IMG/VR virus record: IMGVR_UViG_3300046004_001633
Coordinates: 36,792-100,791 of that record
Source: a virus
Lineage: Duplodnaviria > Heunggongvirae > Uroviricota > Caudoviricetes
Strand: one strand, 5' to 3'
Length of the DNA stretch: 64,000 nt
Position numbers and translations under genes: made by a program
Notes under the pieces: generated by a model
Told to the model about the DNA's origin: nothing
The model's database searches: none
The model's input: the letters and a program-made list of their open reading frames with translations, nothing else
Shown here: piece by piece, positions 1 to 64,000 of the stretch
Numbering within the stretch: position 1 is the stretch's first letter
Layout of the letters: every line of letters starts with the position of its first letter

Positions 1-199
1 CTAAGCCATACCATTCCCCACTACCATTTGGAGATAAACGAGGTTTACCATCTGGAAATTCATCCTTTACATGGCCATCGGGATACACTGTCTTAGCAAT
101 CTTAATTACTGGCTTCTTGTATACTGGTTTTTTGCAAAGCATTCCTTTGCTGCGCAACCATAAAAATAATGTTGTCTTGAAGTTTCTTTTATGTGTCAT
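1..199 (-). CDS. hypothetical protein (partial, continues beyond window start)
   Basis: Minus-strand ORF starting at ATG 199..197 (MTHKRNFKTT...) and open to position 1. Preceded by a CTTATAATAT -10-like element. Confidence 0.3.
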   Translation of the reverse strand, partial: MTHKRNFKTTLFLWLRSKGMLCKKPVYKKPVIKIAKTVYPDGHVKDEFPDGKPRLSPNGSGEWYGL

Positions 200-231
200 A
201 GCTCTTTTTTTATATTATAAGAAAAAGTAAT

Positions 232-250
232 TAAATAACCAAGAACTGTG
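232..250. repeat. 19-bp perfect inverted repeat, arm 1 (partner at 623..641)
   Basis: accaagaactgtgggagtt. Confidence 0.8.
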
Positions 251-270
251 GGAGTTTTTTTGTTATTTAA

Positions 271-606
271 TTAGCAGATAATAGTCTTCTTTGACTTATC
301 TGTCTTGGTAGTTAATTTTGATTCCAATTGATCGATTCGGGAATCAGTGTATCTTCCAGCATGATCAGCAACATGCTGACACTGGGTGACCCGTTCAGAC
401 CTTTCGGCATCGATACCATTAATCAATGTACGTTCTATCATATTGATATCCTGATACATGTCCCGAGTTGAATCGTCTAGACGACGGTTCATTGTTAATA
501 ATTGTTTAGTTAAACTTAGTACCTTAAGCAATCCTAAAACTGCACATATCGCTACTGCGAATGTTACAATCGAAAGAACACCTATAGTAAATGAATATAG
601 TTCCAT
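271..606 (-). CDS. small membrane protein with one N-terminal TM helix and a coiled-coil region
   Basis: 111 aa ORF. Hydrophobic N-terminus IGVLSIVTFAVAICAVLGLL. Strong AAGGAG Shine-Dalgarno 8 nt upstream of the ATG. Flanked by 19-bp perfect inverted repeats. Confidence 0.55.
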   Translation of the reverse strand: MELYSFTIGVLSIVTFAVAICAVLGLLKVLSLTKQLLTMNRRLDDSTRDMYQDINMIERTLINGIDAERSERVTQCQHVADHAGRYTDSRIDQLESKLTTKTDKSKKTIIC

Positions 607-622
607 ATGTTGTCTCCTTGTT

Positions 623-641
623 TAACTCCCACAGTTCTTGG
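623..641. repeat. 19-bp perfect inverted repeat, arm 2 (exact reverse complement of 232..250)
   Basis: aactcccacagttcttggt. Confidence 0.8.
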
Positions 642-786
642 TTAAATTTATTTTACTGCGAGTATTGCGAGGCACATGAATATAGCTCCTATTTCATGGC
701 CGGTAATTAATAATAATGTAGCACTACTGATTAATGCTACGTAAAGTATTAGTTTATATAAATTATTTTCTTTCATAATCTGAATA

Positions 787-1359
787 TTAATCCCACCATC
801 TATCTATGTTCTGGGACATTAGTTTGAATATTAAATCTTTGCATTTCTTTTGTCGAAGATCACCCATAATCATTGCAACTAGTTGTTTGTCTGTATGATC
901 ATTTGTGAATGACTTTTGATGGTCTTTGATAAATTGAACTGCTTTTTTATGGCATAGTGGATATTTTGCAAAGTACTCGTTATATTTTTCCCATATAATT
1001 TTTGCATTCCAAGTTGAATATCCAGGTATACCCTCACATGGTGTAAACCAATGTTTATCTTCAGCATAATCCATATATTCCATATTGTAGAATTCATCTT
1101 GCTCTAACTTGATTAGTTTGACAACCAATCGCATACAGTTAGCATCCTGCTTTGCTCGGGTATGAAAGCCTCTGTCACCGATATATTTGGCTTGGAACTC
1201 TAACTTTTTAGCTAGTAGGTTGTATATGAAATCATGATCCCAATCTCTCTGCTTCCAGATAGTTGGAAACCATTTCCATAGATTCTTTACTCCAATTCTG
1301 AAATCTCTAGGTATATGTTGAACTTCCCAACGCCACCATCTTCTTATCTTATTGAACAT
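787..1359 (-). CDS. hypothetical protein
   Basis: 190 aa ORF, Trp/Lys-rich, no recognisable motif. An internal 72 aa ORF 879..1097 in another frame looks like a shadow ORF. Confidence 0.5.
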   Translation of the reverse strand: MFNKIRRWWRWEVQHIPRDFRIGVKNLWKWFPTIWKQRDWDHDFIYNLLAKKLEFQAKYIGDRGFHTRAKQDANCMRLVVKLIKLEQDEFYNMEYMDYAEDKHWFTPCEGIPGYSTWNAKIIWEKYNEYFAKYPLCHKKAVQFIKDHQKSFTNDHTDKQLVAMIMGDLRQKKCKDLIFKLMSQNIDRWWD

Positions 1360-1360
1360 C

Positions 1361-1600
1361 TTAATCTAAATTTAAATTCCATTCACTTAATATCTCTCTA
1401 ATGGATTCCCGTGTTGCTTCTGCGACTATATGTTCAATCCCAGTTGCTGGATCGGTGTCTTTAAGTTGACTCGTTCCGTATTTGGTTGTTTTTCTTAGTC
1501 GTTGGTCTAGTTCCCACATGGCATTCTTCCATTTATAACCATCTAATGCTACTTGAAGATCGTCTCTTTCTTCGTCTCCGAATTCTAATGTTAATTTCAT
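1361..1600 (-). CDS. hypothetical protein
   Basis: 79 aa ORF packed 1 nt after the upstream gene. Confidence 0.45.
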   Translation of the reverse strand: MKLTLEFGDEERDDLQVALDGYKWKNAMWELDQRLRKTTKYGTSQLKDTDPATGIEHIVAEATRESIREILSEWNLNLD

Positions 1601-1833
1601 AATCTATCTTCTATTTCCCAATATTCGTCCTGTGTTATTTCTTCTCGCATTACCATATTATCTAGCTCCCTACATATATTATCTACATATAAACTTCGCT
1701 GAAATTCTAATGCTGGGATATCATAAAAAAATGGAACTTCGGTTGCATATTTCAATTGCATGAACTTTCCATGTTCCCACTCATCGTGTAGTCTAGCTTC
1801 ATACATTTCTACTAGGGCATCTATATCTACCAT
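1597..1833 (-). CDS. hypothetical protein
   Basis: 78 aa ORF with a 4-nt overlap to its neighbours (operon-style packing). Confidence 0.45.
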   Translation of the reverse strand: MVDIDALVEMYEARLHDEWEHGKFMQLKYATEVPFFYDIPALEFQRSLYVDNICRELDNMVMREEITQDEYWEIEDRL

Positions 1834-2528
1834 AACCAGTTAACTTCGTTTGTAATCGGATTCCAATCAAATGTCAAAGGCTTTTGAGTGTAATTGTATC
1901 GCTCATTTAATACAGAAGCATTAAAGTAATGCGTTTGCCCATTAAAATAATACCCATATCCTGAATGAATATGTCCACATACATGGATCTTTGGTTTAAC
2001 TACCTCATTTATATGCTTTGCTAGCAACTCACAACCTAAATGGTCTCCACGTCGACCTTCAACATCATCCAATGTTCCCCAAGCTGGAGAATGTGTAACT
2101 AGGATATCTGTGTTGGTTGGAATTGCATCCCATTTTGATTGCAGTTCCTCTCCGTTGCGAGGTAGGTTAAACGCCCAATTATAAAAATAAGGTTGCCATG
2201 GTGAACCATAAATAACTAATTGTTGATCTTCTTTATCCCATAAATCTAATCTAGCATCTTCAAGATAATCAATAGTCTTATATCCAGTCAATATTCCTTT
2301 TGCTTCCTCCGGTTCATCTTGCATCCAACGATCATGATTACCAGCAATAAATATTTTTGCATCGTAATTATCAATTTCATCGAACCATTTAAAGAATTGC
2401 ATTGCCTCCATTGGATTATATCCCGAAGTCATAAAGTCACCTGCATGGATAAGCAAAGCACCACCCGGTAGATCTTCTGTTACTTGTTTATGCTTTGCGT
2501 GTGTATCTGAAATTAGTGTTATTTTCAT
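1827..2528 (-). CDS. calcineurin-like metallophosphoesterase
   Basis: Motifs LISDTH, GDF, GNHD and GHIHSG match the metallophosphatase signature D-x-H...GD...GNH[DE]...GH. Confidence 0.75.
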   Translation of the reverse strand: MKITLISDTHAKHKQVTEDLPGGALLIHAGDFMTSGYNPMEAMQFFKWFDEIDNYDAKIFIAGNHDRWMQDEPEEAKGILTGYKTIDYLEDARLDLWDKEDQQLVIYGSPWQPYFYNWAFNLPRNGEELQSKWDAIPTNTDILVTHSPAWGTLDDVEGRRGDHLGCELLAKHINEVVKPKIHVCGHIHSGYGYYFNGQTHYFNASVLNERYNYTQKPLTFDWNPITNEVNWLW

Positions 2529-2914
2529 GACATTACAATATAAAGTGTATAATTAGAATTCTGTGTTTTAAATACAATTGTTCTGATACTACCGGCAATG
2601 ACATCACTTTCAATTTCTTTGATTGGAGTTGTTAACCAAGTGTATGCCGCATATTGAGGGTCTAACACACAACTAAAACCAACTGCCGGTTCATCATGTA
2701 ACTGCTTAGCTCGACTGCCTATTGCGTCACCTTCAAATTCAACAAATTTAACTAGCGATCCTCTCAATGTGAAGTCGTTTTCTTTTACTATTGTAACCGG
2801 AGAATTTGTTGTATCACAGACATTGCATATGGTAACGGTAACTCGTAACCCTTTTTGTCTATGATCTGTAATTGCATTGCACTCAGTACAATATATGTTT
2901 AATATGCTTTCCAT
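2525..2914 (-). CDS. hypothetical Zn-ribbon protein
   Basis: 129 aa with CTEC...CNVC paired cysteines near the N-terminus. Confidence 0.45.
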   Translation of the reverse strand: MESILNIYCTECNAITDHRQKGLRVTVTICNVCDTTNSPVTIVKENDFTLRGSLVKFVEFEGDAIGSRAKQLHDEPAVGFSCVLDPQYAAYTWLTTPIKEIESDVIAGSIRTIVFKTQNSNYTLYIVMS

Positions 2915-2947
2915 ACTAATAATATATAAAATTTATTTCATAAAACC

Positions 2948-2992
2948 AAAAAAACCCTAGCAGTTTCTGTGGATCAAACAGTCTTACTAGGG
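2948..2992 (-). terminator. rho-independent terminator-like hairpin plus U7 tract
   Basis: CCCTAG...CTAGGG stem enclosing an inner CTGT/ACAG hairpin. Followed on the minus strand by UUUUUUU. Sits between the tRNA/ncRNA block and the gene starting at 2914. Confidence 0.55.
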
Positions 2993-3340
2993 TGTGATAA
3001 TTGGTTATATGGTTGTCCATGAAGGCACCGTCGTGCACCCATAAATCAGATCCAATTTCCCAATATCGGAAAAGACCATCTAGGTGAGCGGATCTTACGG
3101 GACGCCCGATGGTTCTTGAGCCTGCAGATTCTATCTACAGGGGGCAAAAGACACATCCTGGTACGCGCAACCGGAGACACTCCGATCCATTAAGCGTGAT
3201 GTGTACTATTGTTTATAAATATTTAAAATAAAAGCTAGGTCACCGATGCCACCTAGCTGTGGAGAGTTATTTAATGACATTTTTTTACTTAAGCAGCAGG
3301 GTCTCTCTTAACTGTCAAACCCGAATCGGTATTAAGGTGT

Positions 3341-3445
3341 AGTCAGGACAGGATTCGAACCTGTATGTGTAACTTTCTTGGCCCTTCCCCAATGGCACAC
3401 TATCCACTCGTTAATTTAGCGTCTAACCAATTCCGCCACCTGACT
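3341..3445 (-). ncRNA. aberrant 105-nt tRNA-like gene
   Basis: Acceptor AGTCAGG/CCTGACT, D-arm GCGG-AATTGGTTAGA-CGC and T-arm ACAGG-TTCGAAT-CCTGT are all canonical. About 50 nt lie between the D- and T-arms with no clean anticodon stem. Inner hairpins GTGTG/CACAT and TTGG/CCAA are present. Confidence 0.4.
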
Positions 3446-3994
3446 AATACCGACGCCTTTACTTTCACGAGGACTTGCATGTCTTTTTCAATATTTCTAT
3501 CTTAGGACCCCACCGGTATTTTTTGTAGGGCTCCCAATATCCCTACACGCACCTAAAGTTTTATCCCTAAAGTGATTACTCACCGCAAATCGGGGCCGGC
3601 TGGTGTTTATCCTTTAACCGGATTGGTTTTAATAGTTGAGGTTGAGAACCTCTGTGTTGTGTATGCAGAACTTCTCATACCTTCATCTCATTCATACCTC
3701 ACATGAACAACACATTTAATAAAACTAAGGCGTATTACATTATACTACTTTCTCTTACGAGCCTGTGACAGTTCTAGCTGCCTATTTCCTTAGTTTTAAT
3801 AACATACCCTGTCAGCCCAAGTTGCTGAATATTAGACTTAGCATTAAAGGGTTGTCCTAATATCCTTCCGCAAACAACTCCACTCTTGGTTGTGGATTCT
3901 AACTTCAATAGTTTCTGTACCGAAATACAGGTTGGAATACACAACAGTTATTTGTTTACTTCAAGCAGGGTAATATTTCAAAGAACGTTTTAGA

Positions 3995-4063
3995 AGCGGA
4001 TTCAGGACTCGAACCTGGCCATGGGGTTATGAGCCCCTTGTGCTACCAATTACACCAAACCGC
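3995..4063 (-). tRNA. tRNA-Met/fMet (anticodon CAT), short form
   Basis: T-arm CCAGG-TTCGAGT-CCTGA. Anticodon loop CTCATAA with a GGG/CCC anticodon stem. D-loop TAATTGGTAG. Acceptor has a 1-72 mismatch (initiator-like). Confidence 0.6.
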
Positions 4064-4069
4064 AATGTG

Positions 4070-4143
4070 TACTCCTAGCAGGACTCGAACCTGCAACGAC
4101 TAGATCCTAAATCTAGTGTGTCTACCAATTCCACCATAGAAGC
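4070..4143 (-). tRNA. type-I tRNA with anticodon TAG (Leu-decoding anticodon, short 5-nt variable loop)
   Basis: Clean cloverleaf. Acceptor GCTTCTA/TAGGAGT with two G-U pairs. Anticodon stem CTAGA/TCTAG, loop TTTAGGA. Variable loop TCGTT. T-arm GCAGG-TTCGAGT-CCTGC. Discriminator A. Confidence 0.55.
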
Positions 4144-4170
4144 ATTTATACCAATATTGTCAATGAACTT

Positions 4171-4226
4171 TGTCTTCTTAATTACTCTTATATAATAAGA
4201 AATAAATCAATTGAATCCAACCTTTT
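4171..4226 (-). promoter_or_regulatory. sigma70-like promoter motif TTGGAT-N17-TATTAT inside the tRNA cluster
   Basis: Minus strand: TTGGAT (4220..4215), 17-nt spacer, TATTAT (4197..4192). Shares the AGAAAT spacer signature with 8 other copies. Confidence 0.5.
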
Positions 4227-4242
4227 CGGAAACTTTTTTGAG

Positions 4243-4312
4243 TATAAGGTAAGAATCGAACTTACACTATTAGTTTTGCAGACTAACCGACCACCCCAAT
4301 CAACTTATACAA
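4243..4312 (-). tRNA. tRNA-Cys (anticodon GCA)
   Basis: Acceptor GTATAAG/CTTATAC. Anticodon stem TTAGT/ACTAA, loop CTGCAAA. T-arm GTAAG-TTCGATT-CTTAC. Weak D-stem. Confidence 0.5.
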
Positions 4313-4315
4313 TTG

Positions 4316-4388
4316 TGGACAGAGAGGGAATTGAACCCGCGACACCTAGAGCTTCAATCTAGTGCTCTACCAACTGAGCTACCTGTCC
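4316..4388 (-). tRNA. tRNA-Phe (anticodon GAA)
   Basis: GGACAGG-TA-GCTC-AGTTGGTAGA-GCAC. Anticodon stem CTAGA/TCTAG, loop TTGAAGC. T-loop TTCAATT. Confidence 0.85.
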
Positions 4389-4456
4389 TTCTTCGGGGAG
4401 GACTTGGCTGAGGTATCCTAACGGTTCTACCCTCAACACTCGCCTCCCGTCTTATG
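4389..4456 (-). ncRNA. GC-rich 68-nt hairpin element between tRNA-Trp and tRNA-Phe (possible tRNA remnant or small RNA)
   Basis: Minus strand GGGAGGCG...CCTCCCCG forms a long stem. No T-loop or anticodon architecture. Confidence 0.25.
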
Positions 4457-4530
4457 CACGCCTGGATGGATTCGAACCACCAACACTTGGATTTGGAATC
4501 CAATGCTCTACCAATTGGAGCTACAGACGC
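4457..4530 (-). tRNA. tRNA-Trp (anticodon CCA)
   Basis: GCGTCTG-TA-GCTC-CAATTGGTA-GAGC. Anticodon stem TTGGA/TCCAA, loop TTCCAAA. T-arm GGTGG-TTCGAAT-CCATC. Confidence 0.8.
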
Positions 4531-4574
4531 ATTTTATCCGACCTAGCTCGGATCACACATCGGATCTTTTATTG

Positions 4575-4647
4575 TACCCTTACAGAGACTCAAACTCCAA
4601 TCTTCCCCTTAGAAGGGGGATGTTCTATTCAATTGAACTATAAAGGC
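4575..4647 (-). tRNA. tRNA-Arg (anticodon TCT) with non-canonical T-loop TTTGAGT and a D-loop lacking GG
   Basis: GCCTTTA-TA-GTTC-AATTGAATA-GAAC. Anticodon stem TCCCC/GGGGA, loop CTTCTAA. T-arm TGGAG-TTTGAGT-CTCTG. Confidence 0.7.
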
Positions 4648-4652
4648 ATTAG

Positions 4653-4724
4653 TACCCTCAAAGAGATTCGAACTCCTATTCCTCGGTTCGTAGCCGAGTG
4701 TTCTATCCGTTGAACTATGTGGGC
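4653..4724 (-). tRNA. tRNA-Arg (anticodon ACG)
   Basis: GCCCACA-TA-GTTC-AACGGATA-GAAC. Anticodon stem CTCGG/CCGAG, loop CTACGAA. T-arm AGGAG-TTCGAAT-CTCTT. Confidence 0.8.
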
Positions 4725-4730
4725 AATTTG

Positions 4731-4804
4731 GGTGAATGGTGGGTTTCGATCCCACTACCTCCAGAATCACAATCTGGCACTCTTCCGATTGAGCTACAAA
4801 CACC
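4731..4804 (-). tRNA. tRNA-His (anticodon GTG) with extra 5' G-1
   Basis: G-1 opposite C73. D-arm GCTC-AATCGGAA-GAGT. Anticodon stem CCAGA/TCTGG, loop TTGTGAT. Unusual T-loop ATCGAAA in GTGGG/CCCAC stem. Confidence 0.7.
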
Positions 4805-4805
4805 A

Positions 4806-4836
4806 TTTAAAAAACCCCACTCCGTAAGTGGGGAGG
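4806..4836 (-). terminator. hairpin plus U7 tract immediately 5' of tRNA-His
   Basis: CCCCAC-UUACGGA-GUGGGG on the minus strand followed by UUUUUUU. Ends 4 nt before the tRNA-His 5' end. Confidence 0.5.
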
Positions 4837-4839
4837 GCA

Positions 4840-5066
4840 ACTTAAGGCAATGCCATTGGATGAACTAGTCATCGCCATTACATGCACACTTTGTGTACCG
4901 TAGTACCGAGTAATGGTAATGATCCACTCTAAGGTCGGATATGAACCAACCTCGGTCCCTGACCACTCGGCATTCTGTGGAAGACAGTGTACTCGAAACA
5001 CATACCTTGCGGTACCACTCGCTTAGCAGGCGGTGACAGTTCCTAACTGCTTTACCTTCCATTGTG
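4840..5066 (-). ncRNA. ~225-nt ORF-poor structured spacer in the tRNA cluster (candidate stable small RNA)
   Basis: No tRNA signatures. Only short shadow ORFs. Moderately GC-rich with many local stems. Position is analogous to the T4 tRNA-region stable RNAs. Confidence 0.25.
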
Positions 5067-5140
5067 TATTCAAGATAGGATTTGAACCTATGACCTCCTC
5101 GGTATCAGCGAGGCGCTCTAACCAACTGAGCTACATGAAT
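5067..5140 (-). tRNA. tRNA-Ile (anticodon GAT)
   Basis: ATTCATG-TA-GCTC-AGTTGGTTA-GAGC. Anticodon stem CCTCG/CGAGG, loop CTGATAC. T-arm ATAGG-TTCAAAT-CCTAT. Confidence 0.85.
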
Positions 5141-5146
5141 ATATTG

Positions 5147-5218
5147 AGGACTAGGGGAATTACGATATCCCGACCTGACGCTTAACAGGCGCCTGCTCTG
5201 CCTCTGAGCTACCAATCC
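5147..5218 (-). tRNA. tRNA-Asn (anticodon GTT) with atypical T-loop ATCGTAA
   Basis: GGATTGG-TA-GCTC-AGAGGCA-GAGC. Anticodon stem GGCGC/GCGTC, loop CTGTTAA. T-region GGGAT-ATCGTAA-TTCCC. Confidence 0.65.
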
Positions 5219-5224
5219 TTATAG

Positions 5225-5308
5225 TGCCGCAGGTAGGATTCGAACCTACTCAGCCTTCCGACAACAGATTTACAGTCTGCCCCGACTCTCCAACTTCAGC
5301 GCTACGGC
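5225..5308 (-). tRNA. tRNA-Tyr (anticodon GTA), type II with long variable arm
   Basis: Acceptor GCCGTAG/CTGCGGC. Anticodon stem GCAGA/TCTGT, loop CTGTAAA. 14-nt variable arm. T-arm GTAGG-TTCGAAT-CCTAC. Confidence 0.8.
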
Positions 5309-5313
5309 ATTTG

Positions 5314-5386
5314 TACACCCTATAGGATTCGAACCTATGACATTTGCTATGTAAAAGCAATGCTCTACCAACTGAGCTAAAGGTGC
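5314..5386 (-). tRNA. tRNA-Val (anticodon TAC)
   Basis: GCACCTT-TA-GCTC-AGTTGGTA-GAGC. Anticodon stem TTGCT/AGCAA, loop TTTACAT. T-arm ATAGG-TTCGAAT-CCTAT. Confidence 0.85.
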
Positions 5387-5395
5387 ATTTGTTTG

Positions 5396-5469
5396 TGATC
5401 CCGGTGAGGTTCGAACTCACGACTCCCTAATTAAAAGTTAGGTGCTCTAACCAACTGAGCTACGAGATC
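5396..5469 (-). tRNA. tRNA-Lys (anticodon TTT)
   Basis: GATCTCG-TA-GCTC-AGTTGGTTA-GAGC. Anticodon stem CCTAA/TTAGG, loop CTTTTAA. T-arm GTGAG-TTCGAAC-CTCAC. Confidence 0.85.
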
Positions 5470-5539
5470 GGTCGTTTGCGATACTTATCGCTCTTGTCAC
5501 TTTCCATGATCTACCTTTTATTTGTTATTAACTGTTTTG

Positions 5540-5612
5540 TCGAAAGTGCCAGATTCGAACTGTGCTTGAATGTCCCAAACATCCCGTGCTACCGGATTAC
5601 ACTACACTCTCG
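5540..5612 (-). tRNA. tRNA-Pro (anticodon TGG), irregular T-stem
   Basis: CGAGAGT acceptor. D-arm GTG-TAATCCGGTAG-CAC. Anticodon stem GGATG/CATTC, loop TTTGGGA. T-loop TTCGAAT with only 3 clean T-stem pairs. Overlaps the last codons of ORF 5597..6229. Confidence 0.55.
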
Positions 5613-6229
5613 ATATAATTTTTAATAATTGAAATATCACCATATATTATATTAATACATGTTGAAACTTTTTCCATTTTTTCTTTGCCCACTTCCATAC
5701 AATGTGGATTTTTTGGATCTAAATACATATCATAGTCAGTCAAATAAAAATCTGGATAATATAATCTAGATTTACCATCATTACTAATCCATTTAATACA
5801 AGCAGGTCGTATCCACTTTATATTTTTACTATCTAATAATTGAGCTATTTCCAATTCCCAACTCGATTCTAAAACAACTCCGTTATATATTATAGTTTTC
5901 CTACTGCCGTTTCTATAAGAACGATTCGTGCTAGCGCTAATACTACATAGTCTAGAACATGTTTTCTTTTTTCTATTATTATATTCTAATTTAGTTTTAC
6001 AAATTTTACAATGATTTGGATTTTCATTATATAATAATATATTTTTAGCGAGTATTTTATCTGACCCATTATACATACTTCTAAATGGTTGAAGTTTTAG
6101 TATACTATCCGATATTTTCTTTTTAACTTCATCGCTCCGATCTCTGCTATTTCTACATTGCAAAGAACAATATGAAACCAAACCTTTTGTGGGTTCAAAT
6201 TCATCGCTACATTTCTTACATATTTTCAT
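5597..6229 (-). CDS. Zn-finger protein with PD-(D/E)XK-like C-terminal region (possible homing endonuclease embedded in the tRNA cluster)
   Basis: Two Cys4 ribbons (CKKC...CSLQC and CKIC...CSRLC). C-terminal LESSWELEIAQLLD...YYPDFYL resembles a restriction-endonuclease-like core. AT-rich gene between two tRNA blocks. Confidence 0.35.
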   Translation of the reverse strand: MKICKKCSDEFEPTKGLVSYCSLQCRNSRDRSDEVKKKISDSILKLQPFRSMYNGSDKILAKNILLYNENPNHCKICKTKLEYNNRKKKTCSRLCSISASTNRSYRNGSRKTIIYNGVVLESSWELEIAQLLDSKNIKWIRPACIKWISNDGKSRLYYPDFYLTDYDMYLDPKNPHCMEVGKEKMEKVSTCINIIYGDISIIKNYIESVV

Positions 6230-6289
6230 ACAATTCCTTTATTATAAATATAGAGTCGAACCTCAAACCATACAATCAAACTGTTATTG

Positions 6290-6373
6290 AGGAAGCCTGA
6301 GGTATCGATCCCCATACCTTTCGGTACCACTAGTTTTCAAGACTAGGTTAAGCGCCAGCTTAATTAAACTTCC
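6290..6373 (-). tRNA. tRNA-Ser (anticodon TGA), type II with atypical T-loop ATCGATA
   Basis: Acceptor GGAAGTT/GGCTTCC. Anticodon stem CTAGT/ACTAG, loop CTTGAAA. Long variable arm TGGTACCGAAAGGTA. T-region TGGGG-ATCGATA-CCTCA. Confidence 0.65.
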
Positions 6374-6378
6374 TTATG

Positions 6379-6450
6379 ATCTCCCCCAAGGTCTCGAACC
6401 TTAATTTTATGGCCCAAAACCACACGTCCTGCCAATTAGACGAGGGGAGA
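6379..6450 (-). tRNA. tRNA-Gln (anticodon TTG)
   Basis: TCTCCCC-TC-GTC-AATTGGCAG-GAC. Anticodon stem TGTGG/CCATA, loop TTTTGGG. T-arm TAAGG-TTCGAGA-CCTTG. Confidence 0.7.
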
Positions 6451-6487
6451 ATTTAATTTACCAATATGTCAAACAACTTTTATTCTG

Positions 6488-6560
6488 AGCTTTCTATAGG
6501 ATTCGAACCTATGACCCCTTCATTACAAGTGAAGTGCTCTACCAACTGAGCTAAGAAAGC
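6488..6560 (-). tRNA. tRNA-Thr (anticodon TGT)
   Basis: GCTTTCT-TA-GCTC-AGTTGGTA-GAGC. Anticodon stem CTTCA/TGAAG, loop CTTGTAA. T-arm ATAGG-TTCGAAT-CCTAT. Confidence 0.85.
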
Positions 6561-6568
6561 ATTAATGT

Positions 6569-6599
6569 AAAAATCCCGAGCCTAATTAAAGACCCGGGA
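6569..6599 (-). terminator. hairpin plus U5 tract immediately 5' of tRNA-Thr
   Basis: TCCCGGGUC-UUUAAUUAGG-CUCGGGA on the minus strand followed by UUUUU. Ends 9 nt before the tRNA-Thr 5' end. Confidence 0.4.
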
Positions 6600-6794
6600 C
6601 AAATTCGTTTATATGTAAATTATATTAACTTATCCCAGGGCTTCCTGTATACTGCTTCGGATCTAGAATCGACGTCGCAACTAACTCGCGGCCATGATTC
6701 ATCACCTGATTGACACTCGGCCAACTAAAGCAATTTGTTATGTTAATATTTCTTTCCATCTTCGTATAAATATAGGTCTATTTACTTTTTCTTC

Positions 6795-6850
6795 TTATTA
6801 TACTATAAATATAATAAATTTTATTCTTATATCCAACCTTTTTTGTTACT
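6795..6850 (-). promoter_or_regulatory. sigma70-like promoter motif TTGGAT-N17-TATATT upstream of the tRNA cluster
   Basis: Minus strand TTGGAT (6836..6831), 17-nt spacer, TATATT (6813..6808). Confidence 0.5.
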
Positions 6851-6858
6851 TTGTTTGC

Positions 6859-7212
6859 TTATTGTGTTACAATTGTTACAAATGAATATTTTGAGGTTCC
6901 ATCTTTAGAAAAATAAATACGGGATACGAATTCATTTTCATACATGATGATCCAATACGGATCTCCTACTGAATCGGTTCCTTTTGGAAACTCAATACTT
7001 TGATCGTCTTTACTTAATACTCGCTTTAATTCTTCGCGAGCAGCATCATGTTCTGCATAGAAGAAGGATTGATTATTAAATTCTTTGTCTCGTATCACAT
7101 ACCATTGTTCAACTGGCACTTCAGATGTTGATTTTTCTACTGTCATTATACTTTGAGCGTTAACAGCTACGGTAGCTAGAAACATTGACAATGTTAAAAT
7201 TAATTTCTTCAT
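6859..7212 (-). CDS. secreted protein with Bacteroidota-type signal peptide
   Basis: N-terminus MKKLILTLSMFLATVAVNAQS (Ala-x-Ala/Gln cleavage typical of Bacteroidota exported proteins). 117 aa. Confidence 0.6.
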   Translation of the reverse strand: MKKLILTLSMFLATVAVNAQSIMTVEKSTSEVPVEQWYVIRDKEFNNQSFFYAEHDAAREELKRVLSKDDQSIEFPKGTDSVGDPYWIIMYENEFVSRIYFSKDGTSKYSFVTIVTQ

Positions 7213-7265
7213 AGGTTCTTTTTATATATTATATTGAATTTAAATTAATAATCCAACCTTTATTC
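7213..7265 (-). promoter_or_regulatory. sigma70-like promoter TTGGAT-N17-TATAAT
   Basis: Minus strand TTGGAT (7256..7251), exact 17-nt spacer, perfect TATAAT (7233..7228). About 15 nt of leader before the ATG at 7212. Confidence 0.55.
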
Positions 7266-7285
7266 TGCAATGTTTGATTTCATTA

Positions 7286-8515
7286 TTAATTACTTAAGGG
7301 AGCTTTAATTGATGGGTGTGACTGATAGTTTTGAATTTGAAAGTCGGATATTTCAAGTCCTTGAAGATTTGTTGCTAATGGTCCTACACCACATTCTCCG
7401 GATTCCGTTGGCCAAAACTCTGTGTTGATGTTTAATGTAGGTAGTGGATATGGTTCTCTTGTTCGTTTTGGGATACCAGCTTTATCAAATTGTTCTTCAC
7501 GAGACCAATCATTCATTCTAAACTCATATCCTTTATCTTCAAACATTATATACCTTTCAGATTCACTTAATTCCCTCCCAGTTTGTTCTTTTGCTTGTTC
7601 AATATGATTCAAATACAAATGCGTATCACCCAAGTTTCCAATCAATTCATCAGGAACCATATTAACTGCCTTAGCAATGATTTCTAATAACAGGCCGTAA
7701 GATGCAATGTTGAATGGTAAACCTAAGAATGTATCTACTGAACGTTGATTCCACATTAAAGAGATTGCTCTGGTTGGGCTATTTTCGTAATTTAAATCTT
7801 CTTCAATTTGTTCTCTCGTTCTGTTTAGATAATATAAACCTCTAACATTATGAGAATATTCAAATCGTTCTTCCCAACTCAACTCTCTTGTATAAACTTG
7901 AAACCCATAATGACATGGTGGAAGTACCATTAAATCCAATTCTCCAACATTCCAAGCATTAACCATCAATCGTCTTGAGTCCGGGTTTGTTTTAAGGTCG
8001 TTGATTAGGTTTGTAATTTGGTCTGTAACTTTAACTGCAACTTGACAATTTTCTTCTGTTACATTATATGGTATGAATTGCTTCCATTCTCTCCATTGTT
8101 TACCATACACGGGACCTAAGTCACCAAACTGATCAGCATGCCATTTATCGAGACTAATCGACTTAATCAACTCTTCCTGTGTAAACTTTTTAGGTACATC
8201 AAACGGTGTGGTTTTGCTCATATGTTCATACCATTTTTCATATGCTTTATAGGCATCCCCATCCCAAATATGACAATCATTGTCTACTAAATACTTAATG
8301 TTTGTATCACCACGTAAGAACCATAACAATTCTGTTGTAATTGTTTTGAATGGCATTTTCTTTGTTGTAAGAAGTGGAAATCCATCACTCATTTTATGAC
8401 GGATCTGTCTACCAAAAACACTAATTGTGCCAGTCCCAGTACGATCCATTTTACGGGTACCATTATCTAAAATGTCCTGTAATAAATCTGTGTATTGCCT
8501 ATCTAAATTATTCAT
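7286..8515 (-). CDS. thyA: thymidylate synthase (ThyA type) with insertions
   Basis: DRTGTGT, LLWFLRGDTN, PPCH (catalytic Cys), QRSVDTFLGLPFNIASY, GDTHLYLNH and HPSIKAPL all present. 409 aa because of inserts, one of which is duplicated in the adjacent ORF. Confidence 0.85.
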   Translation of the reverse strand: MNNLDRQYTDLLQDILDNGTRKMDRTGTGTISVFGRQIRHKMSDGFPLLTTKKMPFKTITTELLWFLRGDTNIKYLVDNDCHIWDGDAYKAYEKWYEHMSKTTPFDVPKKFTQEELIKSISLDKWHADQFGDLGPVYGKQWREWKQFIPYNVTEENCQVAVKVTDQITNLINDLKTNPDSRRLMVNAWNVGELDLMVLPPCHYGFQVYTRELSWEERFEYSHNVRGLYYLNRTREQIEEDLNYENSPTRAISLMWNQRSVDTFLGLPFNIASYGLLLEIIAKAVNMVPDELIGNLGDTHLYLNHIEQAKEQTGRELSESERYIMFEDKGYEFRMNDWSREEQFDKAGIPKRTREPYPLPTLNINTEFWPTESGECGVGPLATNLQGLEISDFQIQNYQSHPSIKAPLSN

Positions 8516-8633
8516 AACTTTCTATTTTTTTGTTGTCCTTACCAATTCCATTAACTTCTCATACTCGTCAGGTAATTCTTTTTTTATTAACTCTAATTGA
8601 TAGCCGAGTGGTGTTAAATATTTTTTCTTTTTC

Positions 8634-8978
8634 TTACTCATAACTTTCTATTGTCGTATCGTTGTATTTAACTGTGATTAGTTTGGTTGGTATTCCTGCT
8701 TTATTGTATTGTTCTTCTTTAGACCAGTTATTCATCATAAATTCATAACCCCTTTCATCGAATATTTGATATCTTTCTTTCTCAATCAACTCTCGTTCTT
8801 CAATCTTTAATCCCCACTTTTCAGAGAACTCTGGATCTGTTTTGATTTTGTTAATGAATTCTTCTTGTGTTAAACACTTATTAGTATAAGGTCCAGAAAA
8901 TGGTGGATTTTCTTTTAACCATTCTGTTTGATAGTTCTTATAAGCCTCATCCACTAATTCTTGTTGTTCTTTACTCAT
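8634..8978 (-). CDS. hypothetical protein sharing a ~30-aa module with the ThyA insert
   Basis: C-terminal ERYQIFDERGYEFMMNNWSKEEQYNKAGIP versus ThyA ERYIMFEDKGYEFRMNDWSREEQFDKAGIP. About 70% DNA identity over ~90 bp. Confidence 0.5.
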   Translation of the reverse strand: MSKEQQELVDEAYKNYQTEWLKENPPFSGPYTNKCLTQEEFINKIKTDPEFSEKWGLKIEERELIEKERYQIFDERGYEFMMNNWSKEEQYNKAGIPTKLITVKYNDTTIESYE

Positions 8979-9131
8979 CTTTGTTTTTTATTATCTAAGT
9001 ATTCTGTTTTATATCTTTGTACCAACAATATGGATTCTCTAATTTTTTCATCGTGAGTTGATTCGTGTAACATTTTTAATGTCTTATCAAACTCATCCAT
9101 TATTGGGTCTGGTTCTTCAAACCATTCTTCT

Positions 9132-9533
9132 TTACTCATATAACTTAGGATTATTTTCTAAAATTGCAGCAATAGAATAAACGATTTCTTCTGGTTCAAA
9201 TGATGTTTTCCAATCACATTCATCCAAAACTTCATCTACCCACTGCATGTATAACTCAAACAATTTTTCTTTATCTATTGTCATCTTTTTTGCATTTTCC
9301 CAATTTTTAACTTGTCTAGCTATATCCTCCATTATTGGATTCATTATATTCTCAGGTACTTTTTCGGGATACGTGAATATATTCTTTATAGTTCCCAAAT
9401 TGATAATATCTTTAAGTCTTCTAATCTCAGCAATCACATCATCACCTAGTTCAATCCGGGACATCATGGATAGGTCTACTACTTGTGTCATTAATACTTC
9501 AATCAGTTTGTCTTTTGCTTGGTCTTTGTTCAT
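9132..9533 (-). CDS. hypothetical protein
   Basis: 133 aa acidic ORF. Confidence 0.45.
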   Translation of the reverse strand: MNKDQAKDKLIEVLMTQVVDLSMMSRIELGDDVIAEIRRLKDIINLGTIKNIFTYPEKVPENIMNPIMEDIARQVKNWENAKKMTIDKEKLFELYMQWVDEVLDECDWKTSFEPEEIVYSIAAILENNPKLYE

Positions 9534-9541
9534 ATGTTTCC

Positions 9542-9850
9542 TTATTTAGAGCCAAACGTTGGGTTGAATTTGAAATCAACCCAAACTTTAGCAACAATTA
9601 AATTTAATCCTATCATGTAGCAGTTTACTAGATTACCTTCCCCAAACGTCTTTTTGATGGTGTCAGCATTATCTTTTCCAGCTTTTGTTCGACCAACTGC
9701 TCTAGATCGTTTGGCCCAAATACCTAATGACCACTTACGTCTAATGTCATTAGCCTCATAGTTTTCTAAAATGCTATCAGATCCTTCTTCCCATCGGTGT
9801 CTCAACACCCATGTTGCTTTAAAGCTTCCTATTCTAGTTCGTGTTATCAT
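9542..9850 (-). CDS. hypothetical protein
   Basis: 102 aa basic ORF abutting the ligase gene. Confidence 0.4.
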   Translation of the reverse strand: MITRTRIGSFKATWVLRHRWEEGSDSILENYEANDIRRKWSLGIWAKRSRAVGRTKAGKDNADTIKKTFGEGNLVNCYMIGLNLIVAKVWVDFKFNPTFGSK

Positions 9851-10977
9851 TAGTGTGAGTCTCCTACGTTATGTTTTTCTCCGTAGATTAAGTAATCTGG
9901 ATTGATCACTTTAGCTACTTTGTTTCTAGCTCCAGACCATTCCTTAATTACAATACCTTCGTGTGGCACTTTAGTTCCCGGGATAAAGTTCTTAAAGACA
10001 TATTTATCTTGCACTGCTTGGGACCATTTACCGATGTATAGTTCTTCTACACAAGGTAATCCCAACAATCCGATTGTTATCACAGAATTAAATGCATTCT
10101 CATACTTACCATTTACTACCACATCAAATCCAACAAACTCAATATCAGTTAACCCATAATCATAATTCGTTTGAATCCCAGCACCATAAATTTCTCCATA
10201 CAATACAATACCAGAACCTAAGTCAGATGGATAATCATAAATTTGTTCTACATGATCCCACAGCATTCGTCTGATATTGTATTTATCTGCAACTGTTCTC
10301 CATACATCAGTCGAGTAGAATCCTTGTGAATCAGATCCTTTCTCGCAATTATGTGATCCATATACATATTCATAGTCAATCCATTTATTAGCAACTCGGA
10401 AGAATTTCTTCAACTTGTCCCATCTAGATAGTGTCGTTTTCTTTACGATTCCATAACGTGCATTGGTGCCGTGTATCTTACGTGTAATCTCAACATTATC
10501 CTCTTCTGTAAACATACCCGTAACATTCTTGAGGTTAGGGAACTTGTAGTAGATGTGGAAGTTTGGATTGTCACGGTATTTAATCTTACGACCAGAAGCC
10601 AATTGGATTTGTTTAACTGGTGGTTCATACTTAGTAATGCCAAGTTCTTCCATTACATCTGTTCCATCTGTAATCGACTTAAATCGGATATGTACAATTG
10701 GAATAATTAAACATTCACTATAAACGCCGCGAAGTTTAACTGTTCTTACTCGTTGTCCTTTTCTCAAGTATCCGGTTACTCCAACCTTGTCAGATAATTC
10801 TTGTGGAATTACAGCATCAGTAGTTGCAATTATAACTAAGGAATCTTTGTTATATTCACCTTTTTTGGTAATTGCATTCCAACCACCTACTACTGCTAAC
10901 TCAATGTTGTCTGCGCCTTCAATTGCTTTAATTTCGGTTACTCGTCCTACGTAACATACGCTGTTTTGATTTTCCAT
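9850..10977 (-). CDS. ATP-dependent RNA ligase, Rnl2/Rnl5-like with N-terminal OB-like domain
   Basis: Nucleotidyltransferase motif I KIHGTN (as in T4 Rnl2 K35) at ~residue 168. Preceded by a ~160-aa N-terminal domain as in Naegleria/Deinococcus Rnl5-type nick-sealing ligases. Adjacent to kinase and phosphoesterase genes. Confidence 0.55.
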   Translation of the reverse strand: MENQNSVCYVGRVTEIKAIEGADNIELAVVGGWNAITKKGEYNKDSLVIIATTDAVIPQELSDKVGVTGYLRKGQRVRTVKLRGVYSECLIIPIVHIRFKSITDGTDVMEELGITKYEPPVKQIQLASGRKIKYRDNPNFHIYYKFPNLKNVTGMFTEEDNVEITRKIHGTNARYGIVKKTTLSRWDKLKKFFRVANKWIDYEYVYGSHNCEKGSDSQGFYSTDVWRTVADKYNIRRMLWDHVEQIYDYPSDLGSGIVLYGEIYGAGIQTNYDYGLTDIEFVGFDVVVNGKYENAFNSVITIGLLGLPCVEELYIGKWSQAVQDKYVFKNFIPGTKVPHEGIVIKEWSGARNKVAKVINPDYLIYGEKHNVGDSH

Positions 10978-10980
10978 TTC

Positions 10981-11364
10981 TTACAATTTTATTTCAAATC
11001 TGTTTTTCATTTGTTCTAACTTGTCTGCTGGTACTCCGTGGGCATTTACGCTGGCGTGTCGGTTTTCAACAATAACAGAAGAAACACGATATCCATATTG
11101 TTCAGCTAACCAATAATAAGCATCCATTTCCCATTCCTGAGTAAATGTGTTTGAAACTACAATGCTAAATCCTTTTACCATCCATGCTTCTGTCACTTCT
11201 TGGCACCATTTATGGGCTGCTTTGAGTTTAGATGCATCGAATTTATATTCACCATCATGCATAAAGTATCGATCTGCCTCAACATGATGAGTATCAACTA
11301 AATGTTTTGCAAATGTTGTTTTACCACTGCCAGGTAAACCTCTTAATAAGATTAATTCTTTCAT
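10981..11364 (-). CDS. P-loop polynucleotide kinase-like protein (5'-OH kinase)
   Basis: LRGLPGSGKTTFAKHL Walker A. 127 aa AAA_33/Pnk-like kinase domain. Genomic context between ligase and phosphoesterase. Confidence 0.55.
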   Translation of the reverse strand: MKELILLRGLPGSGKTTFAKHLVDTHHVEADRYFMHDGEYKFDASKLKAAHKWCQEVTEAWMVKGFSIVVSNTFTQEWEMDAYYWLAEQYGYRVSSVIVENRHASVNAHGVPADKLEQMKNRFEIKL

Positions 11365-11376
11365 AGCTAATTTATG

Positions 11377-11898
11377 TTAACGGGTAATTCCTAATTGTTC
11401 CAATGTCTTTGGCGTGTAATCAACTTGCTCACATGATACTCCGTGGTATCTACGATCAACACGCTTAAATATAGTGAAGCCCATAATGGTTATTTGCTTC
11501 ATTACAATATTTTCATGAATATGGCCGTGAATGATGCGTGGTACGCGGTGTTCTAACTCCATCGGGTGCACTGGGCAATGAGATAACCAAATGCCTTTAT
11601 ATCGTGTTAAACCACTAACAGATTGAACATACTTCATCAACTCCAGAATATCTCTTGGTAGATCATGATTTCCTAACACAACCTTTTTCATTCCGTTTAG
11701 TCTGGATAACAATGGATACGGTTTAGCCGATTCCATTGTTACATCACCTAGGATATATGTTAGGTCTTGTTTTTTAACTACACTGTTCCATTGGGTAATG
11801 ATGTGCTCATCATGTTCCTCTACTGTAGCAAAGCCACGTTTCAATGCCATGTTAACATGACCAAAATGTAGATCTGCTATAAATCTTACTTGTGCCAT
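11377..11898 (-). CDS. calcineurin-like phosphoesterase (candidate 2',3'-phosphatase of the RNA repair cassette)
   Basis: DLHFGH, GDV, GNHD and GHIHE metallophosphatase motifs. 173 aa. Same fold as the phosphatase domain of Clostridium thermocellum Pnkp. Confidence 0.6.
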   Translation of the reverse strand: MAQVRFIADLHFGHVNMALKRGFATVEEHDEHIITQWNSVVKKQDLTYILGDVTMESAKPYPLLSRLNGMKKVVLGNHDLPRDILELMKYVQSVSGLTRYKGIWLSHCPVHPMELEHRVPRIIHGHIHENIVMKQITIMGFTIFKRVDRRYHGVSCEQVDYTPKTLEQLGITR

Positions 11899-11920
11899 TC
11901 TTTTTCTTTATAATAAGAAA

Positions 11921-12151
11921 TTAATCGGCAATATCCAAATCTATATCAGGAATTGTTTCGCAAAACATAAAATGAGTTCCTGATTGAATAACTATATCAG
12001 CTCCACACCATTGTTGGAACATTTCTATGTATTCTCTGCGAGGAGCAGTGTCAATGCGTTCAGCAAAGTGATGTATTAGTTTTTGGTGTAGCACATGATA
12101 TGCTACGTCGTTGTGTGTTATGATGTTACCTAGCATAGCTCTGGAATACAC
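11921..12151 (-). CDS. hypothetical protein
   Basis: 76 aa. Overlaps the next ORF by 26 nt. Confidence 0.35.
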   Translation of the reverse strand: MYSRAMLGNIITHNDVAYHVLHQKLIHHFAERIDTAPRREYIEMFQQWCGADIVIQSGTHFMFCETIPDIDLDIAD

Positions 12152-12461
12152 AAATGAATTCTAAATCGTTGTCAGCTCCATGTTCATCGTTCATTACTTT
12201 GTGGAACATTCCACCTGGTATTAAAACAATGTCTCCTGGTTTAATTGGGATGATCTCATCGCCTAATTGCATAGAGCCATAACCGGTTTGGAAGAAGTAT
12301 ACCTCATCTAAGTCGTCATGGCTATGTCCTGTGGTGGTATGGGTTGGGTGTAGTATTGTTTTAGATAATGTTAAATTGTTTAGGATTGCATTGTCTATTA
12401 CCGTGTATACGGCGGTCTCCCGCACTATAGTGCCGGCAATGTCTTGTGTATTTACTTTCAT
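12126..12461 (-). CDS. cupin-fold protein
   Basis: Both cupin motifs present: G-x5-HSH-x3-E-x6-G and GDIVLIPGGMFHKVMN. Confidence 0.6.
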   Translation of the reverse strand: MKVNTQDIAGTIVRETAVYTVIDNAILNNLTLSKTILHPTHTTTGHSHDDLDEVYFFQTGYGSMQLGDEIIPIKPGDIVLIPGGMFHKVMNDEHGADNDLEFICVFQSYAR

Positions 12462-12721
12462 TTTACCGATTCTTCATAAGCTGTTATGATGGCATCTGAT
12501 ATGTCCATCTTTGGATTGTTCTTCATGAGCTTGAGTGCCCATGTTACTACTTTTGTTTCCATTCCTAGATCCATGGCATCTTTAAGAACTATATCGACAA
12601 CCTCGAAAGACCGATGAAATTCCTCCACCGGTCTCTTAGATTGTTTACCCCTTACTATTTTTTTAAATTTATTAAAAAGATCCATGTCTTCAATAAATTT
12701 GCGTAATGGCATTTGTTTCAT
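12458..12721 (-). CDS. hypothetical protein
   Basis: 87 aa. Not GroES-like despite its position next to groEL. Confidence 0.4.
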   Translation of the reverse strand: MKQMPLRKFIEDMDLFNKFKKIVRGKQSKRPVEEFHRSFEVVDIVLKDAMDLGMETKVVTWALKLMKNNPKMDISDAIITAYEESVK

Positions 12722-12723
12722 GA

Positions 12724-14349
<1,626 letters not shown>

Positions 14350-14397
14350 TTATTTTTCCTTTTTTATAACTATTTAATATAAATATTACATTGCAAT

Positions 14398-16461
14398 TTA
14401 TTTTGCAATTTCCAAAAACTTTTGATTTATTGTCTTTGCGATATCAACCATACTATCAGGTCTAATAAATTTAGAGTCCTGACCATACATTGTTTTAAAG
14501 TTTCGACGATCACTATCATATATATTTTGCTCATATATAAAATAACTAATGATGTTCATACCAATTTCTCGCATATCACCAATTACCTTTCTAGTAAATA
14601 CCACACCATCATAGACACTGCCTGTTCCATGGACCGGAGTAGGAGCTCCATCTGAGTAATTAATAAAAATTAGTTCATCCCCTTTAGCATCTGCTCGGAG
14701 ATCCTTTTCTATACTTTTAAAAGACAGACCTTCTGGTGTGCAACCAAATGTGGATAGATATTTAAAGTAATTACGAATCTTGCTTATTTTATCATGAGCT
14801 GAATCATATGCATATAAGGTAACACATCTTTCAACCCCGCCAGTTTGTGAATCAGTTCCGCGCAATGATATTTGTACCCGGATGCCGGTCGTCATTGATG
14901 CTGCTTGGGCAATTGCTACTGCACTAGTCATGGCTTGCTCTAACTTGTTTCCATGCATCGACCCAGATGCATCAATTGATATATGGATAAAATAATTCTT
15001 GAATCTATCAGTAACTATTCGGTGAAACACATTAGCATTATCAAAACCCAATTGAGCTACTAGTCGACGATCGATCTTTCCGGCTCCTAGTCGGGTTGAC
15101 TTAAGAGTCCTATCTGTGTTTCTCATTTGCAATTTGTTACCAAGCTGTTTACCTAATATTAGGCCTCTAGTAACAGCATCAGTCATCTTGATTATATCAC
15201 GCATATTATATGAATCTGTAGCGTAATTGCCATTCATTATCTCTGCAGATCGACTAGTAAACAAACTAGGCATCGATGAAATGACTCCTGGTGTTAGTTT
15301 CTTGATAACAACTGTAGTGATCGGATTATATTTACCATCTGGGCTAGTATTAATATCGCGGGTTTCTGTACCAGAATCGCGCATTGCATTAACCAATCGC
15401 GATTGAGCTTTTGATAACTTACCGGTTTTCTTTTGTTCTCCATTAATGAATTCTCGCTGAGCTTCAATAACTTTTTCTAGCTTTGCTTTATCTCGATCCG
15501 AAAGTTCCGGGGTATCATTAGTTTCATCATCGTCACCATCCCCGTCTTCCTCATCATCAGGCTCACCATCCCCAGCTCCGCCTGGTAGTATATCTAAATC
15601 ATTGCCACCTTTTTTATTGTCTGCATCATTGCCGGCTTCATATACCTTTTGTAATTCTTCAAGCTCAGTAGCCAACACCGCTGCAGCAACAATTTTATAT
15701 ACCTCACACGATAACATTAATGCATCGATAGTCGATTTTAATCTGCTGATATTCCCTAAATCGATTAAGTTCCATACATCTCGTAGTTTGGATAAAGAAT
15801 CCAATTGTCGATTTGCATTCGTAAAGTTAATGAGATGGAACATATAACAATCCCAATCTTCTTTAACCTTCACCTTACTAATTAATGCAGTATCAATAAT
15901 TTTATCATTGAAGTATTTATTATACATTGCTTCGTAATACATTCGATATCCTGGAGCAGATGTATATACGGTATAATCAATACGGCGATCTTCAATCCAA
16001 TTCAATATATCTTTAATGATACCGTATTTCTTTTCATTTAATGTCACAGGATCGATCTCGGTGTTGTTCACTATGCTAGCCATTTTAGTTCCAGCTAAGG
16101 TATATGCTTTTCCACCAGTTGGTGTTTTAAACAAACTAAAATCAGTATATGCAATATGAGAACCTTCATGCAATGCTAATCCAACAGCTGGGTCAAAGTT
16201 AGTACCATCTAATTTAGTACCAATTGTTACGGAGGCGCCATCAGTATAACTAGAATCATTGTTTTGAAATACTACAGGTATTTGTTTGCCTGTAACGATA
16301 TTAACGAAATTACCAATTGCTCGTTGAGCTGCTGCTAATTTAGTATAATCGACTGTGTTACCTACTTTAAAGCTAACATCGAAATCTCGATCTAACCAAA
16401 AACTAGATGCATATTTCTGAAATGCCTTCCCTGCTACGTATGTTGTTTTAATCTTTGCCAT
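14398..16461 (-). CDS. cobT: CobT-like protein with C-terminal vWA domain
   Basis: 687 aa. Central acidic tract PDDEEDGDGDDDETND as in aerobic cobaltochelatase CobT. C-terminal MIDAS motif DASGSM. Confidence 0.6.
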   Translation of the reverse strand: MAKIKTTYVAGKAFQKYASSFWLDRDFDVSFKVGNTVDYTKLAAAQRAIGNFVNIVTGKQIPVVFQNNDSSYTDGASVTIGTKLDGTNFDPAVGLALHEGSHIAYTDFSLFKTPTGGKAYTLAGTKMASIVNNTEIDPVTLNEKKYGIIKDILNWIEDRRIDYTVYTSAPGYRMYYEAMYNKYFNDKIIDTALISKVKVKEDWDCYMFHLINFTNANRQLDSLSKLRDVWNLIDLGNISRLKSTIDALMLSCEVYKIVAAAVLATELEELQKVYEAGNDADNKKGGNDLDILPGGAGDGEPDDEEDGDGDDDETNDTPELSDRDKAKLEKVIEAQREFINGEQKKTGKLSKAQSRLVNAMRDSGTETRDINTSPDGKYNPITTVVIKKLTPGVISSMPSLFTSRSAEIMNGNYATDSYNMRDIIKMTDAVTRGLILGKQLGNKLQMRNTDRTLKSTRLGAGKIDRRLVAQLGFDNANVFHRIVTDRFKNYFIHISIDASGSMHGNKLEQAMTSAVAIAQAASMTTGIRVQISLRGTDSQTGGVERCVTLYAYDSAHDKISKIRNYFKYLSTFGCTPEGLSFKSIEKDLRADAKGDELIFINYSDGAPTPVHGTGSVYDGVVFTRKVIGDMREIGMNIISYFIYEQNIYDSDRRNFKTMYGQDSKFIRPDSMVDIAKTINQKFLEIAK

Positions 16462-16520
16462 ATCTCTTTCTTTTCTATATAATAAGAAATTTATCAGTAC
16501 TATCCAACCTAATTGCTAAA
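16462..16520 (-). promoter_or_regulatory. sigma70-like promoter TTGGAT-N17-TATTAT
   Basis: Minus strand TTGGAT (16507..16502), 17-nt spacer with AGAAAT signature, TATTAT (16484..16479). Confidence 0.5.
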
Positions 16521-16569
16521 AATAAAAGGAGCTGGGCTGACCATACTCCTTATTTTCGAGCTATGAAAA

Positions 16570-17340
16570 TTAAAATGGCATATTGTTAACCGTATCTGGT
16601 TCGGTACCGACACTAAATATATCTTTCTCAACCGTTGCGATATGTTTCTGGATAATTTGTTTAACAAAAGTCCTTTCAGAATCAGATCCTCCCGATGCAT
16701 CAAAGAATGGAATGATTGCTACCTCAGACGCCTCAGCTAATGTAAACCCATCTGCTAGCAACTCACATACTCTAACAGTCATACGAGTTGATACCATAGT
16801 CGTTAACTTGCCTTCTTCAGAACGCCATTCTTTACGGGTTGCATCAGCAATGTCAGCTACTGAGTGAATCAATGTGGCACTAACTTGTTTGCCATATCGA
16901 TGCTTCAATAATGCTTCTTCGCGTTCCAATGTAAGGATATCAACCTCAATGATTTCGAAACGATCCATTAATGCTCTATCTATTACACGAGTTGATGTGT
17001 ACTCAGTACCAATATTGGCTGTTGCAATAAATGATACGCCCGATGCAACATGTATTGTCGGAGAGTTAACATCTTCATCTAATCGAAGATATCTTTGTCC
17101 TTCATCTAATACTGGCATTAAAATATTCCATGCTTCTGGGTGTGCTCGGGATAATTCATCTAAAAGTATTACGGCATTCTCTGTTTTGATTGCCTTAACA
17201 AAGGCTGATTCATCGAATGATGTCTGTCCATCTTTGAAATGTGTATTACCAATCAATGTAGATCTAGGATCTTGTGTTGCCCCTAGGTTAAAATAGAAGA
17301 ATGGTCTCTTACTTTCAATTTTAACTTTAAATTTTTCCAT
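16570..17340 (-). CDS. cobS: CobS/MoxR-like AAA+ ATPase, C-terminal half (Walker B and sensor regions)
   Basis: VILLDELSRAHPEAWNILMPVLDE (Walker B region) and FIATANIGTEY...IDRALMDRFEII (sensor/arginine-finger region). No Walker A in this ORF. Confidence 0.6.
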   Translation of the reverse strand: MEKFKVKIESKRPFFYFNLGATQDPRSTLIGNTHFKDGQTSFDESAFVKAIKTENAVILLDELSRAHPEAWNILMPVLDEGQRYLRLDEDVNSPTIHVASGVSFIATANIGTEYTSTRVIDRALMDRFEIIEVDILTLEREEALLKHRYGKQVSATLIHSVADIADATRKEWRSEEGKLTTMVSTRMTVRVCELLADGFTLAEASEVAIIPFFDASGGSDSERTFVKQIIQKHIATVEKDIFSVGTEPDTVNNMPF

Positions 17341-17398
17341 AGCTTTTTTTATTATTATAAGAAATTTATTTTATTAATCCAACCTTTTTTAGAATTGT
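17341..17398 (-). promoter_or_regulatory. sigma70-like promoter TTGGAT-N17-TATAAT in front of the ATPase C-half ORF
   Basis: Minus strand TTGGAT (17382..17377), 17-nt spacer, TATAAT (17359..17354). Confidence 0.5.
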
Positions 17399-18058
17399 AT
17401 TTACTTGCCATTTACTAAGTTCGGTAACTTTACAGATTTCAGAACGTATGCTATTATCAGTGTACATACTAATAACAACTTGTTTAATATCATTGGTTAT
17501 TATAACTTTTGGCTTGCGCCCGGAATTTGACAAATCTCTATTTTTATATATTTCACTATTACGAATACCTTCTCGTATAGCGTTTATTCGACTATCTTTA
17601 TTTTCTTTCCAATTTTTACTAATTTTTTCTGAACGCTTAAGTTTTGTTGCAGCGGACATGTTTTTATGAAAATTAGTAATTGATTTTTTAAGTTTTTCTT
17701 TCGATGTGGAACATTTCCATTTTTCAGTTGAAATTTTACTCATTTTATTTGAAAACTTATCCCAATCTGATTTAGTAAATCCTTTAAAATTTCCAACCCC
17801 GTAATTTTCTTCTGCTATATTATAGAATTTGGTACTAGTAGCGGCATCAAATTTTTTAATCCAAAATACTTCCTTATCTCGTAATTCATCATATGTGTTA
17901 CAATATTCTAATATTTCTTTTTTAAAATTTTCTTTACCGTACTTTTTTATAGCAGAGTGTAATCTTTTCCCGGATCCTAAATAATTTGGATTGTTATGTT
18001 TGTCTTTACCAATATAAGATTTACCGTTAACTAGATTAGTTGTTTTATATACCACCAT
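17366..18058 (-). CDS. GIY-YIG homing endonuclease (free-standing, Seg/I-TevI-like)
   Basis: N-terminal VVYKTTNLVNGKSYIGKD...YLGSG...EVFWIKKF matches the GIY-x10-YIG module. Lys-rich C-terminal DNA-binding region. Sits exactly between the two halves of the AAA+ ATPase gene. Confidence 0.75.
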   Translation of the reverse strand: MVVYKTTNLVNGKSYIGKDKHNNPNYLGSGKRLHSAIKKYGKENFKKEILEYCNTYDELRDKEVFWIKKFDAATSTKFYNIAEENYGVGNFKGFTKSDWDKFSNKMSKISTEKWKCSTSKEKLKKSITNFHKNMSAATKLKRSEKISKNWKENKDSRINAIREGIRNSEIYKNRDLSNSGRKPKVIITNDIKQVVISMYTDNSIRSEICKVTELSKWQVNTILKKVGLIK

Positions 18059-18121
18059 AATATTCTTTACTTTATTATAAATATGATAATATAGGGAAAA
18101 ACATTATGGTGGTATTAATCT

Positions 18122-18619
18122 TTACAACTTAGTTACCGAAATAACATTTGGATCTTTTAGGAGTGTCTGGTATTCTTCTTCTGTAACTTCTAATTGGTTA
18201 ACAACTGGGACATTAACCAATGCTTTTGCGGCTTGTGTCTTACCGCTACCTGCTGGACCAACACACATTATATTCTTACCTCTAACGGCAGATCGAACTA
18301 GATACTTCCATTTGATATCAGACATCTCTAAATCCTTTGGCTTAATTTCGTGTGAACGATTAATCAATGCCATTACTGGATCTAAAGTTACATCAACTGC
18401 TGTTTCCATTGCCGGCAGTATCTCTGCAGGAATTCCATCTGCGGATATTCTACGAGCCTTTTGGGTTTCGTGATTAAACACTAAAGCATCATTGCTAGCC
18501 TCAGCTGCGTCGATCATCGATTTTCTAAAAAGATGTGTGATGTCTTCTCCGGTGCTTACTTCAAATACTAATTTACCAGATAAACTTGTGGTAATTGTTC
18601 CATACTGTTTGTTATTCAT
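18122..18619 (-). CDS. cobS: CobS/MoxR-like AAA+ ATPase, N-terminal half (Walker A)
   Basis: Walker A GPAGSGKT 37 aa before the stop. Continuation of the AAA+ domain is found in ORF 16570..17340. Confidence 0.6.
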   Translation of the reverse strand: MNNKQYGTITTSLSGKLVFEVSTGEDITHLFRKSMIDAAEASNDALVFNHETQKARRISADGIPAEILPAMETAVDVTLDPVMALINRSHEIKPKDLEMSDIKWKYLVRSAVRGKNIMCVGPAGSGKTQAAKALVNVPVVNQLEVTEEEYQTLLKDPNVISVTKL

Positions 18620-18678
18620 AGCTCTTTATTTTATATTATTATAATAAGAAATAAAAAACTAATATCCAACCTTTATTG
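18620..18678 (-). promoter_or_regulatory. sigma70-like promoter TTGGAT-N17-TATTAT
   Basis: Minus strand TTGGAT (18669..18664), 17-nt spacer, TATTAT (18646..18641). Confidence 0.5.
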
Positions 18679-19752
18679 TAACTTTTTCACGGAAGTTCCA
18701 TCATCATATATTACAATTACAATGCCTCGATACTCTTCAGTAACTAGTTGTCCTAATAGGTTGATAGTTCTAACTATGAATTTATGTGGACGGTTGTCGA
18801 CTGAGATAGGACCATATTGTTTGAAGTTGCCATCATAGTCAACCTGTGTTAATCGGTAATAGTTTATGGCTGCCGGTGCATCAGTATCAACAAAATTATA
18901 ATCTAATAACTGAGTACTATTCCCAGCACCAGTTGTCATGTTTATAACATCCTTCTCGGTAAAGTCTCCGGTGGTTGTTCGTTCTAATATAAAGTGACTC
19001 GAGTTGTGTTCGGAAGCAGTCTGCCATTTTAATACATTGTACTCAGAATATTTTGTTCCTGTGAATTCAGTTAATTCAACCGGTAACGAATAAACTCTGA
19101 CTAATTCGATGTTATCTATCCACCATTCTTCTCCAGCCGAATTTACTCTACAAAATAAATCTATAGCTACTTGTGTTATTCCGGTTGGTAAGTATAGAGA
19201 TATAAATGTTGGGCCTGTAGTACTAGCACCTGCAGGAGCTTGGTATAAATCGCCAGTCGGAGCAGCAGAGTTTGTATAAGACCCATTTGCTGTATGATTA
19301 ATGGATCCTGTTGATGTATACGGCCATGATGCGTTAGCATTTCCTGTTATCCTAAGTTCGGAAATATAAGTAGCTCCTCCATTAGTTGATACTTGCACAT
19401 CAACAAAGTCTGCGACATCAACGCCTTTAGTTGTTGCCGTTGATGTAAATGAATGTGAAGCTAATCTAAATTTGAGTTGGTATTGTGATGTTGCACTTAA
19501 CCCAGTAACATTTGGCATCGAATACCAATCCTGTTCAGTACCAGACGCTCCATTGCCACTTCCATATATTACGGCACTCGTATTAGATGAAACTGATACA
19601 TTCGTTGCCCAAGTAGCTGTTGGCACTCCGAACCACCAACCAGCTGTTAAATAATTTGTGGAAGATGCTTCCATAAAATCATACTCAATTACTGTTTGGG
19701 CATGGATTGATATGTTAAATAATAAACATAGAGATAGTATTAACTTTTTCAT
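18673..19752 (-). CDS. secreted protein with signal peptide and C-terminal T9SS sorting domain
   Basis: N-terminus MKKLILSLCLLFNISIHAQ. C-terminal ~80 aa (...YRLTQVDYDGNFKQYGPISV...IVRTINLLGQLV...IVIVIYDDGTSVKKLQ) matches the Bacteroidota Por-secretion CTD pattern. Confidence 0.65.
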   Translation of the reverse strand: MKKLILSLCLLFNISIHAQTVIEYDFMEASSTNYLTAGWWFGVPTATWATNVSVSSNTSAVIYGSGNGASGTEQDWYSMPNVTGLSATSQYQLKFRLASHSFTSTATTKGVDVADFVDVQVSTNGGATYISELRITGNANASWPYTSTGSINHTANGSYTNSAAPTGDLYQAPAGASTTGPTFISLYLPTGITQVAIDLFCRVNSAGEEWWIDNIELVRVYSLPVELTEFTGTKYSEYNVLKWQTASEHNSSHFILERTTTGDFTEKDVINMTTGAGNSTQLLDYNFVDTDAPAAINYYRLTQVDYDGNFKQYGPISVDNRPHKFIVRTINLLGQLVTEEYRGIVIVIYDDGTSVKKLQ

Positions 19753-19962
19753 AGATCTAGATTTCGGTGTTTTGGTTTTCTGGTGTAATTTTTCTTGGAA
19801 GGAATTGATCGGGCAACGAATCGACCATCGAAATAGCCTTGTTGCTTTTGAGATTCTCTGCTCGCGGTTAAGCAGATCTTATGCATTGTATTTGCTTTCA
19901 TGATAACTTTATTATAATTATAACGTTCTAGTTGTATACCAACTTAAACCAGGTAAATCGAC

Positions 19963-20292
19963 CTAGTCAAATACCGGCTTCAATTGTTGAAATGCGTGTT
20001 CATATGCCTTAACGGGTTCATATGGATACAATGGTAACAGTGTATATACTAATTCAAATACATCTCGCTGTATTCCATATGAATACGCTTCCATCATAAT
20101 ATCTTCAATCTCATCAATCTGTGCCATTATTATCCTTATTATATATAAAAAAATTATTAATTCCAAATTACCAGGCTCTGCAGCTCCAATATCTTGCAGA
20201 TGTTCTGTCTTTAGCTGTTGCACATTTATGACGAGCCCGGAAACTTTTTCTACGGGCAGGTATATTCTTTTTGATCCGCATATTAGGATCAC
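19963..20292 (-). CDS. hypothetical protein (start probably at internal Met near 20127)
   Basis: Overlaps the upstream ORF by 125 nt in another frame. MAQIDEIEDIMMEAYSYG... is a plausible true start. Confidence 0.35.
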   Translation of the reverse strand: MILICGSKRIYLPVEKVSGLVINVQQLKTEHLQDIGAAEPGNLELIIFLYIIRIIMAQIDEIEDIMMEAYSYGIQRDVFELVYTLLPLYPYEPVKAYEHAFQQLKPVFD

Positions 20293-20605
20293 CGAAGTTA
20301 ACTTTAACTACATTGCCTTTTTCATTCTTAACATACACCGATCGTTTCTTTGGTCCACCTGGTGTTAAGAATGGTTTGCCTAGCTTGACTTTCCGGCCTT
20401 GATACTCAGCTTCATTAAGACCTGATTGTATTACCGTAATATGCTCAGATTCCGTTACACTTCGTTTAATTGCCTCAACTAAGCATGTTGGACAATATTC
20501 ATCAGTTTCTTTGATAGGAACACAATTTGGTACTTGTTTCCCGCCTTTTTTCTTCATTCCAATTTGTTGATATCCATCCCAACAAGCTTCATCAATGTAT
20601 TGCAT
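20168..20605 (-). CDS. basic hypothetical protein
   Basis: 145 aa, Lys/Arg-rich C-terminus (GKPFLTPGGPKKRSVYVKNEKG...RRKSFRARHK). Confidence 0.45.
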   Translation of the reverse strand: MQYIDEACWDGYQQIGMKKKGGKQVPNCVPIKETDEYCPTCLVEAIKRSVTESEHITVIQSGLNEAEYQGRKVKLGKPFLTPGGPKKRSVYVKNEKGNVVKVNFGDPNMRIKKNIPARRKSFRARHKCATAKDRTSARYWSCRAW

Positions 20606-20606
20606 T

Positions 20607-21356
20607 TTACAATTCCTGTCGTATACTCAATTGCGGCAGATATGTTCTCCACACCTTAAGTATTTGTTCTTTATCTGGTTCTGTTATTGTGTTGTTCTGT
20701 GTCCACACGTCCAAGTAATCATTGACAACTTGTTTGAATGGCAGTCGGCTTTTCTTGGCTTTAATATACAATCCTTGAATCATTGCTGGTATCTCTTTTT
20801 TAAGAAGGAAATACTGTTTAGTTGCTACTTCGCCGGAGCCAATCTTTTCTCTGCGTGATTTGTCTGATGGGAGGAATTTGCCTTGTTTAAGATTCCAACC
20901 ACTTTGTGTTGTATGTTCAATTTCATGACGAAGCACATCGCGTAGGTTCATCGCAACCTCACTTAACAGGGTAGGATATTCTGCAGGATCTAATTCAAAT
21001 CTAATTTCAATCAATGGCATCTCTTCAGACACTCGTTTAGTATCATTATAAGCATCGCCGCCCATTCGAAGATCATTCAATCCATCGATCCATTGAACCT
21101 TAAGGGCTAAATAAAAGTCTAATGGGATATCCATGTTTTCAACTTCCTCAAACCATATCTTTTCAAATTGATCATCATCATCGATATCCGGTACAGCTTC
21201 TCCTTGTTTGAAATGAATCTTTTGTCCGGAGAACTCCCCCTTAGGATTTTGAGTAGCAGAGAAACTATCTTTTATAACAGTTAGCAGTTTACGAGACAAT
21301 TCAGTCACGATGCTATCATACCGGCCTTCGATAATTAATTTCTTCATTGATATCAT
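20607..21356 (-). CDS. hypothetical protein
   Basis: 249 aa, acidic patch DIDDDDQFEK. Confidence 0.5.
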   Translation of the reverse strand: MISMKKLIIEGRYDSIVTELSRKLLTVIKDSFSATQNPKGEFSGQKIHFKQGEAVPDIDDDDQFEKIWFEEVENMDIPLDFYLALKVQWIDGLNDLRMGGDAYNDTKRVSEEMPLIEIRFELDPAEYPTLLSEVAMNLRDVLRHEIEHTTQSGWNLKQGKFLPSDKSRREKIGSGEVATKQYFLLKKEIPAMIQGLYIKAKKSRLPFKQVVNDYLDVWTQNNTITEPDKEQILKVWRTYLPQLSIRQEL

Positions 21357-21369
21357 ATTAATAAATATA

Positions 21370-21930
21370 CTAATCAGATAAATTGTTATAATTCCAAAAT
21401 GCTTCTTTATCTGCCTTAAATGGTGCTCCTACTTGCTGATAATAACAGTTAAGACAAAGCATTTGTATGTTTTCAACCCGGTGGTTTGTGATATCGCCAT
21501 CCATATGATCAAGTAGCAGTGGAACAGTATCATCTGTGACTCTGCGTTCGGAATATCCACAGCTTGTGCATTCTTCTGGCATTATTGCTAAAGCTAGTAA
21601 TCGATTGCGAAGTTTCCATCCCGGATACTTTGGGTATTGACCTTGAAGAATCAAATCAATACTGTATGGACTACCATCGGCTCTGCTGGTATCTTTTGGA
21701 ATACCTACTCCGGCTTGGTTAGTGTGCATATCATACAATGTCTTTCCCGTTTCCCGATCAATATACATGTTTGCATACTTCTTCCAGGTTGTGAATGATA
21801 CTTTCATGAAGCGAGCCGCTTCTGCATTCGACTGCGTGTTTGCTATTGCATATCGAATGTCAGATTCAGGCAAGTCCATTGCTGAGCGACCCCTGCCATA
21901 TACATACTTATATTGTGGCTGATCACTCAT
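21370..21930 (-). CDS. HNH endonuclease
   Basis: CTSCGYSE...LLDHMDGDITNHRVENIQMLCLNC gives the H-N-H core with flanking Cys pairs. Confidence 0.6.
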   Translation of the reverse strand: MSDQPQYKYVYGRGRSAMDLPESDIRYAIANTQSNAEAARFMKVSFTTWKKYANMYIDRETGKTLYDMHTNQAGVGIPKDTSRADGSPYSIDLILQGQYPKYPGWKLRNRLLALAIMPEECTSCGYSERRVTDDTVPLLLDHMDGDITNHRVENIQMLCLNCYYQQVGAPFKADKEAFWNYNNLSD

Positions 21931-21932
21931 TA

Positions 21933-22319
21933 TTAATATACTCCGTGTTTACGTAGTTCTAATATTGCTTGTTTAGGAAACGTTTTATTCTCCCACATCT
22001 CAATCATTACTGGTTTTAATTTGCTAACCAAATCCAAGAATGTTGCGTGATAAACTCCTGATTGTGTTTTAACTACATTGTACCAATTTGAATACACACT
22101 GTACTCGGAATCGAAACGATCTTCTGGCGTTCTATTTTCCCAATACTCTAGTTGGTCTTGCAATGGCCATAGATTTAATGGTACGTTAGAATCTTTTCGA
22201 CGTTCCGGTAAAGTTGGTTTATCCTTTGCTCTATTTGAATTTCGTGTGATGAATTTATCCATCAAGTTGATTGCAGCATCTTTTGGAGATTGGCCGGCTC
22301 TTGCATCTTTTTTACTCAT
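21933..22319 (-). CDS. hypothetical protein
   Basis: 128 aa. Confidence 0.45.
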   Translation of the reverse strand: MSKKDARAGQSPKDAAINLMDKFITRNSNRAKDKPTLPERRKDSNVPLNLWPLQDQLEYWENRTPEDRFDSEYSVYSNWYNVVKTQSGVYHATFLDLVSKLKPVMIEMWENKTFPKQAILELRKHGVY

Positions 22320-22504
22320 AACTGTTTTTCCGTTATCTTTTCGGTTAATAAAACTAATTTACGCCAAGCATCTTCAGCTTTATAAACGTATTTTCTAAAT
22401 TTAATGATATCTAATAATTCCCTCGCAGCATCAGCTTTTTTAATATTCCGATGATATGTTGCATGGAGTAATCCAATGCGAAGTTTAATAAACCATTTAC
22501 GCAT
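22316..22504 (-). CDS. hypothetical small protein
   Basis: 62 aa, 4-nt overlaps on both sides. Confidence 0.3.
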   Translation of the reverse strand: MRKWFIKLRIGLLHATYHRNIKKADAARELLDIIKFRKYVYKAEDAWRKLVLLTEKITEKQL

Positions 22505-22865
22505 AACTTTTATATTTTGTGATTGTTACTGTTAATCCTAATGAATGTAGTTCTTGTCTTGCTGATTCACAAAACTCCCAAAAATCTACGAACACTGATA
22601 CCGTTCCTACTCGGTGTATGATTGTAGCACATTGTACAGCTTGTAAATAACTATGATTACAAACCTCCATTAAACTGTCTATAACATGATCAAATGTATT
22701 GTGGTCATCATTGAGCACATTAACTTGCCATTGTCCTCGAGGTGTTTTAATTGATTGTTTTTTCGACATCGCGAATGATTGCACATTGTTCATAAAACTC
22801 ATTTTTCTCGGCATATTGGAGACACGCTTGCAAGAATCGATGTTTCCGTTCAGTATCCCAAGCAT
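22497..22865 (-). CDS. clpS: ClpS-like ATP-dependent Clp protease adaptor (N-degron recognin)
   Basis: QWQVNVLNDDHNTFDHVIDSLMEVC...AVQCATIIHRVGTVSVFV...ESARQELH follows the ClpS pattern V.LLNDD.T....V...L......A...M...H..G. The real start is probably an internal Met (about 22769-22799), which reduces the overlap with ORF 22747..22950. Confidence 0.6.
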   Translation of the reverse strand: MLGILNGNIDSCKRVSNMPRKMSFMNNVQSFAMSKKQSIKTPRGQWQVNVLNDDHNTFDHVIDSLMEVCNHSYLQAVQCATIIHRVGTVSVFVDFWEFCESARQELHSLGLTVTITKYKSYA

Positions 22866-22950
22866 CTGGCCATGTCCACGAATCCGTCTTCATGTGGTTA
22901 ATTGATGCTATTAATAACTTATCTATAAAATTCTCATCCATACTATCCAT
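22747..22950 (-). CDS. hypothetical small protein
   Basis: 67 aa. Confidence 0.35.
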   Translation of the reverse strand: MDSMDENFIDKLLIASINHMKTDSWTWPDAWDTERKHRFLQACLQYAEKNEFYEQCAIIRDVEKTIN

Positions 22951-22985
22951 ACTATAATATATAAAAATTTCTATAAATAACCAAA

Positions 22986-23765
22986 TTATTTTAGTTTAAT
23001 CTTGTCGCCTGGTTTTATATCATCGCCGCTAGTTAAACCATTAACTGATTTAATATCATCTAGTGTCATACTATGATTTAATGCTATTTTAAGTAGAGTA
23101 TCGCCAGGTTTTACCACATAGGTTGATTCTGCATATGATTTTGCAAGTGCACTATCTATCCAATCAATACCAGATGGATTTGAATCTGTTTTTTTCGATG
23201 TTGTAGCTATAGCAGGTTTTGTTTTTAATTCTTTAGCGTATTTAGTAAATGCATCCGCATTAGATTGCATTCTAGCTACTACTCCGCGGAACTTACCCGG
23301 GTTTGTAAAATTTGGGTGTTGCAAATATTTTGTAGCAACATCATCCCATTGGCCTGCATTTATAGTTTTAATTGTTACCGGACCTAAGTCGCCTCTGTAG
23401 ATTGCATTTAAAATTGCAGCTCGTACATATTTTGGATATGAATCATATTTTGCAATTAAACCTCGAGCTTTTACTTCGTGTTCTGTAATACCTTTTGTTA
23501 GCAATGACTCGGCATTGGATGGAGATATTTTCATCCCTGCTTTTAGTCCAGGAAGTACTGAATCAGTTGTTCCATATCCAATTGTTAATGTGCCGCGGAC
23601 TGGCTGACCTGGAGTTGCTGGTCTAGACGGATTTGCATCATCATATGCTAAATGGTTGTTTGCTTGATCAGTTGGGCCCGGTCCTTCCCATGATTTAACT
23701 TGTTCGCGGAATTCGTTATCTGTTGACAACGTTGCTTCTGACAATAAGTTCTTTAACCGTATCAT
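22986..23765 (-). CDS. endolysin: GH24 phage lysozyme domain plus C-terminal LysM
   Basis: WEGPG...YDD...TLTIGYGTTD fits the T4-lysozyme-type E...D...TIGxG catalytic region. C-terminal YVVKPGDTLLKIALNHSMTLDDIKSVNGL...IKPGDKIKL is a LysM motif. Confidence 0.7.
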   Translation of the reverse strand: MIRLKNLLSEATLSTDNEFREQVKSWEGPGPTDQANNHLAYDDANPSRPATPGQPVRGTLTIGYGTTDSVLPGLKAGMKISPSNAESLLTKGITEHEVKARGLIAKYDSYPKYVRAAILNAIYRGDLGPVTIKTINAGQWDDVATKYLQHPNFTNPGKFRGVVARMQSNADAFTKYAKELKTKPAIATTSKKTDSNPSGIDWIDSALAKSYAESTYVVKPGDTLLKIALNHSMTLDDIKSVNGLTSGDDIKPGDKIKLK

Positions 23766-24106
23766 TTTTTAGTTTCATGTATAATTAGTTCGCCTAATAC
23801 TTCTAAACGGCCTACTTCGCGTTGAAATTCAATTTGAGTCATTGATGTAGATATTTTTTTATATGTAGAATCAAATTCTTTTTGAGCTTCTGCTAAATCA
23901 AATTTGCCAGCTGCGGCTCGTTTATAATAAGACAATTTAACTTTGAAATGATGCCATGTTAATAATGCAAGTCCGCCTTTTGATTTAGCTGTGTTAGAAA
24001 TCTTCTCAGCGCCTGCTTCTCTAGTGTCTGCAAATGTTTCAAACGTATCTGGTTTGTCTTTTGATTCGAATAATAAATCGTATAGTTTCATATTAATAAA
24101 TATCAT
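23762..24106 (-). CDS. hypothetical protein
   Basis: 114 aa. Confidence 0.45.
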   Translation of the reverse strand: MIFINMKLYDLLFESKDKPDTFETFADTREAGAEKISNTAKSKGGLALLTWHHFKVKLSYYKRAAAGKFDLAEAQKEFDSTYKKISTSMTQIEFQREVGRLEVLGELIIHETKK

Positions 24107-24738
24107 TATTTTACATTTTTAAATTCTGTGATATACGAATAATCCGTTTCTACTTTACGTTTATTTTCTACGCTATATTCATTCATGTCAATTTTATACC
24201 CAGGATTTTTTTCTATTCTTTTATATGTCCATGCATCATCTCGCCATATAATTCTGTTATTTGGATAAATAAAAAAATTACCGTTATCCATTTTAAACAA
24301 ATGACCACATTTATGCTCAGGAGTTTCTGAAAAGTTTACATTCATTATGCCGGCTTTATTTTCCCAGGCCCAATCTAACGTGAACATGTATGTACCTGGG
24401 TGTTTTGTTCCGGTGAAATCTATTAGTTCAGCTTGAAGTCCTGCTAATCGTTGACGAACTTGTACATCGATATATGGACTAAAACAATCCCAATACATAT
24501 GATATTCTATAGGCAGTTTAGGTGCATCTTTTTTCCAACAAAATGCCGTGATTGGTCTTCTTGTCCAATTAACTCCATTTTCTAAAAATGCCTCAAATAA
24601 TGGAACTCGTTTTTCCATAGATGCTACACTGTGTACATCAGCTAATGTATATTCACCACTACCAGATTCATGATTAAACATATACTCATTGCGTATGTAA
24701 CATGTTATTGTTGGTATGTTATGATTTAAGTATGCCAT
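24106..24738 (-). CDS. hypothetical protein
   Basis: 210 aa, Trp-rich. Confidence 0.45.
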   Translation of the reverse strand: MAYLNHNIPTITCYIRNEYMFNHESGSGEYTLADVHSVASMEKRVPLFEAFLENGVNWTRRPITAFCWKKDAPKLPIEYHMYWDCFSPYIDVQVRQRLAGLQAELIDFTGTKHPGTYMFTLDWAWENKAGIMNVNFSETPEHKCGHLFKMDNGNFFIYPNNRIIWRDDAWTYKRIEKNPGYKIDMNEYSVENKRKVETDYSYITEFKNVK

Positions 24739-25175
24739 TATTTTCTTTGTTTTGAAATTTCAATTGCTGCAAGTTGTTTAAGGGCTGCCTTCTTCGTAGA
24801 ATGAGTACCTAAACGTTCTCCTCCTTTGCTAGGATATACTACCCACGCGCCATCTATATGTTGTATTTTCTCAGGTATTAGTTTCTTAAGATGATTCTTA
24901 AAACTAGCTGGGACAAACTGTGGCTTCTGAGAATTATATGCCGTGTCTGAATCGGTATGCCCTGATCTTCCTATTAAGAAATGATACACTTCTTCAACAT
25001 CATCTGCAGAAGTTGCAATATGATCTACTGCCCATGAATGACCATCAGTTAACGTATGATCTACATGTTCCGGATCCATTTTTAATAATTCGCCAACTGC
25101 ATGATGTATTGTCTTTAAATTTTGAAAGAACATGTAGTTTGTTGATTCGGTGTTCTTTCCGCCAACATTATGCAT
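24738..25175 (-). CDS. hypothetical protein
   Basis: 145 aa, His-rich. Confidence 0.45.
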   Translation of the reverse strand: MHNVGGKNTESTNYMFFQNLKTIHHAVGELLKMDPEHVDHTLTDGHSWAVDHIATSADDVEEVYHFLIGRSGHTDSDTAYNSQKPQFVPASFKNHLKKLIPEKIQHIDGAWVVYPSKGGERLGTHSTKKAALKQLAAIEISKQRK

Positions 25176-25176
25176 A

Positions 25177-25347
25177 TTATGCCTTTTTAATTACGATAGA
25201 CCAGATTGCTCCAGTAAGTGTGCATACACCACCAATTAACTCAGTTACCATTGTTTCATCTAATAAACCTTTGGTAATTAAGATACCACCAACGAATGTT
25301 AGTGTGTGACGAATAATTCCTAGTACTTGTTCTTTTGTAAATTTCAT
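25177..25347 (-). CDS. small membrane protein (56 aa, below the ORF-track cutoff)
   Basis: ATG 25347..25345 to TAA 25179..25177: MKFTKEQVLGIIRHTLTFVGGILITKGLLDETMVTELIGGVCTLTGAIWSIVIKKA. Two hydrophobic segments. Fills an otherwise empty 190-nt gap. Confidence 0.35.
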   Translation of the reverse strand: MKFTKEQVLGIIRHTLTFVGGILITKGLLDETMVTELIGGVCTLTGAIWSIVIKKA

Positions 25348-25368
25348 AATTTTCCTTTTATATAAATA

Positions 25369-26058
25369 TTAAGTTGGCTGAATAAATAGTGTCATATTAA
25401 ATACGCTGCCTGTTGGTGCTGTTCCTGCTAACGTTGCACCACCAGATCCGTTAGCCAATCTAATAGAGCCGGCAATATAATCACCTTTATTCACTCCCTT
25501 GCCAACTTTATTACTGCTAGTAGCCTCGAATACATTTGATTGTAACTTATCGATACTAGCAGTTTCTGCGCCAGTTTTATTATAGATTGATATATAATAA
25601 CCATCTCCATCACCATTGCCGGGTATACTCGTGCCAGTAGTTATTGATGCTGATACTATAATCCCAGTAACTGGCATCATAACGCCCATTATATATTTTG
25701 CTGAGGCCGTTATTATTGGTTGTGGTAGGCCTAGTCCAAAATAATATTCAAATCCGGGGATCAATGTTGACGCACTATATGTAGCAAATTGGATCGGCAT
25801 CATATAGGTTGTTAGTCCGCCGCCAGTTGCATTCAACGCATAACTTGCTGTTGTTGCGAATGAACTAGAGACTGCTCGGGATGCTGATGTAGCAAATGAT
25901 GCGGTACCTGTTAGTGGTCCGGTGAAAGACCCTGTAAATGAACCGGTTGCTATAATTGTATCTGTGCTAACACCAGTCAATGCATCAATTGTACGAGTTA
26001 CATGTTCTGCTTGTATAGTTCCACCGTTTGTGATACCTGTTTTATTTAATATTGCCAT
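25369..26058 (-). CDS. Ser/Thr/Gly-rich structural-like protein (possible fibre or tail component)
   Basis: 229 aa low-complexity STGA-rich sequence with a GNGDGDGYY motif. Confidence 0.4.
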   Translation of the reverse strand: MAILNKTGITNGGTIQAEHVTRTIDALTGVSTDTIIATGSFTGSFTGPLTGTASFATSASRAVSSSFATTASYALNATGGGLTTYMMPIQFATYSASTLIPGFEYYFGLGLPQPIITASAKYIMGVMMPVTGIIVSASITTGTSIPGNGDGDGYYISIYNKTGAETASIDKLQSNVFEATSSNKVGKGVNKGDYIAGSIRLANGSGGATLAGTAPTGSVFNMTLFIQPT

Positions 26059-26252
26059 TATTTATCCTTGTTTCTATTTTTGTACATTGGCCAATGCTTT
26101 GTTTTTTCATTGACCCATTCTTGTCGATCATCACATCCGCAATCTTCATTTAGCAGTTGGGCTATTCGCTTTGCAATTTGGTCTAACCCGGTTGCTGAGG
26201 TTATCTTTTTAATATCATCCCCTAGTCCTCTACTTTGCATCAATACCTCCAT
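26058..26252 (-). CDS. hypothetical small protein
   Basis: 64 aa with CGCDDRQEW. Confidence 0.3.
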   Translation of the reverse strand: MEVLMQSRGLGDDIKKITSATGLDQIAKRIAQLLNEDCGCDDRQEWVNEKTKHWPMYKNRNKDK

Positions 26253-27585
26253 TGTTAATAGATTGTTGCAACTGCATTATCATTGTTTGATATTGGGCAG
26301 TGTGTGGAATCTCAAAGACATTGCGTCCTGGAAATTGATAATCATGTTCTGGGTGCATCATTAACATATGGCCGGTGTCATCTATTCCTAATACTTTGTG
26401 GGCTACGTCTTTCATTGTGATGCAGCCATCCTCAGTTGGTATCATTGTGCAACGTCCCGGGTGATCCCATTGTCCACGTGGATCTGTTACTGCTCCTGAT
26501 TTTTTAATAATAGATTTCCAATCCGTTGGATTCAATGATTTTCTTTTTGTTACGTGCATTATCAAAGATTCAGTCATCTCTTTCTCTACATCTTTCTGTA
26601 ACGATGATGGTAATATATATTTATCCATTTTTAGGGCTTTTGCTAATACTGCAACTAGACTTCCTCCTGGCGCGATGGCCATGGTGGTGAGACCTAGCAT
26701 TTTAATTACATCTCCTAATTGATTGCGAACCCATTTCCATTCTTCTGTGGTTAGCTTCTTTCCATTGATGTGTTGAAGAAGCATCTTCATGGCTTGTTTA
26801 GTCTCCGCAGTCTCGGTTTTCATTGCACCGAAGAATCTTTTTACTTGTTGCTTGGTTTTATCCTTTATATTGGATATATCTAGTTCATTTACAACACCTT
26901 CTAGCTCTAGACGTCCTTTTGATATAGATTGTTCTAGTCGGTTTAATCGTTCGATATATCCTTGATTACGAAGATGTTTGTATGCCATGTTTTCAATTGA
27001 GTATTCGCCTTCGGCTTCTAAACCGGTTTGGCGAAGATGTCGTAATCGTTGTTTTAAATTTTTAATTTTGAATTCTGCTTTTGGATCGGCATCTGTTAAT
27101 GCATCGATCTCATATTCATATGGTTCTGATTTTAATTGGATTGCTGCATCATCTATAGATACAATATCAGCACTAGGCTTTTGTAACCATTTGCCTTCTC
27201 GAACTGAATATATACCAACCGTTGAATGTAGATCCTGATTTGAATCTTGAGCATATAACTCTATGGTCATTCCTTTATATGTTAATGGATAATTCACATT
27301 CCAATTACTTTTTTTGGCGTGCATATAATTACTAACCAAATGCATATTGTCTCCAACAGCCATATAATTAACTACAACATGCAAATCAATATCGCTGAAT
27401 TTAGTCCAATTATAATTAGCATTGCTACCAATAAGAAGTACGTCCTCGATGCTAGTTTCTATTTCTAGGAAATCATAAAATGCTTTTGCAATTTTCATGA
27501 AGCCAATTCTCAGTTTTGGTTTCAACTGATCCCCGTCCCATAGTAATGGATTAAGTGTGCTATGTGTTTTATATTCCTGAATCAT
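26230..27585 (-). CDS. protein with N-terminal nucleotidyltransferase-fold domain
   Basis: LLIGSNANYNWTKFSDIDLHVVV fits the hG[GS]-x9-13-DhD NTase signature. Long coiled-coil middle. His/Cys-rich C-terminal region of unknown function. Confidence 0.45.
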   Translation of the reverse strand: MIQEYKTHSTLNPLLWDGDQLKPKLRIGFMKIAKAFYDFLEIETSIEDVLLIGSNANYNWTKFSDIDLHVVVNYMAVGDNMHLVSNYMHAKKSNWNVNYPLTYKGMTIELYAQDSNQDLHSTVGIYSVREGKWLQKPSADIVSIDDAAIQLKSEPYEYEIDALTDADPKAEFKIKNLKQRLRHLRQTGLEAEGEYSIENMAYKHLRNQGYIERLNRLEQSISKGRLELEGVVNELDISNIKDKTKQQVKRFFGAMKTETAETKQAMKMLLQHINGKKLTTEEWKWVRNQLGDVIKMLGLTTMAIAPGGSLVAVLAKALKMDKYILPSSLQKDVEKEMTESLIMHVTKRKSLNPTDWKSIIKKSGAVTDPRGQWDHPGRCTMIPTEDGCITMKDVAHKVLGIDDTGHMLMMHPEHDYQFPGRNVFEIPHTAQYQTMIMQLQQSINNGGIDAK

Positions 27586-27601
27586 ATATCAATAAATATG
27601 A

Positions 27602-27949
27602 TTATTTCCAAAAGAGCTGGACTATAATTAAAGAAAATGCTAACAACAATGATATTGCGGTTTTCACTGTGATTGCCTCTTCCCGGAATATGTAAGTCAT
27701 CAAAGTAAATATGAATATTCCAGCAACGAATGATACGAATCGACCAGGCCAGAATAGACCTCCAAACCCTGCAACTATTAAACGGGTTGCTTCCATAAAC
27801 AATGCCGTAATTGGAATGCCTAGGACAAGTAATCCTAATTTCCAGGTCTTAGCCCAAGGCCATATAAGTGGGCCATTGACTTGTACCCAAACGAGCACTT
27901 GTCCAACCAGAAATAAAAGAAATGAGAATAATATATAACGGTAATTCAT
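27602..27949 (-). CDS. 4-TM small membrane protein (GtrA/SMR-like or holin-like)
   Basis: 115 aa with four hydrophobic helices. Sits at the head of the lysis and glycosylation blocks. Confidence 0.45.
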   Translation of the reverse strand: MNYRYILFSFLLFLVGQVLVWVQVNGPLIWPWAKTWKLGLLVLGIPITALFMEATRLIVAGFGGLFWPGRFVSFVAGIFIFTLMTYIFREEAITVKTAISLLLAFSLIIVQLFWK

Positions 27950-27978
27950 ACCTTATTATAATGAAAAATCTTATATAA

Positions 27979-28446
27979 TCAAAGTCTTTCGCCTTTATGT
28001 TTGTCTAACTTATCTAAGATAGTATTCAATATATCAGCCTTAATAAATCCAGACATTGATGCGTTTTTAAGTGCACTTATTAATTGGAATACGATAAATG
28101 GAATAAGTATAGTTTCACTTAACCAGCCAGTACCAGTAAATCCTCGTTCTATGATTAATATAGTAGTTAAAAACATAACCCATATAAACAAAGTGCGAAT
28201 TACTTTTAATGCTTTGTATGTTTTGAATCCTTCTCGGCGTATGCCGGCAATGACTCCAAAGAACCCATCTAGTAATACTGTTGCAACTACTGCTAGATAT
28301 TGTTCAAAATTATCCAGGGTTAGTTTGAAAAAATATGAACATATAAATGATGTTATGGTAGTTAGGGATAATGCTATAATCAATGTGGTTGTTTTCATAT
28401 AAATAGTTCTTACAATGTTTTTAACATGGTTATCATTCGCGGACAT
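27979..28446 (-). CDS. membrane protein, holin-like
   Basis: 155 aa, 3-4 TM segments. Immediately 5' of and overlapping the amidase gene. Confidence 0.45.
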   Translation of the reverse strand: MSANDNHVKNIVRTIYMKTTTLIIALSLTTITSFICSYFFKLTLDNFEQYLAVVATVLLDGFFGVIAGIRREGFKTYKALKVIRTLFIWVMFLTTILIIERGFTGTGWLSETILIPFIVFQLISALKNASMSGFIKADILNTILDKLDKHKGERL

Positions 28447-29084
28447 GGATAAATATCAACTTTATCTTTTCTGTAGCTGTTATGCGAATATAATCCGTTA
28501 GTACCAGATAATGCTTTTGTGTTTACAATAAACATTTGATTGTAATCATATTTTAAATCGATGCCATATGTTTTAGACCAATAAACTAGAAGATCATGAG
28601 TTGCTTCAATTTGTGCATCTGAATAACGATGGAAGTGTGTATATCCTTTATACGGTGTTGCTAGTGTAGTAACTTGATCTGCTGGTACTTCTCGGTCTAC
28701 ATAGTTAATGTATTTACCGCCAATCAATTCTAATTGTCCCCAATTGCAAATTTCAATACCAATTGCAAGTTTATCTATTATTTGATGTGGAACTTTATAA
28801 GCTCTAAAGACTTCTTGTTTGATACCTAAATGATATGCCCAATGCTTTGAACTAAATCCTTGAACTATCTCGCCATCTACCGAGTTCTTTGCGCCTAGAC
28901 CTGATATTGATACACACGTTGCAATACGTCCTCGATCATCAGTATTCCAATTTTGCATTACATTAACCGCAGAAGCATTTCCAGCTGTATGGTGTAATAC
29001 TATTTGTTTCTTAGTTGTTTCCTCTTTGTAATACTGTGATTCACTTAATGGATACTGCTTAATCTTTGTTAAATCCAAACTCAT
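28410..29084 (-). CDS. N-acetylmuramoyl-L-alanine amidase (amidase_2/PGRP fold)
   Basis: KQIVLHHTAGNAS motif typical of T7-lysozyme/PGRP amidases. 224 aa. Confidence 0.65.
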   Translation of the reverse strand: MSLDLTKIKQYPLSESQYYKEETTKKQIVLHHTAGNASAVNVMQNWNTDDRGRIATCVSISGLGAKNSVDGEIVQGFSSKHWAYHLGIKQEVFRAYKVPHQIIDKLAIGIEICNWGQLELIGGKYINYVDREVPADQVTTLATPYKGYTHFHRYSDAQIEATHDLLVYWSKTYGIDLKYDYNQMFIVNTKALSGTNGLYSHNSYRKDKVDIYPCPRMITMLKTL

Positions 29085-29101
29085 TGTTATTCCTATGTAA
29101 A

Positions 29102-29359
29102 TTAAATTTCAGGTTCCTTATCTTTTGGTTCCTTAGCAAATTTTTCTACAGATGTACTAAATAGAGCTCCTATTACAATATATTTAATTGCATCTACTAA
29201 TACAGCAGATGGAGCAATTGATTTTGGATATAATGCGTTAATAAACATAATGATTATTAAACATAAAAATCCAATAAACCCAATTACCCGTTTTGAAGAT
29301 ACTTCTCCACTTTTGCAATCAGATAACATACTCTTTATAAAGCTTTTTTTTGTCGCCAC
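29102..29359 (-). CDS. small 2-TM membrane protein (holin-like)
   Basis: 85 aa: hydrophilic N-terminus, two TM helices, charged C-terminus KEPKDKEPEI. Confidence 0.45.
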   Translation of the reverse strand: MATKKSFIKSMLSDCKSGEVSSKRVIGFIGFLCLIIIMFINALYPKSIAPSAVLVDAIKYIVIGALFSTSVEKFAKEPKDKEPEI

Positions 29360-29416
29360 CGGTCATTCCTTTTTGCTGGAACTGATTCAATATCGTAACT
29401 TTATTATAAATATGGT

Positions 29417-30601
29417 TTAATCTACTTTAATCAGATTTTTTTCATAGGATTCAATATGATGGATTGTTATCTTGAGATTTCCTAAACGGAACTCGCCAAT
29501 TTCTCCAGATGCCTGTATAATTTCCGGAAGCAGGAATATATAAGCCGCATCATCATTTGTCATTCGTTTAGCATCAACTTCTACTACAATATCATCGTAA
29601 TCGTGTGGATTATTGTATTCGGCTGTCATGACTCTAGTTTTGAGATCAAACTTAGTTTTAGACTGTTCTGAATCAATGTAATGGGATGTTAACACCTGCA
29701 TTGTATCTTCTATATAGATTCGAGTGCAATATGGTTCTAATAATTCTAATATAGCACTAGTGCAATTTGCTACTTGTATTCCTATTTGATATACAGGAGC
29801 TTTGCTTCTAGTTCCCCATTTACGTATATAGTTCCGAAGTGATTGCAATTCAATTTGCTGAGTTCTATTTTGATATTCTTCTGAGAATCTAGATGTCTTG
29901 CTTACGAAGTGATAACACATTGCATCTAATGCTGTAAAACACGTCATACCTAATAACTCCCAACGTCGTATTAAATCATCATCTTCGCAGAACATTGGAT
30001 TAAATAAATTATCTAATCCTCCCATAGCTAATAACTTGATTCGAGACATACACATAAAGAATGTAATACCCGGCTCTGTTTTATCTGTATACTTGGATTT
30101 TTGTGTTTCTACATATGAGTATAAAGCCCCTTTATCAAATGTCTCTAGCTCCGTGCCTAAATCATGAATAAGTTTACCCGGGCGTTCGTGTCCTGCGAAT
30201 ATAGGCGGTTCTATTGTGGTATATGACACCACATTATCTGGACTGATATGTTTTTCTAGATTTTCTAAAAATCCAGGAGCCAACACAATATCATTATGAA
30301 GATATGCTACGTAATCTGTTGTTGCTAATTCAGCTGCTTTATTAAATGTATCAGCAAATGTTTTTTGTTCTTCTGAATAAAAGTACTTAAGATTATTATC
30401 TGCTAAACTATCTAACCATTCATGTGTACCATCTGTAGATCCATAACTTACAAAACATAATTCAACTTCTGGATACAATTCTCTTGTTGTTATGTAAAAG
30501 TGTTTATTGTAGTCTAAATTATTTTTTAATCCAACTAGTAGCGCTATGTTATTTTTCATATTAAATTTTAATGTATTGTCCATTATAGTATTGTACTCCA
30601 T
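29417..30601 (-). CDS. glycosyltransferase (GT2-like)
   Basis: 394 aa with CFVSYGSTDGTHEWL...YVAYLHNDIV DxD-like region. Confidence 0.5.
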   Translation of the reverse strand: MEYNTIMDNTLKFNMKNNIALLVGLKNNLDYNKHFYITTRELYPEVELCFVSYGSTDGTHEWLDSLADNNLKYFYSEEQKTFADTFNKAAELATTDYVAYLHNDIVLAPGFLENLEKHISPDNVVSYTTIEPPIFAGHERPGKLIHDLGTELETFDKGALYSYVETQKSKYTDKTEPGITFFMCMSRIKLLAMGGLDNLFNPMFCEDDDLIRRWELLGMTCFTALDAMCYHFVSKTSRFSEEYQNRTQQIELQSLRNYIRKWGTRSKAPVYQIGIQVANCTSAILELLEPYCTRIYIEDTMQVLTSHYIDSEQSKTKFDLKTRVMTAEYNNPHDYDDIVVEVDAKRMTNDDAAYIFLLPEIIQASGEIGEFRLGNLKITIHHIESYEKNLIKVD

Positions 30602-31253
30602 ATCCTAAAACTCGTTCCATGCCATGGGCTAATGAGTTTGGTATATGTCCTAATTCAAATTGATTGTATAACAGATCCAAATCAATATCCTTAAATAATA
30701 TAGTTAAATAAATTGAATTAACCAACCACATTGTGCCGGCAAAGAAAGCTCCTTCGTTTGATATATTCAAAAGTTGAGCTGCCTTGTTAATAAATTCTAT
30801 ATTATTTAGTCGATTAATATGATCAACTGGTTCTTTAAACATATCATGATAATATATAGTATTACCTAGCATCCATGGCCATGGAATTGAAACTGTTTGA
30901 TCTAGGATATTGTCATAGTTTTCAGCAATGCCAAAATATGATTCTTGTCGCCACCAGTCCCCTACTCCTGGAGTATGCACTGATTTCTTTCCGTGAATCT
31001 TAAGATACGTTGTGTAATCTAAATGTTTAATTTTATTATAAACATATATGAATGGAGCGACATCGGCGCCCCGATTTTCAATAACGAATAACTCAGTAGC
31101 AATCTTACGAATATCATCTAGAATCTGATTGGAAGAATCTGTTACTGTAACATATAAATGAACATCTAGGTTCTGTAGTAATGGTTGTAACTTTTCTTTA
31201 AATTCGTCCCATAGATCTAAATAATATAAATGTAAAATAATACAGTGTTTCAT
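30561..31253 (-). CDS. RgpF-like (rhamnan synthesis protein F family) glycosyltransferase
   Basis: N-terminal HCIILHLYYLDLWDEF matches the RgpF hLHlYY.DL signature. Confidence 0.5.
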   Translation of the reverse strand: MKHCIILHLYYLDLWDEFKEKLQPLLQNLDVHLYVTVTDSSNQILDDIRKIATELFVIENRGADVAPFIYVYNKIKHLDYTTYLKIHGKKSVHTPGVGDWWRQESYFGIAENYDNILDQTVSIPWPWMLGNTIYYHDMFKEPVDHINRLNNIEFINKAAQLLNISNEGAFFAGTMWLVNSIYLTILFKDIDLDLLYNQFELGHIPNSLAHGMERVLGYGVQYYNGQYIKI

Positions 31254-32122
31254 TATAAATTATTTATTATAGTCGTATATACATGTACATGTTGTTTTGC
31301 TACATATGTGCTAGCACATAGATCAGTTATGTAATCCGGGGCTTCAGTTTCTATACTTAAAATATTTCCTGCATTGTCAATTAAATACATATAGCCAGGA
31401 ACATCGCAACACCAACCTTCTAATGTAGTACGACCTAATAAAATACCTGCGGTGAAATTCATGCACTGCACTAAATTTTCAGTGTCCCATCGTTTATCAA
31501 CATATTTTATGTTAGGATGATTAAAATCAAATCGACTATCACTCATTAGATATAAGTCCCAATCATTTTCAATACACTGATTAACTAGATGTTGTACAGC
31601 ATTAAATCTAATTGGATCTAATACTTCGCCAACAAATATCCCAGAATGTTTGCTAAATTTAGTAGCATCTTCTGTGTTGAATCTAGATCGATCAATTGGA
31701 TTATAAATTAATGATACTTTTGATTTTGGTATTTTATAATCATTAACAAGCATATTAGCAATTGGTTGTCGTATTGCTATATAATGAGATATTCTAGAAT
31801 CTAATACCGGGTCTTCTGATCTAATTTCCGAATGGATGATACTAATGATTGGAGTACTAGCGAAATGGTTCAATATAAAGTTATTTACTTCAGGCTGACT
31901 AGCTACTATGATATCAAATTTTTCTGTAATATCCAAATTCGTAGTATCTAATTGCCTAACATGTTGTAATTTCAATCTAACTTCATTTGTCCAATCAATT
32001 TGCCGCAAAGTAAACAGTGTGACATCATGGCCTAGTAGATCCAATTCACGAGCTAATTCATAATGATACATTTCACTACCGCCAAATCCATTTGCATTAA
32101 TGCAAGATAAAAGTATTTTCAT
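31253..32122 (-). CDS. glycosyltransferase, GT-B (GT4-like)
   Basis: MKILLSCINANGFGGSEMYHYELARELDLLGHDVTLFT is a GT4-type N-terminus. Confidence 0.5.
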   Translation of the reverse strand: MKILLSCINANGFGGSEMYHYELARELDLLGHDVTLFTLRQIDWTNEVRLKLQHVRQLDTTNLDITEKFDIIVASQPEVNNFILNHFASTPIISIIHSEIRSEDPVLDSRISHYIAIRQPIANMLVNDYKIPKSKVSLIYNPIDRSRFNTEDATKFSKHSGIFVGEVLDPIRFNAVQHLVNQCIENDWDLYLMSDSRFDFNHPNIKYVDKRWDTENLVQCMNFTAGILLGRTTLEGWCCDVPGYMYLIDNAGNILSIETEAPDYITDLCASTYVAKQHVHVYTTIINNL

Positions 32123-32703
32123 GGTTTAAACTTTAAATAATTTTCTATAATAGATTCATTGTAATCCCGGAAACCGTCCTGTAAATCAGAATGGGATGGT
32201 AATTGATATGCAATCATTGGATCGCACATATACACGTTATGGTTTGCCATTAATTTTGAATAGCATACATCAATTTCAAAATCTAATTTCAAATTTAAAA
32301 TAGTATCATAAAATCGTTCATGAACCATATATGCGTGAGTTGTATATGCTCCTGATAATTTAAGTAGTAGCGTGGTAATACTATGAGCGGGTGAATTTAA
32401 ATTTGCTCCTAGATATAGCATATCCCATTGTTTGTTTTGAATTTGATCAAATGCTGAATTGAATATTGAAATGCAATTATCAGTAAACATGGCGTCGTCT
32501 TCTAAAATTAATACATACGGTAAATTATTATCTTTTGCAAGTTGTATACATTTAAGATGTGACGCAAAACATGTTTTTGTTTCATCCCGGATTGCATCGA
32601 CAATTTCATATGATAGTCTCGGGAGTTTTTTTATTTCTTCGAGAATATATGATTTTCTATCCGTACGTTCTTTTAAATTTATTATGTATGTAGGTATCAT
32701 CAC
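32119..32703 (-). CDS. glycosyltransferase family 25 (LOS/LPS galactosyltransferase-like)
   Basis: IPTYIINLKERTDRK, CFASHL and ILEDDA motifs of GT25. Confidence 0.6.
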   Translation of the reverse strand: MMIPTYIINLKERTDRKSYILEEIKKLPRLSYEIVDAIRDETKTCFASHLKCIQLAKDNNLPYVLILEDDAMFTDNCISIFNSAFDQIQNKQWDMLYLGANLNSPAHSITTLLLKLSGAYTTHAYMVHERFYDTILNLKLDFEIDVCYSKLMANHNVYMCDPMIAYQLPSHSDLQDGFRDYNESIIENYLKFKP

Positions 32704-33680
32704 AGATCTTTGTTATACGTAGTTAACCAATATTCTATCATTTCATCTAACATTGTTTCAAGCGTGTATGTGTGTTTCCAACCAATTTTTTGTATTAATT
32801 TAGTTGGATCTCCCTTAAGGTTATGTAGTTCCTCGGGACGTAAATATCGATTATCGGTAATTACATAATCTTTCCAATCTAGATCTAGATATGAAAATAC
32901 ATACTTACATAAATCTTTTACTGAGTGAGATACGCCGGTAGCACACACATAATCATCAGGTTCATCCATTTGTAACATTGACCACATAGCTTCTACATAA
33001 TCTTTTGCATGTCCCCAATCTCTAGTTGCGTCTAGATTACCTAATTTTAGTTTATCAGATAGTCCCAATTTAATTCTAACTGCTTCTTTACAAACTTTAT
33101 TAGTTACAAAGTTAGTGCCACGTCTAGGTGATTCGTGATTAAATAATATCCCATTTGAAATAAACATATTATATGAATGTCGGTAATTCCTACTTATATT
33201 ATAAGCATATACTTTTGCACAACCATATGGCGATACTGGATTCATGGAAGTTGTTTCTCGCTGATATCCGTCGCTATCTATATTATTGCCAAACATTTCA
33301 GAAGACGATGCTTGGTATATTTTAGTATCTGGTTTTATCAATCGAATAGCTTCTAATAAATTTAATGTTCCAACTCCCGTTGCCTGCGCAGTATATACTG
33401 GCTGATCAAATGATATTCCTACATGAGACTGTGCTGCTAAATTATATACTTCATCTGGCATTACTTTTGTAATAACTCTTACTAATGAAGCCATGTCGGT
33501 TAAATCAGCATATTCTAGTTGTATTTTATTAAATACAGTATCGAGTCTAAATGTTTGATTCTCAGCTACTGAGTTTCTTTTTAGTGTACCAGTTACTTCA
33601 TATCCTTTAGATAATAGCAATTCGGCTAAATATGATCCATCTTGGCCGTTTATACCTGTTATTAATGCTTTTTTAATCAT
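32700..33680 (-). CDS. gmd: GDP-mannose 4,6-dehydratase
   Basis: KALITGINGQDGSYLAELLL, YNLAAQSHV, YGCAKVYAY, NGILFNHESPRRG, DWGHAKDYV and LKGDPTK are near-identical to the E. coli Gmd signature blocks. Confidence 0.85.
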   Translation of the reverse strand: MIKKALITGINGQDGSYLAELLLSKGYEVTGTLKRNSVAENQTFRLDTVFNKIQLEYADLTDMASLVRVITKVMPDEVYNLAAQSHVGISFDQPVYTAQATGVGTLNLLEAIRLIKPDTKIYQASSSEMFGNNIDSDGYQRETTSMNPVSPYGCAKVYAYNISRNYRHSYNMFISNGILFNHESPRRGTNFVTNKVCKEAVRIKLGLSDKLKLGNLDATRDWGHAKDYVEAMWSMLQMDEPDDYVCATGVSHSVKDLCKYVFSYLDLDWKDYVITDNRYLRPEELHNLKGDPTKLIQKIGWKHTYTLETMLDEMIEYWLTTYNKDL

Positions 33681-34833
33681 TATTAATTATTTTTATTACT
33701 CGATCTAATTCGATATTAGTTAAACTTTGATGATTTGGAATATAAAATCCATATTTATCTACTAGTTCACAATTTTGTAATCCTGGCTTATTAAAATGTT
33801 CATACCAAAATGGCTTATTGGCTAAATTCCCAGCAATCAATGGTCGGCACTCAATATTATTTTCAATTAAATTATTTACTATTGATTCTTTATTTTTACT
33901 AACAATTGGCATTGCAAAATTTGAGATAAAGTTAGTAGGCGATATTTGTATATTTAATTCATTACCTGTAATATTATTTATATAGTAATTAAAATTTGAA
34001 TTCCTGGCTGATGAAAATGTATCTAATTTATCGATTGCTTTGATGCCAATAAATGCTTGTAGATCAGTGGATCTTAAATTCATTCCTGGCAAATAAAAGT
34101 TATATAGATTTTCGAATTGATTTAAATTATACTTTTCTTTATAATTTTCTTGTTGTTGGGTTGGTAAATCTCTTGCCCATCCATGGCTTCTCATCATTAA
34201 TAATGCATAGTATAATTCTTCATCATTTGTATTAATAAAGCCGCCTTCAATAGTACTTAAGTGATGACCGAAATACATAGAGAAAAAGGAAGCCATTCCA
34301 AATGTACCTAAATAGCTATCATTAAACTTAGAACCCATACTTTCACATACGTCTTCTAATAAAACAACATCATAGTTTTTACATAGTTCTAAAATTTTAT
34401 CCATTTGTGGAACTAGACCTAAAACTGATACTAATATAACAGCTGCAGGTGATTCTTGTATAAATAATGATTCTAGGTGTACCAGATCACATGATAAATC
34501 AGTTAAGTTACAATCACATAATATTGGATCAAATCCTAATAATATAGGCGATGATAAATCAGTAGCCCAACTTAGAGCTGGCACGACTATTTTATTATTT
34601 TTTAATCTGTTTGTATGTTTTAATGCTGCTAATGTTAACAATATAGATGAAGATCCCGAGTTAACAAATACTGAATATTTTGATCCTAACTTATCAGCCC
34701 ATTTTTTTTCTAATTCAATTGTTAGATCTCCTTTGGTTAATCTTGGTATTGGATCTTGTTTTAACCAGTCGATTAGACTGTCAATATCAACGCGATTAAT
34801 TGTATCACTTACCAGTTGTATATTTTTATCCAT
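33673..34833 (-). CDS. DegT/DnrJ/EryC1 aminotransferase-fold enzyme, ColD-like (active-site Lys replaced by His)
   Basis: SGSSSILLTLAALK PLP-fold region. In SFFSMYFGHHLSTIEGG the position of the Schiff-base Lys (SFHxxK....GEGG) is His. This is the hallmark of GDP-4-keto-6-deoxymannose 3-dehydratase ColD. Confidence 0.55.
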   Translation of the reverse strand: MDKNIQLVSDTINRVDIDSLIDWLKQDPIPRLTKGDLTIELEKKWADKLGSKYSVFVNSGSSSILLTLAALKHTNRLKNNKIVVPALSWATDLSSPILLGFDPILCDCNLTDLSCDLVHLESLFIQESPAAVILVSVLGLVPQMDKILELCKNYDVVLLEDVCESMGSKFNDSYLGTFGMASFFSMYFGHHLSTIEGGFINTNDEELYYALLMMRSHGWARDLPTQQQENYKEKYNLNQFENLYNFYLPGMNLRSTDLQAFIGIKAIDKLDTFSSARNSNFNYYINNITGNELNIQISPTNFISNFAMPIVSKNKESIVNNLIENNIECRPLIAGNLANKPFWYEHFNKPGLQNCELVDKYGFYIPNHQSLTNIELDRVIKIINND

Positions 34834-34880
34834 ATAATTCTTTTTATTAATATAATTAAATTATTTCATTAATCCAAATT
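34834..34880 (-). promoter_or_regulatory. sigma70-like promoter TTGGAT-N17-TATATT
   Basis: Minus strand TTGGAT (34877..34872), 17-nt spacer, TATATT (34854..34849). Upstream of the ColD-like gene. Confidence 0.45.
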
Positions 34881-34885
34881 GAATT

Positions 34886-35503
34886 TTATTCGATTATCGA
34901 CCAACTCTCCCAGATCCAATCATAATTCCACGACAATGTATGTGTTTTAGATAATTGTTCATGAATAGCCGTTCTACGTATGTCACAATCTGGTATAAAT
35001 CTATGAAACTGCACTTGTAAGTTTTTTATAGTTGATAACATTTTTTGATCGATTAATCTTTCTATTACATCATATTCAGAACCTTCTATATTTAACTTAA
35101 GTAAATCTACTGACTGTATTTTATTTGAACGTAAATATTTAGAAATATCAATACACTGAATTGTTTCACTACTGCCAGATCCATATAGCGATGACCCATC
35201 ATTATCTAAATAAATTATATCTTCTTTTGTCGAATTTGATAATCCTAATTGATTAATAATAATTTTCGGATTTGAACTAAATTTAGATTCTAATACATCA
35301 AACATTGATTTTATCGGTTCAAATATATGTACATAACAATCGTATTTATCATGTATAATATCTGTAAATTCCCCTCGATATCCGCCGGCGTCTATCACAA
35401 TCGAATCTTTAGTTAAATTATAAGTATACTGTAAATTTTGTGTTTGATTTGCATTTACAAAATTATTATATACTTGCATATCAAATGGAACGTAAAATTT
35501 CAT
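34886..35503 (-). CDS. FkbM-family methyltransferase
   Basis: VIDAGGYRGEFT SAM-binding glycine motif of the FkbM family. 205 aa. Confidence 0.55.
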   Translation of the reverse strand: MKFYVPFDMQVYNNFVNANQTQNLQYTYNLTKDSIVIDAGGYRGEFTDIIHDKYDCYVHIFEPIKSMFDVLESKFSSNPKIIINQLGLSNSTKEDIIYLDNDGSSLYGSGSSETIQCIDISKYLRSNKIQSVDLLKLNIEGSEYDVIERLIDQKMLSTIKNLQVQFHRFIPDCDIRRTAIHEQLSKTHTLSWNYDWIWESWSIIE

Positions 35504-35504
35504 A

Positions 35505-36527
35505 TTAATCCTTATTTAAAATTGTGTTATACCATGTTATGAATTCAACTACGCCGTCCTTTATAGATTTCAATTGAAAACTACCAAATTCATTTTTATA
35601 TCGATCCAATGAATTCCATACAATAGTTGGCGCAGAAACTGATACTGCATTATTTGATTTACCTTTTATAATTTCTTTATTAACAGTTGCTCCTATAATT
35701 TCAGCCAATTCATGAATTGTGCATTCTTCTTCGCCGCATATATTATATACATTCTGTGTTCCATTTAATGCAATGTTTAATAGCATCAATGTAAAGTCAG
35801 TAACATGTAAATAGCGTCGTTTAGCACTACCATCATCAAATAACTGTATTGTATCGTTTGACCCTATAGCCTTCTGTACTAATTCACTTAATACTCGAGA
35901 ATCATCTTCTAATACGCCTGGGCCGTAACATAATGATACTCGTGCTGAAATTGCATTATATCCTTGGTTTCTTAAATTGTTAACAATCAATTCGCCGTTA
36001 ACTTTTCCTAAAATATAAAAGTTTCGTTTATTATTCAAATCAATATTAATATTATCTGATTCGGTATGTGCTGTTTGTTTATCAGATGCTGAGTATATTT
36101 CTGAACTACTTAAATAAATACATGTTGCGTTTGAATTACTATTGAAAATGGATTCAAATGTATTAGCTACTCCGTATGAATTAAGTAATAAAGTAGTCAT
36201 CGATTGTGATAAAAATTTTAAAGGTTGAGCATATCCTGCACAATAGAAACAAAAATTAATATCGGGAACTATTAAATTATCTTTTGATAAATCAGTACTT
36301 ATATATGTAACATCATCTCTATCTAACAAATGTATTATTCGACTAGGTATTGTCGATAAACTAGTTAATGTTAATTTAATGTTGTAATCATGAGTATCAT
36401 TTAAATATGAGAATAAATCAGCTAGAAATCCCCCTATAAGCCCATTAGCACCAGTAATTAAAATGTTAGCATTACTAAGCTTAGTTAAATTTAGTTGTGA
36501 TATAATTTTTTCGTAATCGTGTTTCAT
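35505..36527 (-). CDS. NAD-dependent epimerase/dehydratase (extended SDR; candidate GDP-sugar 4-reductase/epimerase)
   Basis: ILITGANGLIGGFL Rossmann motif and YILGK (YxxxK). Confidence 0.6.
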   Translation of the reverse strand: MKHDYEKIISQLNLTKLSNANILITGANGLIGGFLADLFSYLNDTHDYNIKLTLTSLSTIPSRIIHLLDRDDVTYISTDLSKDNLIVPDINFCFYCAGYAQPLKFLSQSMTTLLLNSYGVANTFESIFNSNSNATCIYLSSSEIYSASDKQTAHTESDNINIDLNNKRNFYILGKVNGELIVNNLRNQGYNAISARVSLCYGPGVLEDDSRVLSELVQKAIGSNDTIQLFDDGSAKRRYLHVTDFTLMLLNIALNGTQNVYNICGEEECTIHELAEIIGATVNKEIIKGKSNNAVSVSAPTIVWNSLDRYKNEFGSFQLKSIKDGVVEFITWYNTILNKD

Positions 36528-37393
36528 AATTGTAATTTGTTCAATATTGTGTTAGTATCCATACCAGATGCTTGTCGTAAGTCATCATATGAACCGTATT
36601 CTGTAATAAATTTATTTTGTATTCCAATTCTAGTTACGGCTACATTAAATGTAGAGCTTATTAAGTCTCCTAAGCCGCCAGTAATAAAATGATTTTCTAC
36701 TGAGAATATTTTGCTATCACTATTGAATACTTTTGAAATTTCATTAATGGACTCTGTTGAGATATTTGATAATGTAGAAACATAGAATATTCCAATTTCT
36801 TCATCACGCAATACATCATCTAATAGATGTCCTGTTACAAACACGTATTTATTATTTTTAGATTTTTGAATAATATTAATCTCATTAGATTTAACTACTA
36901 GATCTTGTGTATGTGAATGATTTGATAATCGAAAATACTTAGGATTACCATTAGCCCATGATTGTTTAAATAATTGTTCGAATTCGGAAGCAGATCCGGG
37001 TTCGTATACATCCATTCCCGGAATACTTCTCATTAATGCAATATCACTATAACAATGATGAGTACAGCCCAAGTCAGCATAATCATATGTTCCACCAACA
37101 GTAATAATTGTAACATCGGTATTTTGATATCCTAATCCAACTTTTATTTGTTCATACGCTCTTTCTACAACAAATGGAGCAATTGTATGTATGATTGGTC
37201 GCATCCCTTCGAGAGACATACCAGCAGCAACATTAACTGTAGATTGTTCGCAAATTCCTATATTAAAAAATCGATCCGGTGCTAGATTCTGGGCATCGCG
37301 CAACAAGTAGTGACTAATATCTCCTATTAATATTACAGATTTGTCATCAGTTTGTACAATATTTTTGCATATTTCTGCGAATTTAGTTCTCAT
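36524..37393 (-). CDS. transketolase, C-terminal subunit (pyrimidine-binding domain)
   Basis: FFNIGICEQSTVNVAAGMSLEGMRPI...GGTYDYADLGCTHH matches the Tkt Pyr domain. Confidence 0.65.
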   Translation of the reverse strand: MRTKFAEICKNIVQTDDKSVILIGDISHYLLRDAQNLAPDRFFNIGICEQSTVNVAAGMSLEGMRPIIHTIAPFVVERAYEQIKVGLGYQNTDVTIITVGGTYDYADLGCTHHCYSDIALMRSIPGMDVYEPGSASEFEQLFKQSWANGNPKYFRLSNHSHTQDLVVKSNEINIIQKSKNNKYVFVTGHLLDDVLRDEEIGIFYVSTLSNISTESINEISKVFNSDSKIFSVENHFITGGLGDLISSTFNVAVTRIGIQNKFITEYGSYDDLRQASGMDTNTILNKLQL

Positions 37394-38126
37394 ATATTTC
37401 TTGTATAAATTGTGTATATTCTTCTAACGTCGGGGCTTTATGATGCCAGGTAAACATATTTGATTCTAGTTGATTAATTCCTTTACCTTTAATTGTGTTA
37501 GCAATAATAAATGTAGGCATATCTGTTTTTGTATTTATCAATGATTGCATAATTTCATTTACGTCATGGCCATCAGTTTCGATTGAATTGCATCCGAATG
37601 ATTGAAACTTATCCTTAAGGTTGCCTAATGGTAATGATCGAATCTGAGATTGATTATAATCAACAATACAAACTAAATTATCTAATTTATGTGCAGCTGC
37701 TAGCATTACAGATTCCCATATACTTCCCTCATTGCATTCACCATCTCCAATTATACAATAAAATTTACCGGGCTTGTTAAGTATCTTTCTTGCCATGGCT
37801 GCACCAATTGCTGTTGGTAATCCTTGACCTAAAGACCCAGTCGATGTATATACTTTATTGATTTTATTTTTGTCCGGATGGCCTCCTAATTTACTTCCAG
37901 ATTTACCAAATTTGCGAAGTTCATCTACAGTTAATTCACCAATGATAACTAAATACGCATAATATGCTAAGCAGCCATGGCCTTTACTTAAAATAAAAAT
38001 ATCGTCCAGGGTCATAGTTTCATGTAGTGCACATATAATATCTACAATTGATAATGCACTTGGAATATGGCCATGCTTAGCATGAAATGCTGCATCTACA
38101 ATTAATTTTCTAATTTCTTTTTCCAT
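37383..38126 (-). CDS. transketolase, N-terminal subunit (thiamine diphosphate-binding domain)
   Basis: HIPSALSIVDIICAL, SKGHGCLAYYA, GSLGQGLPTAIGAAMA and GDGECNEGSIWE. Confidence 0.65.
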   Translation of the reverse strand: MEKEIRKLIVDAAFHAKHGHIPSALSIVDIICALHETMTLDDIFILSKGHGCLAYYAYLVIIGELTVDELRKFGKSGSKLGGHPDKNKINKVYTSTGSLGQGLPTAIGAAMARKILNKPGKFYCIIGDGECNEGSIWESVMLAAAHKLDNLVCIVDYNQSQIRSLPLGNLKDKFQSFGCNSIETDGHDVNEIMQSLINTKTDMPTFIIANTIKGKGINQLESNMFTWHHKAPTLEEYTQFIQEIYEN

Positions 38127-38130
38127 AAAT

Positions 38131-38628
38131 TTATATTAGTTTAGTTTTTGTATCTCGATGTGATAATATCGGCGAAACAATAGGCCAATAAATATTAATG
38201 TTAGGATCGTTCCACGTTAATGTAAACTGATCATCTACATCTGCATACGCGCCATCATATGCCCATTTATAATGAAGTAATGCTTGTTTGCTTAATACTA
38301 AGAATCCAATTGCAAATCCAGGAGGAGTTAATACTTGTTTTCTGCTTTTATCATCTAATATTATCCAATCCCACTTTAGGTAGTTTATAGAATCTCGACG
38401 ATTGTCTACTACGATAAAATATAATTCTCCGGATAAACAACTAGTTAGTTTCCATGATTTATTATCTCCATGTAATCCTCTTATTACATTTTGTCTAGAT
38501 GATGATATTTTATCATGTTTAAAATTTAGTTTTGGTTCAAACTCATCTTGATTCCAAATAGTTAATAAATCGCCTCGGAAATCAGTAAAAATATCTGGCT
38601 GATATACGGTAACTTCTGGAAATATCAT
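38131..38628 (-). CDS. RmlC-like cupin sugar-nucleotide 3,5-epimerase
   Basis: RGLHGD...KLTSCLSGELYFIVVD...PPGFAIGFLVLS...LHYKWAY follows the dTDP-4-dehydrorhamnose 3,5-epimerase pattern. Confidence 0.55.
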   Translation of the reverse strand: MIFPEVTVYQPDIFTDFRGDLLTIWNQDEFEPKLNFKHDKISSSRQNVIRGLHGDNKSWKLTSCLSGELYFIVVDNRRDSINYLKWDWIILDDKSRKQVLTPPGFAIGFLVLSKQALLHYKWAYDGAYADVDDQFTLTWNDPNINIYWPIVSPILSHRDTKTKLI

Positions 38629-39479
38629 AACTTAGTAAATATATTTTTAAACAACCAATCTTCTGTTACGGCATATTGTTTTGCTAATTCTAAATTTTCA
38701 TATGCATATTTTAATTTCGATTGATATAATTCTGGGGTAAGTGATGCTAAAATATCATCTAGTTCATCAGCTGAGTTAAAACAAATAAAACCATCAGTGT
38801 TAAAAAACTCTGATATATTTGGACAGCCCCAATATATTGGTATTGTTCCTACAACTAAACAATCTACAATTTTTTCGGTAAAATAATTTAATTGATTAGA
38901 ATTTTCTATTATTATTGAAAACTGATAATCTTGTAATCCATCTTCTTTGTTGATTAATGGTTTTGCAGATCCATGTCCGTAATAATCAATCCCAGATGAT
39001 TGAAATCGATTTGCAATTACGTGTCGTAATCGATGTCCAGTTAATTGTTGTCGTCCAGAGTATATCATCGAAACTAACTTTGTTTTGTTATGCATTTTCC
39101 AATTAGATTCATTAATCCAACAACCGCCAATTGGATACATTTTAGTTTTCTCCGGATAGGTTTTTAATAAGTCAGGATCATGGGTTAGTACAAAATCATA
39201 ATGATCTTTATATTGATCGAACGTATTATAAAAATGAGGATGTAATTCTCGAGACTCCATTAACCAACCAATCTTGTATTTACTATTAATTCTCGTAGCA
39301 ATTCCTGAATTTATAAAACTGTCAGTAAATAATGTAATTCCTTGCCAATTACTTTGATTTTTTACATATGTTGTGTAGTTTGTGCTTTTAGAGAAAACGT
39401 GTGAATATTTGCCATCTAGTGTCACTAAATGATCAAATGCCGTATCAAATAAATTAATTTCCATAATTATGTTATTCAT
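38625..39479 (-). CDS. glycosyltransferase, GT10-like (fucosyltransferase-like)
   Basis: FSIIIENSNQLNYFTEKIVDCLVVGTIPIYWG resembles the alpha-1,3-FucT FENS...YxTEK...G.VPIYxG motif. Confidence 0.45.
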   Translation of the reverse strand: MNNIIMEINLFDTAFDHLVTLDGKYSHVFSKSTNYTTYVKNQSNWQGITLFTDSFINSGIATRINSKYKIGWLMESRELHPHFYNTFDQYKDHYDFVLTHDPDLLKTYPEKTKMYPIGGCWINESNWKMHNKTKLVSMIYSGRQQLTGHRLRHVIANRFQSSGIDYYGHGSAKPLINKEDGLQDYQFSIIIENSNQLNYFTEKIVDCLVVGTIPIYWGCPNISEFFNTDGFICFNSADELDDILASLTPELYQSKLKYAYENLELAKQYAVTEDWLFKNIFTKL

Positions 39480-40272
39480 TAATACATACCCAATTTTCTG
39501 GGAACATATCTATTGTTGATAAATTATTAACAGTTGCCGGACCAAACCATCGATTGGGATATATTACTGTTTTAGTTGGATTACAATTAAGCCATGCGCC
39601 CCACCAACTAAATGTAGAATTTGCTATGATATTATGTTTGCACAAAGACATCAAGTATAAATCTTCTATATCAGATTGCGATTCTATGAATATATAATTA
39701 TTTCCGACAAACATGGTTTTACACCAATCTATATCATCACTGAATACTAAATACTTTGTTCCTGTTGAAAATTGTTTCACTGCATTTAAGTAATATGAAA
39801 TAGATAAATTATGATGAAAATCTGATAATGTTAAATAGTCGCCTCGACGTATATGCAATGAAACAGTATTTTCTTGTAATACTGGATATTTGTTATTTAA
39901 TTTAGTTAATACAATATTATTTGGTGCAAATAATTTTTGTATTTCGCTATTAAAATCGTGAAAATATTTATAAGATTGATAATATCCATGTAATATAATA
40001 TTAGATGTAATATTGACAATAGGCGTATATCGAAAACTTGGTTCGTGAAATTCAATTAGATTATGGTTATGAGTATATGGGATAAGTTTATTAAAAATTG
40101 TATCTAGATAATCACTCGGTGGTTTTGGTCTTGAATGTCCATGACCAATTTCTGTATATTGTGTGTTAATTAAATATTCAGCTCCGCTTCTTTTTGATAA
40201 TGAATATCCAGCAGCAACCTGAAATAACATATTACCTAATCCGCCCATTAATTTTGAAGTAATTATATTCAT
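39472..40272 (-). CDS. glycosyltransferase family 11 (alpha-1,2-fucosyltransferase-like)
   Basis: GGLGNMLFQVAAGYSL and HIRRGDY GT11 motifs. Confidence 0.65.
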   Translation of the reverse strand: MNIITSKLMGGLGNMLFQVAAGYSLSKRSGAEYLINTQYTEIGHGHSRPKPPSDYLDTIFNKLIPYTHNHNLIEFHEPSFRYTPIVNITSNIILHGYYQSYKYFHDFNSEIQKLFAPNNIVLTKLNNKYPVLQENTVSLHIRRGDYLTLSDFHHNLSISYYLNAVKQFSTGTKYLVFSDDIDWCKTMFVGNNYIFIESQSDIEDLYLMSLCKHNIIANSTFSWWGAWLNCNPTKTVIYPNRWFGPATVNNLSTIDMFPENWVCINE

Positions 40273-40892
40273 AGTGTGTTATAATAATTATTTTGTCGTA
40301 TTTGTCGTTCTATTGTCTTTGCATGATACAATGAATACGATTCTTCCATTGGTAATTGTGCAAATGTTTGAATACCAGTTAACTTTTCGTGTACCTTGTT
40401 CTCCCACTGAATCGACGGATGATTCTTATAGATTCTTCCTTGCCAATCCGGCCAATTAATCCAACCCTCACTATTAACACGCCATCCCCACTTTTTAATG
40501 TGGTCTGCAGTTAGATCAGAAACCGTGTTAACTCTTGGCACCCATATCATATCAACGCCGTCATTTGCACTTAATATAGCAGGTAAGGCTTCTATAATAG
40601 GAGTACATGGAATTTCATCTGCATCTATTTGGAATATATAATCTCCGGTGCAAAGTCTAGTTAATTTATTTTTCCAATCCGCAAAGTTTCCTTCGAATTT
40701 ACCTTTATGCCATGCAAACTCTCCATTAATGGAATGCGATCTTAAAAATGCTTCGATTTCAGAATCTCCATTTGTTTCATCATATAAAACCGTAATTGAG
40801 TCTTGAGCTCTTTTATGTTTTAAAAGAAATGCAATGAGTCTCTGTATTTCCATGAACTCATTGCATACTGTAATTGCGTAACTTATCTTCAT
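40269..40892 (-). CDS. glycosyltransferase family 2
   Basis: KISYAITVCNEFMEIQRLIAF N-terminus, DADE. Confidence 0.5.
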   Translation of the reverse strand: MKISYAITVCNEFMEIQRLIAFLLKHKRAQDSITVLYDETNGDSEIEAFLRSHSINGEFAWHKGKFEGNFADWKNKLTRLCTGDYIFQIDADEIPCTPIIEALPAILSANDGVDMIWVPRVNTVSDLTADHIKKWGWRVNSEGWINWPDWQGRIYKNHPSIQWENKVHEKLTGIQTFAQLPMEESYSLYHAKTIERQIRQNNYYNTL

Positions 40893-40921
40893 ACTATATT
40901 ATAATGAATTTAATTGATAAA

Positions 40922-42172
40922 TCAAATCTTTTGAAGCTTAGGTAAAGATAGAGTTGGTAATTTCAATTCAACTGATTTAGGAATACTAGTTAATCCGCCA
41001 TCAACAATACTCAATACAGTTTCATATGTTTTTGCAATTGCCGTACGAGTAAATGCAGTATTCACAAAGTATCGTTGGCGCTTACCTAACTCTAACCAAG
41101 TTTTATAATTCTTAATAACTTCTTGCATCATCTTACCGGCATATCCATAATCAACACTAAACCACTTTGCATCGCCAATTAAGAATTGATTTTGTGCTGT
41201 TGCGTGTATTGGTGATAATGTTCCTGGAAGTGCACATATGAAATCCTTCTTAAGGAAGTCTGCTTGTCCTGAATAATGTGGTGCTAGGATAGGTTTACCG
41301 GTTGTTGCAAATTCTAATAGAGGTCTTCCAAATCCTTCTGCTTTAGTAAATGATACCATTGCTTTAACTTTGGAATGATTATACAATGCATTCATTTCAT
41401 CATCAGATAATTCGCCATGAATCAAATATACATTTGGTAATTTAGCTTTGCCGAACATTGCTCCAACTTGATTGATCTTTCCTTCAATTTCCATGCGATC
41501 CATAACACTATATGTTGCTCCGGAGCATTTCATAATTAAAGCAGGTTGATTCTTTGTGTCCTTAAATGTATTAAAGAAACAATGCACCATACCTCCGATA
41601 TTTTTTCGGTCTTCCCCTACTTGGCCTTGCAACCAATGTCCAACTGATAGAAATGCCCATGATTCTGGTATTTCATCTAATTGAGCTATCGGTTCTTTAA
41701 TTTCAGAGGTAGTATACACTGATTCATCGAAATATTCAGGTATCACTTGCAAGTTGCATGTAATTGCTTTATCATGCTTCTTAGCTGTCTCTACAAACAC
41801 TGATTTTGTAAACTCACTAGGAACAATTACTAGGTGCATTGCATTTAGGTTATCGATCCAGTCTACTGGGCAGATATCACCTTCGGTACCTGCTGTTACT
41901 CCAATATTGTATTTTCCTACTGCTTGGAATTCATTTGGCACTGATATTTGAACCCAAACATCTGGTTGTTCCGTTAACGGTAATGGAATTATTCTTAACT
42001 GTAAATCCGTTGAAATTGGATATGTCATTGGGGTATGTCCCCATGGCAATGAAACTAATTTAACATCCCATTCAGAACCTCGTTGTTCTATAATGTTTGT
42101 AATAACTTCTCTTGCATGATGTCCGTAACCTGATTGTGTTGCTACTGGACTGGCTATAACTACTTTTCTCAT
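40922..42172 (-). CDS. glycosyltransferase, GT-B fold
   Basis: 416 aa. C-terminal KAEGFGRPLLEFATTGKPILAPHYSG is an EX7E-like GT4 motif. Confidence 0.5.
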   Translation of the reverse strand: MRKVVIASPVATQSGYGHHAREVITNIIEQRGSEWDVKLVSLPWGHTPMTYPISTDLQLRIIPLPLTEQPDVWVQISVPNEFQAVGKYNIGVTAGTEGDICPVDWIDNLNAMHLVIVPSEFTKSVFVETAKKHDKAITCNLQVIPEYFDESVYTTSEIKEPIAQLDEIPESWAFLSVGHWLQGQVGEDRKNIGGMVHCFFNTFKDTKNQPALIMKCSGATYSVMDRMEIEGKINQVGAMFGKAKLPNVYLIHGELSDDEMNALYNHSKVKAMVSFTKAEGFGRPLLEFATTGKPILAPHYSGQADFLKKDFICALPGTLSPIHATAQNQFLIGDAKWFSVDYGYAGKMMQEVIKNYKTWLELGKRQRYFVNTAFTRTAIAKTYETVLSIVDGGLTSIPKSVELKLPTLSLPKLQKI

Positions 42173-43662
42173 TCTGCTACTATTCCTGTTCGTTCATATT
42201 TTACTGGTTCAACTTTATTTACTGTGAATAAAGGTCTTCTTTCTCTATGCATTGCAAATAAATCATTAAACATGGAAATCATTTTGTTACCCATCTTCTC
42301 GGCAGTTAATCCATTAGCTAAAGCCCATTGTCGGCCTTCAAAACCACAAGCAGCCCTATTTTCTTCTGTCATGTCCCACCACGATCTTAATGCGGCTGCT
42401 ACATCTTCATATTTAACTCGGTCATCAAAGATATATGGTGTTTGGGGTGATCCTTGAAGGCTTCGGTTGCTAGGAAATACTGGTTTAACCCAAGATCCAT
42501 GTTTCTTGTATTTACCGGTGTGATTCGTTGCAAATTCTCCATCAAATCGAAGCCATTCGCCATTCTCATCTTCAAAGCCACATTGATCTTGTAAACCACC
42601 AGTAACATTGTTAACGATTGGCGTTCCTGCAAGAATGGCTTCTGTTGAACTAAGTCCCCAACCTTCGTTGCTTCCAATATTCACAACTACATCAGCAACA
42701 TTATACATTGCATTAAGATCCGGTGCTGACAGCTTTTGTTCTGAGAATATAATTTTACAATTGGGCGCCAATGTTTTCCATACTGCAATTAGATCCGTTC
42801 CGTTTTCATCTACTGGTTGTGTATGCATTAATAATGCTACACGGTCTTGTTGATCTGCTGGTAACCTATCTACGAATGTTTTGAATGCTAATATCAAATC
42901 GCCTGGCTGTTTTCTTCTAATATTGCGATTATTCCACATTACTATGAAATCAACCTTATTTGTTTCTTTGATTTGTTTTAACATTGAAACATGTAATGGA
43001 TCACTTGATGATAATGGTTTGAATATGTTGTGATTCAATCCGTGAGGAACATAACCTGTTATAATATCATTCCATTTCTTATCCATCGGCAATGTATCTG
43101 ATTCATCATAGTTAATTACGCCAAAACCATTCTGTTTAAGCACTTCTCTATGAATATTGTCTGACTGTTTGCTTATTCCCATAATCATATCGCAACTACC
43201 GTAAAAAGGTGCGTTCCACATTGGATAAGGTAGGTCATCCCAAATAGAGTAATATGTAATAGGAATTCCGAATGTAGTTTTAATTTCGTGTTCAATTGCA
43301 TACAACCAAGTCCAGTAACGAGGATCTGTAAAGTGTAGGATTGCATCTGGCTGTTCTTGATTGATAATAGCAAATAAGATATTTCTATCGCCATATCCAT
43401 TCCATGGAATCAACTTAACTGATGCATCTTCAATTCCAGTCTCTCGAATAATATCCTGAGATAAATCAAATGCTTGTCCTGCGTCTGGATGATTTAATGC
43501 TCCGCCTAATTGAACCCAATCAAATTCTTTAACGGTATTCAAAATGATTTCTTTGCTGACCGTTCCGATTCCAGATGGTAATCTAAAATCATCGCCTAAA
43601 AGAAGTATTTTCTTTTTTTGTGGCTTGTTGGGGTCAATTTTTTGTAACTTTGGTAACTCCAT
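42169..43662 (-). CDS. glycosyltransferase, GT4-like
   Basis: 497 aa. NEGWGLSSTEAILAGTPIV GT1/GT4 signature. Confidence 0.55.
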   Translation of the reverse strand: MELPKLQKIDPNKPQKKKILLLGDDFRLPSGIGTVSKEIILNTVKEFDWVQLGGALNHPDAGQAFDLSQDIIRETGIEDASVKLIPWNGYGDRNILFAIINQEQPDAILHFTDPRYWTWLYAIEHEIKTTFGIPITYYSIWDDLPYPMWNAPFYGSCDMIMGISKQSDNIHREVLKQNGFGVINYDESDTLPMDKKWNDIITGYVPHGLNHNIFKPLSSSDPLHVSMLKQIKETNKVDFIVMWNNRNIRRKQPGDLILAFKTFVDRLPADQQDRVALLMHTQPVDENGTDLIAVWKTLAPNCKIIFSEQKLSAPDLNAMYNVADVVVNIGSNEGWGLSSTEAILAGTPIVNNVTGGLQDQCGFEDENGEWLRFDGEFATNHTGKYKKHGSWVKPVFPSNRSLQGSPQTPYIFDDRVKYEDVAAALRSWWDMTEENRAACGFEGRQWALANGLTAEKMGNKMISMFNDLFAMHRERRPLFTVNKVEPVKYERTGIVAE

Positions 43663-43692
43663 TTTTTCCTTATAACTTTTATATAAATATGA

Positions 43693-44097
43693 TTATCCTA
43701 AAATAACCACGGGTTTTTTTAACTTGTTTACATTGGTATATGCAGTCTTTAATACTGGATCTAATGTAGTGTCTTGTGTTAGTATCATCATGTAATCACA
43801 TTTCTCTGCTATAAGCTTCATACGATGATGTAATTGGCTGAAATGATATGATTTACCATAATATGATTCTGGCATTGCTGAGTATAAATTATATCCAGAA
43901 AAAGAAGGATTATATTCACTGTAATTGATACCAAATTCCAATGCATACTTCTTAATCATTAAATTAGCACCTTCTGCACCTCCGGCTCCAATTAACATTA
44001 GATCTTCCGGGAATCGTTTCTTTAACTCTTGAAGTGTTTGTTGAACTTTTCTTTTATTCTGCCAACCTGTGCTTCCTATAACTGCTACTTTTGTCAT
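43693..44097 (-). CDS. DUF2493/SLOG-family protein
   Basis: KVAVIGSTGWQNKRKVQQTL...LMLIGAGGAEGANLMIKKYALEFGI matches the SLOG pattern (ViGsR...v.GGa.GaD). Confidence 0.45.
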   Translation of the reverse strand: MTKVAVIGSTGWQNKRKVQQTLQELKKRFPEDLMLIGAGGAEGANLMIKKYALEFGINYSEYNPSFSGYNLYSAMPESYYGKSYHFSQLHHRMKLIAEKCDYMMILTQDTTLDPVLKTAYTNVNKLKKPVVILG

Positions 44098-44301
44098 TTA
44101 TTTTTCATATGAAAATTTAACACTCTTTGGCAAATGGCCATAAATTAATCTTAGCATCGATTCTAATAGAACGCGATTCTCTTTGCTATTAGCATTATCA
44201 ACGTCAGTACACAGGGTATATTCACATTCTACAGTCCCACCAGCTTTTGCTGCTAATGGAAACCTATATACATATGTATGTTTATGTGTGTATTTAATCA
44301 T
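44098..44301 (-). CDS. hypothetical small protein
   Basis: 67 aa. Confidence 0.35.
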   Translation of the reverse strand: MIKYTHKHTYVYRFPLAAKAGGTVECEYTLCTDVDNANSKENRVLLESMLRLIYGHLPKSVKFSYEK

Positions 44302-44319
44302 AACTTATTATAATGAATT

Positions 44320-45276
44320 TTATTCACGAATCCTAGATTCTTTAGCACAATTTGCATAATCTGTTTTCCATGGGCAATACTTGCAATTTTTGTCCCCTTT
44401 ACCTGAGATTGCCATATATGCCCTATCAGCATTCTTATTGCCTTCTAAATCAAAACATGATTCAACGAATCTATCAATTTGCCTTTGGACTTTGCGTTGA
44501 GTTACTGTACCCGATGCTGGGATAACTTGTTGCACTCGTTTCTGTGGGAACATTGATTCCTCTAGCATTTTTCTTTTCACAATAAAAAACTCTACATCAA
44601 TATTCTCTACAACGGCTCCAAATTGCTTAGCAAAATAATTCTTATAGGCAATTAATTGAGCCATTTTTATTGCATCTGCTTTTTGATATTTATTCCAACC
44701 ACTTCGACTAGTTTTAATGTCTAGAATGTGTATTTTATTTGTTTTAGTGTTTCTCAATACAACATCGATAAATCCATACCAAAATACAGAAGGATTTGCA
44801 TCAGATGCTTGGGTACATAGTTCCATTTCAATTGCAACCAGTTCCCAATCCTTTGTGGAGAAGTATGTGGATCTGCGATTCTTGAACCAACTCAATATAG
44901 CAGCTCCATCTTCAAGATACTCTGCTAATTGTAAAGGATTAGAAAAGTGTGCGCCTGTCTGCTCTATGTTACGAGCATATTCAGCACGAAGATTAGTTGT
45001 AAGCAATTCCCTTAAATCTATTGCATCAGCTCGTTTAATTGAGTCAGTGTACATCACAGTCAAGTAGGTTTGTAAGGTTTCGTGAAATGCTGTTCCAAAA
45101 CAAGTATCAATGCTAGATTGAAATGGTGCTAACCCATCTATATACGCTAGCTTCCATTGATTAGGACATTTCTCATACATGGACCATTGTGAATAAGATA
45201 TTCGTCTAGGAACTGTTGTTGCATCTACTAGGGCCAATTTGTATATTGGCGCAATGTAATTTACATTTTCTTTCAT
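44320..45276 (-). CDS. PD-(D/E)XK nuclease, Cas4/RecB-like with Cys cluster
   Basis: N-terminal Cys (YEKCPNQW). GFIDVVL...ILDIKTSR PD-(D/E)XK core. C-terminal CKYCPWKTDYANC. Confidence 0.6.
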   Translation of the reverse strand: MKENVNYIAPIYKLALVDATTVPRRISYSQWSMYEKCPNQWKLAYIDGLAPFQSSIDTCFGTAFHETLQTYLTVMYTDSIKRADAIDLRELLTTNLRAEYARNIEQTGAHFSNPLQLAEYLEDGAAILSWFKNRRSTYFSTKDWELVAIEMELCTQASDANPSVFWYGFIDVVLRNTKTNKIHILDIKTSRSGWNKYQKADAIKMAQLIAYKNYFAKQFGAVVENIDVEFFIVKRKMLEESMFPQKRVQQVIPASGTVTQRKVQRQIDRFVESCFDLEGNKNADRAYMAISGKGDKNCKYCPWKTDYANCAKESRIRE

Positions 45277-45319
45277 ACTATAATATAATAAAAAAAAACA
45301 TAGAAACCAACCGAACAGT

Positions 45320-45346
45320 AAAAAAGTGCAACCGGTTAGATTGCAC
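45320..45346 (-). terminator. rho-independent terminator
   Basis: GTGCAA-UCUAACCGG-UUGCAC hairpin followed by UUUUUU on the minus strand, just 3' of gene 45362..45781. Confidence 0.6.
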
Positions 45347-45361
45347 TTGTTAATTTGTATA

Positions 45362-45781
45362 TTAATTTATATCTTTGAACAATCCAACAATTATATTTTG
45401 AATAGCATTCTTTGCTGATTGGTTATTGTTATTAGATTTAAACAGCTTTGTTGCTCTTTGCAATTGTCCAACATCACATCGTTCGAAGCATGCTTGATCA
45501 TCTAGATCCGGAACTAGTTTTCCATCTTTTTGGTACCACGATCCTTTTTTGATACTATCATCATGGAACCATTCTACGAACTTTTCGGCAATTGTTACAA
45601 TTCCTTCAATATCATTTGCAGCAATTGCCTCGTTAATATCGCTAGCAAATCCTTCTGCTCCGACTCTAGACATATCAGGAGCCTCACACCAGTATTTATA
45701 ATCTTGACCCGTTTTAGATTCTTTCAAATTTTTAGTTCCAAATCTGCGCATATTTTCTGCTAATAGGTTTCTTTTCATCAT
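45362..45781 (-). CDS. hypothetical protein
   Basis: 139 aa. Confidence 0.45.
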   Translation of the reverse strand: MMKRNLLAENMRRFGTKNLKESKTGQDYKYWCEAPDMSRVGAEGFASDINEAIAANDIEGIVTIAEKFVEWFHDDSIKKGSWYQKDGKLVPDLDDQACFERCDVGQLQRATKLFKSNNNNQSAKNAIQNIIVGLFKDIN

Positions 45782-45815
45782 ATTCCTTTAAATTTATAAA
45801 TAAATATTGCATAGT

Positions 45816-45842
45816 AAAAAAACCGTAACATTTCTGCTACGG
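45816..45842 (-). terminator. rho-independent terminator
   Basis: CCGUAGCAG-AAAU-GUUACGG hairpin followed by UUUUUUU on the minus strand, 3' of the SPFH gene. Confidence 0.6.
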
Positions 45843-45866
45843 CTTATATATGGTTTAGGTGTTGTC

Positions 45867-46772
45867 TTACTTATTGATATTCAAAAACATTCCTGCTCCG
45901 CCTGCCATTGTGGTTGGCAACTTACCATCCCAAGCTTGGGCCTTTAAATATTCAATATAGGTAGGTGTAAGTTGAGATTGCTTAATTTTAATTGATAATG
46001 CTGCTGCGTTTGCATTAATAACCATCTCAGCACTGTCTGCCCTTGCTACTGCTACTTTACGCTTACCTTCAGCAATTGCTGTCAATGCTTGTTGCTCAGA
46101 TGCTTCTGCTTGCTGGATTGCTCTTGTTTTAGAAATAATTGCTTCCTGCAACGCTTCCGGTGGTGTGATATTAGTTCTTAATTGTGATACATTGAACCAT
46201 TTAGTTAGTCTCAAGTTACATTCTGCAACAATTGATGCCTCAAATGCTTGTCTATGACCAAAAATGCTATCAATTTCCCATGTATTGGCTACGTCATTAA
46301 CTGCTCCGATAATTGCATTTTTAAGCCAACCTTGTTCTACGTCTTTAGTATCTAATCGTAGATTCACAAACATATCACCAATTGCATCTTCTTTTAGGGA
46401 ATAGTTAAAGGTAGGTTTAATAGTTGCTGGGAATCCACCTTTAGTAATTACTTGCTGATCATCATATTCGATGTGTTGCTGATACAATGGGAATTCTTTT
46501 AATTGTTCCGTCCATGAATTGTAAACTACCCAACCTGTCTTGTATTGATAATTTGTTGCTCCTCGTTGCGACCCAACTAAACTAATTTTCAATCCTTTGT
46601 AACCATTATCAACTTTTTCGAATGAATATGGTTGAATAAAAGCTATAACTACTCCAACGACTGCAATAATAATTCCGTTTCGGATACCGGCTGCACTGTC
46701 ATCATTTAATGCGTTAAAAAATTTAATTCCTCCTACGATAAGGAATACTGCGATAATAATACCTGTAATCAT
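45867..46772 (-). CDS. SPFH/band-7 (prohibitin/stomatin-like) membrane protein
   Basis: N-terminal TM helix. SPFH-like core. Long Ala/Gln-rich coiled-coil tail (QQAEASEQQALTAIAEGKRKVAVARADSAE). Confidence 0.55.
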   Translation of the reverse strand: MITGIIIAVFLIVGGIKFFNALNDDSAAGIRNGIIIAVVGVVIAFIQPYSFEKVDNGYKGLKISLVGSQRGATNYQYKTGWVVYNSWTEQLKEFPLYQQHIEYDDQQVITKGGFPATIKPTFNYSLKEDAIGDMFVNLRLDTKDVEQGWLKNAIIGAVNDVANTWEIDSIFGHRQAFEASIVAECNLRLTKWFNVSQLRTNITPPEALQEAIISKTRAIQQAEASEQQALTAIAEGKRKVAVARADSAEMVINANAAALSIKIKQSQLTPTYIEYLKAQAWDGKLPTTMAGGAGMFLNINK

Positions 46773-46990
46773 TTTTCTTTTGTTTTAATTGGTTTTGTAA
46801 AATAACTAATTATAATTTGTACTTGCCAGACACTATAAACTAATGCAAAAAAGCTGGCACCTAATTGCAATATTGAATCGACTTCCCGACTAATAACATA
46901 ATCGAAGAATAGGTTCATAATAAAAACATAAACAATTGTTAATGCTAATACGCCCCATCCCGAAATTTTAAATTTAAAAATGTCTTTCAT
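46769..46990 (-). CDS. small 2-TM membrane protein, cotranslated partner of the SPFH gene
   Basis: 73 aa, two hydrophobic helices, 4-nt overlap with the SPFH start. Confidence 0.4.
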   Translation of the reverse strand: MKDIFKFKISGWGVLALTIVYVFIMNLFFDYVISREVDSILQLGASFFALVYSVWQVQIIISYFTKPIKTKEK

Positions 46991-47036
46991 ATCTTATTTT
47001 TTATATAATATAAGAAATCATTTTGATATATCCAAG
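46991..47036 (-). promoter_or_regulatory. sigma70-like promoter TTGGAT-N17-TATATT
   Basis: Minus strand TTGGAT (47035..47030), 17-nt spacer, TATATT (47012..47007). Confidence 0.5.
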
Positions 47037-47254
47037 AATTCTGGTGGAATTTTATACTCTTTTAAGTAAATATCAATTAGGTCTTTAGTTTTAGCCAAGT
47101 CCTGTTCAAAGGTGCCTTTAAGTCGACATCTTACAATGCGTTTGATTAAATCAAATTCATAACTGTTTAACGCCCACTCATCTGCAAACTTGTAAAGACT
47201 GTCTTTGCCTCGATAATGTGATTGTGTGTTTATTGTGCTCATATTGTTTATCAT
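47018..47254 (-). CDS. hypothetical small protein
   Basis: 78 aa. Confidence 0.35.
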   Translation of the reverse strand: MINNMSTINTQSHYRGKDSLYKFADEWALNSYEFDLIKRIVRCRLKGTFEQDLAKTKDLIDIYLKEYKIPPEFLDISK

Positions 47255-47892
47255 CTATAAATGGACCCAGTAACACCAGGAACCATAGTTTTAATTTCGT
47301 ATGATGAGTATTTTTGTGATAATGGAGTATTGGTTAAAGAAAGAAATCCGCCTACTTTTAAATCACCTGGTAATGTTGTAATTGCGGATCCGTCTAACCA
47401 AATATGGCCAGGTACTTTTAAATTAGCTGGCAATGATGTTATTGCAGATCTCTGGAGATTAATACTTCCACCTACTTTTAAATTGTTTGGCAACGTTGTT
47501 ACCAGCGTGTCTCTCACCCAAAGAGTTCCGCCTACTTTTAAATTAGCTGGTAATGTTGTTATTGGGGTATCGGATAAATTTAAATCTTTACCTACTTGTA
47601 AATTATCTGGTAACGATGTTATCAGAGTACCACTTAAATCTAAAGTTCCGCCTACTTTTAAATTAGCTGGTAATTGTTTTATCCGAGTATTAGCTAAATT
47701 TAAATCTCTACCGACAGTTATACCGGCCGGTAATGATGTTATCTTCGTACCACTTAAATCTAAATCTTTCTTTGTGTTAAAATCTTCTGCCGTAACTGAG
47801 TCCGGTTCGTACATCAGTTTTAATTTCAATGGTACTTGGTATTGCGGTTCCTTCGATTCTATGAATTTGAATAAGTTGAGTATATTTGTCAT
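47251..47892 (-). CDS. leucine-rich-repeat-like protein (eight ~23-aa repeats)
   Basis: Repeats of the form L-x-x-T-x-I-T-S-LP-x-NLKVGG-x-L-x-L. The mirror plus-strand ORF 47261..47899 is a repeat artefact. Confidence 0.6.
   Translation of the reverse strand: MTNILNLFKFIESKEPQYQVPLKLKLMYEPDSVTAEDFNTKKDLDLSGTKITSLPAGITVGRDLNLANTRIKQLPANLKVGGTLDLSGTLITSLPDNLQVGKDLNLSDTPITTLPANLKVGGTLWVRDTLVTTLPNNLKVGGSINLQRSAITSLPANLKVPGHIWLDGSAITTLPGDLKVGGFLSLTNTPLSQKYSSYEIKTMVPGVTGSIYR
47330..47800. repeat. tandem ~69-bp DNA repeats encoding the LRR-like units
   Basis: Recurring ccgcctacttttaaattagctggtaatg... units. Confidence 0.6.
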
Positions 47893-47930
47893 TTGGTAGT
47901 TTCTATATTTCTAAGTTGATTATTTTGTTA

Positions 47931-48566
47931 TTAAATTATAGAGTCGTCATCTTTATCCATATATGAGCTTTCTTCGTAGCTAAATTGATATTTTTCATCA
48001 GAGCCGGGTTTCATGAAAATGAATAAAGGTCCTTTTGTAATATAATCATCATAATGTCTCCGGGTATTTCCTGTTGATGTGCACCATTCTGTTCCAGAAC
48101 CTAATTCACAGGATGCTCCATATAAATCTTTGCGATCCTTTGGTAATTTATACACATCAAATCCATCTACTGATCCTATATGAAATTCCAAGTATTTATT
48201 TGTTTTTGCTACTCCTTTTTGTTGAGATGGATCAGCTTTTTCTTTGTCAGCAAGTTCAACAGATTTTGTTATAAACTTCGATATATCATTCACTGTTTTA
48301 TATTGATTTAAATCTTGAAATGGATATTCTCGTTTCCGGCGGTCAAATACACGAAAATATGTATTGTATTTGTATATATCTTCCGCTTTGATAACTTTAT
48401 CTGCAACTTTTTTAGTTAACCAGGTAGCATATGCCGATTTCCCTCCAGTAGCATCTATAATTTCAGTAAATTCTGAATCTGTTATTTTATTCGAATCAAC
48501 GAATTGTGTTTTTAATTGGTCGAGCGATGCCTCTAGCAATAAGTTAGTTAATGATATTCGTGACAT
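47931..48566 (-). CDS. hypothetical protein
   Basis: 211 aa. Confidence 0.45.
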   Translation of the reverse strand: MSRISLTNLLLEASLDQLKTQFVDSNKITDSEFTEIIDATGGKSAYATWLTKKVADKVIKAEDIYKYNTYFRVFDRRKREYPFQDLNQYKTVNDISKFITKSVELADKEKADPSQQKGVAKTNKYLEFHIGSVDGFDVYKLPKDRKDLYGASCELGSGTEWCTSTGNTRRHYDDYITKGPLFIFMKPGSDEKYQFSYEESSYMDKDDDSII

Positions 48567-48594
48567 TAATTAGCGTCCTTTAATATAAATATGA

Positions 48595-49092
48595 TTATTT
48601 TCTAATTCCTTTACTCATTGTTTTAATCTCAGCAACCGTGTATCCATATAGTGCCAACATTCGAGTGCATGCCGTTTGATCTAACAATTCTGCGTAATCT
48701 GCTGCCTCTGCTTTGCTAACTTGATAATGTTCTGCAATTTGTGCAATCAACTTATCAGAATATGTATCATCTTTTTTGCCTTTTATGTATTTAGCAAATC
48801 CTTTGGATTCTGGAAGAAATTCATAATATAACCGATACGTTTCCTTAGGACGCAATAATCCAATTGTATATGTTTGGAACTCATTAATTAACTCAGTAAA
48901 ATCCATTCTCATTGATAGCCATCGATTTACCATAAACGCACTGAATCGTTTCTGATCAGTTTCTGAATAGCTTGACCATTCTTTCTTTTTATGTGTTACT
49001 CCATCGATAAAATTGAAAATTGTTGCCCCTTGTGTTGCACCCTTTTTTACTGCCATATTATAGTTTATATTTAATTTTCCATTTTTCTTCAA
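48595..49092 (-). CDS. clamp-loader small subunit, T4 gp62-like
   Basis: FSAFMVNRWLS and LIAQIAEHYQVSKAEAADYAELL align with T4 gp62 YSKFMVENALS and LIIKLLAKRYQVNTNDAINYKSIL. Gene order 45-44-62 is conserved. Confidence 0.45.
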   Translation of the reverse strand: MKKNGKLNINYNMAVKKGATQGATIFNFIDGVTHKKKEWSSYSETDQKRFSAFMVNRWLSMRMDFTELINEFQTYTIGLLRPKETYRLYYEFLPESKGFAKYIKGKKDDTYSDKLIAQIAEHYQVSKAEAADYAELLDQTACTRMLALYGYTVAEIKTMSKGIRK

Positions 49093-49270
49093 ACAGCCGG
49101 CCTACTCCAATTTCTACAATTACTGCATTATCTGGAATACCCGGTAGTTTCTTGTCTAGAATATCATCGATACATTTATTTCGAAATGTTTTCATTTTAG
49201 TACGAGCATTGCTTCGATTCGATGTTTTGAAAACAATTGTTATGTTATCTTTATGATATGCTATTGACAT
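49058..49270 (-). CDS. hypothetical small protein
   Basis: 70 aa. Overlaps the gp62-like start by 35 nt. Confidence 0.3.
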   Translation of the reverse strand: MSIAYHKDNITIVFKTSNRSNARTKMKTFRNKCIDDILDKKLPGIPDNAVIVEIGVGRLFEEKWKIKYKL

Positions 49271-49482
49271 TATTTTTTCATTTTAATTGGTTGGAACTCT
49301 TCTGGTATTGCTCCACAGTCATCACATCGGAATACTGGAATTGGAACCATTGTGTCCTTATCTGCGCCTGTTAGCAATCTGCTAACCTTGTTAATCGCCA
49401 TTACTTGACGAAAATACAATCCATCACATTCAGTGCATTGGATAGGTTGCATATCTGTTGGTTTTATATTTGGGTTGTTCAT
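49270..49482 (-). CDS. Zn-ribbon protein
   Basis: CTECDG...CDDCG four-Cys ribbon, 70 aa. Sits where T4 carries regA. Confidence 0.4.
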   Translation of the reverse strand: MNNPNIKPTDMQPIQCTECDGLYFRQVMAINKVSRLLTGADKDTMVPIPVFRCDDCGAIPEEFQPIKMKK

Positions 49483-49483
49483 G

Positions 49484-50485
49484 TTAAATTTCGTTTAATA
49501 GGTTTACAAACATTGCCATTATATTGACTTCTTTATCAACAACTGAGGCATCCTTGAATTGAGATTCTGCAATAATTAGAATTGCTCCCCCAATATGTCC
49601 GGTAGCAAACTCATCTAAGTTGTCATATAAGAATGTATACATTGGAGTAAAGTCTCTAACTTTGCTATCAGCAATCACTTGGCGGATTTTATTGAATGCA
49701 GCTTTCTTATCTTTGCTTGATGTCAATATAGCCAATACTTCAGTCATATAATTAGCTTGAAGTGTACTAGCCTTATCTAATGTCAATTTATTATTAATTA
49801 CGCAGCTTTGAGCTGAATTAAGAGCTCTACGAACATCTGGATATGATGAATTAATAATAGCCGCAACATCTTTGATATCATATGCTACTCCTTTAGATTC
49901 TAACACTGCAACTAATCGTTTTGCTACATCTGTTTTATTAGGGGGAGTAATTGCAAATGTTTGACATCTAGATTGAATTGGATCTATAATCTTTTCAACA
50001 TAATTACATGTTAATATAAATCTAGTTGATTTGCTATAAGTTTCCATCAAGTTACGAAGTGCTGCTTGAGCATTAGGTGTCATGAAGTCGAACTCATCTA
50101 ATATAACAATCTTCCAACGCTTAAATCCTACAGATGATGCAAATCTAGAAATTTTATCTCTAACCACATCTACTGAGTTCTCATCTGATGCGTTTATATA
50201 CATTGTTTGACTGTCTACTGCATTTGATAGTATCTTTGCCAATGTTGTCTTGCCGGTTCCAGCAGATCCGTAAAACAATAGATGAGGTAGCTCGTTATTT
50301 GCAATCCAAATTTTTGCTTTCTCAATCAATGCCTCATTACCGATATAACCATCTAATGTTGAAGGTCTAAATGCTTCAGTCCATAAATCGTGTTCTATAT
50401 TCTCCATATTCTTATTTACCTGTTGATCCGAATCCACCATCTCCTCTGTTAGAATCAGATAATTCATCTGTTTCGCTCCATTCAA
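49484..50485 (-). CDS. clamp-loader large subunit (T4 gp44/RFC-like AAA+ ATPase)
   Basis: WTEAFRP...LLFYGSAGTGKTTLAKIL (Walker A), ILDEFDF (Walker B) and SRC motif. True start is probably the internal Met at ~50407, which removes the overlap with dut. Confidence 0.8.
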   Translation of the reverse strand: MNGAKQMNYLILTEEMVDSDQQVNKNMENIEHDLWTEAFRPSTLDGYIGNEALIEKAKIWIANNELPHLLFYGSAGTGKTTLAKILSNAVDSQTMYINASDENSVDVVRDKISRFASSVGFKRWKIVILDEFDFMTPNAQAALRNLMETYSKSTRFILTCNYVEKIIDPIQSRCQTFAITPPNKTDVAKRLVAVLESKGVAYDIKDVAAIINSSYPDVRRALNSAQSCVINNKLTLDKASTLQANYMTEVLAILTSSKDKKAAFNKIRQVIADSKVRDFTPMYTFLYDNLDEFATGHIGGAILIIAESQFKDASVVDKEVNIMAMFVNLLNEI

Positions 50486-50942
50486 TTTGCGGATACGGTA
50501 CTATTACTAATTGCCCAATTTTATCGCCTACTTCGTATGCAGTTTCTCCACAAAAATAACTTTTCTTGATGCCTGGGTATGCATATGTATATTGCATCTC
50601 TGTATCTTTAAATCTAAATTTAATTTCGCCTCGATATCCACTATCAACAACGCCAACATGATTTGCAAGTATTAATGATGTTTTTGAGATTGATGATCTT
50701 GCAAATATTAATCCTACATGTCCTTCTGGTACTTCTACTGCTATGCCTGTTCCATATTCTACATATGAACCATCATTAGCAATCGTAGCACTAATTGCTA
50801 CCATATCCATTCCAGCATCCCCAGCTTTTGCATAACTAGGGATAACTGCGTTAGGATGTAATTTTTTTATTAGTACTTGCATATTAATTCTGTAATTGAA
50901 CCAACCAGTACGATGAATCAAAATCTGCTCCGGTAAAATCAA
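50412..50942 (-). CDS. dut: dUTP diphosphatase
   Basis: AGDAGMD, GVVDSGYRGEI, GDKIGQLVI and RGDGGFGSTG trimeric dUTPase motifs. Likely start at MQVLIKKL (~50882). Confidence 0.8.
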   Translation of the reverse strand: MILPEQILIHRTGWFNYRINMQVLIKKLHPNAVIPSYAKAGDAGMDMVAISATIANDGSYVEYGTGIAVEVPEGHVGLIFARSSISKTSLILANHVGVVDSGYRGEIKFRFKDTEMQYTYAYPGIKKSYFCGETAYEVGDKIGQLVIVPYPQIEWSETDELSDSNRGDGGFGSTGK

Positions 50943-51594
50943 CTCTTGTTAATCCATCTGGAGAGATATGCATAGTTCCCATATCACCTTTATTAGCAAC
51001 CAATACTTCTTTTAATTTATCTGCTGAGAAACAGATCGGTTCCATATCAGTTACCGGTGTATTGCCAATTTCAAATGAGATGTTATCTGCGTTAATAGTA
51101 GTATAATTAATTATAAATTTAATCACACCATTCTTAACCTGCACTGCAAAATTCTTTGCATCAGGCAATGCATTTTTTGCTTTAATATATTTGTTAATGA
51201 ATTCCTCATTCACATCAATTACAACATGATAATCAGGCTCTGTATTAATTGAAGGAACTGCCGGGATAACTGTGGTATCTGCTAACATGAATGTCAACTT
51301 AGTAGATCCTTCACTGATTTTCATTGCAAAGTTCTTTCCGGCTGCATCTTGCACTTGAATATCAATTTTCTCGCCAACTGCCCCTAACATTTTAGTTAAA
51401 GCACTAGTGTGATTAATACCCAAAGATCCCTTAAGGAATGGAGTCGTTTTCCATTGGATTTTACCTACTACGGTTTGATCCATATCTATCAATTCACAAC
51501 CGATACCAGTTTCATTTTCTTTTAATGTTACAGCTTCACAATTTCCTGCTAGATAGTAGCGATTGATGAATGATAATAATTTTGATTTTTCCAT
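50884..51594 (-). CDS. sliding clamp, T4 gp45-like
   Basis: 236 aa (T4 gp45 is 228 aa). Position directly upstream of the clamp-loader genes. Weak similarity only. Confidence 0.45.
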   Translation of the reverse strand: MEKSKLLSFINRYYLAGNCEAVTLKENETGIGCELIDMDQTVVGKIQWKTTPFLKGSLGINHTSALTKMLGAVGEKIDIQVQDAAGKNFAMKISEGSTKLTFMLADTTVIPAVPSINTEPDYHVVIDVNEEFINKYIKAKNALPDAKNFAVQVKNGVIKFIINYTTINADNISFEIGNTPVTDMEPICFSADKLKEVLVANKGDMGTMHISPDGLTRVDFTGADFDSSYWLVQLQN

Positions 51595-51610
51595 GTTTGT
51601 TAACTTTTAT

Positions 51611-52861
51611 TTAAAATTTAAAAAATTCGTTGAATTTGTGAGCATCAGTGGTAGATATACTATCTCCGCCAAATTTCTTGTATGTTTTCTTGTATGTTTC
51701 ATATACGTGCATTGCGTTGTCTGGATCTGCGAACATATCGTGTAATGATAGGATAACATTGAATAATTCACTTGGTATTGCGGTTTCTAACAATTCTACG
51801 TGACTATCAACTAGCTTATCAACATCCTTTGCCATATTAACATAAAGATGTGTATTATGCACAACCATTCTAGGCATTCCTTCTTGTGAATTGCGACACA
51901 ATCCTTCTGGAGTCTGTCCCCCTAGGTATTCATATGTGAAATCTCTACAAGCTGGGCAATCTATACTGCATGGTACATGTTTTGACTTATCAATTTCAAT
52001 AGTTGATTTACCTTGACGAGCATGCGACTTTCTTCGATATTCAGCATTCTTAGGAAAATACAATTCCGTAAAGGTTTGCGTTTTATAATTAGTTGAATGA
52101 AGATATGTTCCATATACCGGATATTGACCTGGGGAAGAAGAATCTGTGGATAATTGAACTCTACCGCCTGTTAAGTCATTTAATAACTTTTGCAGGGTGG
52201 ATAGAATAAAGAAATCCGATATTTTAGATATTCCTAAAAGGTGAATAAACTCTACATGTTTCTTTTCAAATTCTCGTTCTTGAAGCATTAATGCAATAAC
52301 ATACATAAAGTCTACTAACCGTTTAGGTCCGCCAATACACCAACCATTAAAGGCAAAGTCTTTGAACTTGTGATACCAAGTATTATATTCTTCATTGTAT
52401 GTTCCTTGTATTACATTGAGGAACTTAGTTTTACCACTTTGATGAGTTTCAAACCATTTAAAGTTATCAAAACTAATATCCATTGAATCTTGGAATCGAT
52501 TTTCAAATGTAACCCGTGGTGGAATATCCAAGTTAGCTGCCACATCACTGTTTGCTTCTAACCAATGAAAGATCTTTTCTCGGATAGTTGTATCCCATTT
52601 CAATGCACCAGTTGCAATCTGGAATCCTCCGGAATCACCAAATACCAATACTTCATCATCTAAGCCCATTTGCTGGCGGAAGTCCATCTTCTTGTAATGA
52701 TGCCCTGCGGTGATTAGAAAATACGGGTGTCTCCATTCTTCTGGATATTCCTTTGAGAAGAATCTCATAGTTGTACCGTCTGAGAACTTGGTATCCTTCT
52801 TAAATGCAGATACCATACTCCCGGCTGATAAACTCGGATAGTATATAAACTTTTTACTCAT
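51611..52861 (-). CDS. dpdA: DpdA-like 7-deazaguanine DNA transglycosylase (TGT family)
   Basis: VFGDSGGFQ (TGT catalytic Asp motif) and Zn site CSIDCPACRD...H. Genome also carries folE, queD and queE. Confidence 0.65.
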   Translation of the reverse strand: MSKKFIYYPSLSAGSMVSAFKKDTKFSDGTTMRFFSKEYPEEWRHPYFLITAGHHYKKMDFRQQMGLDDEVLVFGDSGGFQIATGALKWDTTIREKIFHWLEANSDVAANLDIPPRVTFENRFQDSMDISFDNFKWFETHQSGKTKFLNVIQGTYNEEYNTWYHKFKDFAFNGWCIGGPKRLVDFMYVIALMLQEREFEKKHVEFIHLLGISKISDFFILSTLQKLLNDLTGGRVQLSTDSSSPGQYPVYGTYLHSTNYKTQTFTELYFPKNAEYRRKSHARQGKSTIEIDKSKHVPCSIDCPACRDFTYEYLGGQTPEGLCRNSQEGMPRMVVHNTHLYVNMAKDVDKLVDSHVELLETAIPSELFNVILSLHDMFADPDNAMHVYETYKKTYKKFGGDSISTTDAHKFNEFFKF

Positions 52862-54050
52862 TGTAACCTTGTTGTTTTAATAAATACTTGCAATATTCTA
52901 ATTCGTGCCAAACATTAATTTCTTGTTGCATATCATTAGCAATTATATATGCTTCCATTTGTCGACCGTAATCTGCAATTGCTGCAAAGTTATAATCTCG
53001 TGTATATTCTTCATCGCATACCACTGTTAATGTATATACCGCATCTTTTACCGAAAATGGTGTATACATTCGATCTGCCGGAATAAATTCTGGGAATGAT
53101 CTAAAATTTGGAAATACTACATCACATCCGAATGCCGTAGATTCCAATACGGTCCATGATACATAGTCTTGAAGTGAACTATTGAATTGAACTTTAGCAG
53201 TTGCTAATTCATAGTAATATTCTTCTTTTGTTAGATTAGCTAACAATTTAAATCTAGGAACGCGCGCTGCTAATGCCGTCATTGCTTCAATCACACCAGG
53301 AACCATTGATTTAAATGATTTACCGGAAGTTGTCACGTGCCACACATAATCTGGATTATCACTTAAAAATAGCTCAGCTACTTCAAGCATAAAGAACGGA
53401 TTCTTTTCTTTGTCTAGACGACTAGAATATACCACTTTGTTTTGCTTTTTAATCAAACCATGTTGTAATGCATCAGAATAATTAGGCAATTTAGCTAAAG
53501 TCATATCTAAATGCAATGGCAATGACACAACATGAATTGGAGCATTAAATCCAGCTTCTCGTAATTGTTCTTTATGAATAGTAGATCCCACAAATATACC
53601 TGTCATTCGGTTATCTAGTCCCAATTCATAATGACGCATCCATTGACGCATAGGCCAAGTAAAATCATATTCATCAACACTTTGTGCATGAAGCATTGCA
53701 TAAACTTTAACTTGGATACCATATAAATCTAATGCATACCAAATTGCATCCATACCTGGAGTCCAATAATCTTGCAAGAAGATTACATCGCCATCCTTAA
53801 CCTGATCGGTATTGATCATATCTAAGAAATTGCTACACTGACTCATAGCAAATTTACCTCGGCCAACGGCATCTAATACAGCTCCAACTTTAATTTGCTG
53901 GTCTGGATCAAATTCTCCTGGAATATCAATAAATTCTAATTCGCCGGCCGTTTCGTATGGAGCAAATGTTGCTGGCATCCATTCCTTACTCAATTGGTAA
54001 GTATATCGAGCTTTAAGGGGCTCGAGCCCAAAGTAAAATACTTTTCTCAT
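52854..54050 (-). CDS. GT-B-fold glycosyltransferase-like protein adjacent to dpdA
   Basis: YSSRLDKEKNPFFMLEVAELF and ESTAFGCDVVFPN resemble GT4 R/K-pocket and EX7E regions. Function unknown. Confidence 0.35.
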   Translation of the reverse strand: MRKVFYFGLEPLKARYTYQLSKEWMPATFAPYETAGELEFIDIPGEFDPDQQIKVGAVLDAVGRGKFAMSQCSNFLDMINTDQVKDGDVIFLQDYWTPGMDAIWYALDLYGIQVKVYAMLHAQSVDEYDFTWPMRQWMRHYELGLDNRMTGIFVGSTIHKEQLREAGFNAPIHVVSLPLHLDMTLAKLPNYSDALQHGLIKKQNKVVYSSRLDKEKNPFFMLEVAELFLSDNPDYVWHVTTSGKSFKSMVPGVIEAMTALAARVPRFKLLANLTKEEYYYELATAKVQFNSSLQDYVSWTVLESTAFGCDVVFPNFRSFPEFIPADRMYTPFSVKDAVYTLTVVCDEEYTRDYNFAAIADYGRQMEAYIIANDMQQEINVWHELEYCKYLLKQQGYNE

Positions 54051-54051
54051 A

Positions 54052-54414
54052 TTAAAATTCTTTGCTTCTTTTAATTACTGCTCCATTTTCCCAATCTTCC
54101 CAAACTTCTACTTTGTATAAAGCCGGGAATTCTTCTAATAACCATTCTCCGATCATTTCACACGACATTGCATCAAATTCCAAAACACTAGTTAATTCTC
54201 TGGAAAATTGATTTCTAAGCCCTTTTTGAATTTTACGATTCAATAAAATAAATTCTTCATCTCTGTCAGTATGAGTTACTTTAGCATAACAACGAAATCC
54301 AAACATATGACGATGTCTATCTGCGAGGAATGCTACTTCTGGAAATACTTCTTTGGCATCTGGCCAACAATGAAACCCTTCAATACTAAAACTAACTATT
54401 ATACTATATTTCAT
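54052..54414 (-). CDS. PTPS/QueD-like T-fold protein (second paralogue)
   Basis: FHCWPD...ADRHRHMFGF resembles the Cys...H-x-H Zn site of 6-pyruvoyl-tetrahydropterin synthase-like proteins. Confidence 0.35.
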   Translation of the reverse strand: MKYSIIVSFSIEGFHCWPDAKEVFPEVAFLADRHRHMFGFRCYAKVTHTDRDEEFILLNRKIQKGLRNQFSRELTSVLEFDAMSCEMIGEWLLEEFPALYKVEVWEDWENGAVIKRSKEF

Positions 54415-55040
54415 ACTTTATTTATTTTTTTTAGTTGTTGCCTTTTTGTCTGAGCGGCTTGCATTTTAATAATAGTCTCATTTGAAAATATTCTACCCTT
54501 CAAGGTATCAGCTCTTTTTTGATTTGATTCAGCTGTTTGAATTTTTCCTAAATGAGCTTCTCTATTTTTTTGTTTAGATTCCACTGTATGTGATTTGCCT
54601 AACATTGGTGATGGCTTATCTAAATGGGCTTCTCTATTTTTTTGTTTAGATTCCACTGTATGTATTCTTTGTTTACTAGCTTCTCCAATTTTACGTTTAT
54701 GTTCTGCCGATAATTTCCTACTACTCATTTTTTTAGCAAATATACATTTAACACGTTCATATTCTCTCGATGATATTTTATAATTTCGTATCATATTTGC
54801 AGATCCTTGTTTATTACACATTGCCCAATAAGCATAAAATAATTTATCATTATCTGGGTACATTTCAACAAGTAATTTATGTACTATAAAATGTTGTCGA
54901 GCTGTTAGTTTAACTAAATTTTCTTTATCATTAGTACCACCCATACATTTAGGAATAATATGATGTTTTTCGCTATACCCTAATAATTTTTGATTATGGG
55001 CTATAGCAATAATAGAATCATGTATTCTTTGGTAATTCAT
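54411..55040 (-). CDS. HNH homing endonuclease with NUMOD3 repeats
   Basis: HHIIPKCMGGTNDKENLVKLTARQHFIVH HNH core. Tandem HTVESKQKNREAHL-type NUMOD3 units. Confidence 0.7.
   Translation of the reverse strand: MNYQRIHDSIIAIAHNQKLLGYSEKHHIIPKCMGGTNDKENLVKLTARQHFIVHKLLVEMYPDNDKLFYAYWAMCNKQGSANMIRNYKISSREYERVKCIFAKKMSSRKLSAEHKRKIGEASKQRIHTVESKQKNREAHLDKPSPMLGKSHTVESKQKNREAHLGKIQTAESNQKRADTLKGRIFSNETIIKMQAAQTKRQQLKKINKV
54555..54675. repeat. direct ~72-bp DNA repeat encoding NUMOD3 units
   Basis: ttctctatttttttgtttagattccactgtatgt occurs twice, about 72 bp apart. Confidence 0.55.
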
Positions 55041-55438
55041 ATTAAACTATTTGCTATTAATTGTTTGTATTTAGTGGTCGACCAACCATGGTCTCTGTTT
55101 AGATAGTGAATTGGAATATTCAAATCGTCGCCGGTAAATGGCTTATCTATATAATCATCTCCTAGGAATCTTACATCGAGTTTACCTTTTGCTAAAGCCT
55201 CATATAACTCAGCCTCAGTTTGATATAAAAATATAAAATCTACTTGCTTGAGTGATCCTAATATTTTATAACGATCGCTCCAATGTAAAATTGGCTTTAA
55301 TTTTTCAGGTCTTTCAAGACTTGGATCTTCGTGTAGACAAACTATAAGATAATCACAATGCTTTTTACATTCAGTAAACATTGCAATATATCCCGGATGA
55401 ATAACATCAAAGTTACCTGCTATAACGCCACGCTTCAT
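55037..55438 (-). CDS. cytidylyltransferase-like nucleotidyltransferase (HxGH family)
   Basis: GVIAGNFDVIHPGYIAMF matches the G-x-FD-x-x-H-x-G-H motif of glycerol-3-P cytidylyltransferase / RfaE-II / PPAT-type enzymes. Confidence 0.55.
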   Translation of the reverse strand: MKRGVIAGNFDVIHPGYIAMFTECKKHCDYLIVCLHEDPSLERPEKLKPILHWSDRYKILGSLKQVDFIFLYQTEAELYEALAKGKLDVRFLGDDYIDKPFTGDDLNIPIHYLNRDHGWSTTKYKQLIANSLI

Positions 55439-55875
55439 AGTTCTTCATCAAATTTATATGAGTCGGGGGTTGTTTCTTGCATATGCATCTTAGCAATCAT
55501 ATGACAACGATACCAACCAGCATCTATACTCACTGTATCGGTTGCTTTTAGCAGTTGTAATGCGTCATCCTGAATTCTATAAATAATGTGGCATCGATTA
55601 ACCAAATCAGTGGAAATGCCCTTTAAAGTAGCTTTATTGGCTTCTATTGTTACTACTGCGTGTGTGGTATCTAATATTTCGCGGATTGCTTTGAAATGCT
55701 TACTATCTTTAGATTCAATCATGGAAGCGATATACTCAATAGTGAAATAATAATGAGGATATTCGTTAAGATCATCTACATTAATTCCTTCTCCATATTC
55801 TCTAATAAATAGAGTCATCATATCAGTGTAGCGGCCTTCTACTTCTCTTCCGCGCCATTGTTGTTTTCCGTACAT
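55435..55875 (-). CDS. hypothetical protein
   Basis: 146 aa. Confidence 0.45.
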   Translation of the reverse strand: MYGKQQWRGREVEGRYTDMMTLFIREYGEGINVDDLNEYPHYYFTIEYIASMIESKDSKHFKAIREILDTTHAVVTIEANKATLKGISTDLVNRCHIIYRIQDDALQLLKATDTVSIDAGWYRCHMIAKMHMQETTPDSYKFDEEL

Positions 55876-55920
55876 ATAACTTTTTTATTTAATATAATGA
55901 ATTTATTTCTATTATCCAAA
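55876..55920 (-). promoter_or_regulatory. sigma70-like promoter TTGGAT-N17-TATATT
   Basis: Minus strand TTGGAT (55919..55914), 17-nt spacer, TATATT (55896..55891). Between the DNA polymerase stop and the next gene. Confidence 0.5.
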
Positions 55921-58422
55921 TGAAAAGAATTTCTTCGCGTTATTATTTTCTGGTAAACTTCCCCAACTCATTGCGGCATAAAAGTCATTGAACTTGTTGC
56001 TTAAGTCACTTACGAACATTTTGTTATGATCCAAGTATTTTGCAGCAAAGTCAACTATTTCAACCGGATCTCGGTAACCACGAAGTGCCATAGTTTCAAA
56101 CCCATATGGATTATTCAACAAGTAACCCCATTTAATTTTTTCACCATTTGATATAGGTAATATATCACCAGTTAATGTGGTTAACATATCATTAAAGTTA
56201 ATTGCTGCTTTAGCGTGTGCGGTAGTTCCTTTAATAAATCCGGTGAATGGCTTACGACCTCTAATGTATTTCGATAGTTCTTTAACACTGGAATTCTTCA
56301 TTACATTGAGTACTTCTGAACTTCTTATATTAGATTTAAAGTTATGTATTAAGGTGGATGTATCCTGTTTGTTTCTACCTTTAAGAATATACCACAATGT
56401 TTCCTTCATTATCTTTTTGAAATCTTCTGGGAAACTAGATCTTACAACATCTAGGCCTTTAATATCCAATTTATCCGTAGGTTTACCTTCTTTGAAAATA
56501 ACCCACTGAGCATAACGTTTCTTTGCAATCCATAAACCAGATTTAGCAATATATTCTTGCTTAATTTGAAATCTATGAGATGCTGTATTATGGAATACTA
56601 AGGAATATTGATTGTACATGTTATTTACATGTTTTTGTATCTCAGAAGCAATTGCATTGGTTTGTTCAATCATGAATTGTTCATCCTCTATATCACATCC
56701 AGGGAATCGGTGTTGAATCAAAGGTAAACTGCTACAAAACGTTGAATCTGTATCTGTGTAGAATGCAAACTCTGCTTTGTCGCCGCTAGCATTAATAAAA
56801 TGGTCTGTTCCTAGTTCTTTTTCATAGTACTTGTTAATAACTTTTGCTGAGAACTTAATTACACTTTGACCGACAGCTGTAATAGCGCCGGCATTATCTA
56901 GGTCATAGAATCGGAAAGTCTTTAATCCTAATACTCCATAAAATGAATTAAGCAATACTTTTTGAGTTAATTGCAATGCATCATAGAATTTATAATCTTC
57001 TGTTCCAACTTCAAATGTATCTCGCTTATCTTTAAAGATAACACGTTCATTAAACCACTTTTCTAGAATGGTTGGTAAGAATCCTCGTTTATCATTTCGA
57101 TACACTACGCCATTACTAGTAACTGAATAATTATTATCTTGTAGCCACTGTTTGATATTTTGTGCATAGGTGCCGTCAGTGAATTGTACTTGAGTTGATG
57201 TTGGTTTTAATAAGCATTCCTGATTCCAATCTTTTATGATTGCTACTTTAGTTTCTGGAGATATATTAGCAGTCATAATGATACTAGGATACAAGGAAGT
57301 TAAATCTAAATCATAGATCCATTTATACAATCCAGGTATCGGTGGCATTACATATGCTCCTGCTAGAGATTCGTCATTCTCATCTTCTACAAACCGAAAT
57401 TGTTTATTTGGAGCAACGAATCCGTTTCTCTTAAGATCTACAATTGCGGCTCCATCCAAATATTTAGATGCATAGTATACGTCCTCATATGGTACGTGAC
57501 CTTTATGGCATATAGATCGGGCTAGATTCAATAATTGAAGCTTTTCATCCATTTCCTCAATTAAATCAACATCCGTCATATTGTAATAAGCAAACTTATG
57601 AATGTCTTGAGTAAACAATGTATCTAAATCGCCATCATATTCGACTTTACCTCGACCTAGTTCCTTTTTAGCAACAGTGTCTAATCGATAATTTGGTAGT
57701 TCTGTATATGTGAAGTTTTTATACAATTTAATGTAATCTAAACTAGATACTCCAAAGATTTTCCATTTCCCGGTCTTTGTGTTTTGATTAACAATACCAG
57801 CTGGCGAGAATTTCTTAATTGATTGAGCTCCTAATACTTTTTTGCATCGACCCATCATATATGGGATATCATATCCATCAGTGTTCCAACCAGTAATTAC
57901 TGTGGGTCTAATCTCTGCAAATTTATTAATGAATCTAGTTAATAGGGCTTTCTCAGTTCGGAATATTTCTAAAACATAGTTTTCACCCTGTATTTCTGTT
58001 TCTTTTATTCGACCTTGTTCATCTAGTATTAATACTCGACGATCTTTAGTGGCTTTATCAAAATATGCAATAGAAGTAATGGCTGTTCGAACATCATCAA
58101 TAGTACTATACCCATTTTCATCTTTAGCCGTTTCAATATCAAAGAAGAAGTCTCTGTGACCTTTAGATGGTTCATCTGATTCATAGTATAAATCAATAAG
58201 TGTGCGTACTTCTTCATTTAAATCTGATTCGAATGATTTATGGTTATCTCGATGATTCCCCGGAACCTTTTTAAGTCTAATTCCATCTAATGATTGAAAT
58301 TGCCCATTATCATCCGGAAGATATCCATATGGTTTAAATGTAAATTGTTGATGTCCTAACTCATCGTCCCAAACATGCATTGTTTCGGTTTTCTTATCAT
58401 AACCGATTGATTGATATGCCAT
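55912..58422 (-). CDS. DNA polymerase, family B (T4 gp43-like)
   Basis: Exo I FFFDIETA, motif A DLTSLYPSII, motif B KVLLNSFYG, motif C FYTDTDS. Confidence 0.9.
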   Translation of the reverse strand: MAYQSIGYDKKTETMHVWDDELGHQQFTFKPYGYLPDDNGQFQSLDGIRLKKVPGNHRDNHKSFESDLNEEVRTLIDLYYESDEPSKGHRDFFFDIETAKDENGYSTIDDVRTAITSIAYFDKATKDRRVLILDEQGRIKETEIQGENYVLEIFRTEKALLTRFINKFAEIRPTVITGWNTDGYDIPYMMGRCKKVLGAQSIKKFSPAGIVNQNTKTGKWKIFGVSSLDYIKLYKNFTYTELPNYRLDTVAKKELGRGKVEYDGDLDTLFTQDIHKFAYYNMTDVDLIEEMDEKLQLLNLARSICHKGHVPYEDVYYASKYLDGAAIVDLKRNGFVAPNKQFRFVEDENDESLAGAYVMPPIPGLYKWIYDLDLTSLYPSIIMTANISPETKVAIIKDWNQECLLKPTSTQVQFTDGTYAQNIKQWLQDNNYSVTSNGVVYRNDKRGFLPTILEKWFNERVIFKDKRDTFEVGTEDYKFYDALQLTQKVLLNSFYGVLGLKTFRFYDLDNAGAITAVGQSVIKFSAKVINKYYEKELGTDHFINASGDKAEFAFYTDTDSTFCSSLPLIQHRFPGCDIEDEQFMIEQTNAIASEIQKHVNNMYNQYSLVFHNTASHRFQIKQEYIAKSGLWIAKKRYAQWVIFKEGKPTDKLDIKGLDVVRSSFPEDFKKIMKETLWYILKGRNKQDTSTLIHNFKSNIRSSEVLNVMKNSSVKELSKYIRGRKPFTGFIKGTTAHAKAAINFNDMLTTLTGDILPISNGEKIKWGYLLNNPYGFETMALRGYRDPVEIVDFAAKYLDHNKMFVSDLSNKFNDFYAAMSWGSLPENNNAKKFFSFG

Positions 58423-58427
58423 TATTT

Positions 58428-58937
58428 TTAATTAATTTTATAAATATCTTGTAAATTTCGTTTAAGTCCGTAATCATCTAATCCATAGCCTAATACCCAT
58501 TCATCACCTATTTCAAAGCCATGAAAATCAGTCATACCAACACCATTTTTACGTTTTAACAAGGTAACAACTTTAACTTCAGCAGCCATTCGACTATTTA
58601 CCATAAATAATGCTTCTAACATTGTAGCTCCTGAATCGCAAATATCATCTATGATATATACTCGCTTTCCTTTAAGATCTAATTCTAAATCTTTGATTCG
58701 ATCAATGCCGCCGGAGTTATCTTGTCCTTCATATGATTTAAGTCGAATAAAATCAACTTCACAATCTATACTCATCTGTCTAGTTAAATCAGAAAAGAAA
58801 TGGAATGCTCCATTTAGCACACAAATTAGTACCGGCGGTAAAGGAGTCTTACTGTTAATCTGATGATCCGTTGATATTTGTTCAGCTAGTTCTTGTACTC
58901 GCTGACGTATTTCGTCTTGTCTGATGATGATTTCCAT
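58428..58937 (-). CDS. hpt: hypoxanthine-guanine phosphoribosyltransferase
   Basis: PRPP-binding VYIIDDICDSGATM, 169 aa. Confidence 0.75.
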   Translation of the reverse strand: MEIIIRQDEIRQRVQELAEQISTDHQINSKTPLPPVLICVLNGAFHFFSDLTRQMSIDCEVDFIRLKSYEGQDNSGGIDRIKDLELDLKGKRVYIIDDICDSGATMLEALFMVNSRMAAEVKVVTLLKRKNGVGMTDFHGFEIGDEWVLGYGLDDYGLKRNLQDIYKIN

Positions 58938-58959
58938 AACCTGTATATTTTACACTTAA

Positions 58960-59265
58960 TCAATCGTTTTGTTGAATCATAGCAATTTCAGATTCGCGAA
59001 TTAACACGAATACATCATCGCCAATTACAACTTCTTTGTGTGATCCTAAATTATTGCGACTTACAAGCACTTTGTTTCCAACTTTAACTGTTACTGGGAT
59101 TCTATCACCTGTGTGTGTAAATAACCCGTCTCCGGTTGCATATACTTCAGCATTAACGAAATTGTCGTTGCTATCCATAATGATAATTCCGCTTCTGGTA
59201 CGATCACTTTTTACTTCGTCTAATTCTTTAAGGAGTACTTGATCTCCAATTGGTTTCCAATTCAT
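58960..59265 (-). CDS. groS: co-chaperonin GroES (Hsp10)
   Basis: KPIGDQVLLK...GIIIMD...VYATGDG...VKVGNKVLV...VVIGDDVFVLIRESEI aligns along full length with GroES. Confidence 0.8.
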   Translation of the reverse strand: MNWKPIGDQVLLKELDEVKSDRTRSGIIIMDSNDNFVNAEVYATGDGLFTHTGDRIPVTVKVGNKVLVSRNNLGSHKEVVIGDDVFVLIRESEIAMIQQND

Positions 59266-59278
59266 AACTTGTTTCTAT

Positions 59279-59527
59279 TTATTGTTTATATAATCTTCGT
59301 ATTTCTGATTCGCTAATTGCGGATCCTACTAATCTGCCTTGTTCTCGTGAATTACTAACTATCAATACCGTTGGGACATTTCGTATATTCCATGTTTGTG
59401 CTGATTGATAACTTACATCGGTATCAATTGATACGATTGTCATTTCTCCCTGAAGTCGTTGCATCATTGGTTTTAGTGCAGCACACGGAGCACAACTAGG
59501 TGCGTGAAAGTATAATACTTGTTTCAT
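59279..59527 (-). CDS. thioredoxin-like protein
   Basis: APSCAPCAAL contains a CxxC redox motif in thioredoxin context. 82 aa. Confidence 0.65.
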   Translation of the reverse strand: MKQVLYFHAPSCAPCAALKPMMQRLQGEMTIVSIDTDVSYQSAQTWNIRNVPTVLIVSNSREQGRLVGSAISESEIRRLYKQ

Positions 59528-59581
59528 CGTATAATATAATTAATTTGGTAATCGCCAAAGGTTGTTGTTACTGTATACATA

Positions 59582-60355
59582 TTATACTCCTCTTTTTGTG
59601 TCGAATGCGATAATGTGGTCTCTACCTGTCATGTTATAGCCATGTTCCGCACACATATCAAATACCAATGGATACATTTCAATCAATGTTTCTCTGGTGT
59701 CGCCTGCTGGCATTATGTATGTTTTGCTTTTAGGGATAAACATTTTTACTCGGAAATCTTCTATTTCTTGTAAATTTTCTGCAGTGCCGTCCCAGACTGG
59801 TTTATAATGGTAATCTGTATGAAATTCAATCATTGAAGCAATTGCCTCATAGTTTAATCTGAATTTTTCATGCTGCCGAACCATTTTCTCATCCACCACC
59901 ATTTTTTGCGGTGTAATAGCACCCACAACGGGAATGCTATTGCGAAACTTAGGACTAAGGCTAATGAGCCCAATAGGATAGTCAGTTTCAACAAAATGTG
60001 AACCTTCAGTCTCAATAGTAATAAGAATGTCTCTTTCATAAGCAAATCGTGTAAGTTCATTTACCAATGCTGGATGCATTGTCGGAGAACCTCCCGTTAA
60101 CATCATTTCTTTGATATGCGGGTTACTATCATAAATATTGATAATATCATTAAACGTGAAAGTTCCTTTTTCTGGGTGTATACTTGTATACCATGAATCA
60201 CACCATCCACCCTCGCCAAAATAACATCGGTGTGTGCATCCGGTAGTTCTAATTGCTATTGTAGGTCTACCGAATCTGCTTCCTTCTGATTGCACGCATC
60301 GATATACTTCGATAATTGGAAGTGTTTTATTGTAATCTTCTATTCTTTTTCTCAT
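59582..60355 (-). CDS. queE: 7-carboxy-7-deazaguanine synthase QueE (radical SAM)
   Basis: LPIIEVYRCVQSEGSRFGRPTIAIRTTGCTHRCYFGEGGWCDSWYT matches the QueE N-terminal cluster and substrate region. MLTGGSP matches the SAM-binding motif. Confidence 0.65.
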   Translation of the reverse strand: MRKRIEDYNKTLPIIEVYRCVQSEGSRFGRPTIAIRTTGCTHRCYFGEGGWCDSWYTSIHPEKGTFTFNDIINIYDSNPHIKEMMLTGGSPTMHPALVNELTRFAYERDILITIETEGSHFVETDYPIGLISLSPKFRNSIPVVGAITPQKMVVDEKMVRQHEKFRLNYEAIASMIEFHTDYHYKPVWDGTAENLQEIEDFRVKMFIPKSKTYIMPAGDTRETLIEMYPLVFDMCAEHGYNMTGRDHIIAFDTKRGV

Positions 60356-60357
60356 AA

Positions 60358-60717
60358 TTAAAATGGTAAATCGTCATCATCTTCAACTAATTCAGCGGCT
60401 GATTCTGGCAGCTTAAGTAAAAGTGCAACTTGTGTTTCTAACATAGTTACGCGTTCAGTTAATAGTTCTAATTCTGTTTTTGGTTTTACTTCAAAGTATT
60501 CATCCAAAAACGACATTGGATATGTAGCAACTGATGGATATTCTTTTGTCTGTTTATGTTCTGGTAATTGTTCATATACAATATTAATGCCTTTTGCCTT
60601 AGCAGCTGCGTATACCTGTTTACCAATACCAGATATGCGGGTTGGTTGCCCTTTATAATTGTATAGGGATACATATGTTTCATTGTTCATATATACTAGA
60701 ATTATTGTCGTTTTCAA
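60358..60717 (-). CDS. small protein with SSB-type acidic C-terminal tail
   Basis: C-terminus ELVEDDDDLPF resembles the SSB DDDIPF protein-interaction tail. 119 aa. Confidence 0.3.
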   Translation of the reverse strand: MKTTIILVYMNNETYVSLYNYKGQPTRISGIGKQVYAAAKAKGINIVYEQLPEHKQTKEYPSVATYPMSFLDEYFEVKPKTELELLTERVTMLETQVALLLKLPESAAELVEDDDDLPF

Positions 60718-61156
60718 AACATTCTACTTTAATACATTGGCATCGTCCACCATCTGTTTTAGATAATACCTCATTGAACTTATCATAAACTAATTTAGCA
60801 CACGATTCTGCTCCCATTTTAGCCATAACGCGAAGTGCACAAATACCTTCCATTGACATTGTTTCGAATAAATCTAAGTATGGATCATCTTTTTCTATTA
60901 ATAGTGTATGATCCCACATATAATTCATCCAAGATTTTAATCCATTACCTTTAGGTGCATCTTTGAATCCTCCGTAATCAACAATCCAATTCATGTCATC
61001 TAATTGGTTCTCTTCGATGGGTTCATTAGAAGCAAACCATACTTTAAACTTTAAAGCATATCCGTGTAATAACTCGCAATGAGAATGAGATGCTTTATGT
61101 TGTCTAAGTGCTACTGAATAATTTTCAAATAGCTTTGTTGAAATATATCTCGACAT
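60680..61156 (-). CDS. queD: 6-carboxy-5,6,7,8-tetrahydropterin synthase QueD
   Basis: SHSHCELLHGYALKFKV contains the QueD CxxxHGH Zn motif. Confidence 0.7.
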   Translation of the reverse strand: MSRYISTKLFENYSVALRQHKASHSHCELLHGYALKFKVWFASNEPIEENQLDDMNWIVDYGGFKDAPKGNGLKSWMNYMWDHTLLIEKDDPYLDLFETMSMEGICALRVMAKMGAESCAKLVYDKFNEVLSKTDGGRCQCIKVECFENDNNSSIYEQ

Positions 61157-61157
61157 A

Positions 61158-61859
61158 TTAATAACCTTTTACAAATTGATAAAATTCTGATCTTGCATTT
61201 CCGTCATCTAAAAATGCTCCTGATAGTTTTGCTGTTTTCATTGAAGCTCCTTGATGCTTTACGCCGCGGCATGACACACAATTATGAGTTGCTTCAATCA
61301 TTACAGCTACACCTTTAGCTCCTTCAATTAATTCTTCAATTGCATGATGTATAGCAACAGTTAATTGTTCTTGTATTGCACCGCGTCTACCAAAGTGTTC
61401 AACTACTCGATTAATTTTACTTAATCCGATAACATTACCGTTATCTGCTGGAATATATGCAATATGAACTTTTCCTCCGATTGTTTGATGGTGATGTGAA
61501 CACATTGATGTTAATGGAATACCTCCCTCGAACACAATACCATCGTATCCATCACTTGGGAAAGCTGTGATATCTGACATTGATTCATAACGTCCGCGCC
61601 ACAAATCATTTACATATGCTTTTGCTACTCGGTTAGGTGTATTATCTGAATTTGGATCTGATTCCCATGCAACTCCTAAAGCTCGAAGAAATTCTCCGTA
61701 ATAGTATGCTGCATCTGCAATAATAGCTTGTTTTTCTTCTTTAGTCAACTCAGCTTCGGGATCATTTAGCATCGCTCTTTTAGTTGCTAATTGAGTTGAT
61801 ATACCGTTCGCGAAACCAGATTTAACTAGTTCTAGATTTTTCTTTTTCTTATCTGACAT
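61158..61859 (-). CDS. folE: GTP cyclohydrolase I
   Basis: MCSHHHQTIGGKVHIAYIP (CxHH...HxAYIP active-site block) plus typical FolE flanks. Confidence 0.85.
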   Translation of the reverse strand: MSDKKKKNLELVKSGFANGISTQLATKRAMLNDPEAELTKEEKQAIIADAAYYYGEFLRALGVAWESDPNSDNTPNRVAKAYVNDLWRGRYESMSDITAFPSDGYDGIVFEGGIPLTSMCSHHHQTIGGKVHIAYIPADNGNVIGLSKINRVVEHFGRRGAIQEQLTVAIHHAIEELIEGAKGVAVMIEATHNCVSCRGVKHQGASMKTAKLSGAFLDDGNARSEFYQFVKGY

Positions 61860-61894
61860 ATAACTTATTTCTTACTTATATAATATAATGTATT
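61860..61894 (-). promoter_or_regulatory. AT-rich promoter-like region upstream of folE (degenerate TTGAAA / TATATT)
   Basis: Minus strand TTGAAATCTCAATAAAATACATTATATTATATAAG. Confidence 0.3.
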
Positions 61895-62098
61895 TTATTG
61901 AGATTTCAAAGTTTTTTCATCTTTATTATATGGGCAATGCCTACAACCATTACCACAGCAATGTCCGCGCCGTTCGTGATATGATTCAGTGAATACTCGA
62001 TAACCGTTTTCATAGTAGAAATCTGTAGGAAGGAGCTTGTTTCCAAACTCCCTCACATACAGTTGTTGTACCCAATCTTTAGATGCTGATACTATCAT
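61895..62098 (-). CDS. small Cys-rich protein (C-C-G-N-G-C-R-H-C-P-Y cluster)
   Basis: 67 aa ending ...RGHCCGNGCRHCPYNKDE. 4-nt overlap with nrdJ stop. Confidence 0.4.
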   Translation of the reverse strand: MIVSASKDWVQQLYVREFGNKLLPTDFYYENGYRVFTESYHERRGHCCGNGCRHCPYNKDEKTLKSQ

Positions 62099-63951
62099 TT
62101 AACTTCGCAAGCTCCGCCTGCACAAGCTAATTCACCTGATAGGTCTGTGTTATCATCTAATTCAATTACATTGCTTAAATCAATATTATGCAAAGATTTC
62201 ATCATTTCGTCATAGTGCTCTTTTGTGCAATCTTCGAATGGAGCTTGAGTATATGTTCCACCATTATATGGTAATACTGATAAACCATTATAATGATCTC
62301 TGTTATCCCACATCCACTGTCCTGCTAAGTCCCACTCATCATCTCTTAATGATACAGTTGCTGATACATTATGAGTATTATTTCCTGAACGATGTCCTGG
62401 TTTAACCCACTCTAAATGCACTTTCTTAATTCTGTCTAACAATTGGAAAGGAGATTCTGTTCTCATAATTGCGCCTTCTGGTGCTTTTTGTGGAATAGAA
62501 ATTACTGCGGTATCGTGTGGGCGGAAATACTCATCTTCAATTAATTCTGGATGATTAATTGCTAGGTATGAATAAATTGCTTCATTTTTACCTACACGAA
62601 TACGACGAATATAATAATCATTGTGCCATGCGTGAATTCCAGATGATGTTCCTAATGCTAATGAGGTTGTTCCAGCTGGTTTTACGGTAGTTGTACGAGC
62701 TGACTTATTAATTCCTATAATATTAGCAACTCTTTCATTTTCTAATTTAACTGCCTTAGCTGCAGCCTTCATATCATATCCTAATACTACCCCAGATCCA
62801 ATACCTGTCATTGATACACCAATAAGTGCATCTTTTTCAGTGGTTCTTTGCCATATTGGGCGAAGGTAATGAAAATTAGTATATCCTGCTTGAAGCGTTC
62901 CAATAAATGCTGCTGCTTTTACCCGCGCTTCTAAATCTTCTTGTGATTCAATATCCGATGCATTTACTTCACATAGGTTGCAGAATTGGAATGGACGAAG
63001 TGCAATCTCACAACATGGGTTAGTTCCCCAATCTTTGTCATTTGTAAGATATATTCCAGGCTCTCCAGCTCCAGACAATTCAACACGCTTCCAAAGATCC
63101 ATAAAGAACTCATTTGTCAATTTATGACGCATTAATGTTGCTGAATTATTTGCTCTACCTCTTTGTGGGTTATGTTCCCACCAACTTCCAGATTTACAGG
63201 AAATCATATCTTCATCATCTGCTGAGAACAAAGAAATAAGTGCGGCTCTACGAATACCGCCGGCTAATACTGCATCAGCAACGTGACAAACCATATCGTG
63301 CACTTCGATTGGAGATAATTTATCACCATCTTCTTTAGAATCTAAAATACCCTGAAGTTTAATCAAACATTCTTTAAGTGGTTGTGGGCCTGGAGCTTTT
63401 CCTCCTGATGTTACTAATCTAGCGCCTTTTTGACGAATATCAGAAAAATCAAATATAAATGATGAGCTACCAGTAAAATATGATTTAACGAGCACTTTAA
63501 CTGCATCTGCCCAACCTTCAATTGAATCCGCAATTAGATAACGACGACTTCGGTTTGGATTTGGTTTGTGTATTTCTGGTAATAATTCAACATGGTGTTT
63601 TTGTACCGAATATCCTACCCCAGTTCCGCCTAATAACAAGAACATTGCTTCACCAAATGCTCGGTGATCGTCAATTGGCAAATATGCACAGTTATAAATC
63701 CGGTTTGGGGAAATTTCAATTGGTTTACCGCCAAATTGCAAACTACGCATCGATGGTAATATTTTCTTACTATAAACAAATTCATATGCTGCCTCAATTT
63801 CCTCAGCTAACTGTGGATATTTCTTAAGATGCATCGCTTTATTACGAGTAACTAATTCAGCCCATGTTTCTCTGCGATTGAGTTCTGGGACATACTTTGC
63901 ATACTTCATGTACACAGTAATTTCACTTAAAATTTTGTTTGAAATTTCCAT
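62095..63951 (-). CDS. nrdJ: ribonucleotide reductase class II (adenosylcobalamin-dependent, NrdJ)
   Basis: NPCCEIALRPFQFCNLCEVN active-site block and C-terminal LACAGGACEVK redox pair. Confidence 0.8.
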   Translation of the reverse strand: MEISNKILSEITVYMKYAKYVPELNRRETWAELVTRNKAMHLKKYPQLAEEIEAAYEFVYSKKILPSMRSLQFGGKPIEISPNRIYNCAYLPIDDHRAFGEAMFLLLGGTGVGYSVQKHHVELLPEIHKPNPNRSRRYLIADSIEGWADAVKVLVKSYFTGSSSFIFDFSDIRQKGARLVTSGGKAPGPQPLKECLIKLQGILDSKEDGDKLSPIEVHDMVCHVADAVLAGGIRRAALISLFSADDEDMISCKSGSWWEHNPQRGRANNSATLMRHKLTNEFFMDLWKRVELSGAGEPGIYLTNDKDWGTNPCCEIALRPFQFCNLCEVNASDIESQEDLEARVKAAAFIGTLQAGYTNFHYLRPIWQRTTEKDALIGVSMTGIGSGVVLGYDMKAAAKAVKLENERVANIIGINKSARTTTVKPAGTTSLALGTSSGIHAWHNDYYIRRIRVGKNEAIYSYLAINHPELIEDEYFRPHDTAVISIPQKAPEGAIMRTESPFQLLDRIKKVHLEWVKPGHRSGNNTHNVSATVSLRDDEWDLAGQWMWDNRDHYNGLSVLPYNGGTYTQAPFEDCTKEHYDEMMKSLHNIDLSNVIELDDNTDLSGELACAGGACEVK

Positions 63952-64000
63952 TGTTTGTAATCTTCTTGTTATAAATGTAAATGTTTTTAGATAAAAATTC

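Follow-up and report, generated by a model that had tools for sequence, protein, structure and literature searches.

The window analysed here, i.e., the whole stretch of 64,000 nucleotides, belongs to a phage whose DNA polymerase is of the T4 type (best cultured match Microcystis phage Mel-JY01, 42.5% amino-acid identity), which also encodes GroEL, RNR and ThyA. It carries an array of 17 canonical tRNA genes, and an RNA ligase, an AAA_33 kinase and a metallophosphatase are encoded in a row upstream of this array. The last unit of the array, on the same strand, is a tRNA-like element (TLE), the flanks of which comprise about 1 kb without open reading frames and contain other conserved elements. 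The features of this region are:

3993 to 6560, minus strand: array of 17 canonical tRNA genes, called by ARAGORN and Rfam
3446 to 3523, minus strand: leader of 78 nt that precedes the TLE and shares its conservation (98.4–98.9% in two relatives, L017 and L030)
3340 to 3445, minus strand: the TLE, 105 nt plus the discriminator A, recognised by an Rfam tRNA match, 84 homologous variants and covariation
3225 to 3258, minus strand: terminator-like hairpin AGCUAGGU-(10 nt)-ACCUAGCU, then UUUAUUUU, about 80 nt downstream of the TLE

The hairpin was read from the sequence, as the terminator scanner skipped it for its loop of more than 8 nt. The TLE gene is read from window position 3445 to 3341, such that RNA position p corresponds to window position 3446 − p, and its discriminator A lies at 3340.

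An earlier reading of this DNA from the letters alone (the sequence-only reading) had described a 105-nt tRNA-like gene with acceptor, D and T arms and without a normal anticodon arm, and had proposed ARAGORN, Infernal/Rfam and a comparative alignment as checks. Its letters were correct, but its strand had to be corrected to minus. The description itself is confirmed. ARAGORN called 17 tRNAs in the window, and the TLE was not among them. The Rfam tRNA model RF00005 matched the TLE at 35.9 bits, above the gathering threshold of 29, with an E-value of 7.7e-4 when the whole window is searched and of 3.6e-6 locally. The acceptor, D and T arms were aligned at a posterior of about 1.0; however, the element was not folded as a standard tRNA, with 17 anticodon-arm positions of the model exchanged for a 47-nt insertion. 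In terms of the canonical tRNA family, the score and the acceptor, D and T arms with their GG and UUCRANY loops are those of a member, whereas the anticodon arm (5-bp stem, 7-nt loop) is absent. A search of the TLE and its surroundings at permissive thresholds (E ≤ 10) returned no Rfam family except tRNA. The comparative alignment, comprising 60 homologues, likewise contains the three arms and lacks the fourth, and its helices covary. The single-sequence folding energy of the whole TLE and of its 54-nt core was ordinary in comparison with shuffled sequences (z of −0.76 and −0.01, respectively), and thus the case for the structure rests on the comparison of homologues. The parts of the element, in RNA order, are:

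3439 to 3445, minus strand: acceptor stem, 5′ strand AGUCAGG (RNA 1–7), pairing with 3341–3347; covaries in relatives
3419 to 3436, minus strand: D arm GCGG-AAUUGGUUAGA-CGC (RNA 10–27), of the leucine-tRNA type with A14, A15, G18G19 and A20a
3401 to 3417, minus strand: 17-nt segment AAAUUAACGAGUGGAUA (RNA 29–45) at the site of the 17-nt anticodon arm, unpaired in RNAalifold
3367 to 3400, minus strand: extended variable-arm-like domain (RNA 46–79), 34 nt with two helices, P1 and P2
3396 to 3400 with 3367 to 3371, minus strand: P1 (RNA 46–50/75–79), GUGUG/UACAC, covarying at two pairs
3378 to 3392, minus strand: P2 hairpin (RNA 54–57/65–68), UUGG/CCAA, invariant, with the 7-nt loop G-G-N-A-G-R-N
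3365 to 3366, minus strand: unpaired AU preceding the T stem; the U at 3365 is equivalent to U48, the predicted partner of A15
3348 to 3364, minus strand: T arm ACAGG-UUCGAAU-CCUGU (RNA 82–98), four of its five pairs with double-sided changes, e.g., AUUGG/CCAAU
3341 to 3347, minus strand: acceptor stem, 3′ strand CCUGACU (RNA 99–105), followed by A-C-A-C; CCA is not encoded

The shell of a tRNA-Leu is kept except for the anticodon arm, i.e., the acceptor, D and T arms as well as the core tertiary nucleotides are present. The 34-nt two-helix arm stops two nucleotides before the T stem, where class II tRNAs have their long variable arm. The statement of the sequence-only reading that the gene is too long for a type II tRNA stands, and the element is also wrongly built for one.

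A metagenome scan specific for the core of the window's TLE yielded 96 loci with 84 distinct variants, every one of which sits within a tRNA shell. The 60 full-length variants of this core type were aligned and five helices were tested, namely the acceptor stem (1–7/99–105), the D stem (10–12/25–27), P1 (46–50/75–79), P2 (54–57/65–68) and the T stem (82–86/94–98). These helices were paired in 99.8% of the cells of the alignment, with nine pairs changed on both sides, a number that was matched by none of 500 shuffles, and pairing collapsed to 25–52% in the slid-helix controls. RNAalifold independently returned the same helices and left positions 30–45 unpaired. In P1, the pairs 46–79 (GC/GU/AU) and 47–78 (UA/CG/UG) covary, which places its register two bases inward of the GTGTG/CACAT hairpin described earlier; the partner of GTGTG is UACAC. 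The earlier TTGG/CCAA hairpin, here P2, is compatible with the alignment but invariant and without covariation. The search pattern prescribed P2 and some of the internal loop, such that their invariance is partly by construction; both are also identical in five distinct variants that were retrieved by the shell alone. No stem is formed by the 17 nt at the anticodon-arm site in any of the 60 homologues. Within this segment, the motif GUGGA (3403–3407) is invariant across the 60 sequences, even though it lies outside the search pattern. The window core is also compatible with a pseudoknot between RNA 38–42 and 51–55 (with CCAUU), a candidate that is 100% paired in the alignment with a one-sided change only; it overlaps P2, and its 3′ strand was set by the search pattern.

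At its free positions, the P2 loop of the window core type varies as G-G-N-A-G-R-N. Read as an anticodon loop, it would have the leucine triplet NAG, the wobble base of which is free, then a purine at position 37, but GG instead of Y32-U33. This NAG-like triplet, with GG at "32–33", is the sole candidate for a leucine anticodon, and a leucine anticodon in a normal loop is absent. It is possibly a relic of an ancestral anticodon arm or a coincidence. Among the 7-nt loops tested in other core types, no anticodon-loop signature was found (leucine triplets in 11 of 85, U33 in 25 of 85).

The sequence-only reading had also considered a tRNA with an insertion or intron of about 30 nt in the anticodon loop. 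An intron- or insertion-bearing tRNA-Leu that is spliced into a decoding tRNA would account for a length about 20–30 nt above that of a class II tRNA, for the RNA ligase gene nearby and for the NAG-like triplet in the P2 loop. However, no exon combination yields a conserved anticodon stem, nor is a residual one found in the 60 homologues. The AAATT/AAGTT stem proposed earlier is paired in only 63% of the cells, equal to slid controls, with an invariant A·G in mid-stem, and is abandoned. In addition, neither a group I intron, which the earlier reading had already set aside, nor any other Rfam intron family was matched at E ≤ 10, and the cores of the family, about 20 to more than 120 nt long, share no splice-like boundaries. 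Splicing into a decoding tRNA is thus scarcely credible. The missing anticodon arm and the ordinary single-sequence folding energy could also be those of a decaying tRNA-Leu pseudogene or a non-functional duplicate. This explanation is strongly disfavoured by the 84 variants from many samples, in which the helices are kept by compensatory changes, and by a conservation of the TLE that exceeds that of the neighbouring genes and tRNAs.

The conservation is best seen in the closest relatives. Between the window and L030, the closest of them, genes are 87–88% identical, whereas the TLE with its 78-nt leader is 98.9% identical; for L017, the values are 98.4% for the TLE and 78.5% for the tRNA-Met region. 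Other phages carry a TLE that is 98% alike while nothing else can be aligned in the 12 kb compared. The window core also occurs in compensated alternative shells, e.g., AGAUAGG/CCUAUCU with the T stem AUUGG/CCAAU, and AGUGGUA/UGCCACU. In other core types, inspection revealed conserved loops closed by covarying stems, such as GGAAAGC/GCUUCC versus GUAUUAC/GUAAUAC. Taken at the level of sequence, the core shows signs of being under selection, individually conserved per type. The number of TLEs differs among close relatives, with one copy in the window and at least two in L030, where the leader is immediately preceded by a tRNA-Glu and a further TLE follows 64 nt downstream, both of which are missing from the window.

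The shell has the character of a leucine tRNA. Positions 8–26 of the family consensus are identical to those of E. coli tRNA-Leu(CAG) (leuV), and relative to leuV, the D loop of the window's TLE is longer by a single U. In some relatives, the D loop contains insertions of 20–65 nt between A15 and the U before G18G19, which spare A14, A15, G18G19 and A20a. The nucleotides of the LeuRS type, i.e., A73, A15:U48, G18G19, A20a, U8:A14 and the T-loop U54:A58, are all present in the TLE, and the tertiary pairs A15:U48, U8:A14 and U54:A58 would be expected to form. E. coli LeuRS requires A73, A15:U48, G18G19, A20a and the D/T-loop tertiary pairs, whereas the anticodon and the variable arm are dispensable for leucylation, such that a minimal tRNA-Leu without both is still charged; tRNA-Leu's anticodon arm matters for editing only (PMC9976931). 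Thus, the TLE keeps what LeuRS needs and remodels what LeuRS ignores, with the proviso that these rules come from E. coli, Aquifex and a few others and may not be those of the TLE hosts.

In detail, the likeness to a class II tRNA-Leu comprises the 7-bp acceptor stem, A73, the U8/G9 linker, the D arm (8–26 as in leuV in relatives), the A15:U48-type nucleotides, the arm just before the T stem and the UUCGAAU T loop. In contrast to a class II tRNA-Leu, the TLE has no anticodon stem-loop, has a 34-nt two-helix variable arm and cannot decode, and its shell sequence is unlike the decoding tRNA-Leu genes of related phages. The tRNA-Leu(UAA/UAG) genes of these relatives have acceptor stems unrelated to that of the shell, and therefore the TLE is not the decoding tRNA-Leu.

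The window's TLE is one member of a family in which a constant shell encloses variable cores. A first scan of IMG/VR for the leucine-type D arm with a T loop 48–70 nt downstream gave 79 loci with 87 copies. Although absent from the search pattern, the acceptor stem (AGUCAGG/CCUGACU) and T stem (ACAGG/CCUGU) were almost invariant in these copies, whereas the 48–70 nt between the D and T arms were wholly different among phages. A shorter gap of 20–47 nt gave 13 further shell matches, none with a canonical anticodon arm, and a scan of IMG/VR for the exact 3′ shell gave at least 119 stretches. Pooled, the shell-anchored searches returned at least 562 copies with at least 442 distinct sequences from at least 290 loci, with about 265 core types among the matches listed, as sorted by a rough clustering. 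All loci were retrieved via shell or core patterns, and the invariance of the shell is therefore partly an ascertainment bias. The elements are about 60 to 190 nt long, and up to 13 copies occur in a single locus, with a median gap of 231 nt between TLEs in arrays. Every copy shares its strand with a phage tRNA array and lies within it or at its edge, and some are separated from canonical tRNAs by only about 1–11 nt. Among 455 distinct copies, the discriminator is A in 416 (91%), leaving about 9% without A73, C follows the discriminator in 97.6%, and no more than 14 encode CCA. Several of the neighbouring tRNA genes likewise do not encode CCA. A U precedes the T stem in 120 of 132 distinct members (91%). 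ARAGORN labels for the relatives vary from tRNA-Ser(act), Leu(gag), Ile(aat) and Pro(agg) to "???", and in Rfam searches of seven TLE-rich loci, the TLEs matched tRNA only.

Near and distant DNA searches of 50,697 cultured-phage records returned generic T-arm matches and no homologue of the 5′ half of the shell or of the core. In 185,579 species genomes, 18 shell matches were found, all on phage-like MAG contigs, mostly from freshwater and many binned as Bacteroidota. The possibility that the shell is a host tRNA was rejected on the location of these 18 matches. The hosts may be Bacteroidota, as judged from the MAG binning only. No earlier description of such RNAs was found in the literature searched, and they apparently constitute a large, undescribed family in uncultured freshwater phages. 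The sequence-only reading had listed a tRNA-derived RNA among its options, which is upheld here and extended to this family of shell plus variable core. Searches for what the cores might have in common or act upon gave null results: all-against-all clustering of open reading frames in 111 loci gave no linked partner protein (the best cluster occurred in 10 of 111), a motif common to core types was sought with weak k-mer enrichments only as the outcome, and the longest complement of the core within the 64-kb window was 10 nt, no longer than for shuffled cores.

The constancy of the shell over about 265 core types among the matches listed raises the question of whether the shell acts by itself. 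The sequence-only reading had listed a decoy for tRNA-targeting nucleases, a possible role, among its options. As a decoy or sponge, the surplus tRNA top half would titrate a tRNA-targeting toxin or nuclease, LeuRS or EF-Tu, and the core need merely be something other than an anticodon arm. Multi-copy arrays would then increase the dose, and the copy number does vary among close relatives (one in the window, at least two in L030). The RNA ligase, AAA_33 kinase and metallophosphatase form a healing-and-sealing repair set that, together with the large tRNA set, fits a conflict over tRNAs, although this set is not tied to the TLE. However, the cores do not drift freely, as the unselected GUGGA is invariant and the helices covary in the window type, and the TLE is more conserved than the canonical tRNAs between the same phages. 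Moreover, nucleases that cut anticodon loops would find nothing to cut in the TLE. A decoy made of the shell only is thus unlikely. A cis-acting role as processing punctuation was also considered, in which the tRNA-like fold would be an RNase P/RNase Z site that releases neighbouring RNAs from the array transcript. The ORF-free flanks of about 1 kb with their other conserved elements and the median gap of 231 nt between arrayed TLEs are in keeping with such a role; however, any tRNA would suffice for it, leaving the covarying cores and the leucine-type identity set unaccounted for, and those TLEs that adjoin canonical tRNAs within a few nucleotides have nothing between to release. Punctuation is accordingly very unlikely.

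Among known systems, the closest functional precedents of the TLE are RNAC (species 1) and RNAD (species 2) of phage T4. They are likewise small non-coding RNAs at the 3′ end of a tRNA cluster in a phage with a T4-type DNA polymerase, and RNAC terminates in a T arm (CCGGGUUCGAAUCCCGG) and an acceptor-like pairing. Their roles are still unknown (PMC3014915, PMC9697503). In contrast to the TLE, they lack the leucine-type D arm and do not form a multi-copy family with constant shell and variable core. T4 RNAC scored only 17.5 bits, on the tRNA-Sec model, and a BLAST search of the TLE against the 50,697 phage records gave short tRNA T-arm matches, none of them in T4.

A second parallel is the tRNA-like domain of tmRNA, which is charged by a synthetase that ignores the anticodon and from which the tmRNA body emerges at the site of the long variable arm. 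This domain is said, in work by Bessho et al. from 2007, to mimic a long-variable-arm tRNA without an anticodon arm. The TLE shares with it the mimicry of a tRNA without an anticodon arm and the placement of the body at the variable-arm site. The two differ in that tmRNA has the alanine identity pair G3·U70 and the TLE has U3-A70, the D arm is reduced in tmRNA and full in the TLE, the tag reading frame is absent from the TLE, and tmRNA is 350 nt or longer. The earlier remark that the gene lacks tmRNA features holds, with the pair U3-A70 and with neither ARAGORN nor Rfam making a tmRNA call. This parallel leads to a further explanation, i.e., a tmRNA-like or ribosome-directed adaptor that would be charged with leucine and enter the ribosome without codon reading, its core replacing the anticodon arm. 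Besides the parallel architecture, pseudoknot-capable cores exist, and the P2 loop of the window type can be read as the leucine triplet NAG, its wobble base free, followed by a purine at "37". Nevertheless, "32–33" is GG rather than YU, other core types lack an anticodon-loop signature, G3·U70 and a tag reading frame are absent, and a mimic in the A site would be expected to be conserved, yet about 265 forms occur among the matches listed. Such an adaptor is highly improbable.

In two further systems, an unrelated structured RNA is carried by a tRNA body that serves its processing and stability. One is the engineered tRNA scaffold for recombinant RNA, the cargo of which takes the place of the anticodon arm, as in the TLE. 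In the tRNA-miRNA (TMER) genes of the gammaherpesvirus MHV68, which are eukaryotic and transcribed by Pol III, the cargo lies downstream of the tRNA. The difference from the TLE is that the scaffold is artificial and the TMER genes are eukaryotic with downstream cargo. We know of no natural bacterial or phage counterpart of the tRNA scaffold, nor was one found in the literature searched. The near-invariance of the shell sequence exceeds what processing alone needs, which counts against a scaffold explanation. Bacterial YrlA, a tRNA-like Y RNA, mimics the top half of a tRNA; however, its ends lie in the Ro-binding stem, whereas the acceptor ends of the TLE, an RNA of about 100 nt, are open. The covariance models of GOLLD, ROOL, YrlA and other Rfam ncRNAs gave no match to the TLE in the window. 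GOLLD and ROOL are structured RNAs of phage tRNA islands with unknown function (PMC12286853). The TLE family is placed with these puzzling RNAs of phage tRNA islands, since GOLLD, a tmRNA and the freshwater-1 motif are also present in a relative that shares the core of the window's TLE.

The explanation that we favour, with a probability of roughly 0.6, is that the TLE gene is functional and that its product is a tRNA-shaped, non-decoding scaffold RNA, derived from a class II leucine tRNA, in which the shell is a handle and the core a module. The TLE would be co-transcribed with the tRNA array, cut out by RNase P and the 3′-end machinery, given its CCA and folded into an L-shaped top half. These steps are proposed with high confidence, and maturation by the tRNA machinery is suggested by the tight packing among tRNAs, the CCA that is not encoded and the terminator-like hairpin at 3225–3258. 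The shell would then be a handle that is probably bound, and possibly leucylated, by the host LeuRS, which is proposed with moderate confidence because all known bacterial LeuRS elements are retained; codon reading would be impossible. With low confidence, the core may be a specificity module, i.e., a small RNA fold that recognises one particular factor of the host or phage, and the family a natural "tRNA-scaffold" toolkit of accessory RNAs for host takeover or counter-defence. A specificity module is consistent with the conservation of the cores, the number of core types, and the lack of a common motif, of an antisense target in the window and of an anticodon-loop signature. Points against the favoured explanation are that no partner gene was linked to the TLE in the 111 loci clustered, that the cores searched matched no known Rfam family, and that about 9% of the copies are without A73.

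A wider version of the scaffold reading, which includes the targets of the modules, is offered tentatively and is probably not correct in its entirety. It would be a modular system of freshwater phages with one LeuRS-chargeable handle, used for processing, for CCA addition and perhaps for leucylation, and hundreds of interchangeable RNA modules carried in arrays, each aimed at a different polymorphic factor of the host or of a rival phage, or delivering leucine or RNA to non-canonical destinations. In its logic, such a system would resemble anti-defence protein islands or pseudo-ToxI antitoxin mimics.

T4 RNAC and RNAD have lacked an explanation for about 50 years, and GOLLD and ROOL also lack one. 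The TLEs constitute a much larger and very regular class, built on a single shell derived from tRNA-Leu, with at least 442 distinct genes, about 265 core types among the matches listed and up to 13 copies per phage. For annotation, this means that such genes are now missed or mislabelled, with the Rfam tRNA model barely above its threshold for the TLE of the window. The family is the equivalent in nature of the engineered tRNA scaffold. Its cores provide hundreds of small conserved RNA folds, which probably bind ligands or proteins, for structural and functional study. It also provides a clean test of whether synthetase recognition that is independent of the anticodon has been exploited a second time, with leucine as with alanine in tmRNA. 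If the modular reading is true, the TLEs would constitute an RNA-based arsenal of these phages for counter-defence or host takeover.

The scaffold of the tRNA-like element (TLE) has a second permissive site in the D loop, where additional insertions of 20-65 nt occur between GGCGGAA and (U)GGUAGACGC in the window-type TLE variants of ten metagenomic phage loci (L189, L125, L139, L147, L112, L119, L144, L168, L171 and L153). The shell, i.e., the near-constant acceptor stem, D arm and T arm, is also carried by elements in two further loci:

L009 7183-12206 (+), TLE array of 13 shell-bearing elements
L089 636-731 (+), shell-bearing copy resembling class II tRNA-Leu(CAA), reported by ARAGORN as 'tRNA-???(caag)'

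The L009 array is the biggest found, with 13 elements of 69-141 nt and differing cores (the inserts between the D and T arms) inside 5 kb, and about 14 canonical tRNAs lie upstream of it. The L089 copy closely resembles a normal class II tRNA-Leu(CAA), but its anticodon loop has 8 nt. Such a copy may represent a transition between the two kinds, or it may decode quadruplets.

The approximately 1 kb around the TLE (window 2915-3992) contains no ORF of at least 50 aa except one TTG ORF of 56 aa. Two blocks near the TLE are conserved relative to L017, a phage contig with the same TLE core, namely window 3446-3525 at 98% and 3805-3984 at 84%. The region 2915-3992 may contain additional non-coding RNAs, for which an Rfam search of this region gave no match. 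One conserved element has a covarying closing stem:

Window 3151-3204 (-), conserved hairpin element of about 54 nt

This stem reads ACACAUC/GAUGUGU in the window, in contrast to CCUACC/GGUAGG in L030 (the closest relative of the window), L186 and L190, while the interior is ACGCUUAAUGGAUYGGAGUGUCUCCGGUUGCGCGUACCAGG and CUUUUGC comes after the element. The hairpin lies downstream of the TLE in the window and upstream of tRNA-Glu in L030. L017 itself carries three structured RNAs alongside the shared core:

L017 11836-12243 (+), GOLLD RNA, 317 bits
L017 13561-13958 (-), tmRNA, 98.7 bits
L017 3348-3409 (+), freshwater-1 motif, 87.7 bits

Among the protein genes of the window phage, three adjoining genes upstream of the tRNA array (9850-11898, minus strand) form a healing-and-sealing RNA repair set:

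11377-11898 (-), metallophosphatase, RNA repair set
10981-11364 (-), AAA_33 P-loop kinase, RNA repair set
9850-10977 (-), RNA ligase with PHA02142 OB domain, RNA repair set
1827-2528, second metallophosphatase
7286-8515 (-), thymidylate synthase, 409 aa, Pfam match
17366-18058 (-), 230-aa protein with SegE-type GIY-YIG homing-endonuclease domain
12724-14346, GroEL-like chaperonin

The Pfam match of the thymidylate synthase is broken into two stretches that together span 7-336. Compared with the model of about 266 positions, the protein therefore probably contains an insertion.

Two unusual tRNA or tRNA-like genes lie within the span of the tRNA array of the window:

6291-6373 (-), tRNA-Ser(UGA)-like gene, class II, 83 nt
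4069-4143 (-), tRNA-Leu(UAG), 75 nt

The D arm of the tRNA-Ser(UGA)-like gene is odd, and its T loop contains no UUC. This gene received no ARAGORN call and scored 44.1 bits with the tRNA-Sec model, slightly below the gathering score of 47. A T-loop-like remnant was observed directly downstream of it, at 6252-6262. The D arm of the tRNA-Leu(UAG) is of leucine type and its anticodon arm is normal, but the long variable arm is missing, whereas its counterparts in relatives are class II versions of 82-86 nt. This tRNA and the TLE mirror each other, as the TLE has retained the long arm but not the anticodon arm.

Follow-up and report, generated by a model that had tools for sequence, protein, structure and literature searches.

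The 64-kb stretch of viral DNA analysed here (the window) carries a family of promoter-like sequences, TTGGAT-N17-TATWWT, which we read, with a probability of roughly 0.5, as promoters for a phage-encoded sigma factor. The phage is a distant T4-like myovirus and probably infects Bacteroidota. We infer from comparative sequence that the genome of the window encodes this sigma, that the motif is read by it and not by host sigma-A, and that the cascade runs in the order described below.

Ten exact matches to TTGGAT-N17-TATWWT were found in the window, where dinucleotide-preserving shuffles lead one to expect 0.30 and never exceeded 3. All ten lie on the coding strand, which holds every gene of the window, just 5' of start codons or of a tRNA block. 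A sequence-only reading had listed nine copies; each was recovered at its minus-strand coordinates with a 17-nt spacer, and a tenth, at 11938..11910, had been missed. A weight matrix built from the ten exact sites returned 21 family members scoring 8 bits or more on the coding strand of the window and 0 on the opposite strand. The excess of exact copies, the 21:0 strand bias and the placement before starts and tRNA bear out a real promoter-like family, whose predicted members are given below.

4192..4222, minus strand: strong class A promoter, GGTTGGAT-N17-TATTAT, exact match, 49 nt 5' of tRNA-Leu/tRNA-Met; 40.3 bits
6808..6838, minus strand: strong class A promoter, GGTTGGAT-N17-TATATT(TA), 48 nt to ATG; 38.1 bits; sole window copy with a TAnnTTTA-type -10
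7228..7258, minus strand: strong class A promoter before secreted 117-aa protein gene 7212..6859, 15 nt to ATG; 38.4 bits
11910..11938, minus strand: strong class A promoter before phosphoesterase gene 11898..11377, 11 nt to ATG; 38.9 bits
16479..16509, minus strand: strong class A promoter after hairpin and T-run, before 687-aa gene 16461..14398, 17 nt to ATG; 45.1 bits
17354..17384, minus strand: strong class A promoter before C-terminal half of split AAA ATPase gene (17340..16570), 13 nt to ATG; 45.8 bits
18641..18671, minus strand: strong class A promoter before N-terminal half of split AAA ATPase gene (18619..18122), 21 nt to ATG; 42.8 bits
34849..34877, minus strand: strong class A promoter before aminotransferase/GDP-mannose dehydratase sugar operon (34833..), 15 nt to ATG; 35.4 bits
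47007..47035, minus strand: strong class A promoter before 46990..46769, -35 in last codons of gene 47254..47018, 16 nt to ATG; 35.7 bits
55891..55919, minus strand: strong class A promoter overlapping DNA polymerase gene stop codon, before 146-aa gene 55875..55435; 38.2 bits
61882..61910, minus strand: weaker member, TTTGAA-N17-TATATT, before GTP cyclohydrolase gene 61859..61158; 14.0 bits
45282..45312, minus strand: weaker member, GGTTGGTT-N17-TATATT, after terminator, ATG 5 nt past -10 (leaderless layout); 18.4 bits
44307..44335, minus strand: weaker member, TAGGAT-N17-TATAAT, ATG 5 nt past -10; 14.5 bits
40898..40926, minus strand: weaker member, TTTGAT-N17-TATAAT, ATG 5 nt past -10; 20.3 bits
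27955..27983, minus strand: weak member, TTTGAT-N17-TATAAT, ATG 5 nt past -10; 11.3 bits
22956..22984, minus strand: weaker member, TTGGTT-N17-TATATT, ATG 5 nt past -10; 14.1 bits
2921..2949, minus strand: weaker member, TTGGTT-N17-TATATT, before gene 2914..2525, ATG 6 nt past -10; 16.5 bits
214..242, minus strand: weaker member, TTGGTT-N17-TATAAT, before ORF running off window end; 15.4 bits
30697..30727, minus strand: possible promoter, motif match in coding region, GGTTGGTT-N17-TATATT, 95 nt to next start; 23.2 bits

The extended consensus, aaaaGG-TTGGAT-N9-aAATTTCT-TATwwT-Aw, has as its reverse complement the plus-strand consensus given in the sequence-only reading. GG directly precedes TTGGAT in 6/10 copies, and TTTCT directly precedes the -10 likewise in 6/10. 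The conserved unit is ~37 nt long with unrelated flanks, and copy-to-copy identity is very high, also at positions which no sigma need contact. Eight sites have 11-21 nt between the last base of the -10 hexamer and the ATG; for 6836 this distance is 48 nt, and for 4220 it is 49 nt to tRNA-Leu. These values differ slightly from the 15-45 nt originally proposed. Hexamer-to-ATG distances are bimodal, with peaks at 5-6 nt and 14-20 nt. Some copies come after terminators, and several adjoin homing-endonuclease insertions and module borders. As one copy serves a tRNA block, with no start codon after it, the motif is not a translation signal. The motif is not scattered over coding regions. Several copies reach no further than the final codons of the preceding gene, and the only truly gene-internal matches, at 30725 and 31936, are weak.

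Description of the motif as an exact sigma-70 promoter did not hold. The -35 TTGGAT matches TTGACA at 3/6, and a generic sigma-70 scan of the window found fewer sites than in shuffles (68 vs 81), recovering the family only in a shifted register with 9/12 matches. The geometry TTG-N20-TA is common to E. coli and Bacteroidota promoters, and motif copies keep A-11 and T-7, the universally flipped bases. The real difference from Bacteroidota promoters is the missing T-6/G-5 and, often, T-8; by its sequence, the motif is a version of the relatives' TTG-N20-TAnnTTTG promoter without TTTG. The proposed absence of the Bacteroidota -7 box from the family was confirmed, with no TAnnTTTG in the intergenic regions of the window and 64 TAHHTTTG in the window vs 64.4 expected; the same TTTG box is 5-10 times enriched 5' of genes in Bacteroidota loci. 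G was present at -5 in 11/206 non-redundant sites vs a 19.6% background (P = 3.5e-9), indicating that G-5 is avoided. When 1.26 Mb of Bacteroidota chromosomal DNA was scanned on both strands, the matrix gave only 2 matches of at least 12 bits, with no enrichment 5' of host genes.

With respect to the sigma factor itself, which the sequence-only reading had raised as one explanation, no gene was found within the 64-kb window or, for the closest available relatives (L395, L400), in the 4-10 kb past its downstream end; the link comes from comparison with relatives. A 247-aa sigma-70-family ORF (Pfam regions 1.2, 2 and 4) was present on a contig with five near-identical motif copies. In 39 IMG/VR loci (597 kb) picked solely by sigma homology (at least 53% identity), all 134 motif matches lay on the strand of the sigma gene, with 0 on the other; in 60 loci whose sigmas are more distant, 2 + 2 matches (both strands) were counted in 1.07 Mb. 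In public viral contigs the motif is exclusively associated with one orthogroup of ~245-aa sigma, a co-occurrence which could come from shared ancestry instead of recognition. One contig, IMGVR_UViG_3300013126_000012, bears both the sigma (L376) and, at L100, a stretch syntenic with the window (RNR 88%, PolB 73%, 14 shared proteins), with a mean identity over the 14 shared proteins of only ~59%, which counts against our reading. This sigma scored 186 bits against a Flavobacteriales primary sigma and at most 148 bits against any solved sigma. The Bacteroidota N-terminal architecture and KFIS-AVW signature are present, the recognition helices of regions 2.4 and 4.2 differ and ~40 aa of region 3 are missing; as judged from these sequence features, it is a Bacteroidota-derived, diverged copy of the host's main sigma. 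Its intact region 4 is in keeping with the strong conservation of the promoter's -35.

Promoters at orthologous sites were also compared. The promoter at 55891..55919 has an ortholog conserved in IMG/VR relatives, which in L002, L005 and L008 is truly intergenic and follows a terminator. On the 5' side of the gp41 helicase gene, in ~20 lineages, only TTG and TATAAT are conserved and every other position drifts, and the ATG lies 5-6 nt past the hexamer, at the predicted +1. Direct orthologues of window promoters in L149, L156, L116 and the nearest cultured relative, 'Microcystis' phage Mel-JY01, are canonical TAnnTTTG promoters. The complete genome of Mel-JY01, in which a sigma of the motif-linked orthogroup was not found, has canonical TTG-N20-TAnnTTTG early promoters and shares 'ATTTC(G/T)TA' with the window family; the sigma-less comparison is this one complete genome, which also counts against our reading. 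The late class is separate: in L011, and also in Mel-JY01, which is without such a sigma, the ATATTTATA motif stands before structural genes.

A Bacteroidota host had been proposed together with a T9SS tail. The T9SS C-terminal domain was not recognised by NCBIfam or Pfam profiles, whereas the host is supported by other evidence. The secreted protein 19752..18673 ends in 140 aa that match the C-termini of chromosomal proteins, with 77 of the 78 best loci in Bacteroidota and the other in Ignavibacteriota; a core Shine-Dalgarno site was present in only 5/83 genes, with A-rich leaders; and canonical TAnnTTTG promoters are used by Mel-JY01 and by several relatives with ~80% RNR identity. Together these point to a Bacteroidota host. 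It is improbable, given also that a Bacteroidota-type primary sigma is the source of the sigma in motif-bearing phages and that the -35 fits TTGACA so poorly, that the host is instead a bacterium with a conventional sigma-70-type housekeeping sigma (e.g. a proteobacterium or cyanobacterium) and the motifs its normal early promoters, even though the -10 resembles TATAAT and the spacer is 17 nt, Mel-JY01 was deposited as a Microcystis phage, the T9SS domain escaped the HMMs and, at ~40% helicase identity, the hosts of relatives could be of different phyla.

A rather unlikely but weightier alternative is that the host's primary sigma (sigma-ABfr type), unmodified, reads the motifs as ordinary early promoters, with the strong -35 TTG, conserved spacer and upstream A-tract making up for the missing TTTG and the phage sigma serving another purpose or subset. 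In the T4 paradigm the unmodified host holoenzyme reads early promoters, which counts against our reading, as does the finding that the promoter in front of the sigma operon is itself of this broad family (TAGGAT or TTGACA-N17-TAnnTTTA). About half of the members in sigma-bearing phages are TAnnTTTA, a 7/8 match to the host box; the layout, including 'ATTTC(G/T)TA', is homologous to the relatives' canonical promoters, and the flipped bases are retained. Against host recognition, promoters of Flavobacterium johnsoniae hardly vary at T-6 and G-5 (PMC6847099), yet G-5 is avoided in the motif; the motif is essentially absent from Bacteroidota DNA and is found only around one sigma orthogroup, and the sigma-less relative uses TTTG. 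It is very improbable that the repeats are not primarily promoters but phage-regulator binding sites or recombination cassettes by which gene modules are shuffled (T4 PeSL-like), kept alike by gene conversion. The near-identity of copies and their position beside homing-endonuclease insertions and module borders would suit such an origin, but the short conserved unit with unrelated flanks, the strict two-box architecture with fixed spacing, the conservation of only the two boxes at orthologous sites and a start codon exactly at the predicted +1 would not, and behaviour as cassettes would come on top of a promoter function without displacing it.

Under the preferred phage-sigma reading, the motifs would be promoters of the non-late (early/middle) class which keep the universal sigma-70-family geometry (TTG at -35, 20 nt, T-12 A-11 ... 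T-7) and would no longer have the 3' half of the -7 box (T-8 T-7 T-6 G-5) that is specific to Bacteroidota. The most likely reader would be host core RNA polymerase with the phage sigma (~245 aa), a strongly diverged Bacteroidota primary sigma with regions 1.2, 2 and 4 kept and region 3 lost, whose gene would sit in an early-gene region beyond the window. Host sigma-A may initially read a few near-host-type promoters (TAnnTTTA, phased A-tracts), including one before the sigma operon. The phage sigma would then read TTGGAT-N17-TATWWT before tRNA, nucleotide-metabolism, replication-accessory and sugar genes, with many promoters positioned for leaderless mRNA or a leader of 5-15 nt, and a separate -10-only motif (ATATTTATAWWAAAG) would serve late genes via a gp55-type factor.

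Several known systems resemble this arrangement. The 'Moraphages', aquatic T4-related jumbo phages with T4-like core genes, are predicted to infect Flavobacteriia, carry glycosyltransferases and a core 'RNA polymerase sigma-F factor' gene family, and are without a phage RNA polymerase; no promoter motifs were reported and the sigma was given no specificity (PMC12619734). Aquatic origin, predicted Bacteroidota hosts, T4-like core genes, glycosyltransferases, the sigma family and the lack of a phage RNA polymerase are counted here as likeness by features. Bacteroidota sigma-ABfr promoters (-33 TTTG / -7 TAnnTTTG) have the TTG-N20-TA geometry, T-12, A-11, T-7 and A/T-rich leaders in common with the window motif, in which T-6, G-5 and often T-8 are missing and the -35 (GGTTGGAT) is far more strongly conserved than the weak host -33. 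As in E. coli sigma-70 promoters (TTGACA-N17-TATAAT), the spacer is 17 nt, the -10 matches TATAAT at 5-6/6 and the predicted +1, which is the ATG at leaderless sites, lies 7 nt past the hexamer; unlike them, the window motif shows further conservation, of GG (-37/-36) and of AAATTTCT (-20 to -13), its -35 agrees at 3/6, and a generic scan gives no enrichment of the family.

T4 has early promoters with promoter-early stem-loop (PeSL) cassettes, and middle promoters used via MotA/AsiA. The window family is likewise super-consensus with an upstream A-tract, with copies after terminators and before tRNA, nucleotide-metabolism and replication-accessory genes. It differs from these T4 elements in that its -35 box retains TTG, no MotA or AsiA homologue was found among window proteins scanned against PHROGs, and the conserved unit is only ~37 nt. 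Phage-encoded sigma cascades include gp28 and gp33/34 of Bacillus phage SPO1 and the T4 late sigma gp55. As in those cascades, a phage sigma-70-family protein would steer the host's core polymerase towards a promoter code of the phage's own, and a separate late class, here the -10-only motif, coexists. Unlike in SPO1 and T4, the sigma would be a shortened version of the unusual primary sigma of the host itself, with region 4 and without region 3, and the new code would differ from the host's mainly by the dropped TTTG; the link here is comparative.

The motif TTGGAT-N17-TATWWT (class A) gave 10 exact matches in the window against 0.30 in dinucleotide-preserving shuffles (largest 3), and all 10 lay on the minus strand, which also holds every plausible gene and all 17 tRNA genes. 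The nine sites listed by the sequence-only reading were all recovered, together with a copy which it had overlooked:

11938..11910, minus strand, tenth exact class A copy

The -10 hexamers were TATTAT, TATATT or TATAAT, and the 17-nt spacer described earlier was exact in 10 of 10 copies. Alignment gave the consensus aaaaGG-TTGGAT-N9-aAATTTCT-TATwwT-Aw, with which the previously proposed plus-strand extended consensus agrees. A weight matrix derived from the 10 exact sites returned 21 coding-strand matches and none on the opposite strand of the window at a threshold of 8 bits, the additional members having TTGGTT, TTTGAT, TTTGAA or TAGGAT as the -35 box. Equal abundance of the motif within genes, named in the sequence-only reading as a refuting result, was not seen. 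The placing of the sites upstream of start codons or tRNA genes in that reading also held, with distances slightly different from its 15-45 nt: at eight strong sites 11-21 nt separated the end of the -10 hexamer from the ATG, and the copy at 4220 was 49 nt 5' of tRNA-Leu. As this last copy stands before a tRNA gene, class A is not a translation signal. Some copies were preceded by hairpin and T-run terminators.

The promoter of the 146-aa gene following PolB was retained in eight relatives and, where a gene has been inserted after PolB, recurred as GGTTGGAT-N17-TATATT behind a terminator. Upstream of the gp41 helicase gene (fetched loci L095-L174), conservation in about 17-20 lineages was confined to TTGnnn-N17-TATAAT and an ATG 5-6 nt past the hexamer, while two TTTG-type lineages (L149 and L156) carried TTTGGTn-N17-TATATTTG plus a 19-nt leader at this position. 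The distance from hexamer to ATG had two modes, one at 5-6 nt (18 of 73 non-identical sites) and one at 14-20 nt. In the window, the shorter distance of 5-6 nt was seen at these family members:

45282..45310, class A family member
44307..44335, class A family member
40898..40926, class A family member
27955..27983, class A family member
22956..22984, class A family member
2921..2949, class A family member

At this short distance the ATG coincides with the predicted +1, which gives independent, if indirect, support to TATWWT as the true -10 and suggests that many class A mRNAs are leaderless, beginning at that ATG.

A PHROG scan of the window identified ribonucleotide reductase (RNR), a T4 gp43-type DNA polymerase (PolB), clamp-loader subunits, GroEL/GroES, ThyX, 7-deazaguanine genes, RNA ligase, several homing endonucleases and a large glycosylation island. 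The polymerase shares about 30% identity with cyanophage T4-like polymerases and 42.5% with that of Mel-JY01, the nearest cultured relative, and the gene order around it is syntenic between Mel-JY01 and the window. No close DNA match to the window was found among cultured phages; uncultured relatives in IMG/VR were many, with PolB 77-97% identical and RNR 79-98% identical (more than 599 matching stretches). Several regions were recorded in addition:

63951..59279, minus strand, 7-deazaguanine (queuosine-precursor) set of GTP cyclohydrolase, QueD-like and QueE-like genes
43662..29417, minus strand, 14-kb island of lower G+C (about 30%) with glycosyltransferases, a fucosyltransferase-like gene, a split transketolase, an aminotransferase and GDP-mannose dehydratase
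3340..3445, 106-nt tRNA with a long insertion or extra arm, called by Rfam (35.9 bits) and not reported by ARAGORN
3181..3773, 590-nt non-coding stretch around this tRNA, G+C-richer and apparently structured

The first two suggest DNA hypermodification and/or remodelling of surface glycans.

A separate motif, (C)ATATTTATAWWAAAG, had no -35 box (class B). Its core, TATTTATA, occurred 16 times on the coding strand versus 3 times on the opposite strand and lay 11-31 nt upstream of start codons. Starts of the core in the window included:

58446, minus strand, class B core
48591, minus strand, class B core
45802, minus strand, class B core
43689, minus strand, class B core
29412, minus strand, class B core
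25368, minus strand, class B core
18083, minus strand, class B core
14385, minus strand, class B core
6250, minus strand, class B core
3221, minus strand, class B core

In the window class B stands before the lysis cassette, GroEL, homing endonucleases and PolB, and in the fetched locus L011 and in Mel-JY01 (L175) it was found upstream of most structural genes. Class B is likely a gp55-type late promoter, and class A can therefore be regarded as a non-late class. Both occur at one interrupted gene, where a strong class A promoter precedes each half and a class B motif serves the interrupting endonuclease:

18619..18122 and 17340..16570, minus strand, halves of a CobS/MoxR-like AAA ATPase gene
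18058..17366, minus strand, GIY-YIG homing endonuclease gene splitting the ATPase gene

With respect to the host, a member of the Bacteroidota is very probable, in keeping with the sequence-only reading; the C-terminal domain of a secreted protein, the scarcity of Shine-Dalgarno sequences, the TTTG promoters of relatives and the origin of the sigma factor of class A-bearing relatives all fit. The secreted protein is encoded here:

19752..18673, minus strand, secreted protein of 359 aa

Its C-terminal 140 aa align with large chromosomal proteins at the very C-terminal end of the latter. Among the best 78 loci for this C-terminus in a search of 185,579 species genomes, 77 were Bacteroidota (Fluviicola and other Flavobacteriales, Saprospiraceae, Chitinophagales, Sphingobacteriales and Cytophagales) and one Ignavibacteriota. 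The T9SS tail previously assigned to this protein cannot be claimed, because NCBIfam and Pfam gave no match to a T9SS C-terminal domain in the whole protein, its C-terminus or three bacterial homologues. Neither Pfam nor NCBIfam matched this C-terminal module (about 140 aa, ..INYYRLxQVDxDG.. followed by ..NLLGQxV....G..I.IYDDGT..K), which may be a domain for sorting or anchoring that has yet to be modelled. Metagenomic homologues of the protein (L014-L091, fetched loci) numbered 880 and came from several phage types with no relation to each other. A core Shine-Dalgarno sequence preceded only 5 of 83 window genes and leaders were A-rich, in agreement with Bacteroidia (PMC6847099). Canonical TTG-N20-TAnnTTTG promoters were present in Mel-JY01 and in several relatives of about 80% RNR identity.

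Mel-JY01 (PP395634.1; L094, L175-L177, L393) has its own early promoter family of the canonical Bacteroidota type, TTGCATA-N12/13-TTTCGTAnaTTTGTA, with 12-13 sites over the non-structural part of the genome and none upstream of structural genes. Canonical sites were seen, for example, at record positions 63040, 64032, 68717, 69086 and 69448, and further ones at 71886, 76513, 83372 and 143674. This phage also has a 'major paralogous domain' gene. As it was deposited as a 'Microcystis' phage, the canonical promoters and this gene raise the question whether its productive host was a member of the Bacteroidota in non-axenic culture. In a difference from the window phage, it has AGGA-type Shine-Dalgarno-like boxes. 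Among other relatives, L103-L106 (82-87% RNR identity) have a different -35 signature, TTGCAA or TTGCTA-N17/18-TATAGT, and the -35 hexamer after the shared TTG seems to be fixed separately in each sublineage of the phage group. Sorting of relatives into TTTG and non-TTTG types by loose regular expressions showed no strand bias and was dropped. Tenacibaculum phage PTm1, a cultured T4-like phage of Flavobacteriia (AP019524.1, 1-50000; L093), carried neither class A nor class B and was not useful as a comparator; an ATACATA-type motif repeated 15-30 nt before many of its structural and replication genes is probably its own phage-specific promoter.

The label 'exact sigma70' given to class A in the sequence-only reading did not stand. 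TTGGAT agrees with TTGACA at 3 of 6 positions, short of an E. coli-type -35; the shifted register TGGATA agrees at 4 of 6 with a 16-nt spacer, and only in this register were class A sites caught by a generic sigma-70 scan of the window, which found fewer sites than in shuffles (68 versus 80.9 expected). The missing Bacteroidota -7 signature, in contrast, was borne out: TAnnTTTG was carried by 0 of 10 strong copies and was absent from all intergenic regions of the window. TAHHTTTG occurred at chance in the window (64 versus 64.4 expected) and was depleted in the early region of one relative (11 versus 20.4 expected). A host outside the Bacteroidota would account for this absence, and we consider it improbable given the several lines of evidence on the host. 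A host from a Bacteroidota order without TAnnTTTG enrichment was also entertained and rejected, as the -7 box was enriched 5-10 times upstream of genes in fetched Bacteroidota loci of every order tested, all four groups being enriched. That class A has some function other than as a promoter is the least credible of the explanations.

Reading of class A by the host sigma-A itself is a more serious alternative, although we regard it as doubtful. The sigma-ABfr arrangement of a -33 TTTG/TTG 19-21 nt before TA is present, as TTG-N20-TA, in all class A copies, with T directly before TTG in 3 of 10. Against it stand the absence of the -7 box and the sequence at position -5, where a non-redundant set of 206 family members (window plus relatives) had A 136, T 55, G 11 and C 4 times; G at 11 of 206 compares with a background of 19.6% (P = 3.5e-9). 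At position -6, A and T were equally frequent. In Flavobacterium johnsoniae promoters T-12, A-11, T-8, T-7, T-6 and G-5 are nearly invariant (PMC6847099). The class A matrix at 12 bits or more found only 2 matches in 1.26 Mb of Bacteroidota DNA.

Candidate sigma factors were sought by an IMG/VR scan with the exact extended class A motif, followed by a local phmmer search using E. coli RpoD regions 2-4 (serving as a lead only). This returned a 247-aa ORF in IMGVR_UViG_3300027714_000138, surrounded by small early-type genes and five near-identical class A copies. Pfam recognized Sigma70 regions 1.2, 2 and 4, the nearest NCBIfam models were RpoS/RpoD/RpoH, under every equivalog cut-off, and the closest solved proteins were primary sigmas. 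Loci were then picked on homology to this protein alone. In the 597 kb around 39 orthologs that were at least 53% identical, there were 134 class A matches on the sigma strand and 0 on the opposite strand, versus only 2 + 2 matches for 60 more distant sigmas (1.07 Mb). Four further contigs had both this sigma gene and an exact class A match from the independent motif scan. One contig, IMGVR_UViG_3300013126_000012 (159.6 kb), bears an ortholog (L376) and a region syntenic with the window (L100) in which RNR is 88%, QueE 84% and PolB 73% identical, the relationship being fairly distant (14 shared proteins, mean 59%). The earlier suggestion of a phage-encoded sigma thus gained the syntenic ortholog and the strand-specific association, but no sigma gene was found in the 64-kb window. 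The nearest relatives, whose proteins are 76-92% identical, have DNA ligase and early-type small genes in the 4-10 kb past the downstream end of the window, and no sigma gene was found there either.

The sigma profile scored 186 bits on a Flavobacteriales primary sigma (in the fetched locus L055) versus at most 148 bits on any solved sigma. Both proteins have the same short N-terminus without region 1.1 and share the strings NLRF..VAKQYQ and KFIS(F/Y)AVW, and the phage sigma descends from a Bacteroidota-type primary sigma. It has lost about 40 residues spanning region 3, and its recognition helices differ from those of the Flavobacteriales sigma (WWIRQSILQ to WYVRAELQK; LTRERVRQI to VTGERARQL), changes which may alter specificity. 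In sigma-bearing phages, family members were split about evenly between a TAnnTTTA type and the TATWWT type of the window, with G at -5 in none. A conserved cassette lies 100-330 nt 5' of the sigma gene, with phased A-tracts (AAAAAAGTTT repeated) followed by a promoter of TAGGAT or perfect TTGACA, 17 nt and TA(T/A)(A/C)TTTA(A/T)G, often with a second TATAAT 4 nt on:

L294, L296, L298-L301, L359, L366, L369, L374, L376, L378 and L382, fetched loci with the sigma-operon cassette

A gene for a small basic protein (MAxGKKNSGF...) lies between the cassette promoter and sigma in many lineages, and the 3' end of the 106-nt tRNA (ACAGGTTCGAATCCTGTCCTGACTACA) recurs just 5' of the operon in L374, L378 and L382.

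We put the probability that class A promoters are read by a phage-encoded sigma at about 0.5, because the gene is absent from the window, the sigma-bearing relative is distant, ancestry could explain the co-occurrence and a single complete sigma-less genome, Mel-JY01, was compared (no match to the sigma profile). In such a scheme host core polymerase with the phage sigma would read TTGGAT-N17-TATWWT; strong conservation of the -35 is in line with an intact region 4, and a dropped need for TTTG with the changed region 2 and missing region 3. Since the -10 of the sigma-operon promoter matches the host box at 7 of 8 positions, the cascade may be started there by the host holoenzyme. A wider picture is offered tentatively: a widespread aquatic clade of T4-like Bacteroidota phages may have pared down a host primary sigma (no region 1.1 or 3) and shed the TTTG requirement, giving an orthogonal code, (G)GTTGGAT-N17-TATWWT with G-5 avoided, that would be poorly read by host sigma, absent from host genes and coupled to frequent leaderless mRNAs.

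If so, changes at no more than two or three promoter positions would set phage transcription apart from that of the host. To our knowledge, little is understood of how TTTG is recognized by the primary sigma of Bacteroidota, and the phage sigma with its TTTG-less promoters would be a natural experiment pointing to specificity residues in regions 1.2, 2.4 and 3. The pair could also provide an orthogonal tool for genetics in Flavobacteriia and Bacteroides. For annotation, abundant uncultured T4-like Bacteroidota phages would have a transcription programme of at least three tiers, for which motif models are supplied, and for host prediction, promoter type (TAnnTTTG or not) may mislead or inform, as with Mel-JY01.

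Phage sigma cascades are classical, as in SPO1 and with T4 gp55, and the Bacteroidota promoter code differs from that of other bacteria. A 'sigma-F' gene family has been described, without promoters, in the core of aquatic T4-related jumbo phages of Flavobacteriia (PMC12619734); searches of the literature brought up no Bacteroidota phage in which a sigma had been linked to a promoter code lacking TTTG. Class A resembles the E. coli sigma-70 consensus in its TATAAT-like -10 at 17 nt but not in its -35, and the TTG-to-TA distance of 20 nt is common to E. coli promoters, Bacteroidota promoters and class A. Unlike T4 middle promoters it lacks a MotA-box-like TGCTT element and keeps TTG; MotA/AsiA-type appropriation was rejected, as it still requires a host-type -10 and no MotA or AsiA homologues were matched by PHROG among the scanned window proteins. 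T4-type late promoters (gp55) are -10-only elements upstream of structural genes, whereas class A has a strict -35. Mel-JY01, without such a sigma, has TTTG-type promoters, whereas class A co-occurs with the sigma; as the Mel-JY01 family, although distinct, is related to class A and shares its geometry and 'ATTTC(G/T)TA', class A seems to derive from an early promoter of host type by loss of TTTG.

Follow-up and report, generated by a model that had tools for sequence, protein, structure and literature searches.

RNA repair as counter-defence is a concept established from bacteriophage T4, from bacterial Pnkp/Hen1 and from the comparative genomics of jumbo phages. In T4, Pnkp and the ligase Rnl1 counter the anticodon nuclease PrrC: Pnkp combines its kinase with a DxDxT HAD phosphatase domain, and Rnl1 has a tRNA-specifying C-domain. 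In the Pnkp of Clostridium thermocellum, kinase, metallophosphoesterase and Rnl4 ligase form one polypeptide. Rnl5 ligases such as Naegleria NgrRnl and Deinococcus DraRnl are made of an N-domain and an NTase domain, with no C-terminal domain. Phage homologues of the Rnl5 ligases have been noted previously, and the physiological substrates of these enzymes are not known (PMC4408790).

A split repair layout, with the activities on separate proteins, has already been described as a general principle (PMC7824862). A kinase of family phrog_2071, a phosphoesterase of the MPE_A branch of phrog_547 and an Rnl1-like ligase (phrog_562) form clusters in rV5-like, PAK_P1-like and phAPEC8-like phages, in T5-like vibriophages, and in Acinetobacter and Aeromonas phages. 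At least seven genera of cultured phages (Thalassavirus, Plateaulakevirus, Vequintavirus, Pakpunavirus, Phapecoctavirus, Saclayvirus and that of Pyxpy02) carry this kinase family clustered with an Rnl1-like ligase and a phrog_547 phosphoesterase. In the Microbacterium actinophage Yuma, Pnkp (gp80) is followed immediately downstream by an Rnl5-like ligase (gp79); there the kinase carries a fused HAD_PNKP phosphatase, like that of T4, and a metallophosphoesterase is absent.

Here we analyse a three-gene cassette from an uncultured, T4-like phage, in a stretch of 64,000 nucleotides (the window) taken from a contig of about 100 kb. We consider it reasonably likely that the cassette serves the phage to heal and seal RNA ends. 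It is phage-encoded, as is the T4 pathway, and implies the same three chemical steps; the kinase domain of T4 Pnkp is the nearest match to the fold of its kinase. It differs from T4 in that kinase and phosphoesterase are separate genes, as originally predicted, the phosphoesterase is a metallophosphoesterase instead of a HAD domain, the stand-alone kinase has no equivalent of R38 and probably none of D85, and the ligase is of the Rnl5 nick-sealing type, with an N-terminal OB-type domain, instead of Rnl1. With Clostridium Pnkp it shares all three enzyme classes, the calcineurin-type phosphoesterase included, but spreads them over three genes and has Rnl5 in place of Rnl4; scanning the neighbouring genes with Pfam and PHROG revealed no Hen1 relative. 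Its ligase has the domain composition of known Rnl5 enzymes but an Rnl2-like motif I (KIHGTN versus KLDGSS), some 35 inserted residues separating motif I from motif III and, unlike them, genetic coupling to a Pnk-like kinase. The cultured-phage clusters share its kinase family (38-52% identity) and its separate three-gene logic, but have an Rnl1-like ligase where the cassette has Rnl5, and MPE_A where it has a phosphoesterase of a different subfamily, MPE_B.

Organization of the locus

The three consecutive minus-strand ORFs of the original prediction are present (Table 1), together with all the motifs it quoted: KIHGTN in the ligase, GLPGSGKTT in the kinase and DxH/GD/GNHD/GHIH in the phosphoesterase. 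Strongly significant homologues exist for every protein (5397 for the ligase at E<=1e-5, at least 7978 for the kinase and 868 for the phosphoesterase), so these are three real genes. Gaps of 12 nt between phosphoesterase and kinase and of 3 nt between kinase and ligase are consistent with co-transcription. A scan for sigma-70 promoter and intrinsic-terminator consensus gave nothing above background and no enrichment, and the operon structure is therefore deduced from spacing only.

Table 1. Genes of the cassette and a second metallophosphoesterase gene, with positions in the window
Feature	Coordinates	Strand	Length
Rnl5/DraRnl-type ATP-dependent RNA ligase	9850-10977	minus	375 aa
Minimal P-loop kinase, polynucleotide 5'-OH kinase fold	10981-11364	minus	127 aa
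Calcineurin-like metallophosphoesterase, T5.034/aq_1665 subfamily (MPE_B)	11377-11898	minus	173 aa
Second, unrelated metallophosphoesterase (c6 type)	1827-2528	minus	233 aa

The ligase stop overlaps the next ORF (9542-9850) by 1 nt (TAATG). As a fourth component this ORF was rejected: just 2 of 80 related loci contain it, and the gene at that position in the relative L096 is unrelated to it. Among cultured phages the present one has no close relative. Searching 50,697 phage records by megablast with the region gave no match, and the PolB of the phage shares 42% identity with its counterpart in Microcystis phage Mel-JY01.

A conserved kinase-ligase module

Phages commonly carry kinase and ligase as a conserved pair. 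A kinase gene lies at most 6 kb upstream of the ligase, usually directly beside it, in 64 of 80 ligase-centred viral loci; conversely, 51 of 80 kinase-centred loci have a ligase within 5 kb, of Rnl5 type in 29 of the 80 and Rnl1-like in 28. The split arrangement of kinase, metallophosphoesterase and ligase, originally contrasted with T4 Pnkp, is not unusual and is widespread in cultured phages. The association also takes other forms. The kinase matches the N-terminal region of phrog_8238, and a phosphoesterase and then a ligase match the regions that follow, a pattern that fits a three-way fusion, which would mirror the one-polypeptide layout of CthPnkp. In the relative L091, a T4-type HAD phosphatase is a gene of its own: a stand-alone HAD_PNKP domain directly precedes kinase and ligase, as a split T4 Pnkp. 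Domains of the cREC, HAD_SAK_2 and 2H types occur near the ligase in relatives. Seen across these loci, phage RNA repair appears as a mobile kinase-ligase core with interchangeable phosphoesterases.

From the observed domain identities, catalytic motifs, fold similarities and gene linkage we infer the enzymatic activities, the RNA target and the participation of the phosphoesterase. Two genes would form the core: the T4-Pnk-like minimal kinase would phosphorylate 5'-OH ends, and the Rnl5-type ligase, through lysyl-AMP on K167, would join a 5'-phosphate to a 3'-OH RNA end. The third repair step, stripping the 2',3'-cyclic or 3'-phosphate left by metal-independent ribonucleases, would most likely fall to MPE_B; in most relatives the 3' end would be treated by the other MPE subfamily, a stand-alone T4-type HAD, or a cREC, 2H or SAK-type HAD domain. 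The most plausible purpose is to undo, during infection, cuts that ribonucleases of host defence systems or toxins make in tRNA or in another structured RNA. If the module does counter tRNA- or rRNA-cleaving defences, it would be a counter-defence determinant relevant to host range. No activity of any member of the three phage families is reported in the literature searched.

The metallophosphoesterase

The phosphoesterase has a complete dinuclear metallophosphoesterase motif set (DxH, GD, GNH(D/E), H, GHxH), read as D9-x-H11, G51-D52, G76-N77-H78-D79 and G125-H126-I-H128. Residues D9, H11, D52, N77, H78, H107, H126 and H128 are invariant in 18 phosphoesterases, down to 22% identity. It matches Pfam PF00149 (E 1.2e-4) and phrog_547 (E 6.8e-43), and these features make it a candidate 2',3'-cyclic-phosphate/3'-phosphate end-healing enzyme. 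Within phrog_547 it falls outside MPE_A, the branch adjoining kinase and RNA ligase: a pairwise bit-score matrix and NJ tree group it with T5.034, BUCT695 and phi14:2, with scores of 91-138 bits to MPE_B members versus 32-57 bits to MPE_A members. A specific kinship with the CthPnkp phosphatase or the lambda phosphatase clade was sought by structure and sequence and not found, its fold being no closer to these enzymes than to nucleases. The literature searched yielded no functional study of aq_1665, 1XM7 or COG4186, and no characterised member of the aq_1665/T5.034 family.

The phosphoesterase is the least certain member of the cassette. The original prediction holds for its DxH...GHIH motifs and its separate gene; the proposed role in the cassette is weak, the subfamily being one that normally does not lie beside ligases. 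A less likely reading, which still deserves serious weight, is that the kinase-ligase pair alone constitutes the repair module and landed, as a mobile unit, beside a phosphoesterase with an independent job, be it as nuclease, nucleotide or signal phosphodiesterase, or protein phosphatase. The 3' end would then be healed by the c6-type metallophosphoesterase, by an enzyme encoded outside the window or by the host, or would need no healing. Gene distribution speaks for such independence. MPE_B adjoins kinase or ligase in none of 160 sampled loci (80 ligase-centred and 80 kinase-centred), whereas MPE_A is present in 52-53 of each 80; it stands alone in T5, Aeromonas phage BUCT695, Cellulophaga phage phi14:2 and the relatives L088 and L089; and 1889 phage records contain its family, compared with 623 that contain the kinase. 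The close relative L089 (phosphoesterase 90% and GroEL 97% identical to those of the window) has the order GroEL-cupin-orf76-phosphoesterase followed directly by orf133/orf114 homologues, with no kinase or ligase between; it thus keeps the phosphoesterase at the same site and has its kinase-ligase pair elsewhere, adjoining HAD_PNKP. In L096, a GIY-YIG/NUMOD3 homing-endonuclease-like gene beside GroEL hints at a recombination-prone region.

Against the bystander reading stand the 12-nt, same-strand junction of phosphoesterase and kinase and the retention of the arrangement over considerable divergence. The MPE_B-kinase-ligase order recurs only in L096, L097 and one 3858-nt contig, and L098 and L099 show MPE_B-kinase before their sequences end, but the order is kept across this subclade at 75-88% identity. 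Moreover, within the same PHROG the sister subfamily MPE_A shows consistent linkage to ligases, and other candidates for 3' healing are missing: HMMs for MPE_A, HAD_PNKP, cREC, HAD_SAK_2 and 2H found none in the window, where the sole match was a weak one of the MPE_A model to the MPE_B gene itself, and no MPE_A, HAD_PNKP, cREC, 2H or SAK-HAD was seen in L096. As the window covers 64 kb of the contig, another phosphatase could lie outside it. The c6-type metallophosphoesterase (Pfam PF00149, E 2.2e-15) is a possible accessory or alternative phosphoesterase. It is 66% identical to the L091 copy, which directly precedes HAD_PNKP-kinase-ligase, whereas the window copy is not adjacent to the cassette; of 80 related loci, 26 have a gene of this type close to the ligase. 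Should MPE_B prove to have taken over as the 2',3'-phosphatase in this lineage, a function would follow for a family that about 1,900 sequenced phage genomes encode, T5 included.

The RNA ligase and its possible substrates

The predicted Rnl5 architecture was borne out. An OB-type N-terminal domain (about residues 10-125) precedes an NTase domain in which KIHGTN occupies residues 167-172, and motifs I (K167), III (E262), IV (E340-G341) and V (K356) are all present, these residues being invariant among 13 sequences of 26-89% identity. The protein matches Pfam PF21189 (E 3.2e-13) and PF09414 (E 7.5e-12) and the RNA ligase family phrog_968 (E 9e-55). The family profile aligns with both domains of NgrRnl (5cot; E 4.5e-44), its positions 10-173 with NgrRnl residues 10-177 (E 3e-30), and the conserved motifs fall on the KLDG, GEI, EGLV and KAI segments of that enzyme. 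Since the alignment runs to position 362 of 372 in the profile and to residue 336 of 340 in NgrRnl, the ligase has no C-terminal appendage. The match to TIGR02306 (E 1.1e-26) scores 93.6 bits, under the curated equivalog cut-off of 151.15, and marks the ligase as a divergent branch; JGI labels its relatives as TIGR02306 family. A DNA ligase identity was rejected: the PDB match after NgrRnl is T4 Rnl2, and two entries named DNA ligase match far more weakly (E 2.7e-5 and 0.009).

NgrRnl and DraRnl, the characterised Rnl5 enzymes, seal duplex nicks between a 3'-OH RNA and a 5'-phosphate end and are feeble on single-stranded RNA (PMC4408790). Given this preference for duplex nicks, repair of tRNA anticodon loops by the cassette is plausible but unproven, and is not the default reading. 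An unlikely alternative is that the module mends duplex nicks instead of anticodon loops, with targets such as breaks in the base-paired stems of tRNA or rRNA, guide-directed cuts, or nicks bearing 5'-OH ends in RNA:DNA hybrids or in phage DNA patched with ribonucleotides; a role of Rnl5 ligases in the repair of RNA-patched DNA has been the subject of speculation (PMC4408790). The kinase would suit such a role: at the position of T4 Arg38, three residues past D31, it has an invariant phenylalanine (F34), and mammalian PNKP, which likewise has no Arg38 counterpart, favours duplex substrates with nicks, gaps or recessed ends (PMC2831316). Yet the kinase family pairs equally often with Rnl1-like ligases, the specialists for loop breaks in the division of labour drawn in the literature. 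The phage, moreover, probably encodes an ATP-dependent DNA ligase as well, beyond the start of the window, since a close relative encodes one just downstream of its homologue of window gene 787-1359. Still more doubtful is the combined proposal that the Arg38-less kinase and Rnl5 heal and seal breaks in base-paired RNA or RNA:DNA hybrids and that MPE_B has displaced the usual 2',3'-phosphatase.

If duplex healing and sealing were true, it would provide the first physiological context for Rnl5 ligases. The coupling of Rnl5 to a kinase, and in relatives also to cyclic-phosphate-processing domains, argues for work on breaks made by ribonucleases, and the clade is a practical source of proteins for testing Rnl5 action on such breaks.

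The kinase

The invariant P-loop (G9-L-P-G12-S-G14-K15-T16) is accompanied by an invariant D31, which HMMER aligns with the general base D35 of T4 (D38 of the Clostridium enzyme). R102, nearly invariant, and R122 are also conserved. An ungapped back-count from a shared V-P motif, across a loop of uncertain alignment, puts R102 at the position of T4 R122 and no Arg at R126; T4 R126 is the lid arginine contacting the NTP beta-phosphate. The structural aspartate of T4, D85, aligns, with the same uncertainty, with an invariant N72 (SNT versus SDT). Both Arg38 and Asp85 are essential in T4 Pnk (PMC2831316).

The kinase matches Pfam AAA_33 (E 6.5e-16), phrog_2071 (E 8.8e-39) and the polynucleotide kinase family phrog_505 (E 7e-12), and polynucleotide and tRNA kinases are among the strongest PDB matches of its profile. 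For an AF2 model built from database homologues (pLDDT 83), the leading structural matches in Foldseek were T4 Pnkp (E 1.5e-6, TMq 0.73) and the CthPnk kinase domain (TMq 0.77-0.78), followed by PSTK, mammalian PNKP, Pnkp1 and a Mucorales RNA kinase. By structure and gene context the protein is thus, as first proposed, a relative of polynucleotide kinases and not a dNMP kinase. That it is a nucleoside or dNMP kinase or an NTPase, in a nucleotide-metabolism cluster with an unrelated ligase, is very improbable: the absence of the T4 essential R38 and probably of D85, the prevalent name 'ATPase' and the thymidylate synthase and ribonucleotide reductase elsewhere in the window are outweighed by these folds, by repeated genetic linkage to RNA ligases of two unrelated families, by the match to phrog_8238, by the place directly after HAD_PNKP in L091, and by the confinement of the match to the dNMP kinase family phrog_139 to the P-loop (residues 1-29).

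Databases mostly name the family 'ATPase', and hundreds of cultured phages carry the small kinase under a wrong label. Viewing phage RNA repair as interchangeable modules helps to annotate many such 'ATPase' and 'phosphoesterase' genes.

The tRNA cluster

The count of 18 tRNAs was right: ARAGORN detects 17 (3993-6560), and one more lies at about 6289-6374. The original distance of about 3 kb to the cassette also agrees with our measurement, the tRNA nearest to the ligase being 3.3 kb away. This proximity is not conserved, as the kinase-ligase pair occupies differing positions among relatives. The additional tRNA has a long variable arm, and its predicted fold places UGA in the anticodon loop; we read it as a putative tRNA-Ser.

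Layout of the cassette and the neighbouring tRNA cluster

The original prediction described an RNA heal-and-seal cassette of three consecutive minus-strand genes (ligase, P-loop kinase and metallophosphoesterase), and these were recovered as open reading frames exactly where it had placed them. Gaps of 3 nt and 12 nt separate them, the ligase stop codon overlaps the start of the next ORF in a TAATG, and all genes of the neighbourhood lie on one strand. Since a promoter/terminator consensus scan of the region gave no signal above shuffled background, it is only the gene spacing that argues for co-transcription. The announced count of 18 tRNAs and their distance of about 3 kb from the cassette are likewise correct: ARAGORN reports 17, and the one it missed was recognised by Rfam and by its cloverleaf fold. 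Among Rfam models this last tRNA fits tRNA-Sec best, its 44.1 bits falling just short of the gathering score of 47; we read it as a tRNA-Ser. The source phage is uncultured and distantly T4-like; its PolB shares 42% identity with that of Microcystis phage Mel-JY01, and no sequenced phage matches the region at the nucleotide level.

Features of the window discussed in the text
Feature	Position	Strand	Description
c6-type metallophosphoesterase	1827-2528	minus	second metallophosphoesterase, phrog_1649-like
tRNA cluster	3993-6560		17 tRNAs (ARAGORN)
18th tRNA	~6289-6374	minus	long variable arm, UGA in anticodon loop (Rfam and fold)
Thymidylate synthase	7286-8515	minus	409 aa, unusually long
orf114	8634-8978	minus	small ORF upstream of thymidylate synthase
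Ligase	9850-10977	minus	ORF, 375 aa
Kinase	10981-11364	minus	ORF, 127 aa
Phosphoesterase	11377-11898	minus	ORF, 173 aa
Cupin-domain protein	12126-12461	minus	small; two genes downstream of GroEL, ahead of the repair cassette
GroEL-type chaperonin	12724-14346	minus	full-length, 540 aa
Glycosyltransferase block	~33000-54000	minus	at least 3 glycosyltransferase-like proteins and an aminotransferase

A divergent Rnl5-type ligase

The ligase combines a PHA02142 OB-fold with an RNA_ligase NTase domain (Pfam) and falls into the phrog_968 RNA ligases of PHROGs (E 9e-55). A profile built from 13 sequences of 26-89% identity matches NgrRnl from Naegleria, which serves as structural prototype for Rnl5, with an E-value of 4.5e-44; the match covers both domains, N and NTase, and ends at most 4 residues from the NgrRnl C-terminus. 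As an N-terminal domain followed by an NTase domain without C-terminal appendage defines Rnl5 (PMC4408790), the proposed Rnl5 architecture is borne out. Residues K167 of motif I (KIHGTN), E262 of motif III, E340-G341 of motif IV and K356 of motif V are invariant in the profile; neither an absence of motifs III-V nor a DNA-ligase identity applies. Its Rnl2-like motif I, an insertion of about 35 aa after this motif and a TIGR02306 score of 93.6 bits, under the curated cut-off of 151, lead us to assign the protein, from its sequence, to a divergent Rnl5 branch. Phage homologues of Rnl5 were already on record (PMC4408790).

A kinase resembling polynucleotide kinases, with a predicted change in the acceptor site

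The kinase matches AAA_33 and phrog_2071 and, more weakly, phrog_505 (polynucleotide kinase) and the N-terminus of phrog_8238. Similarity to the dNMP-kinase family, the alternative to a role at RNA ends, is confined to the P-loop. The strongest PDB matches of the family profile include the Mucorales RNA 5'-OH kinase, CthPnk, T4 Pnk and PSTK, and the folds nearest to the AlphaFold model (pLDDT 83) are the T4 Pnkp kinase domain (E 1.5e-6) and CthPnk (TMq 0.77), followed by PSTK, mammalian PNKP and Pnkp1. T4 Pnk has six essential residues: K15, S16, D35, R38, D85 and R126 (PMC2831316). Of these, the family retains the lysine and the hydroxyl residue of the P-loop as well as the aspartate at the general-base position (D31). 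In place of R38 there is an invariant Phe and in place of D85 an invariant Asn, and comparison with T4 Pnk gives an ambiguous result for the lid arginine. Mammalian PNKP likewise has no R38 counterpart and prefers 5'-OH ends in duplex contexts (PMC2831316). Given this kinship in fold and profile together with the altered R38 and D85 positions, we call the protein a predicted polynucleotide-kinase-like enzyme with a modified acceptor site, and not a strict member of the T4 Pnk family. One homologue, in viral locus L019, carries an N-terminal extension of about 155 aa.

The kinase-ligase pair is the conserved core

Related loci were surveyed in two samples of 80, one of them centred on the ligase (IMG/VR loci, ligases 65-74% identical) and the other on the kinase. 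Both consist of best-scoring relatives and are therefore phylogenetically clustered; many loci end at contig ends. Counting loci rather than independent events, the kinase lies upstream of the ligase on the same strand, mostly directly adjacent, in 64 of the 80 ligase-centred loci, and 51 of the 80 kinase-centred loci have a ligase within 5 kb of the kinase (Rnl5 in 29, Rnl1-like in 28, both in 6). The conserved core is the kinase-ligase pair. In cultured phages, where the kinase family is represented by 623 records at 38-52% identity, the kinase clusters with an Rnl1-like ligase (PF09511/phrog_562) and a phrog_547 phosphoesterase, as in Thalassavirus Gary, Plateaulakevirus phiA009, Pseudomonas phage Pyxpy02, Vequintavirus JES2013, Pakpunavirus Ab02, Phapecoctavirus ukendt and Saclayvirus Acibel004. 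Successive regions of phrog_8238, a profile of 737 positions, are matched by the window kinase, by a phosphoesterase of MPE_A (one of two phrog_547 branches) and by an Rnl1-like ligase, which suggests a fusion of the three; in layout it looks like a counterpart of bacterial Pnkp, although the ligase family differs. In Microbacterium phage Yuma an Rnl5-like ligase adjoins a T4-type Pnkp. That a single kinase family is linked to two RNA ligase families unrelated to each other argues strongly that the kinase prepares ends for ligation.

Some loci of the two samples hold Rnl5 and Rnl1-like ligases together. Pakpunavirus genomes (e.g. NC_042113) have two ligases some 40 kb apart: an Rnl1-like one beside the small kinase, at about 11.5 kb, and an Rnl5-like one at about 52 kb. 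They would offer a tractable system for comparing the roles of the two ligases.

An interchangeable phosphoesterase partner

The phosphoesterase has every dinuclear metal ligand of the calcineurin-like superfamily as an invariant residue, so that its description as calcineurin-type holds. It lies outside the single metallophosphoesterase clade with proven RNA 2',3'-phosphatase activity. Bit scores and a neighbour-joining tree split phrog_547 in two: MPE_A comprises all ligase-linked members, and MPE_B contains T5.034, the Aeromonas BUCT695 and Cellulophaga phi14:2 proteins and the window protein. MPE_B stands alone in T5, BUCT695, phi14:2 and a 269-kb contig, and did not turn up in any of the 160 loci sampled around the kinase or the ligase.

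The phosphoesterase partner of the pair is interchangeable. Near the ligase, the 80 ligase-centred loci variously have MPE_A (53 loci), a cREC cyclic-phosphate-processing domain (35), a c6-type metallophosphoesterase (26), a SAK-type HAD (20), a 2H phosphoesterase (11) and a stand-alone HAD_PNKP (3). RNA-end-processing domains (cREC_REC, HAD_SAK_2, 2H/Acb1-like, HAD_PNKP) are shuffled around the pair in both samples. The 64-kb window, part of a contig of about 100 kb, has no MPE_A, HAD_PNKP, cREC, SAK-HAD or 2H gene. Its c6-type metallophosphoesterase could be a further member of the RNA-repair gene set; in locus L091 a gene of this type immediately precedes HAD_PNKP-kinase-ligase.

In the close relative Ga0480377_0001526, whose GroEL is 97% and whose phosphoesterase is 90% identical to that of the window, the order GroEL-orf87-cupin-orf76-phosphoesterase is followed directly by orf133/orf114 homologues. 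The kinase and ligase of this relative are found some 11 kb further on, past thyA, as c6-MPE-HAD_PNKP-kinase-ligase. A window-like order, GroEL-x-x-MPE_B-kinase-ligase with one ORF of 113-127 aa before the ligase, occurs at 75-88% identity in loci L096 and L097 and in a 3858-nt contig, and two further loci (L098, L099) show it as far as the kinase before they end. The extra ORF, which lies between kinase and ligase in the closest relatives (5381-5722 in L096, where it matches DUF7448; 839-1222 in L100), has no equivalent in the window. Because MPE_B is usually alone, the relative keeps the two sites separate and the window has no other phosphatase of these kinds, we conclude that the pair was relocated beside MPE_B in one sublineage, with loss of the other phosphatases there as far as can be seen. 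Two accounts fit: a functional displacement, with MPE_B now healing 3' ends, which we consider fairly probable, and an accidental adjacency, to which we give about half that weight. Homing-endonuclease elements could explain the rearrangements around the cassette. In relatives with the window's gene order a homing-endonuclease-domain gene adjoins GroEL; in L096 (1756-2310, upstream of GroEL) it has NUMOD3 domains and a faint GIY-YIG SegE match.

Proposed mechanism and target

In the proposed scheme the metallophosphoesterase would remove the 2',3'-phosphate, a step that is the weak link of the scheme; the kinase, judging from fold, catalytic Asp and gene linkage, would phosphorylate the 5'-OH; and the K167-adenylylated ligase, with its complete motifs and Rnl5 homology, would then join 3'-OH to 5'-phosphate. 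tRNA would be an attractive target, since anticodon nucleases and phage tRNA clusters are a recurring theme (PMC7824862, PMC10264068). The proximity of the cassette to the tRNA cluster carries little weight, as the kinase-ligase pair is located elsewhere in relatives. A live alternative is specialisation for duplex breaks, in tRNA or rRNA stems or in RNA:DNA hybrids: the Rnl5 enzymes that have been characterised favour nicks in duplexes whose 3'-OH strand is RNA and act only feebly on single-stranded RNA, their physiological substrates being explicitly stated as unknown (PMC4408790), and the absence of an Arg38 equivalent from the kinase parallels mammalian PNKP, which is active at duplex nicks (PMC2831316), whereas the kinase family partners Rnl1-like ligases equally often.

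The heal-and-seal concept itself is already established, from T4 Pnkp/Rnl1, bacterial Pnkp/Hen1 and phage comparative genomics, the last of which reports that phage ATP-dependent RNA ligases accompany polynucleotide kinases and phosphoesterases, a few of them 'calcineurin-like' (PMC7824862). What is specific to the window is that a phosphoesterase of the T5.034/aq_1665 type is combined with an Rnl5-type ligase and a minimal stand-alone kinase. The literature searched contained no biochemical characterisation of any of the three phage families. The cassette is chiefly of value for the clue it offers to what Rnl5 ligases do biologically, and for correcting widespread 'ATPase' annotations.

Other features of the window

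Residues 314-351 of the thymidylate synthase (38 residues) share 63% identity with part of orf114 (E 2e-15) and could, from this similarity, be an inserted or duplicated module; the shared motif recurs in relatives. The C-terminal 152 residues of GroEL are 97% identical in a relative. The glycosyltransferase block may encode a pathway that modifies DNA or the cell surface with sugars.
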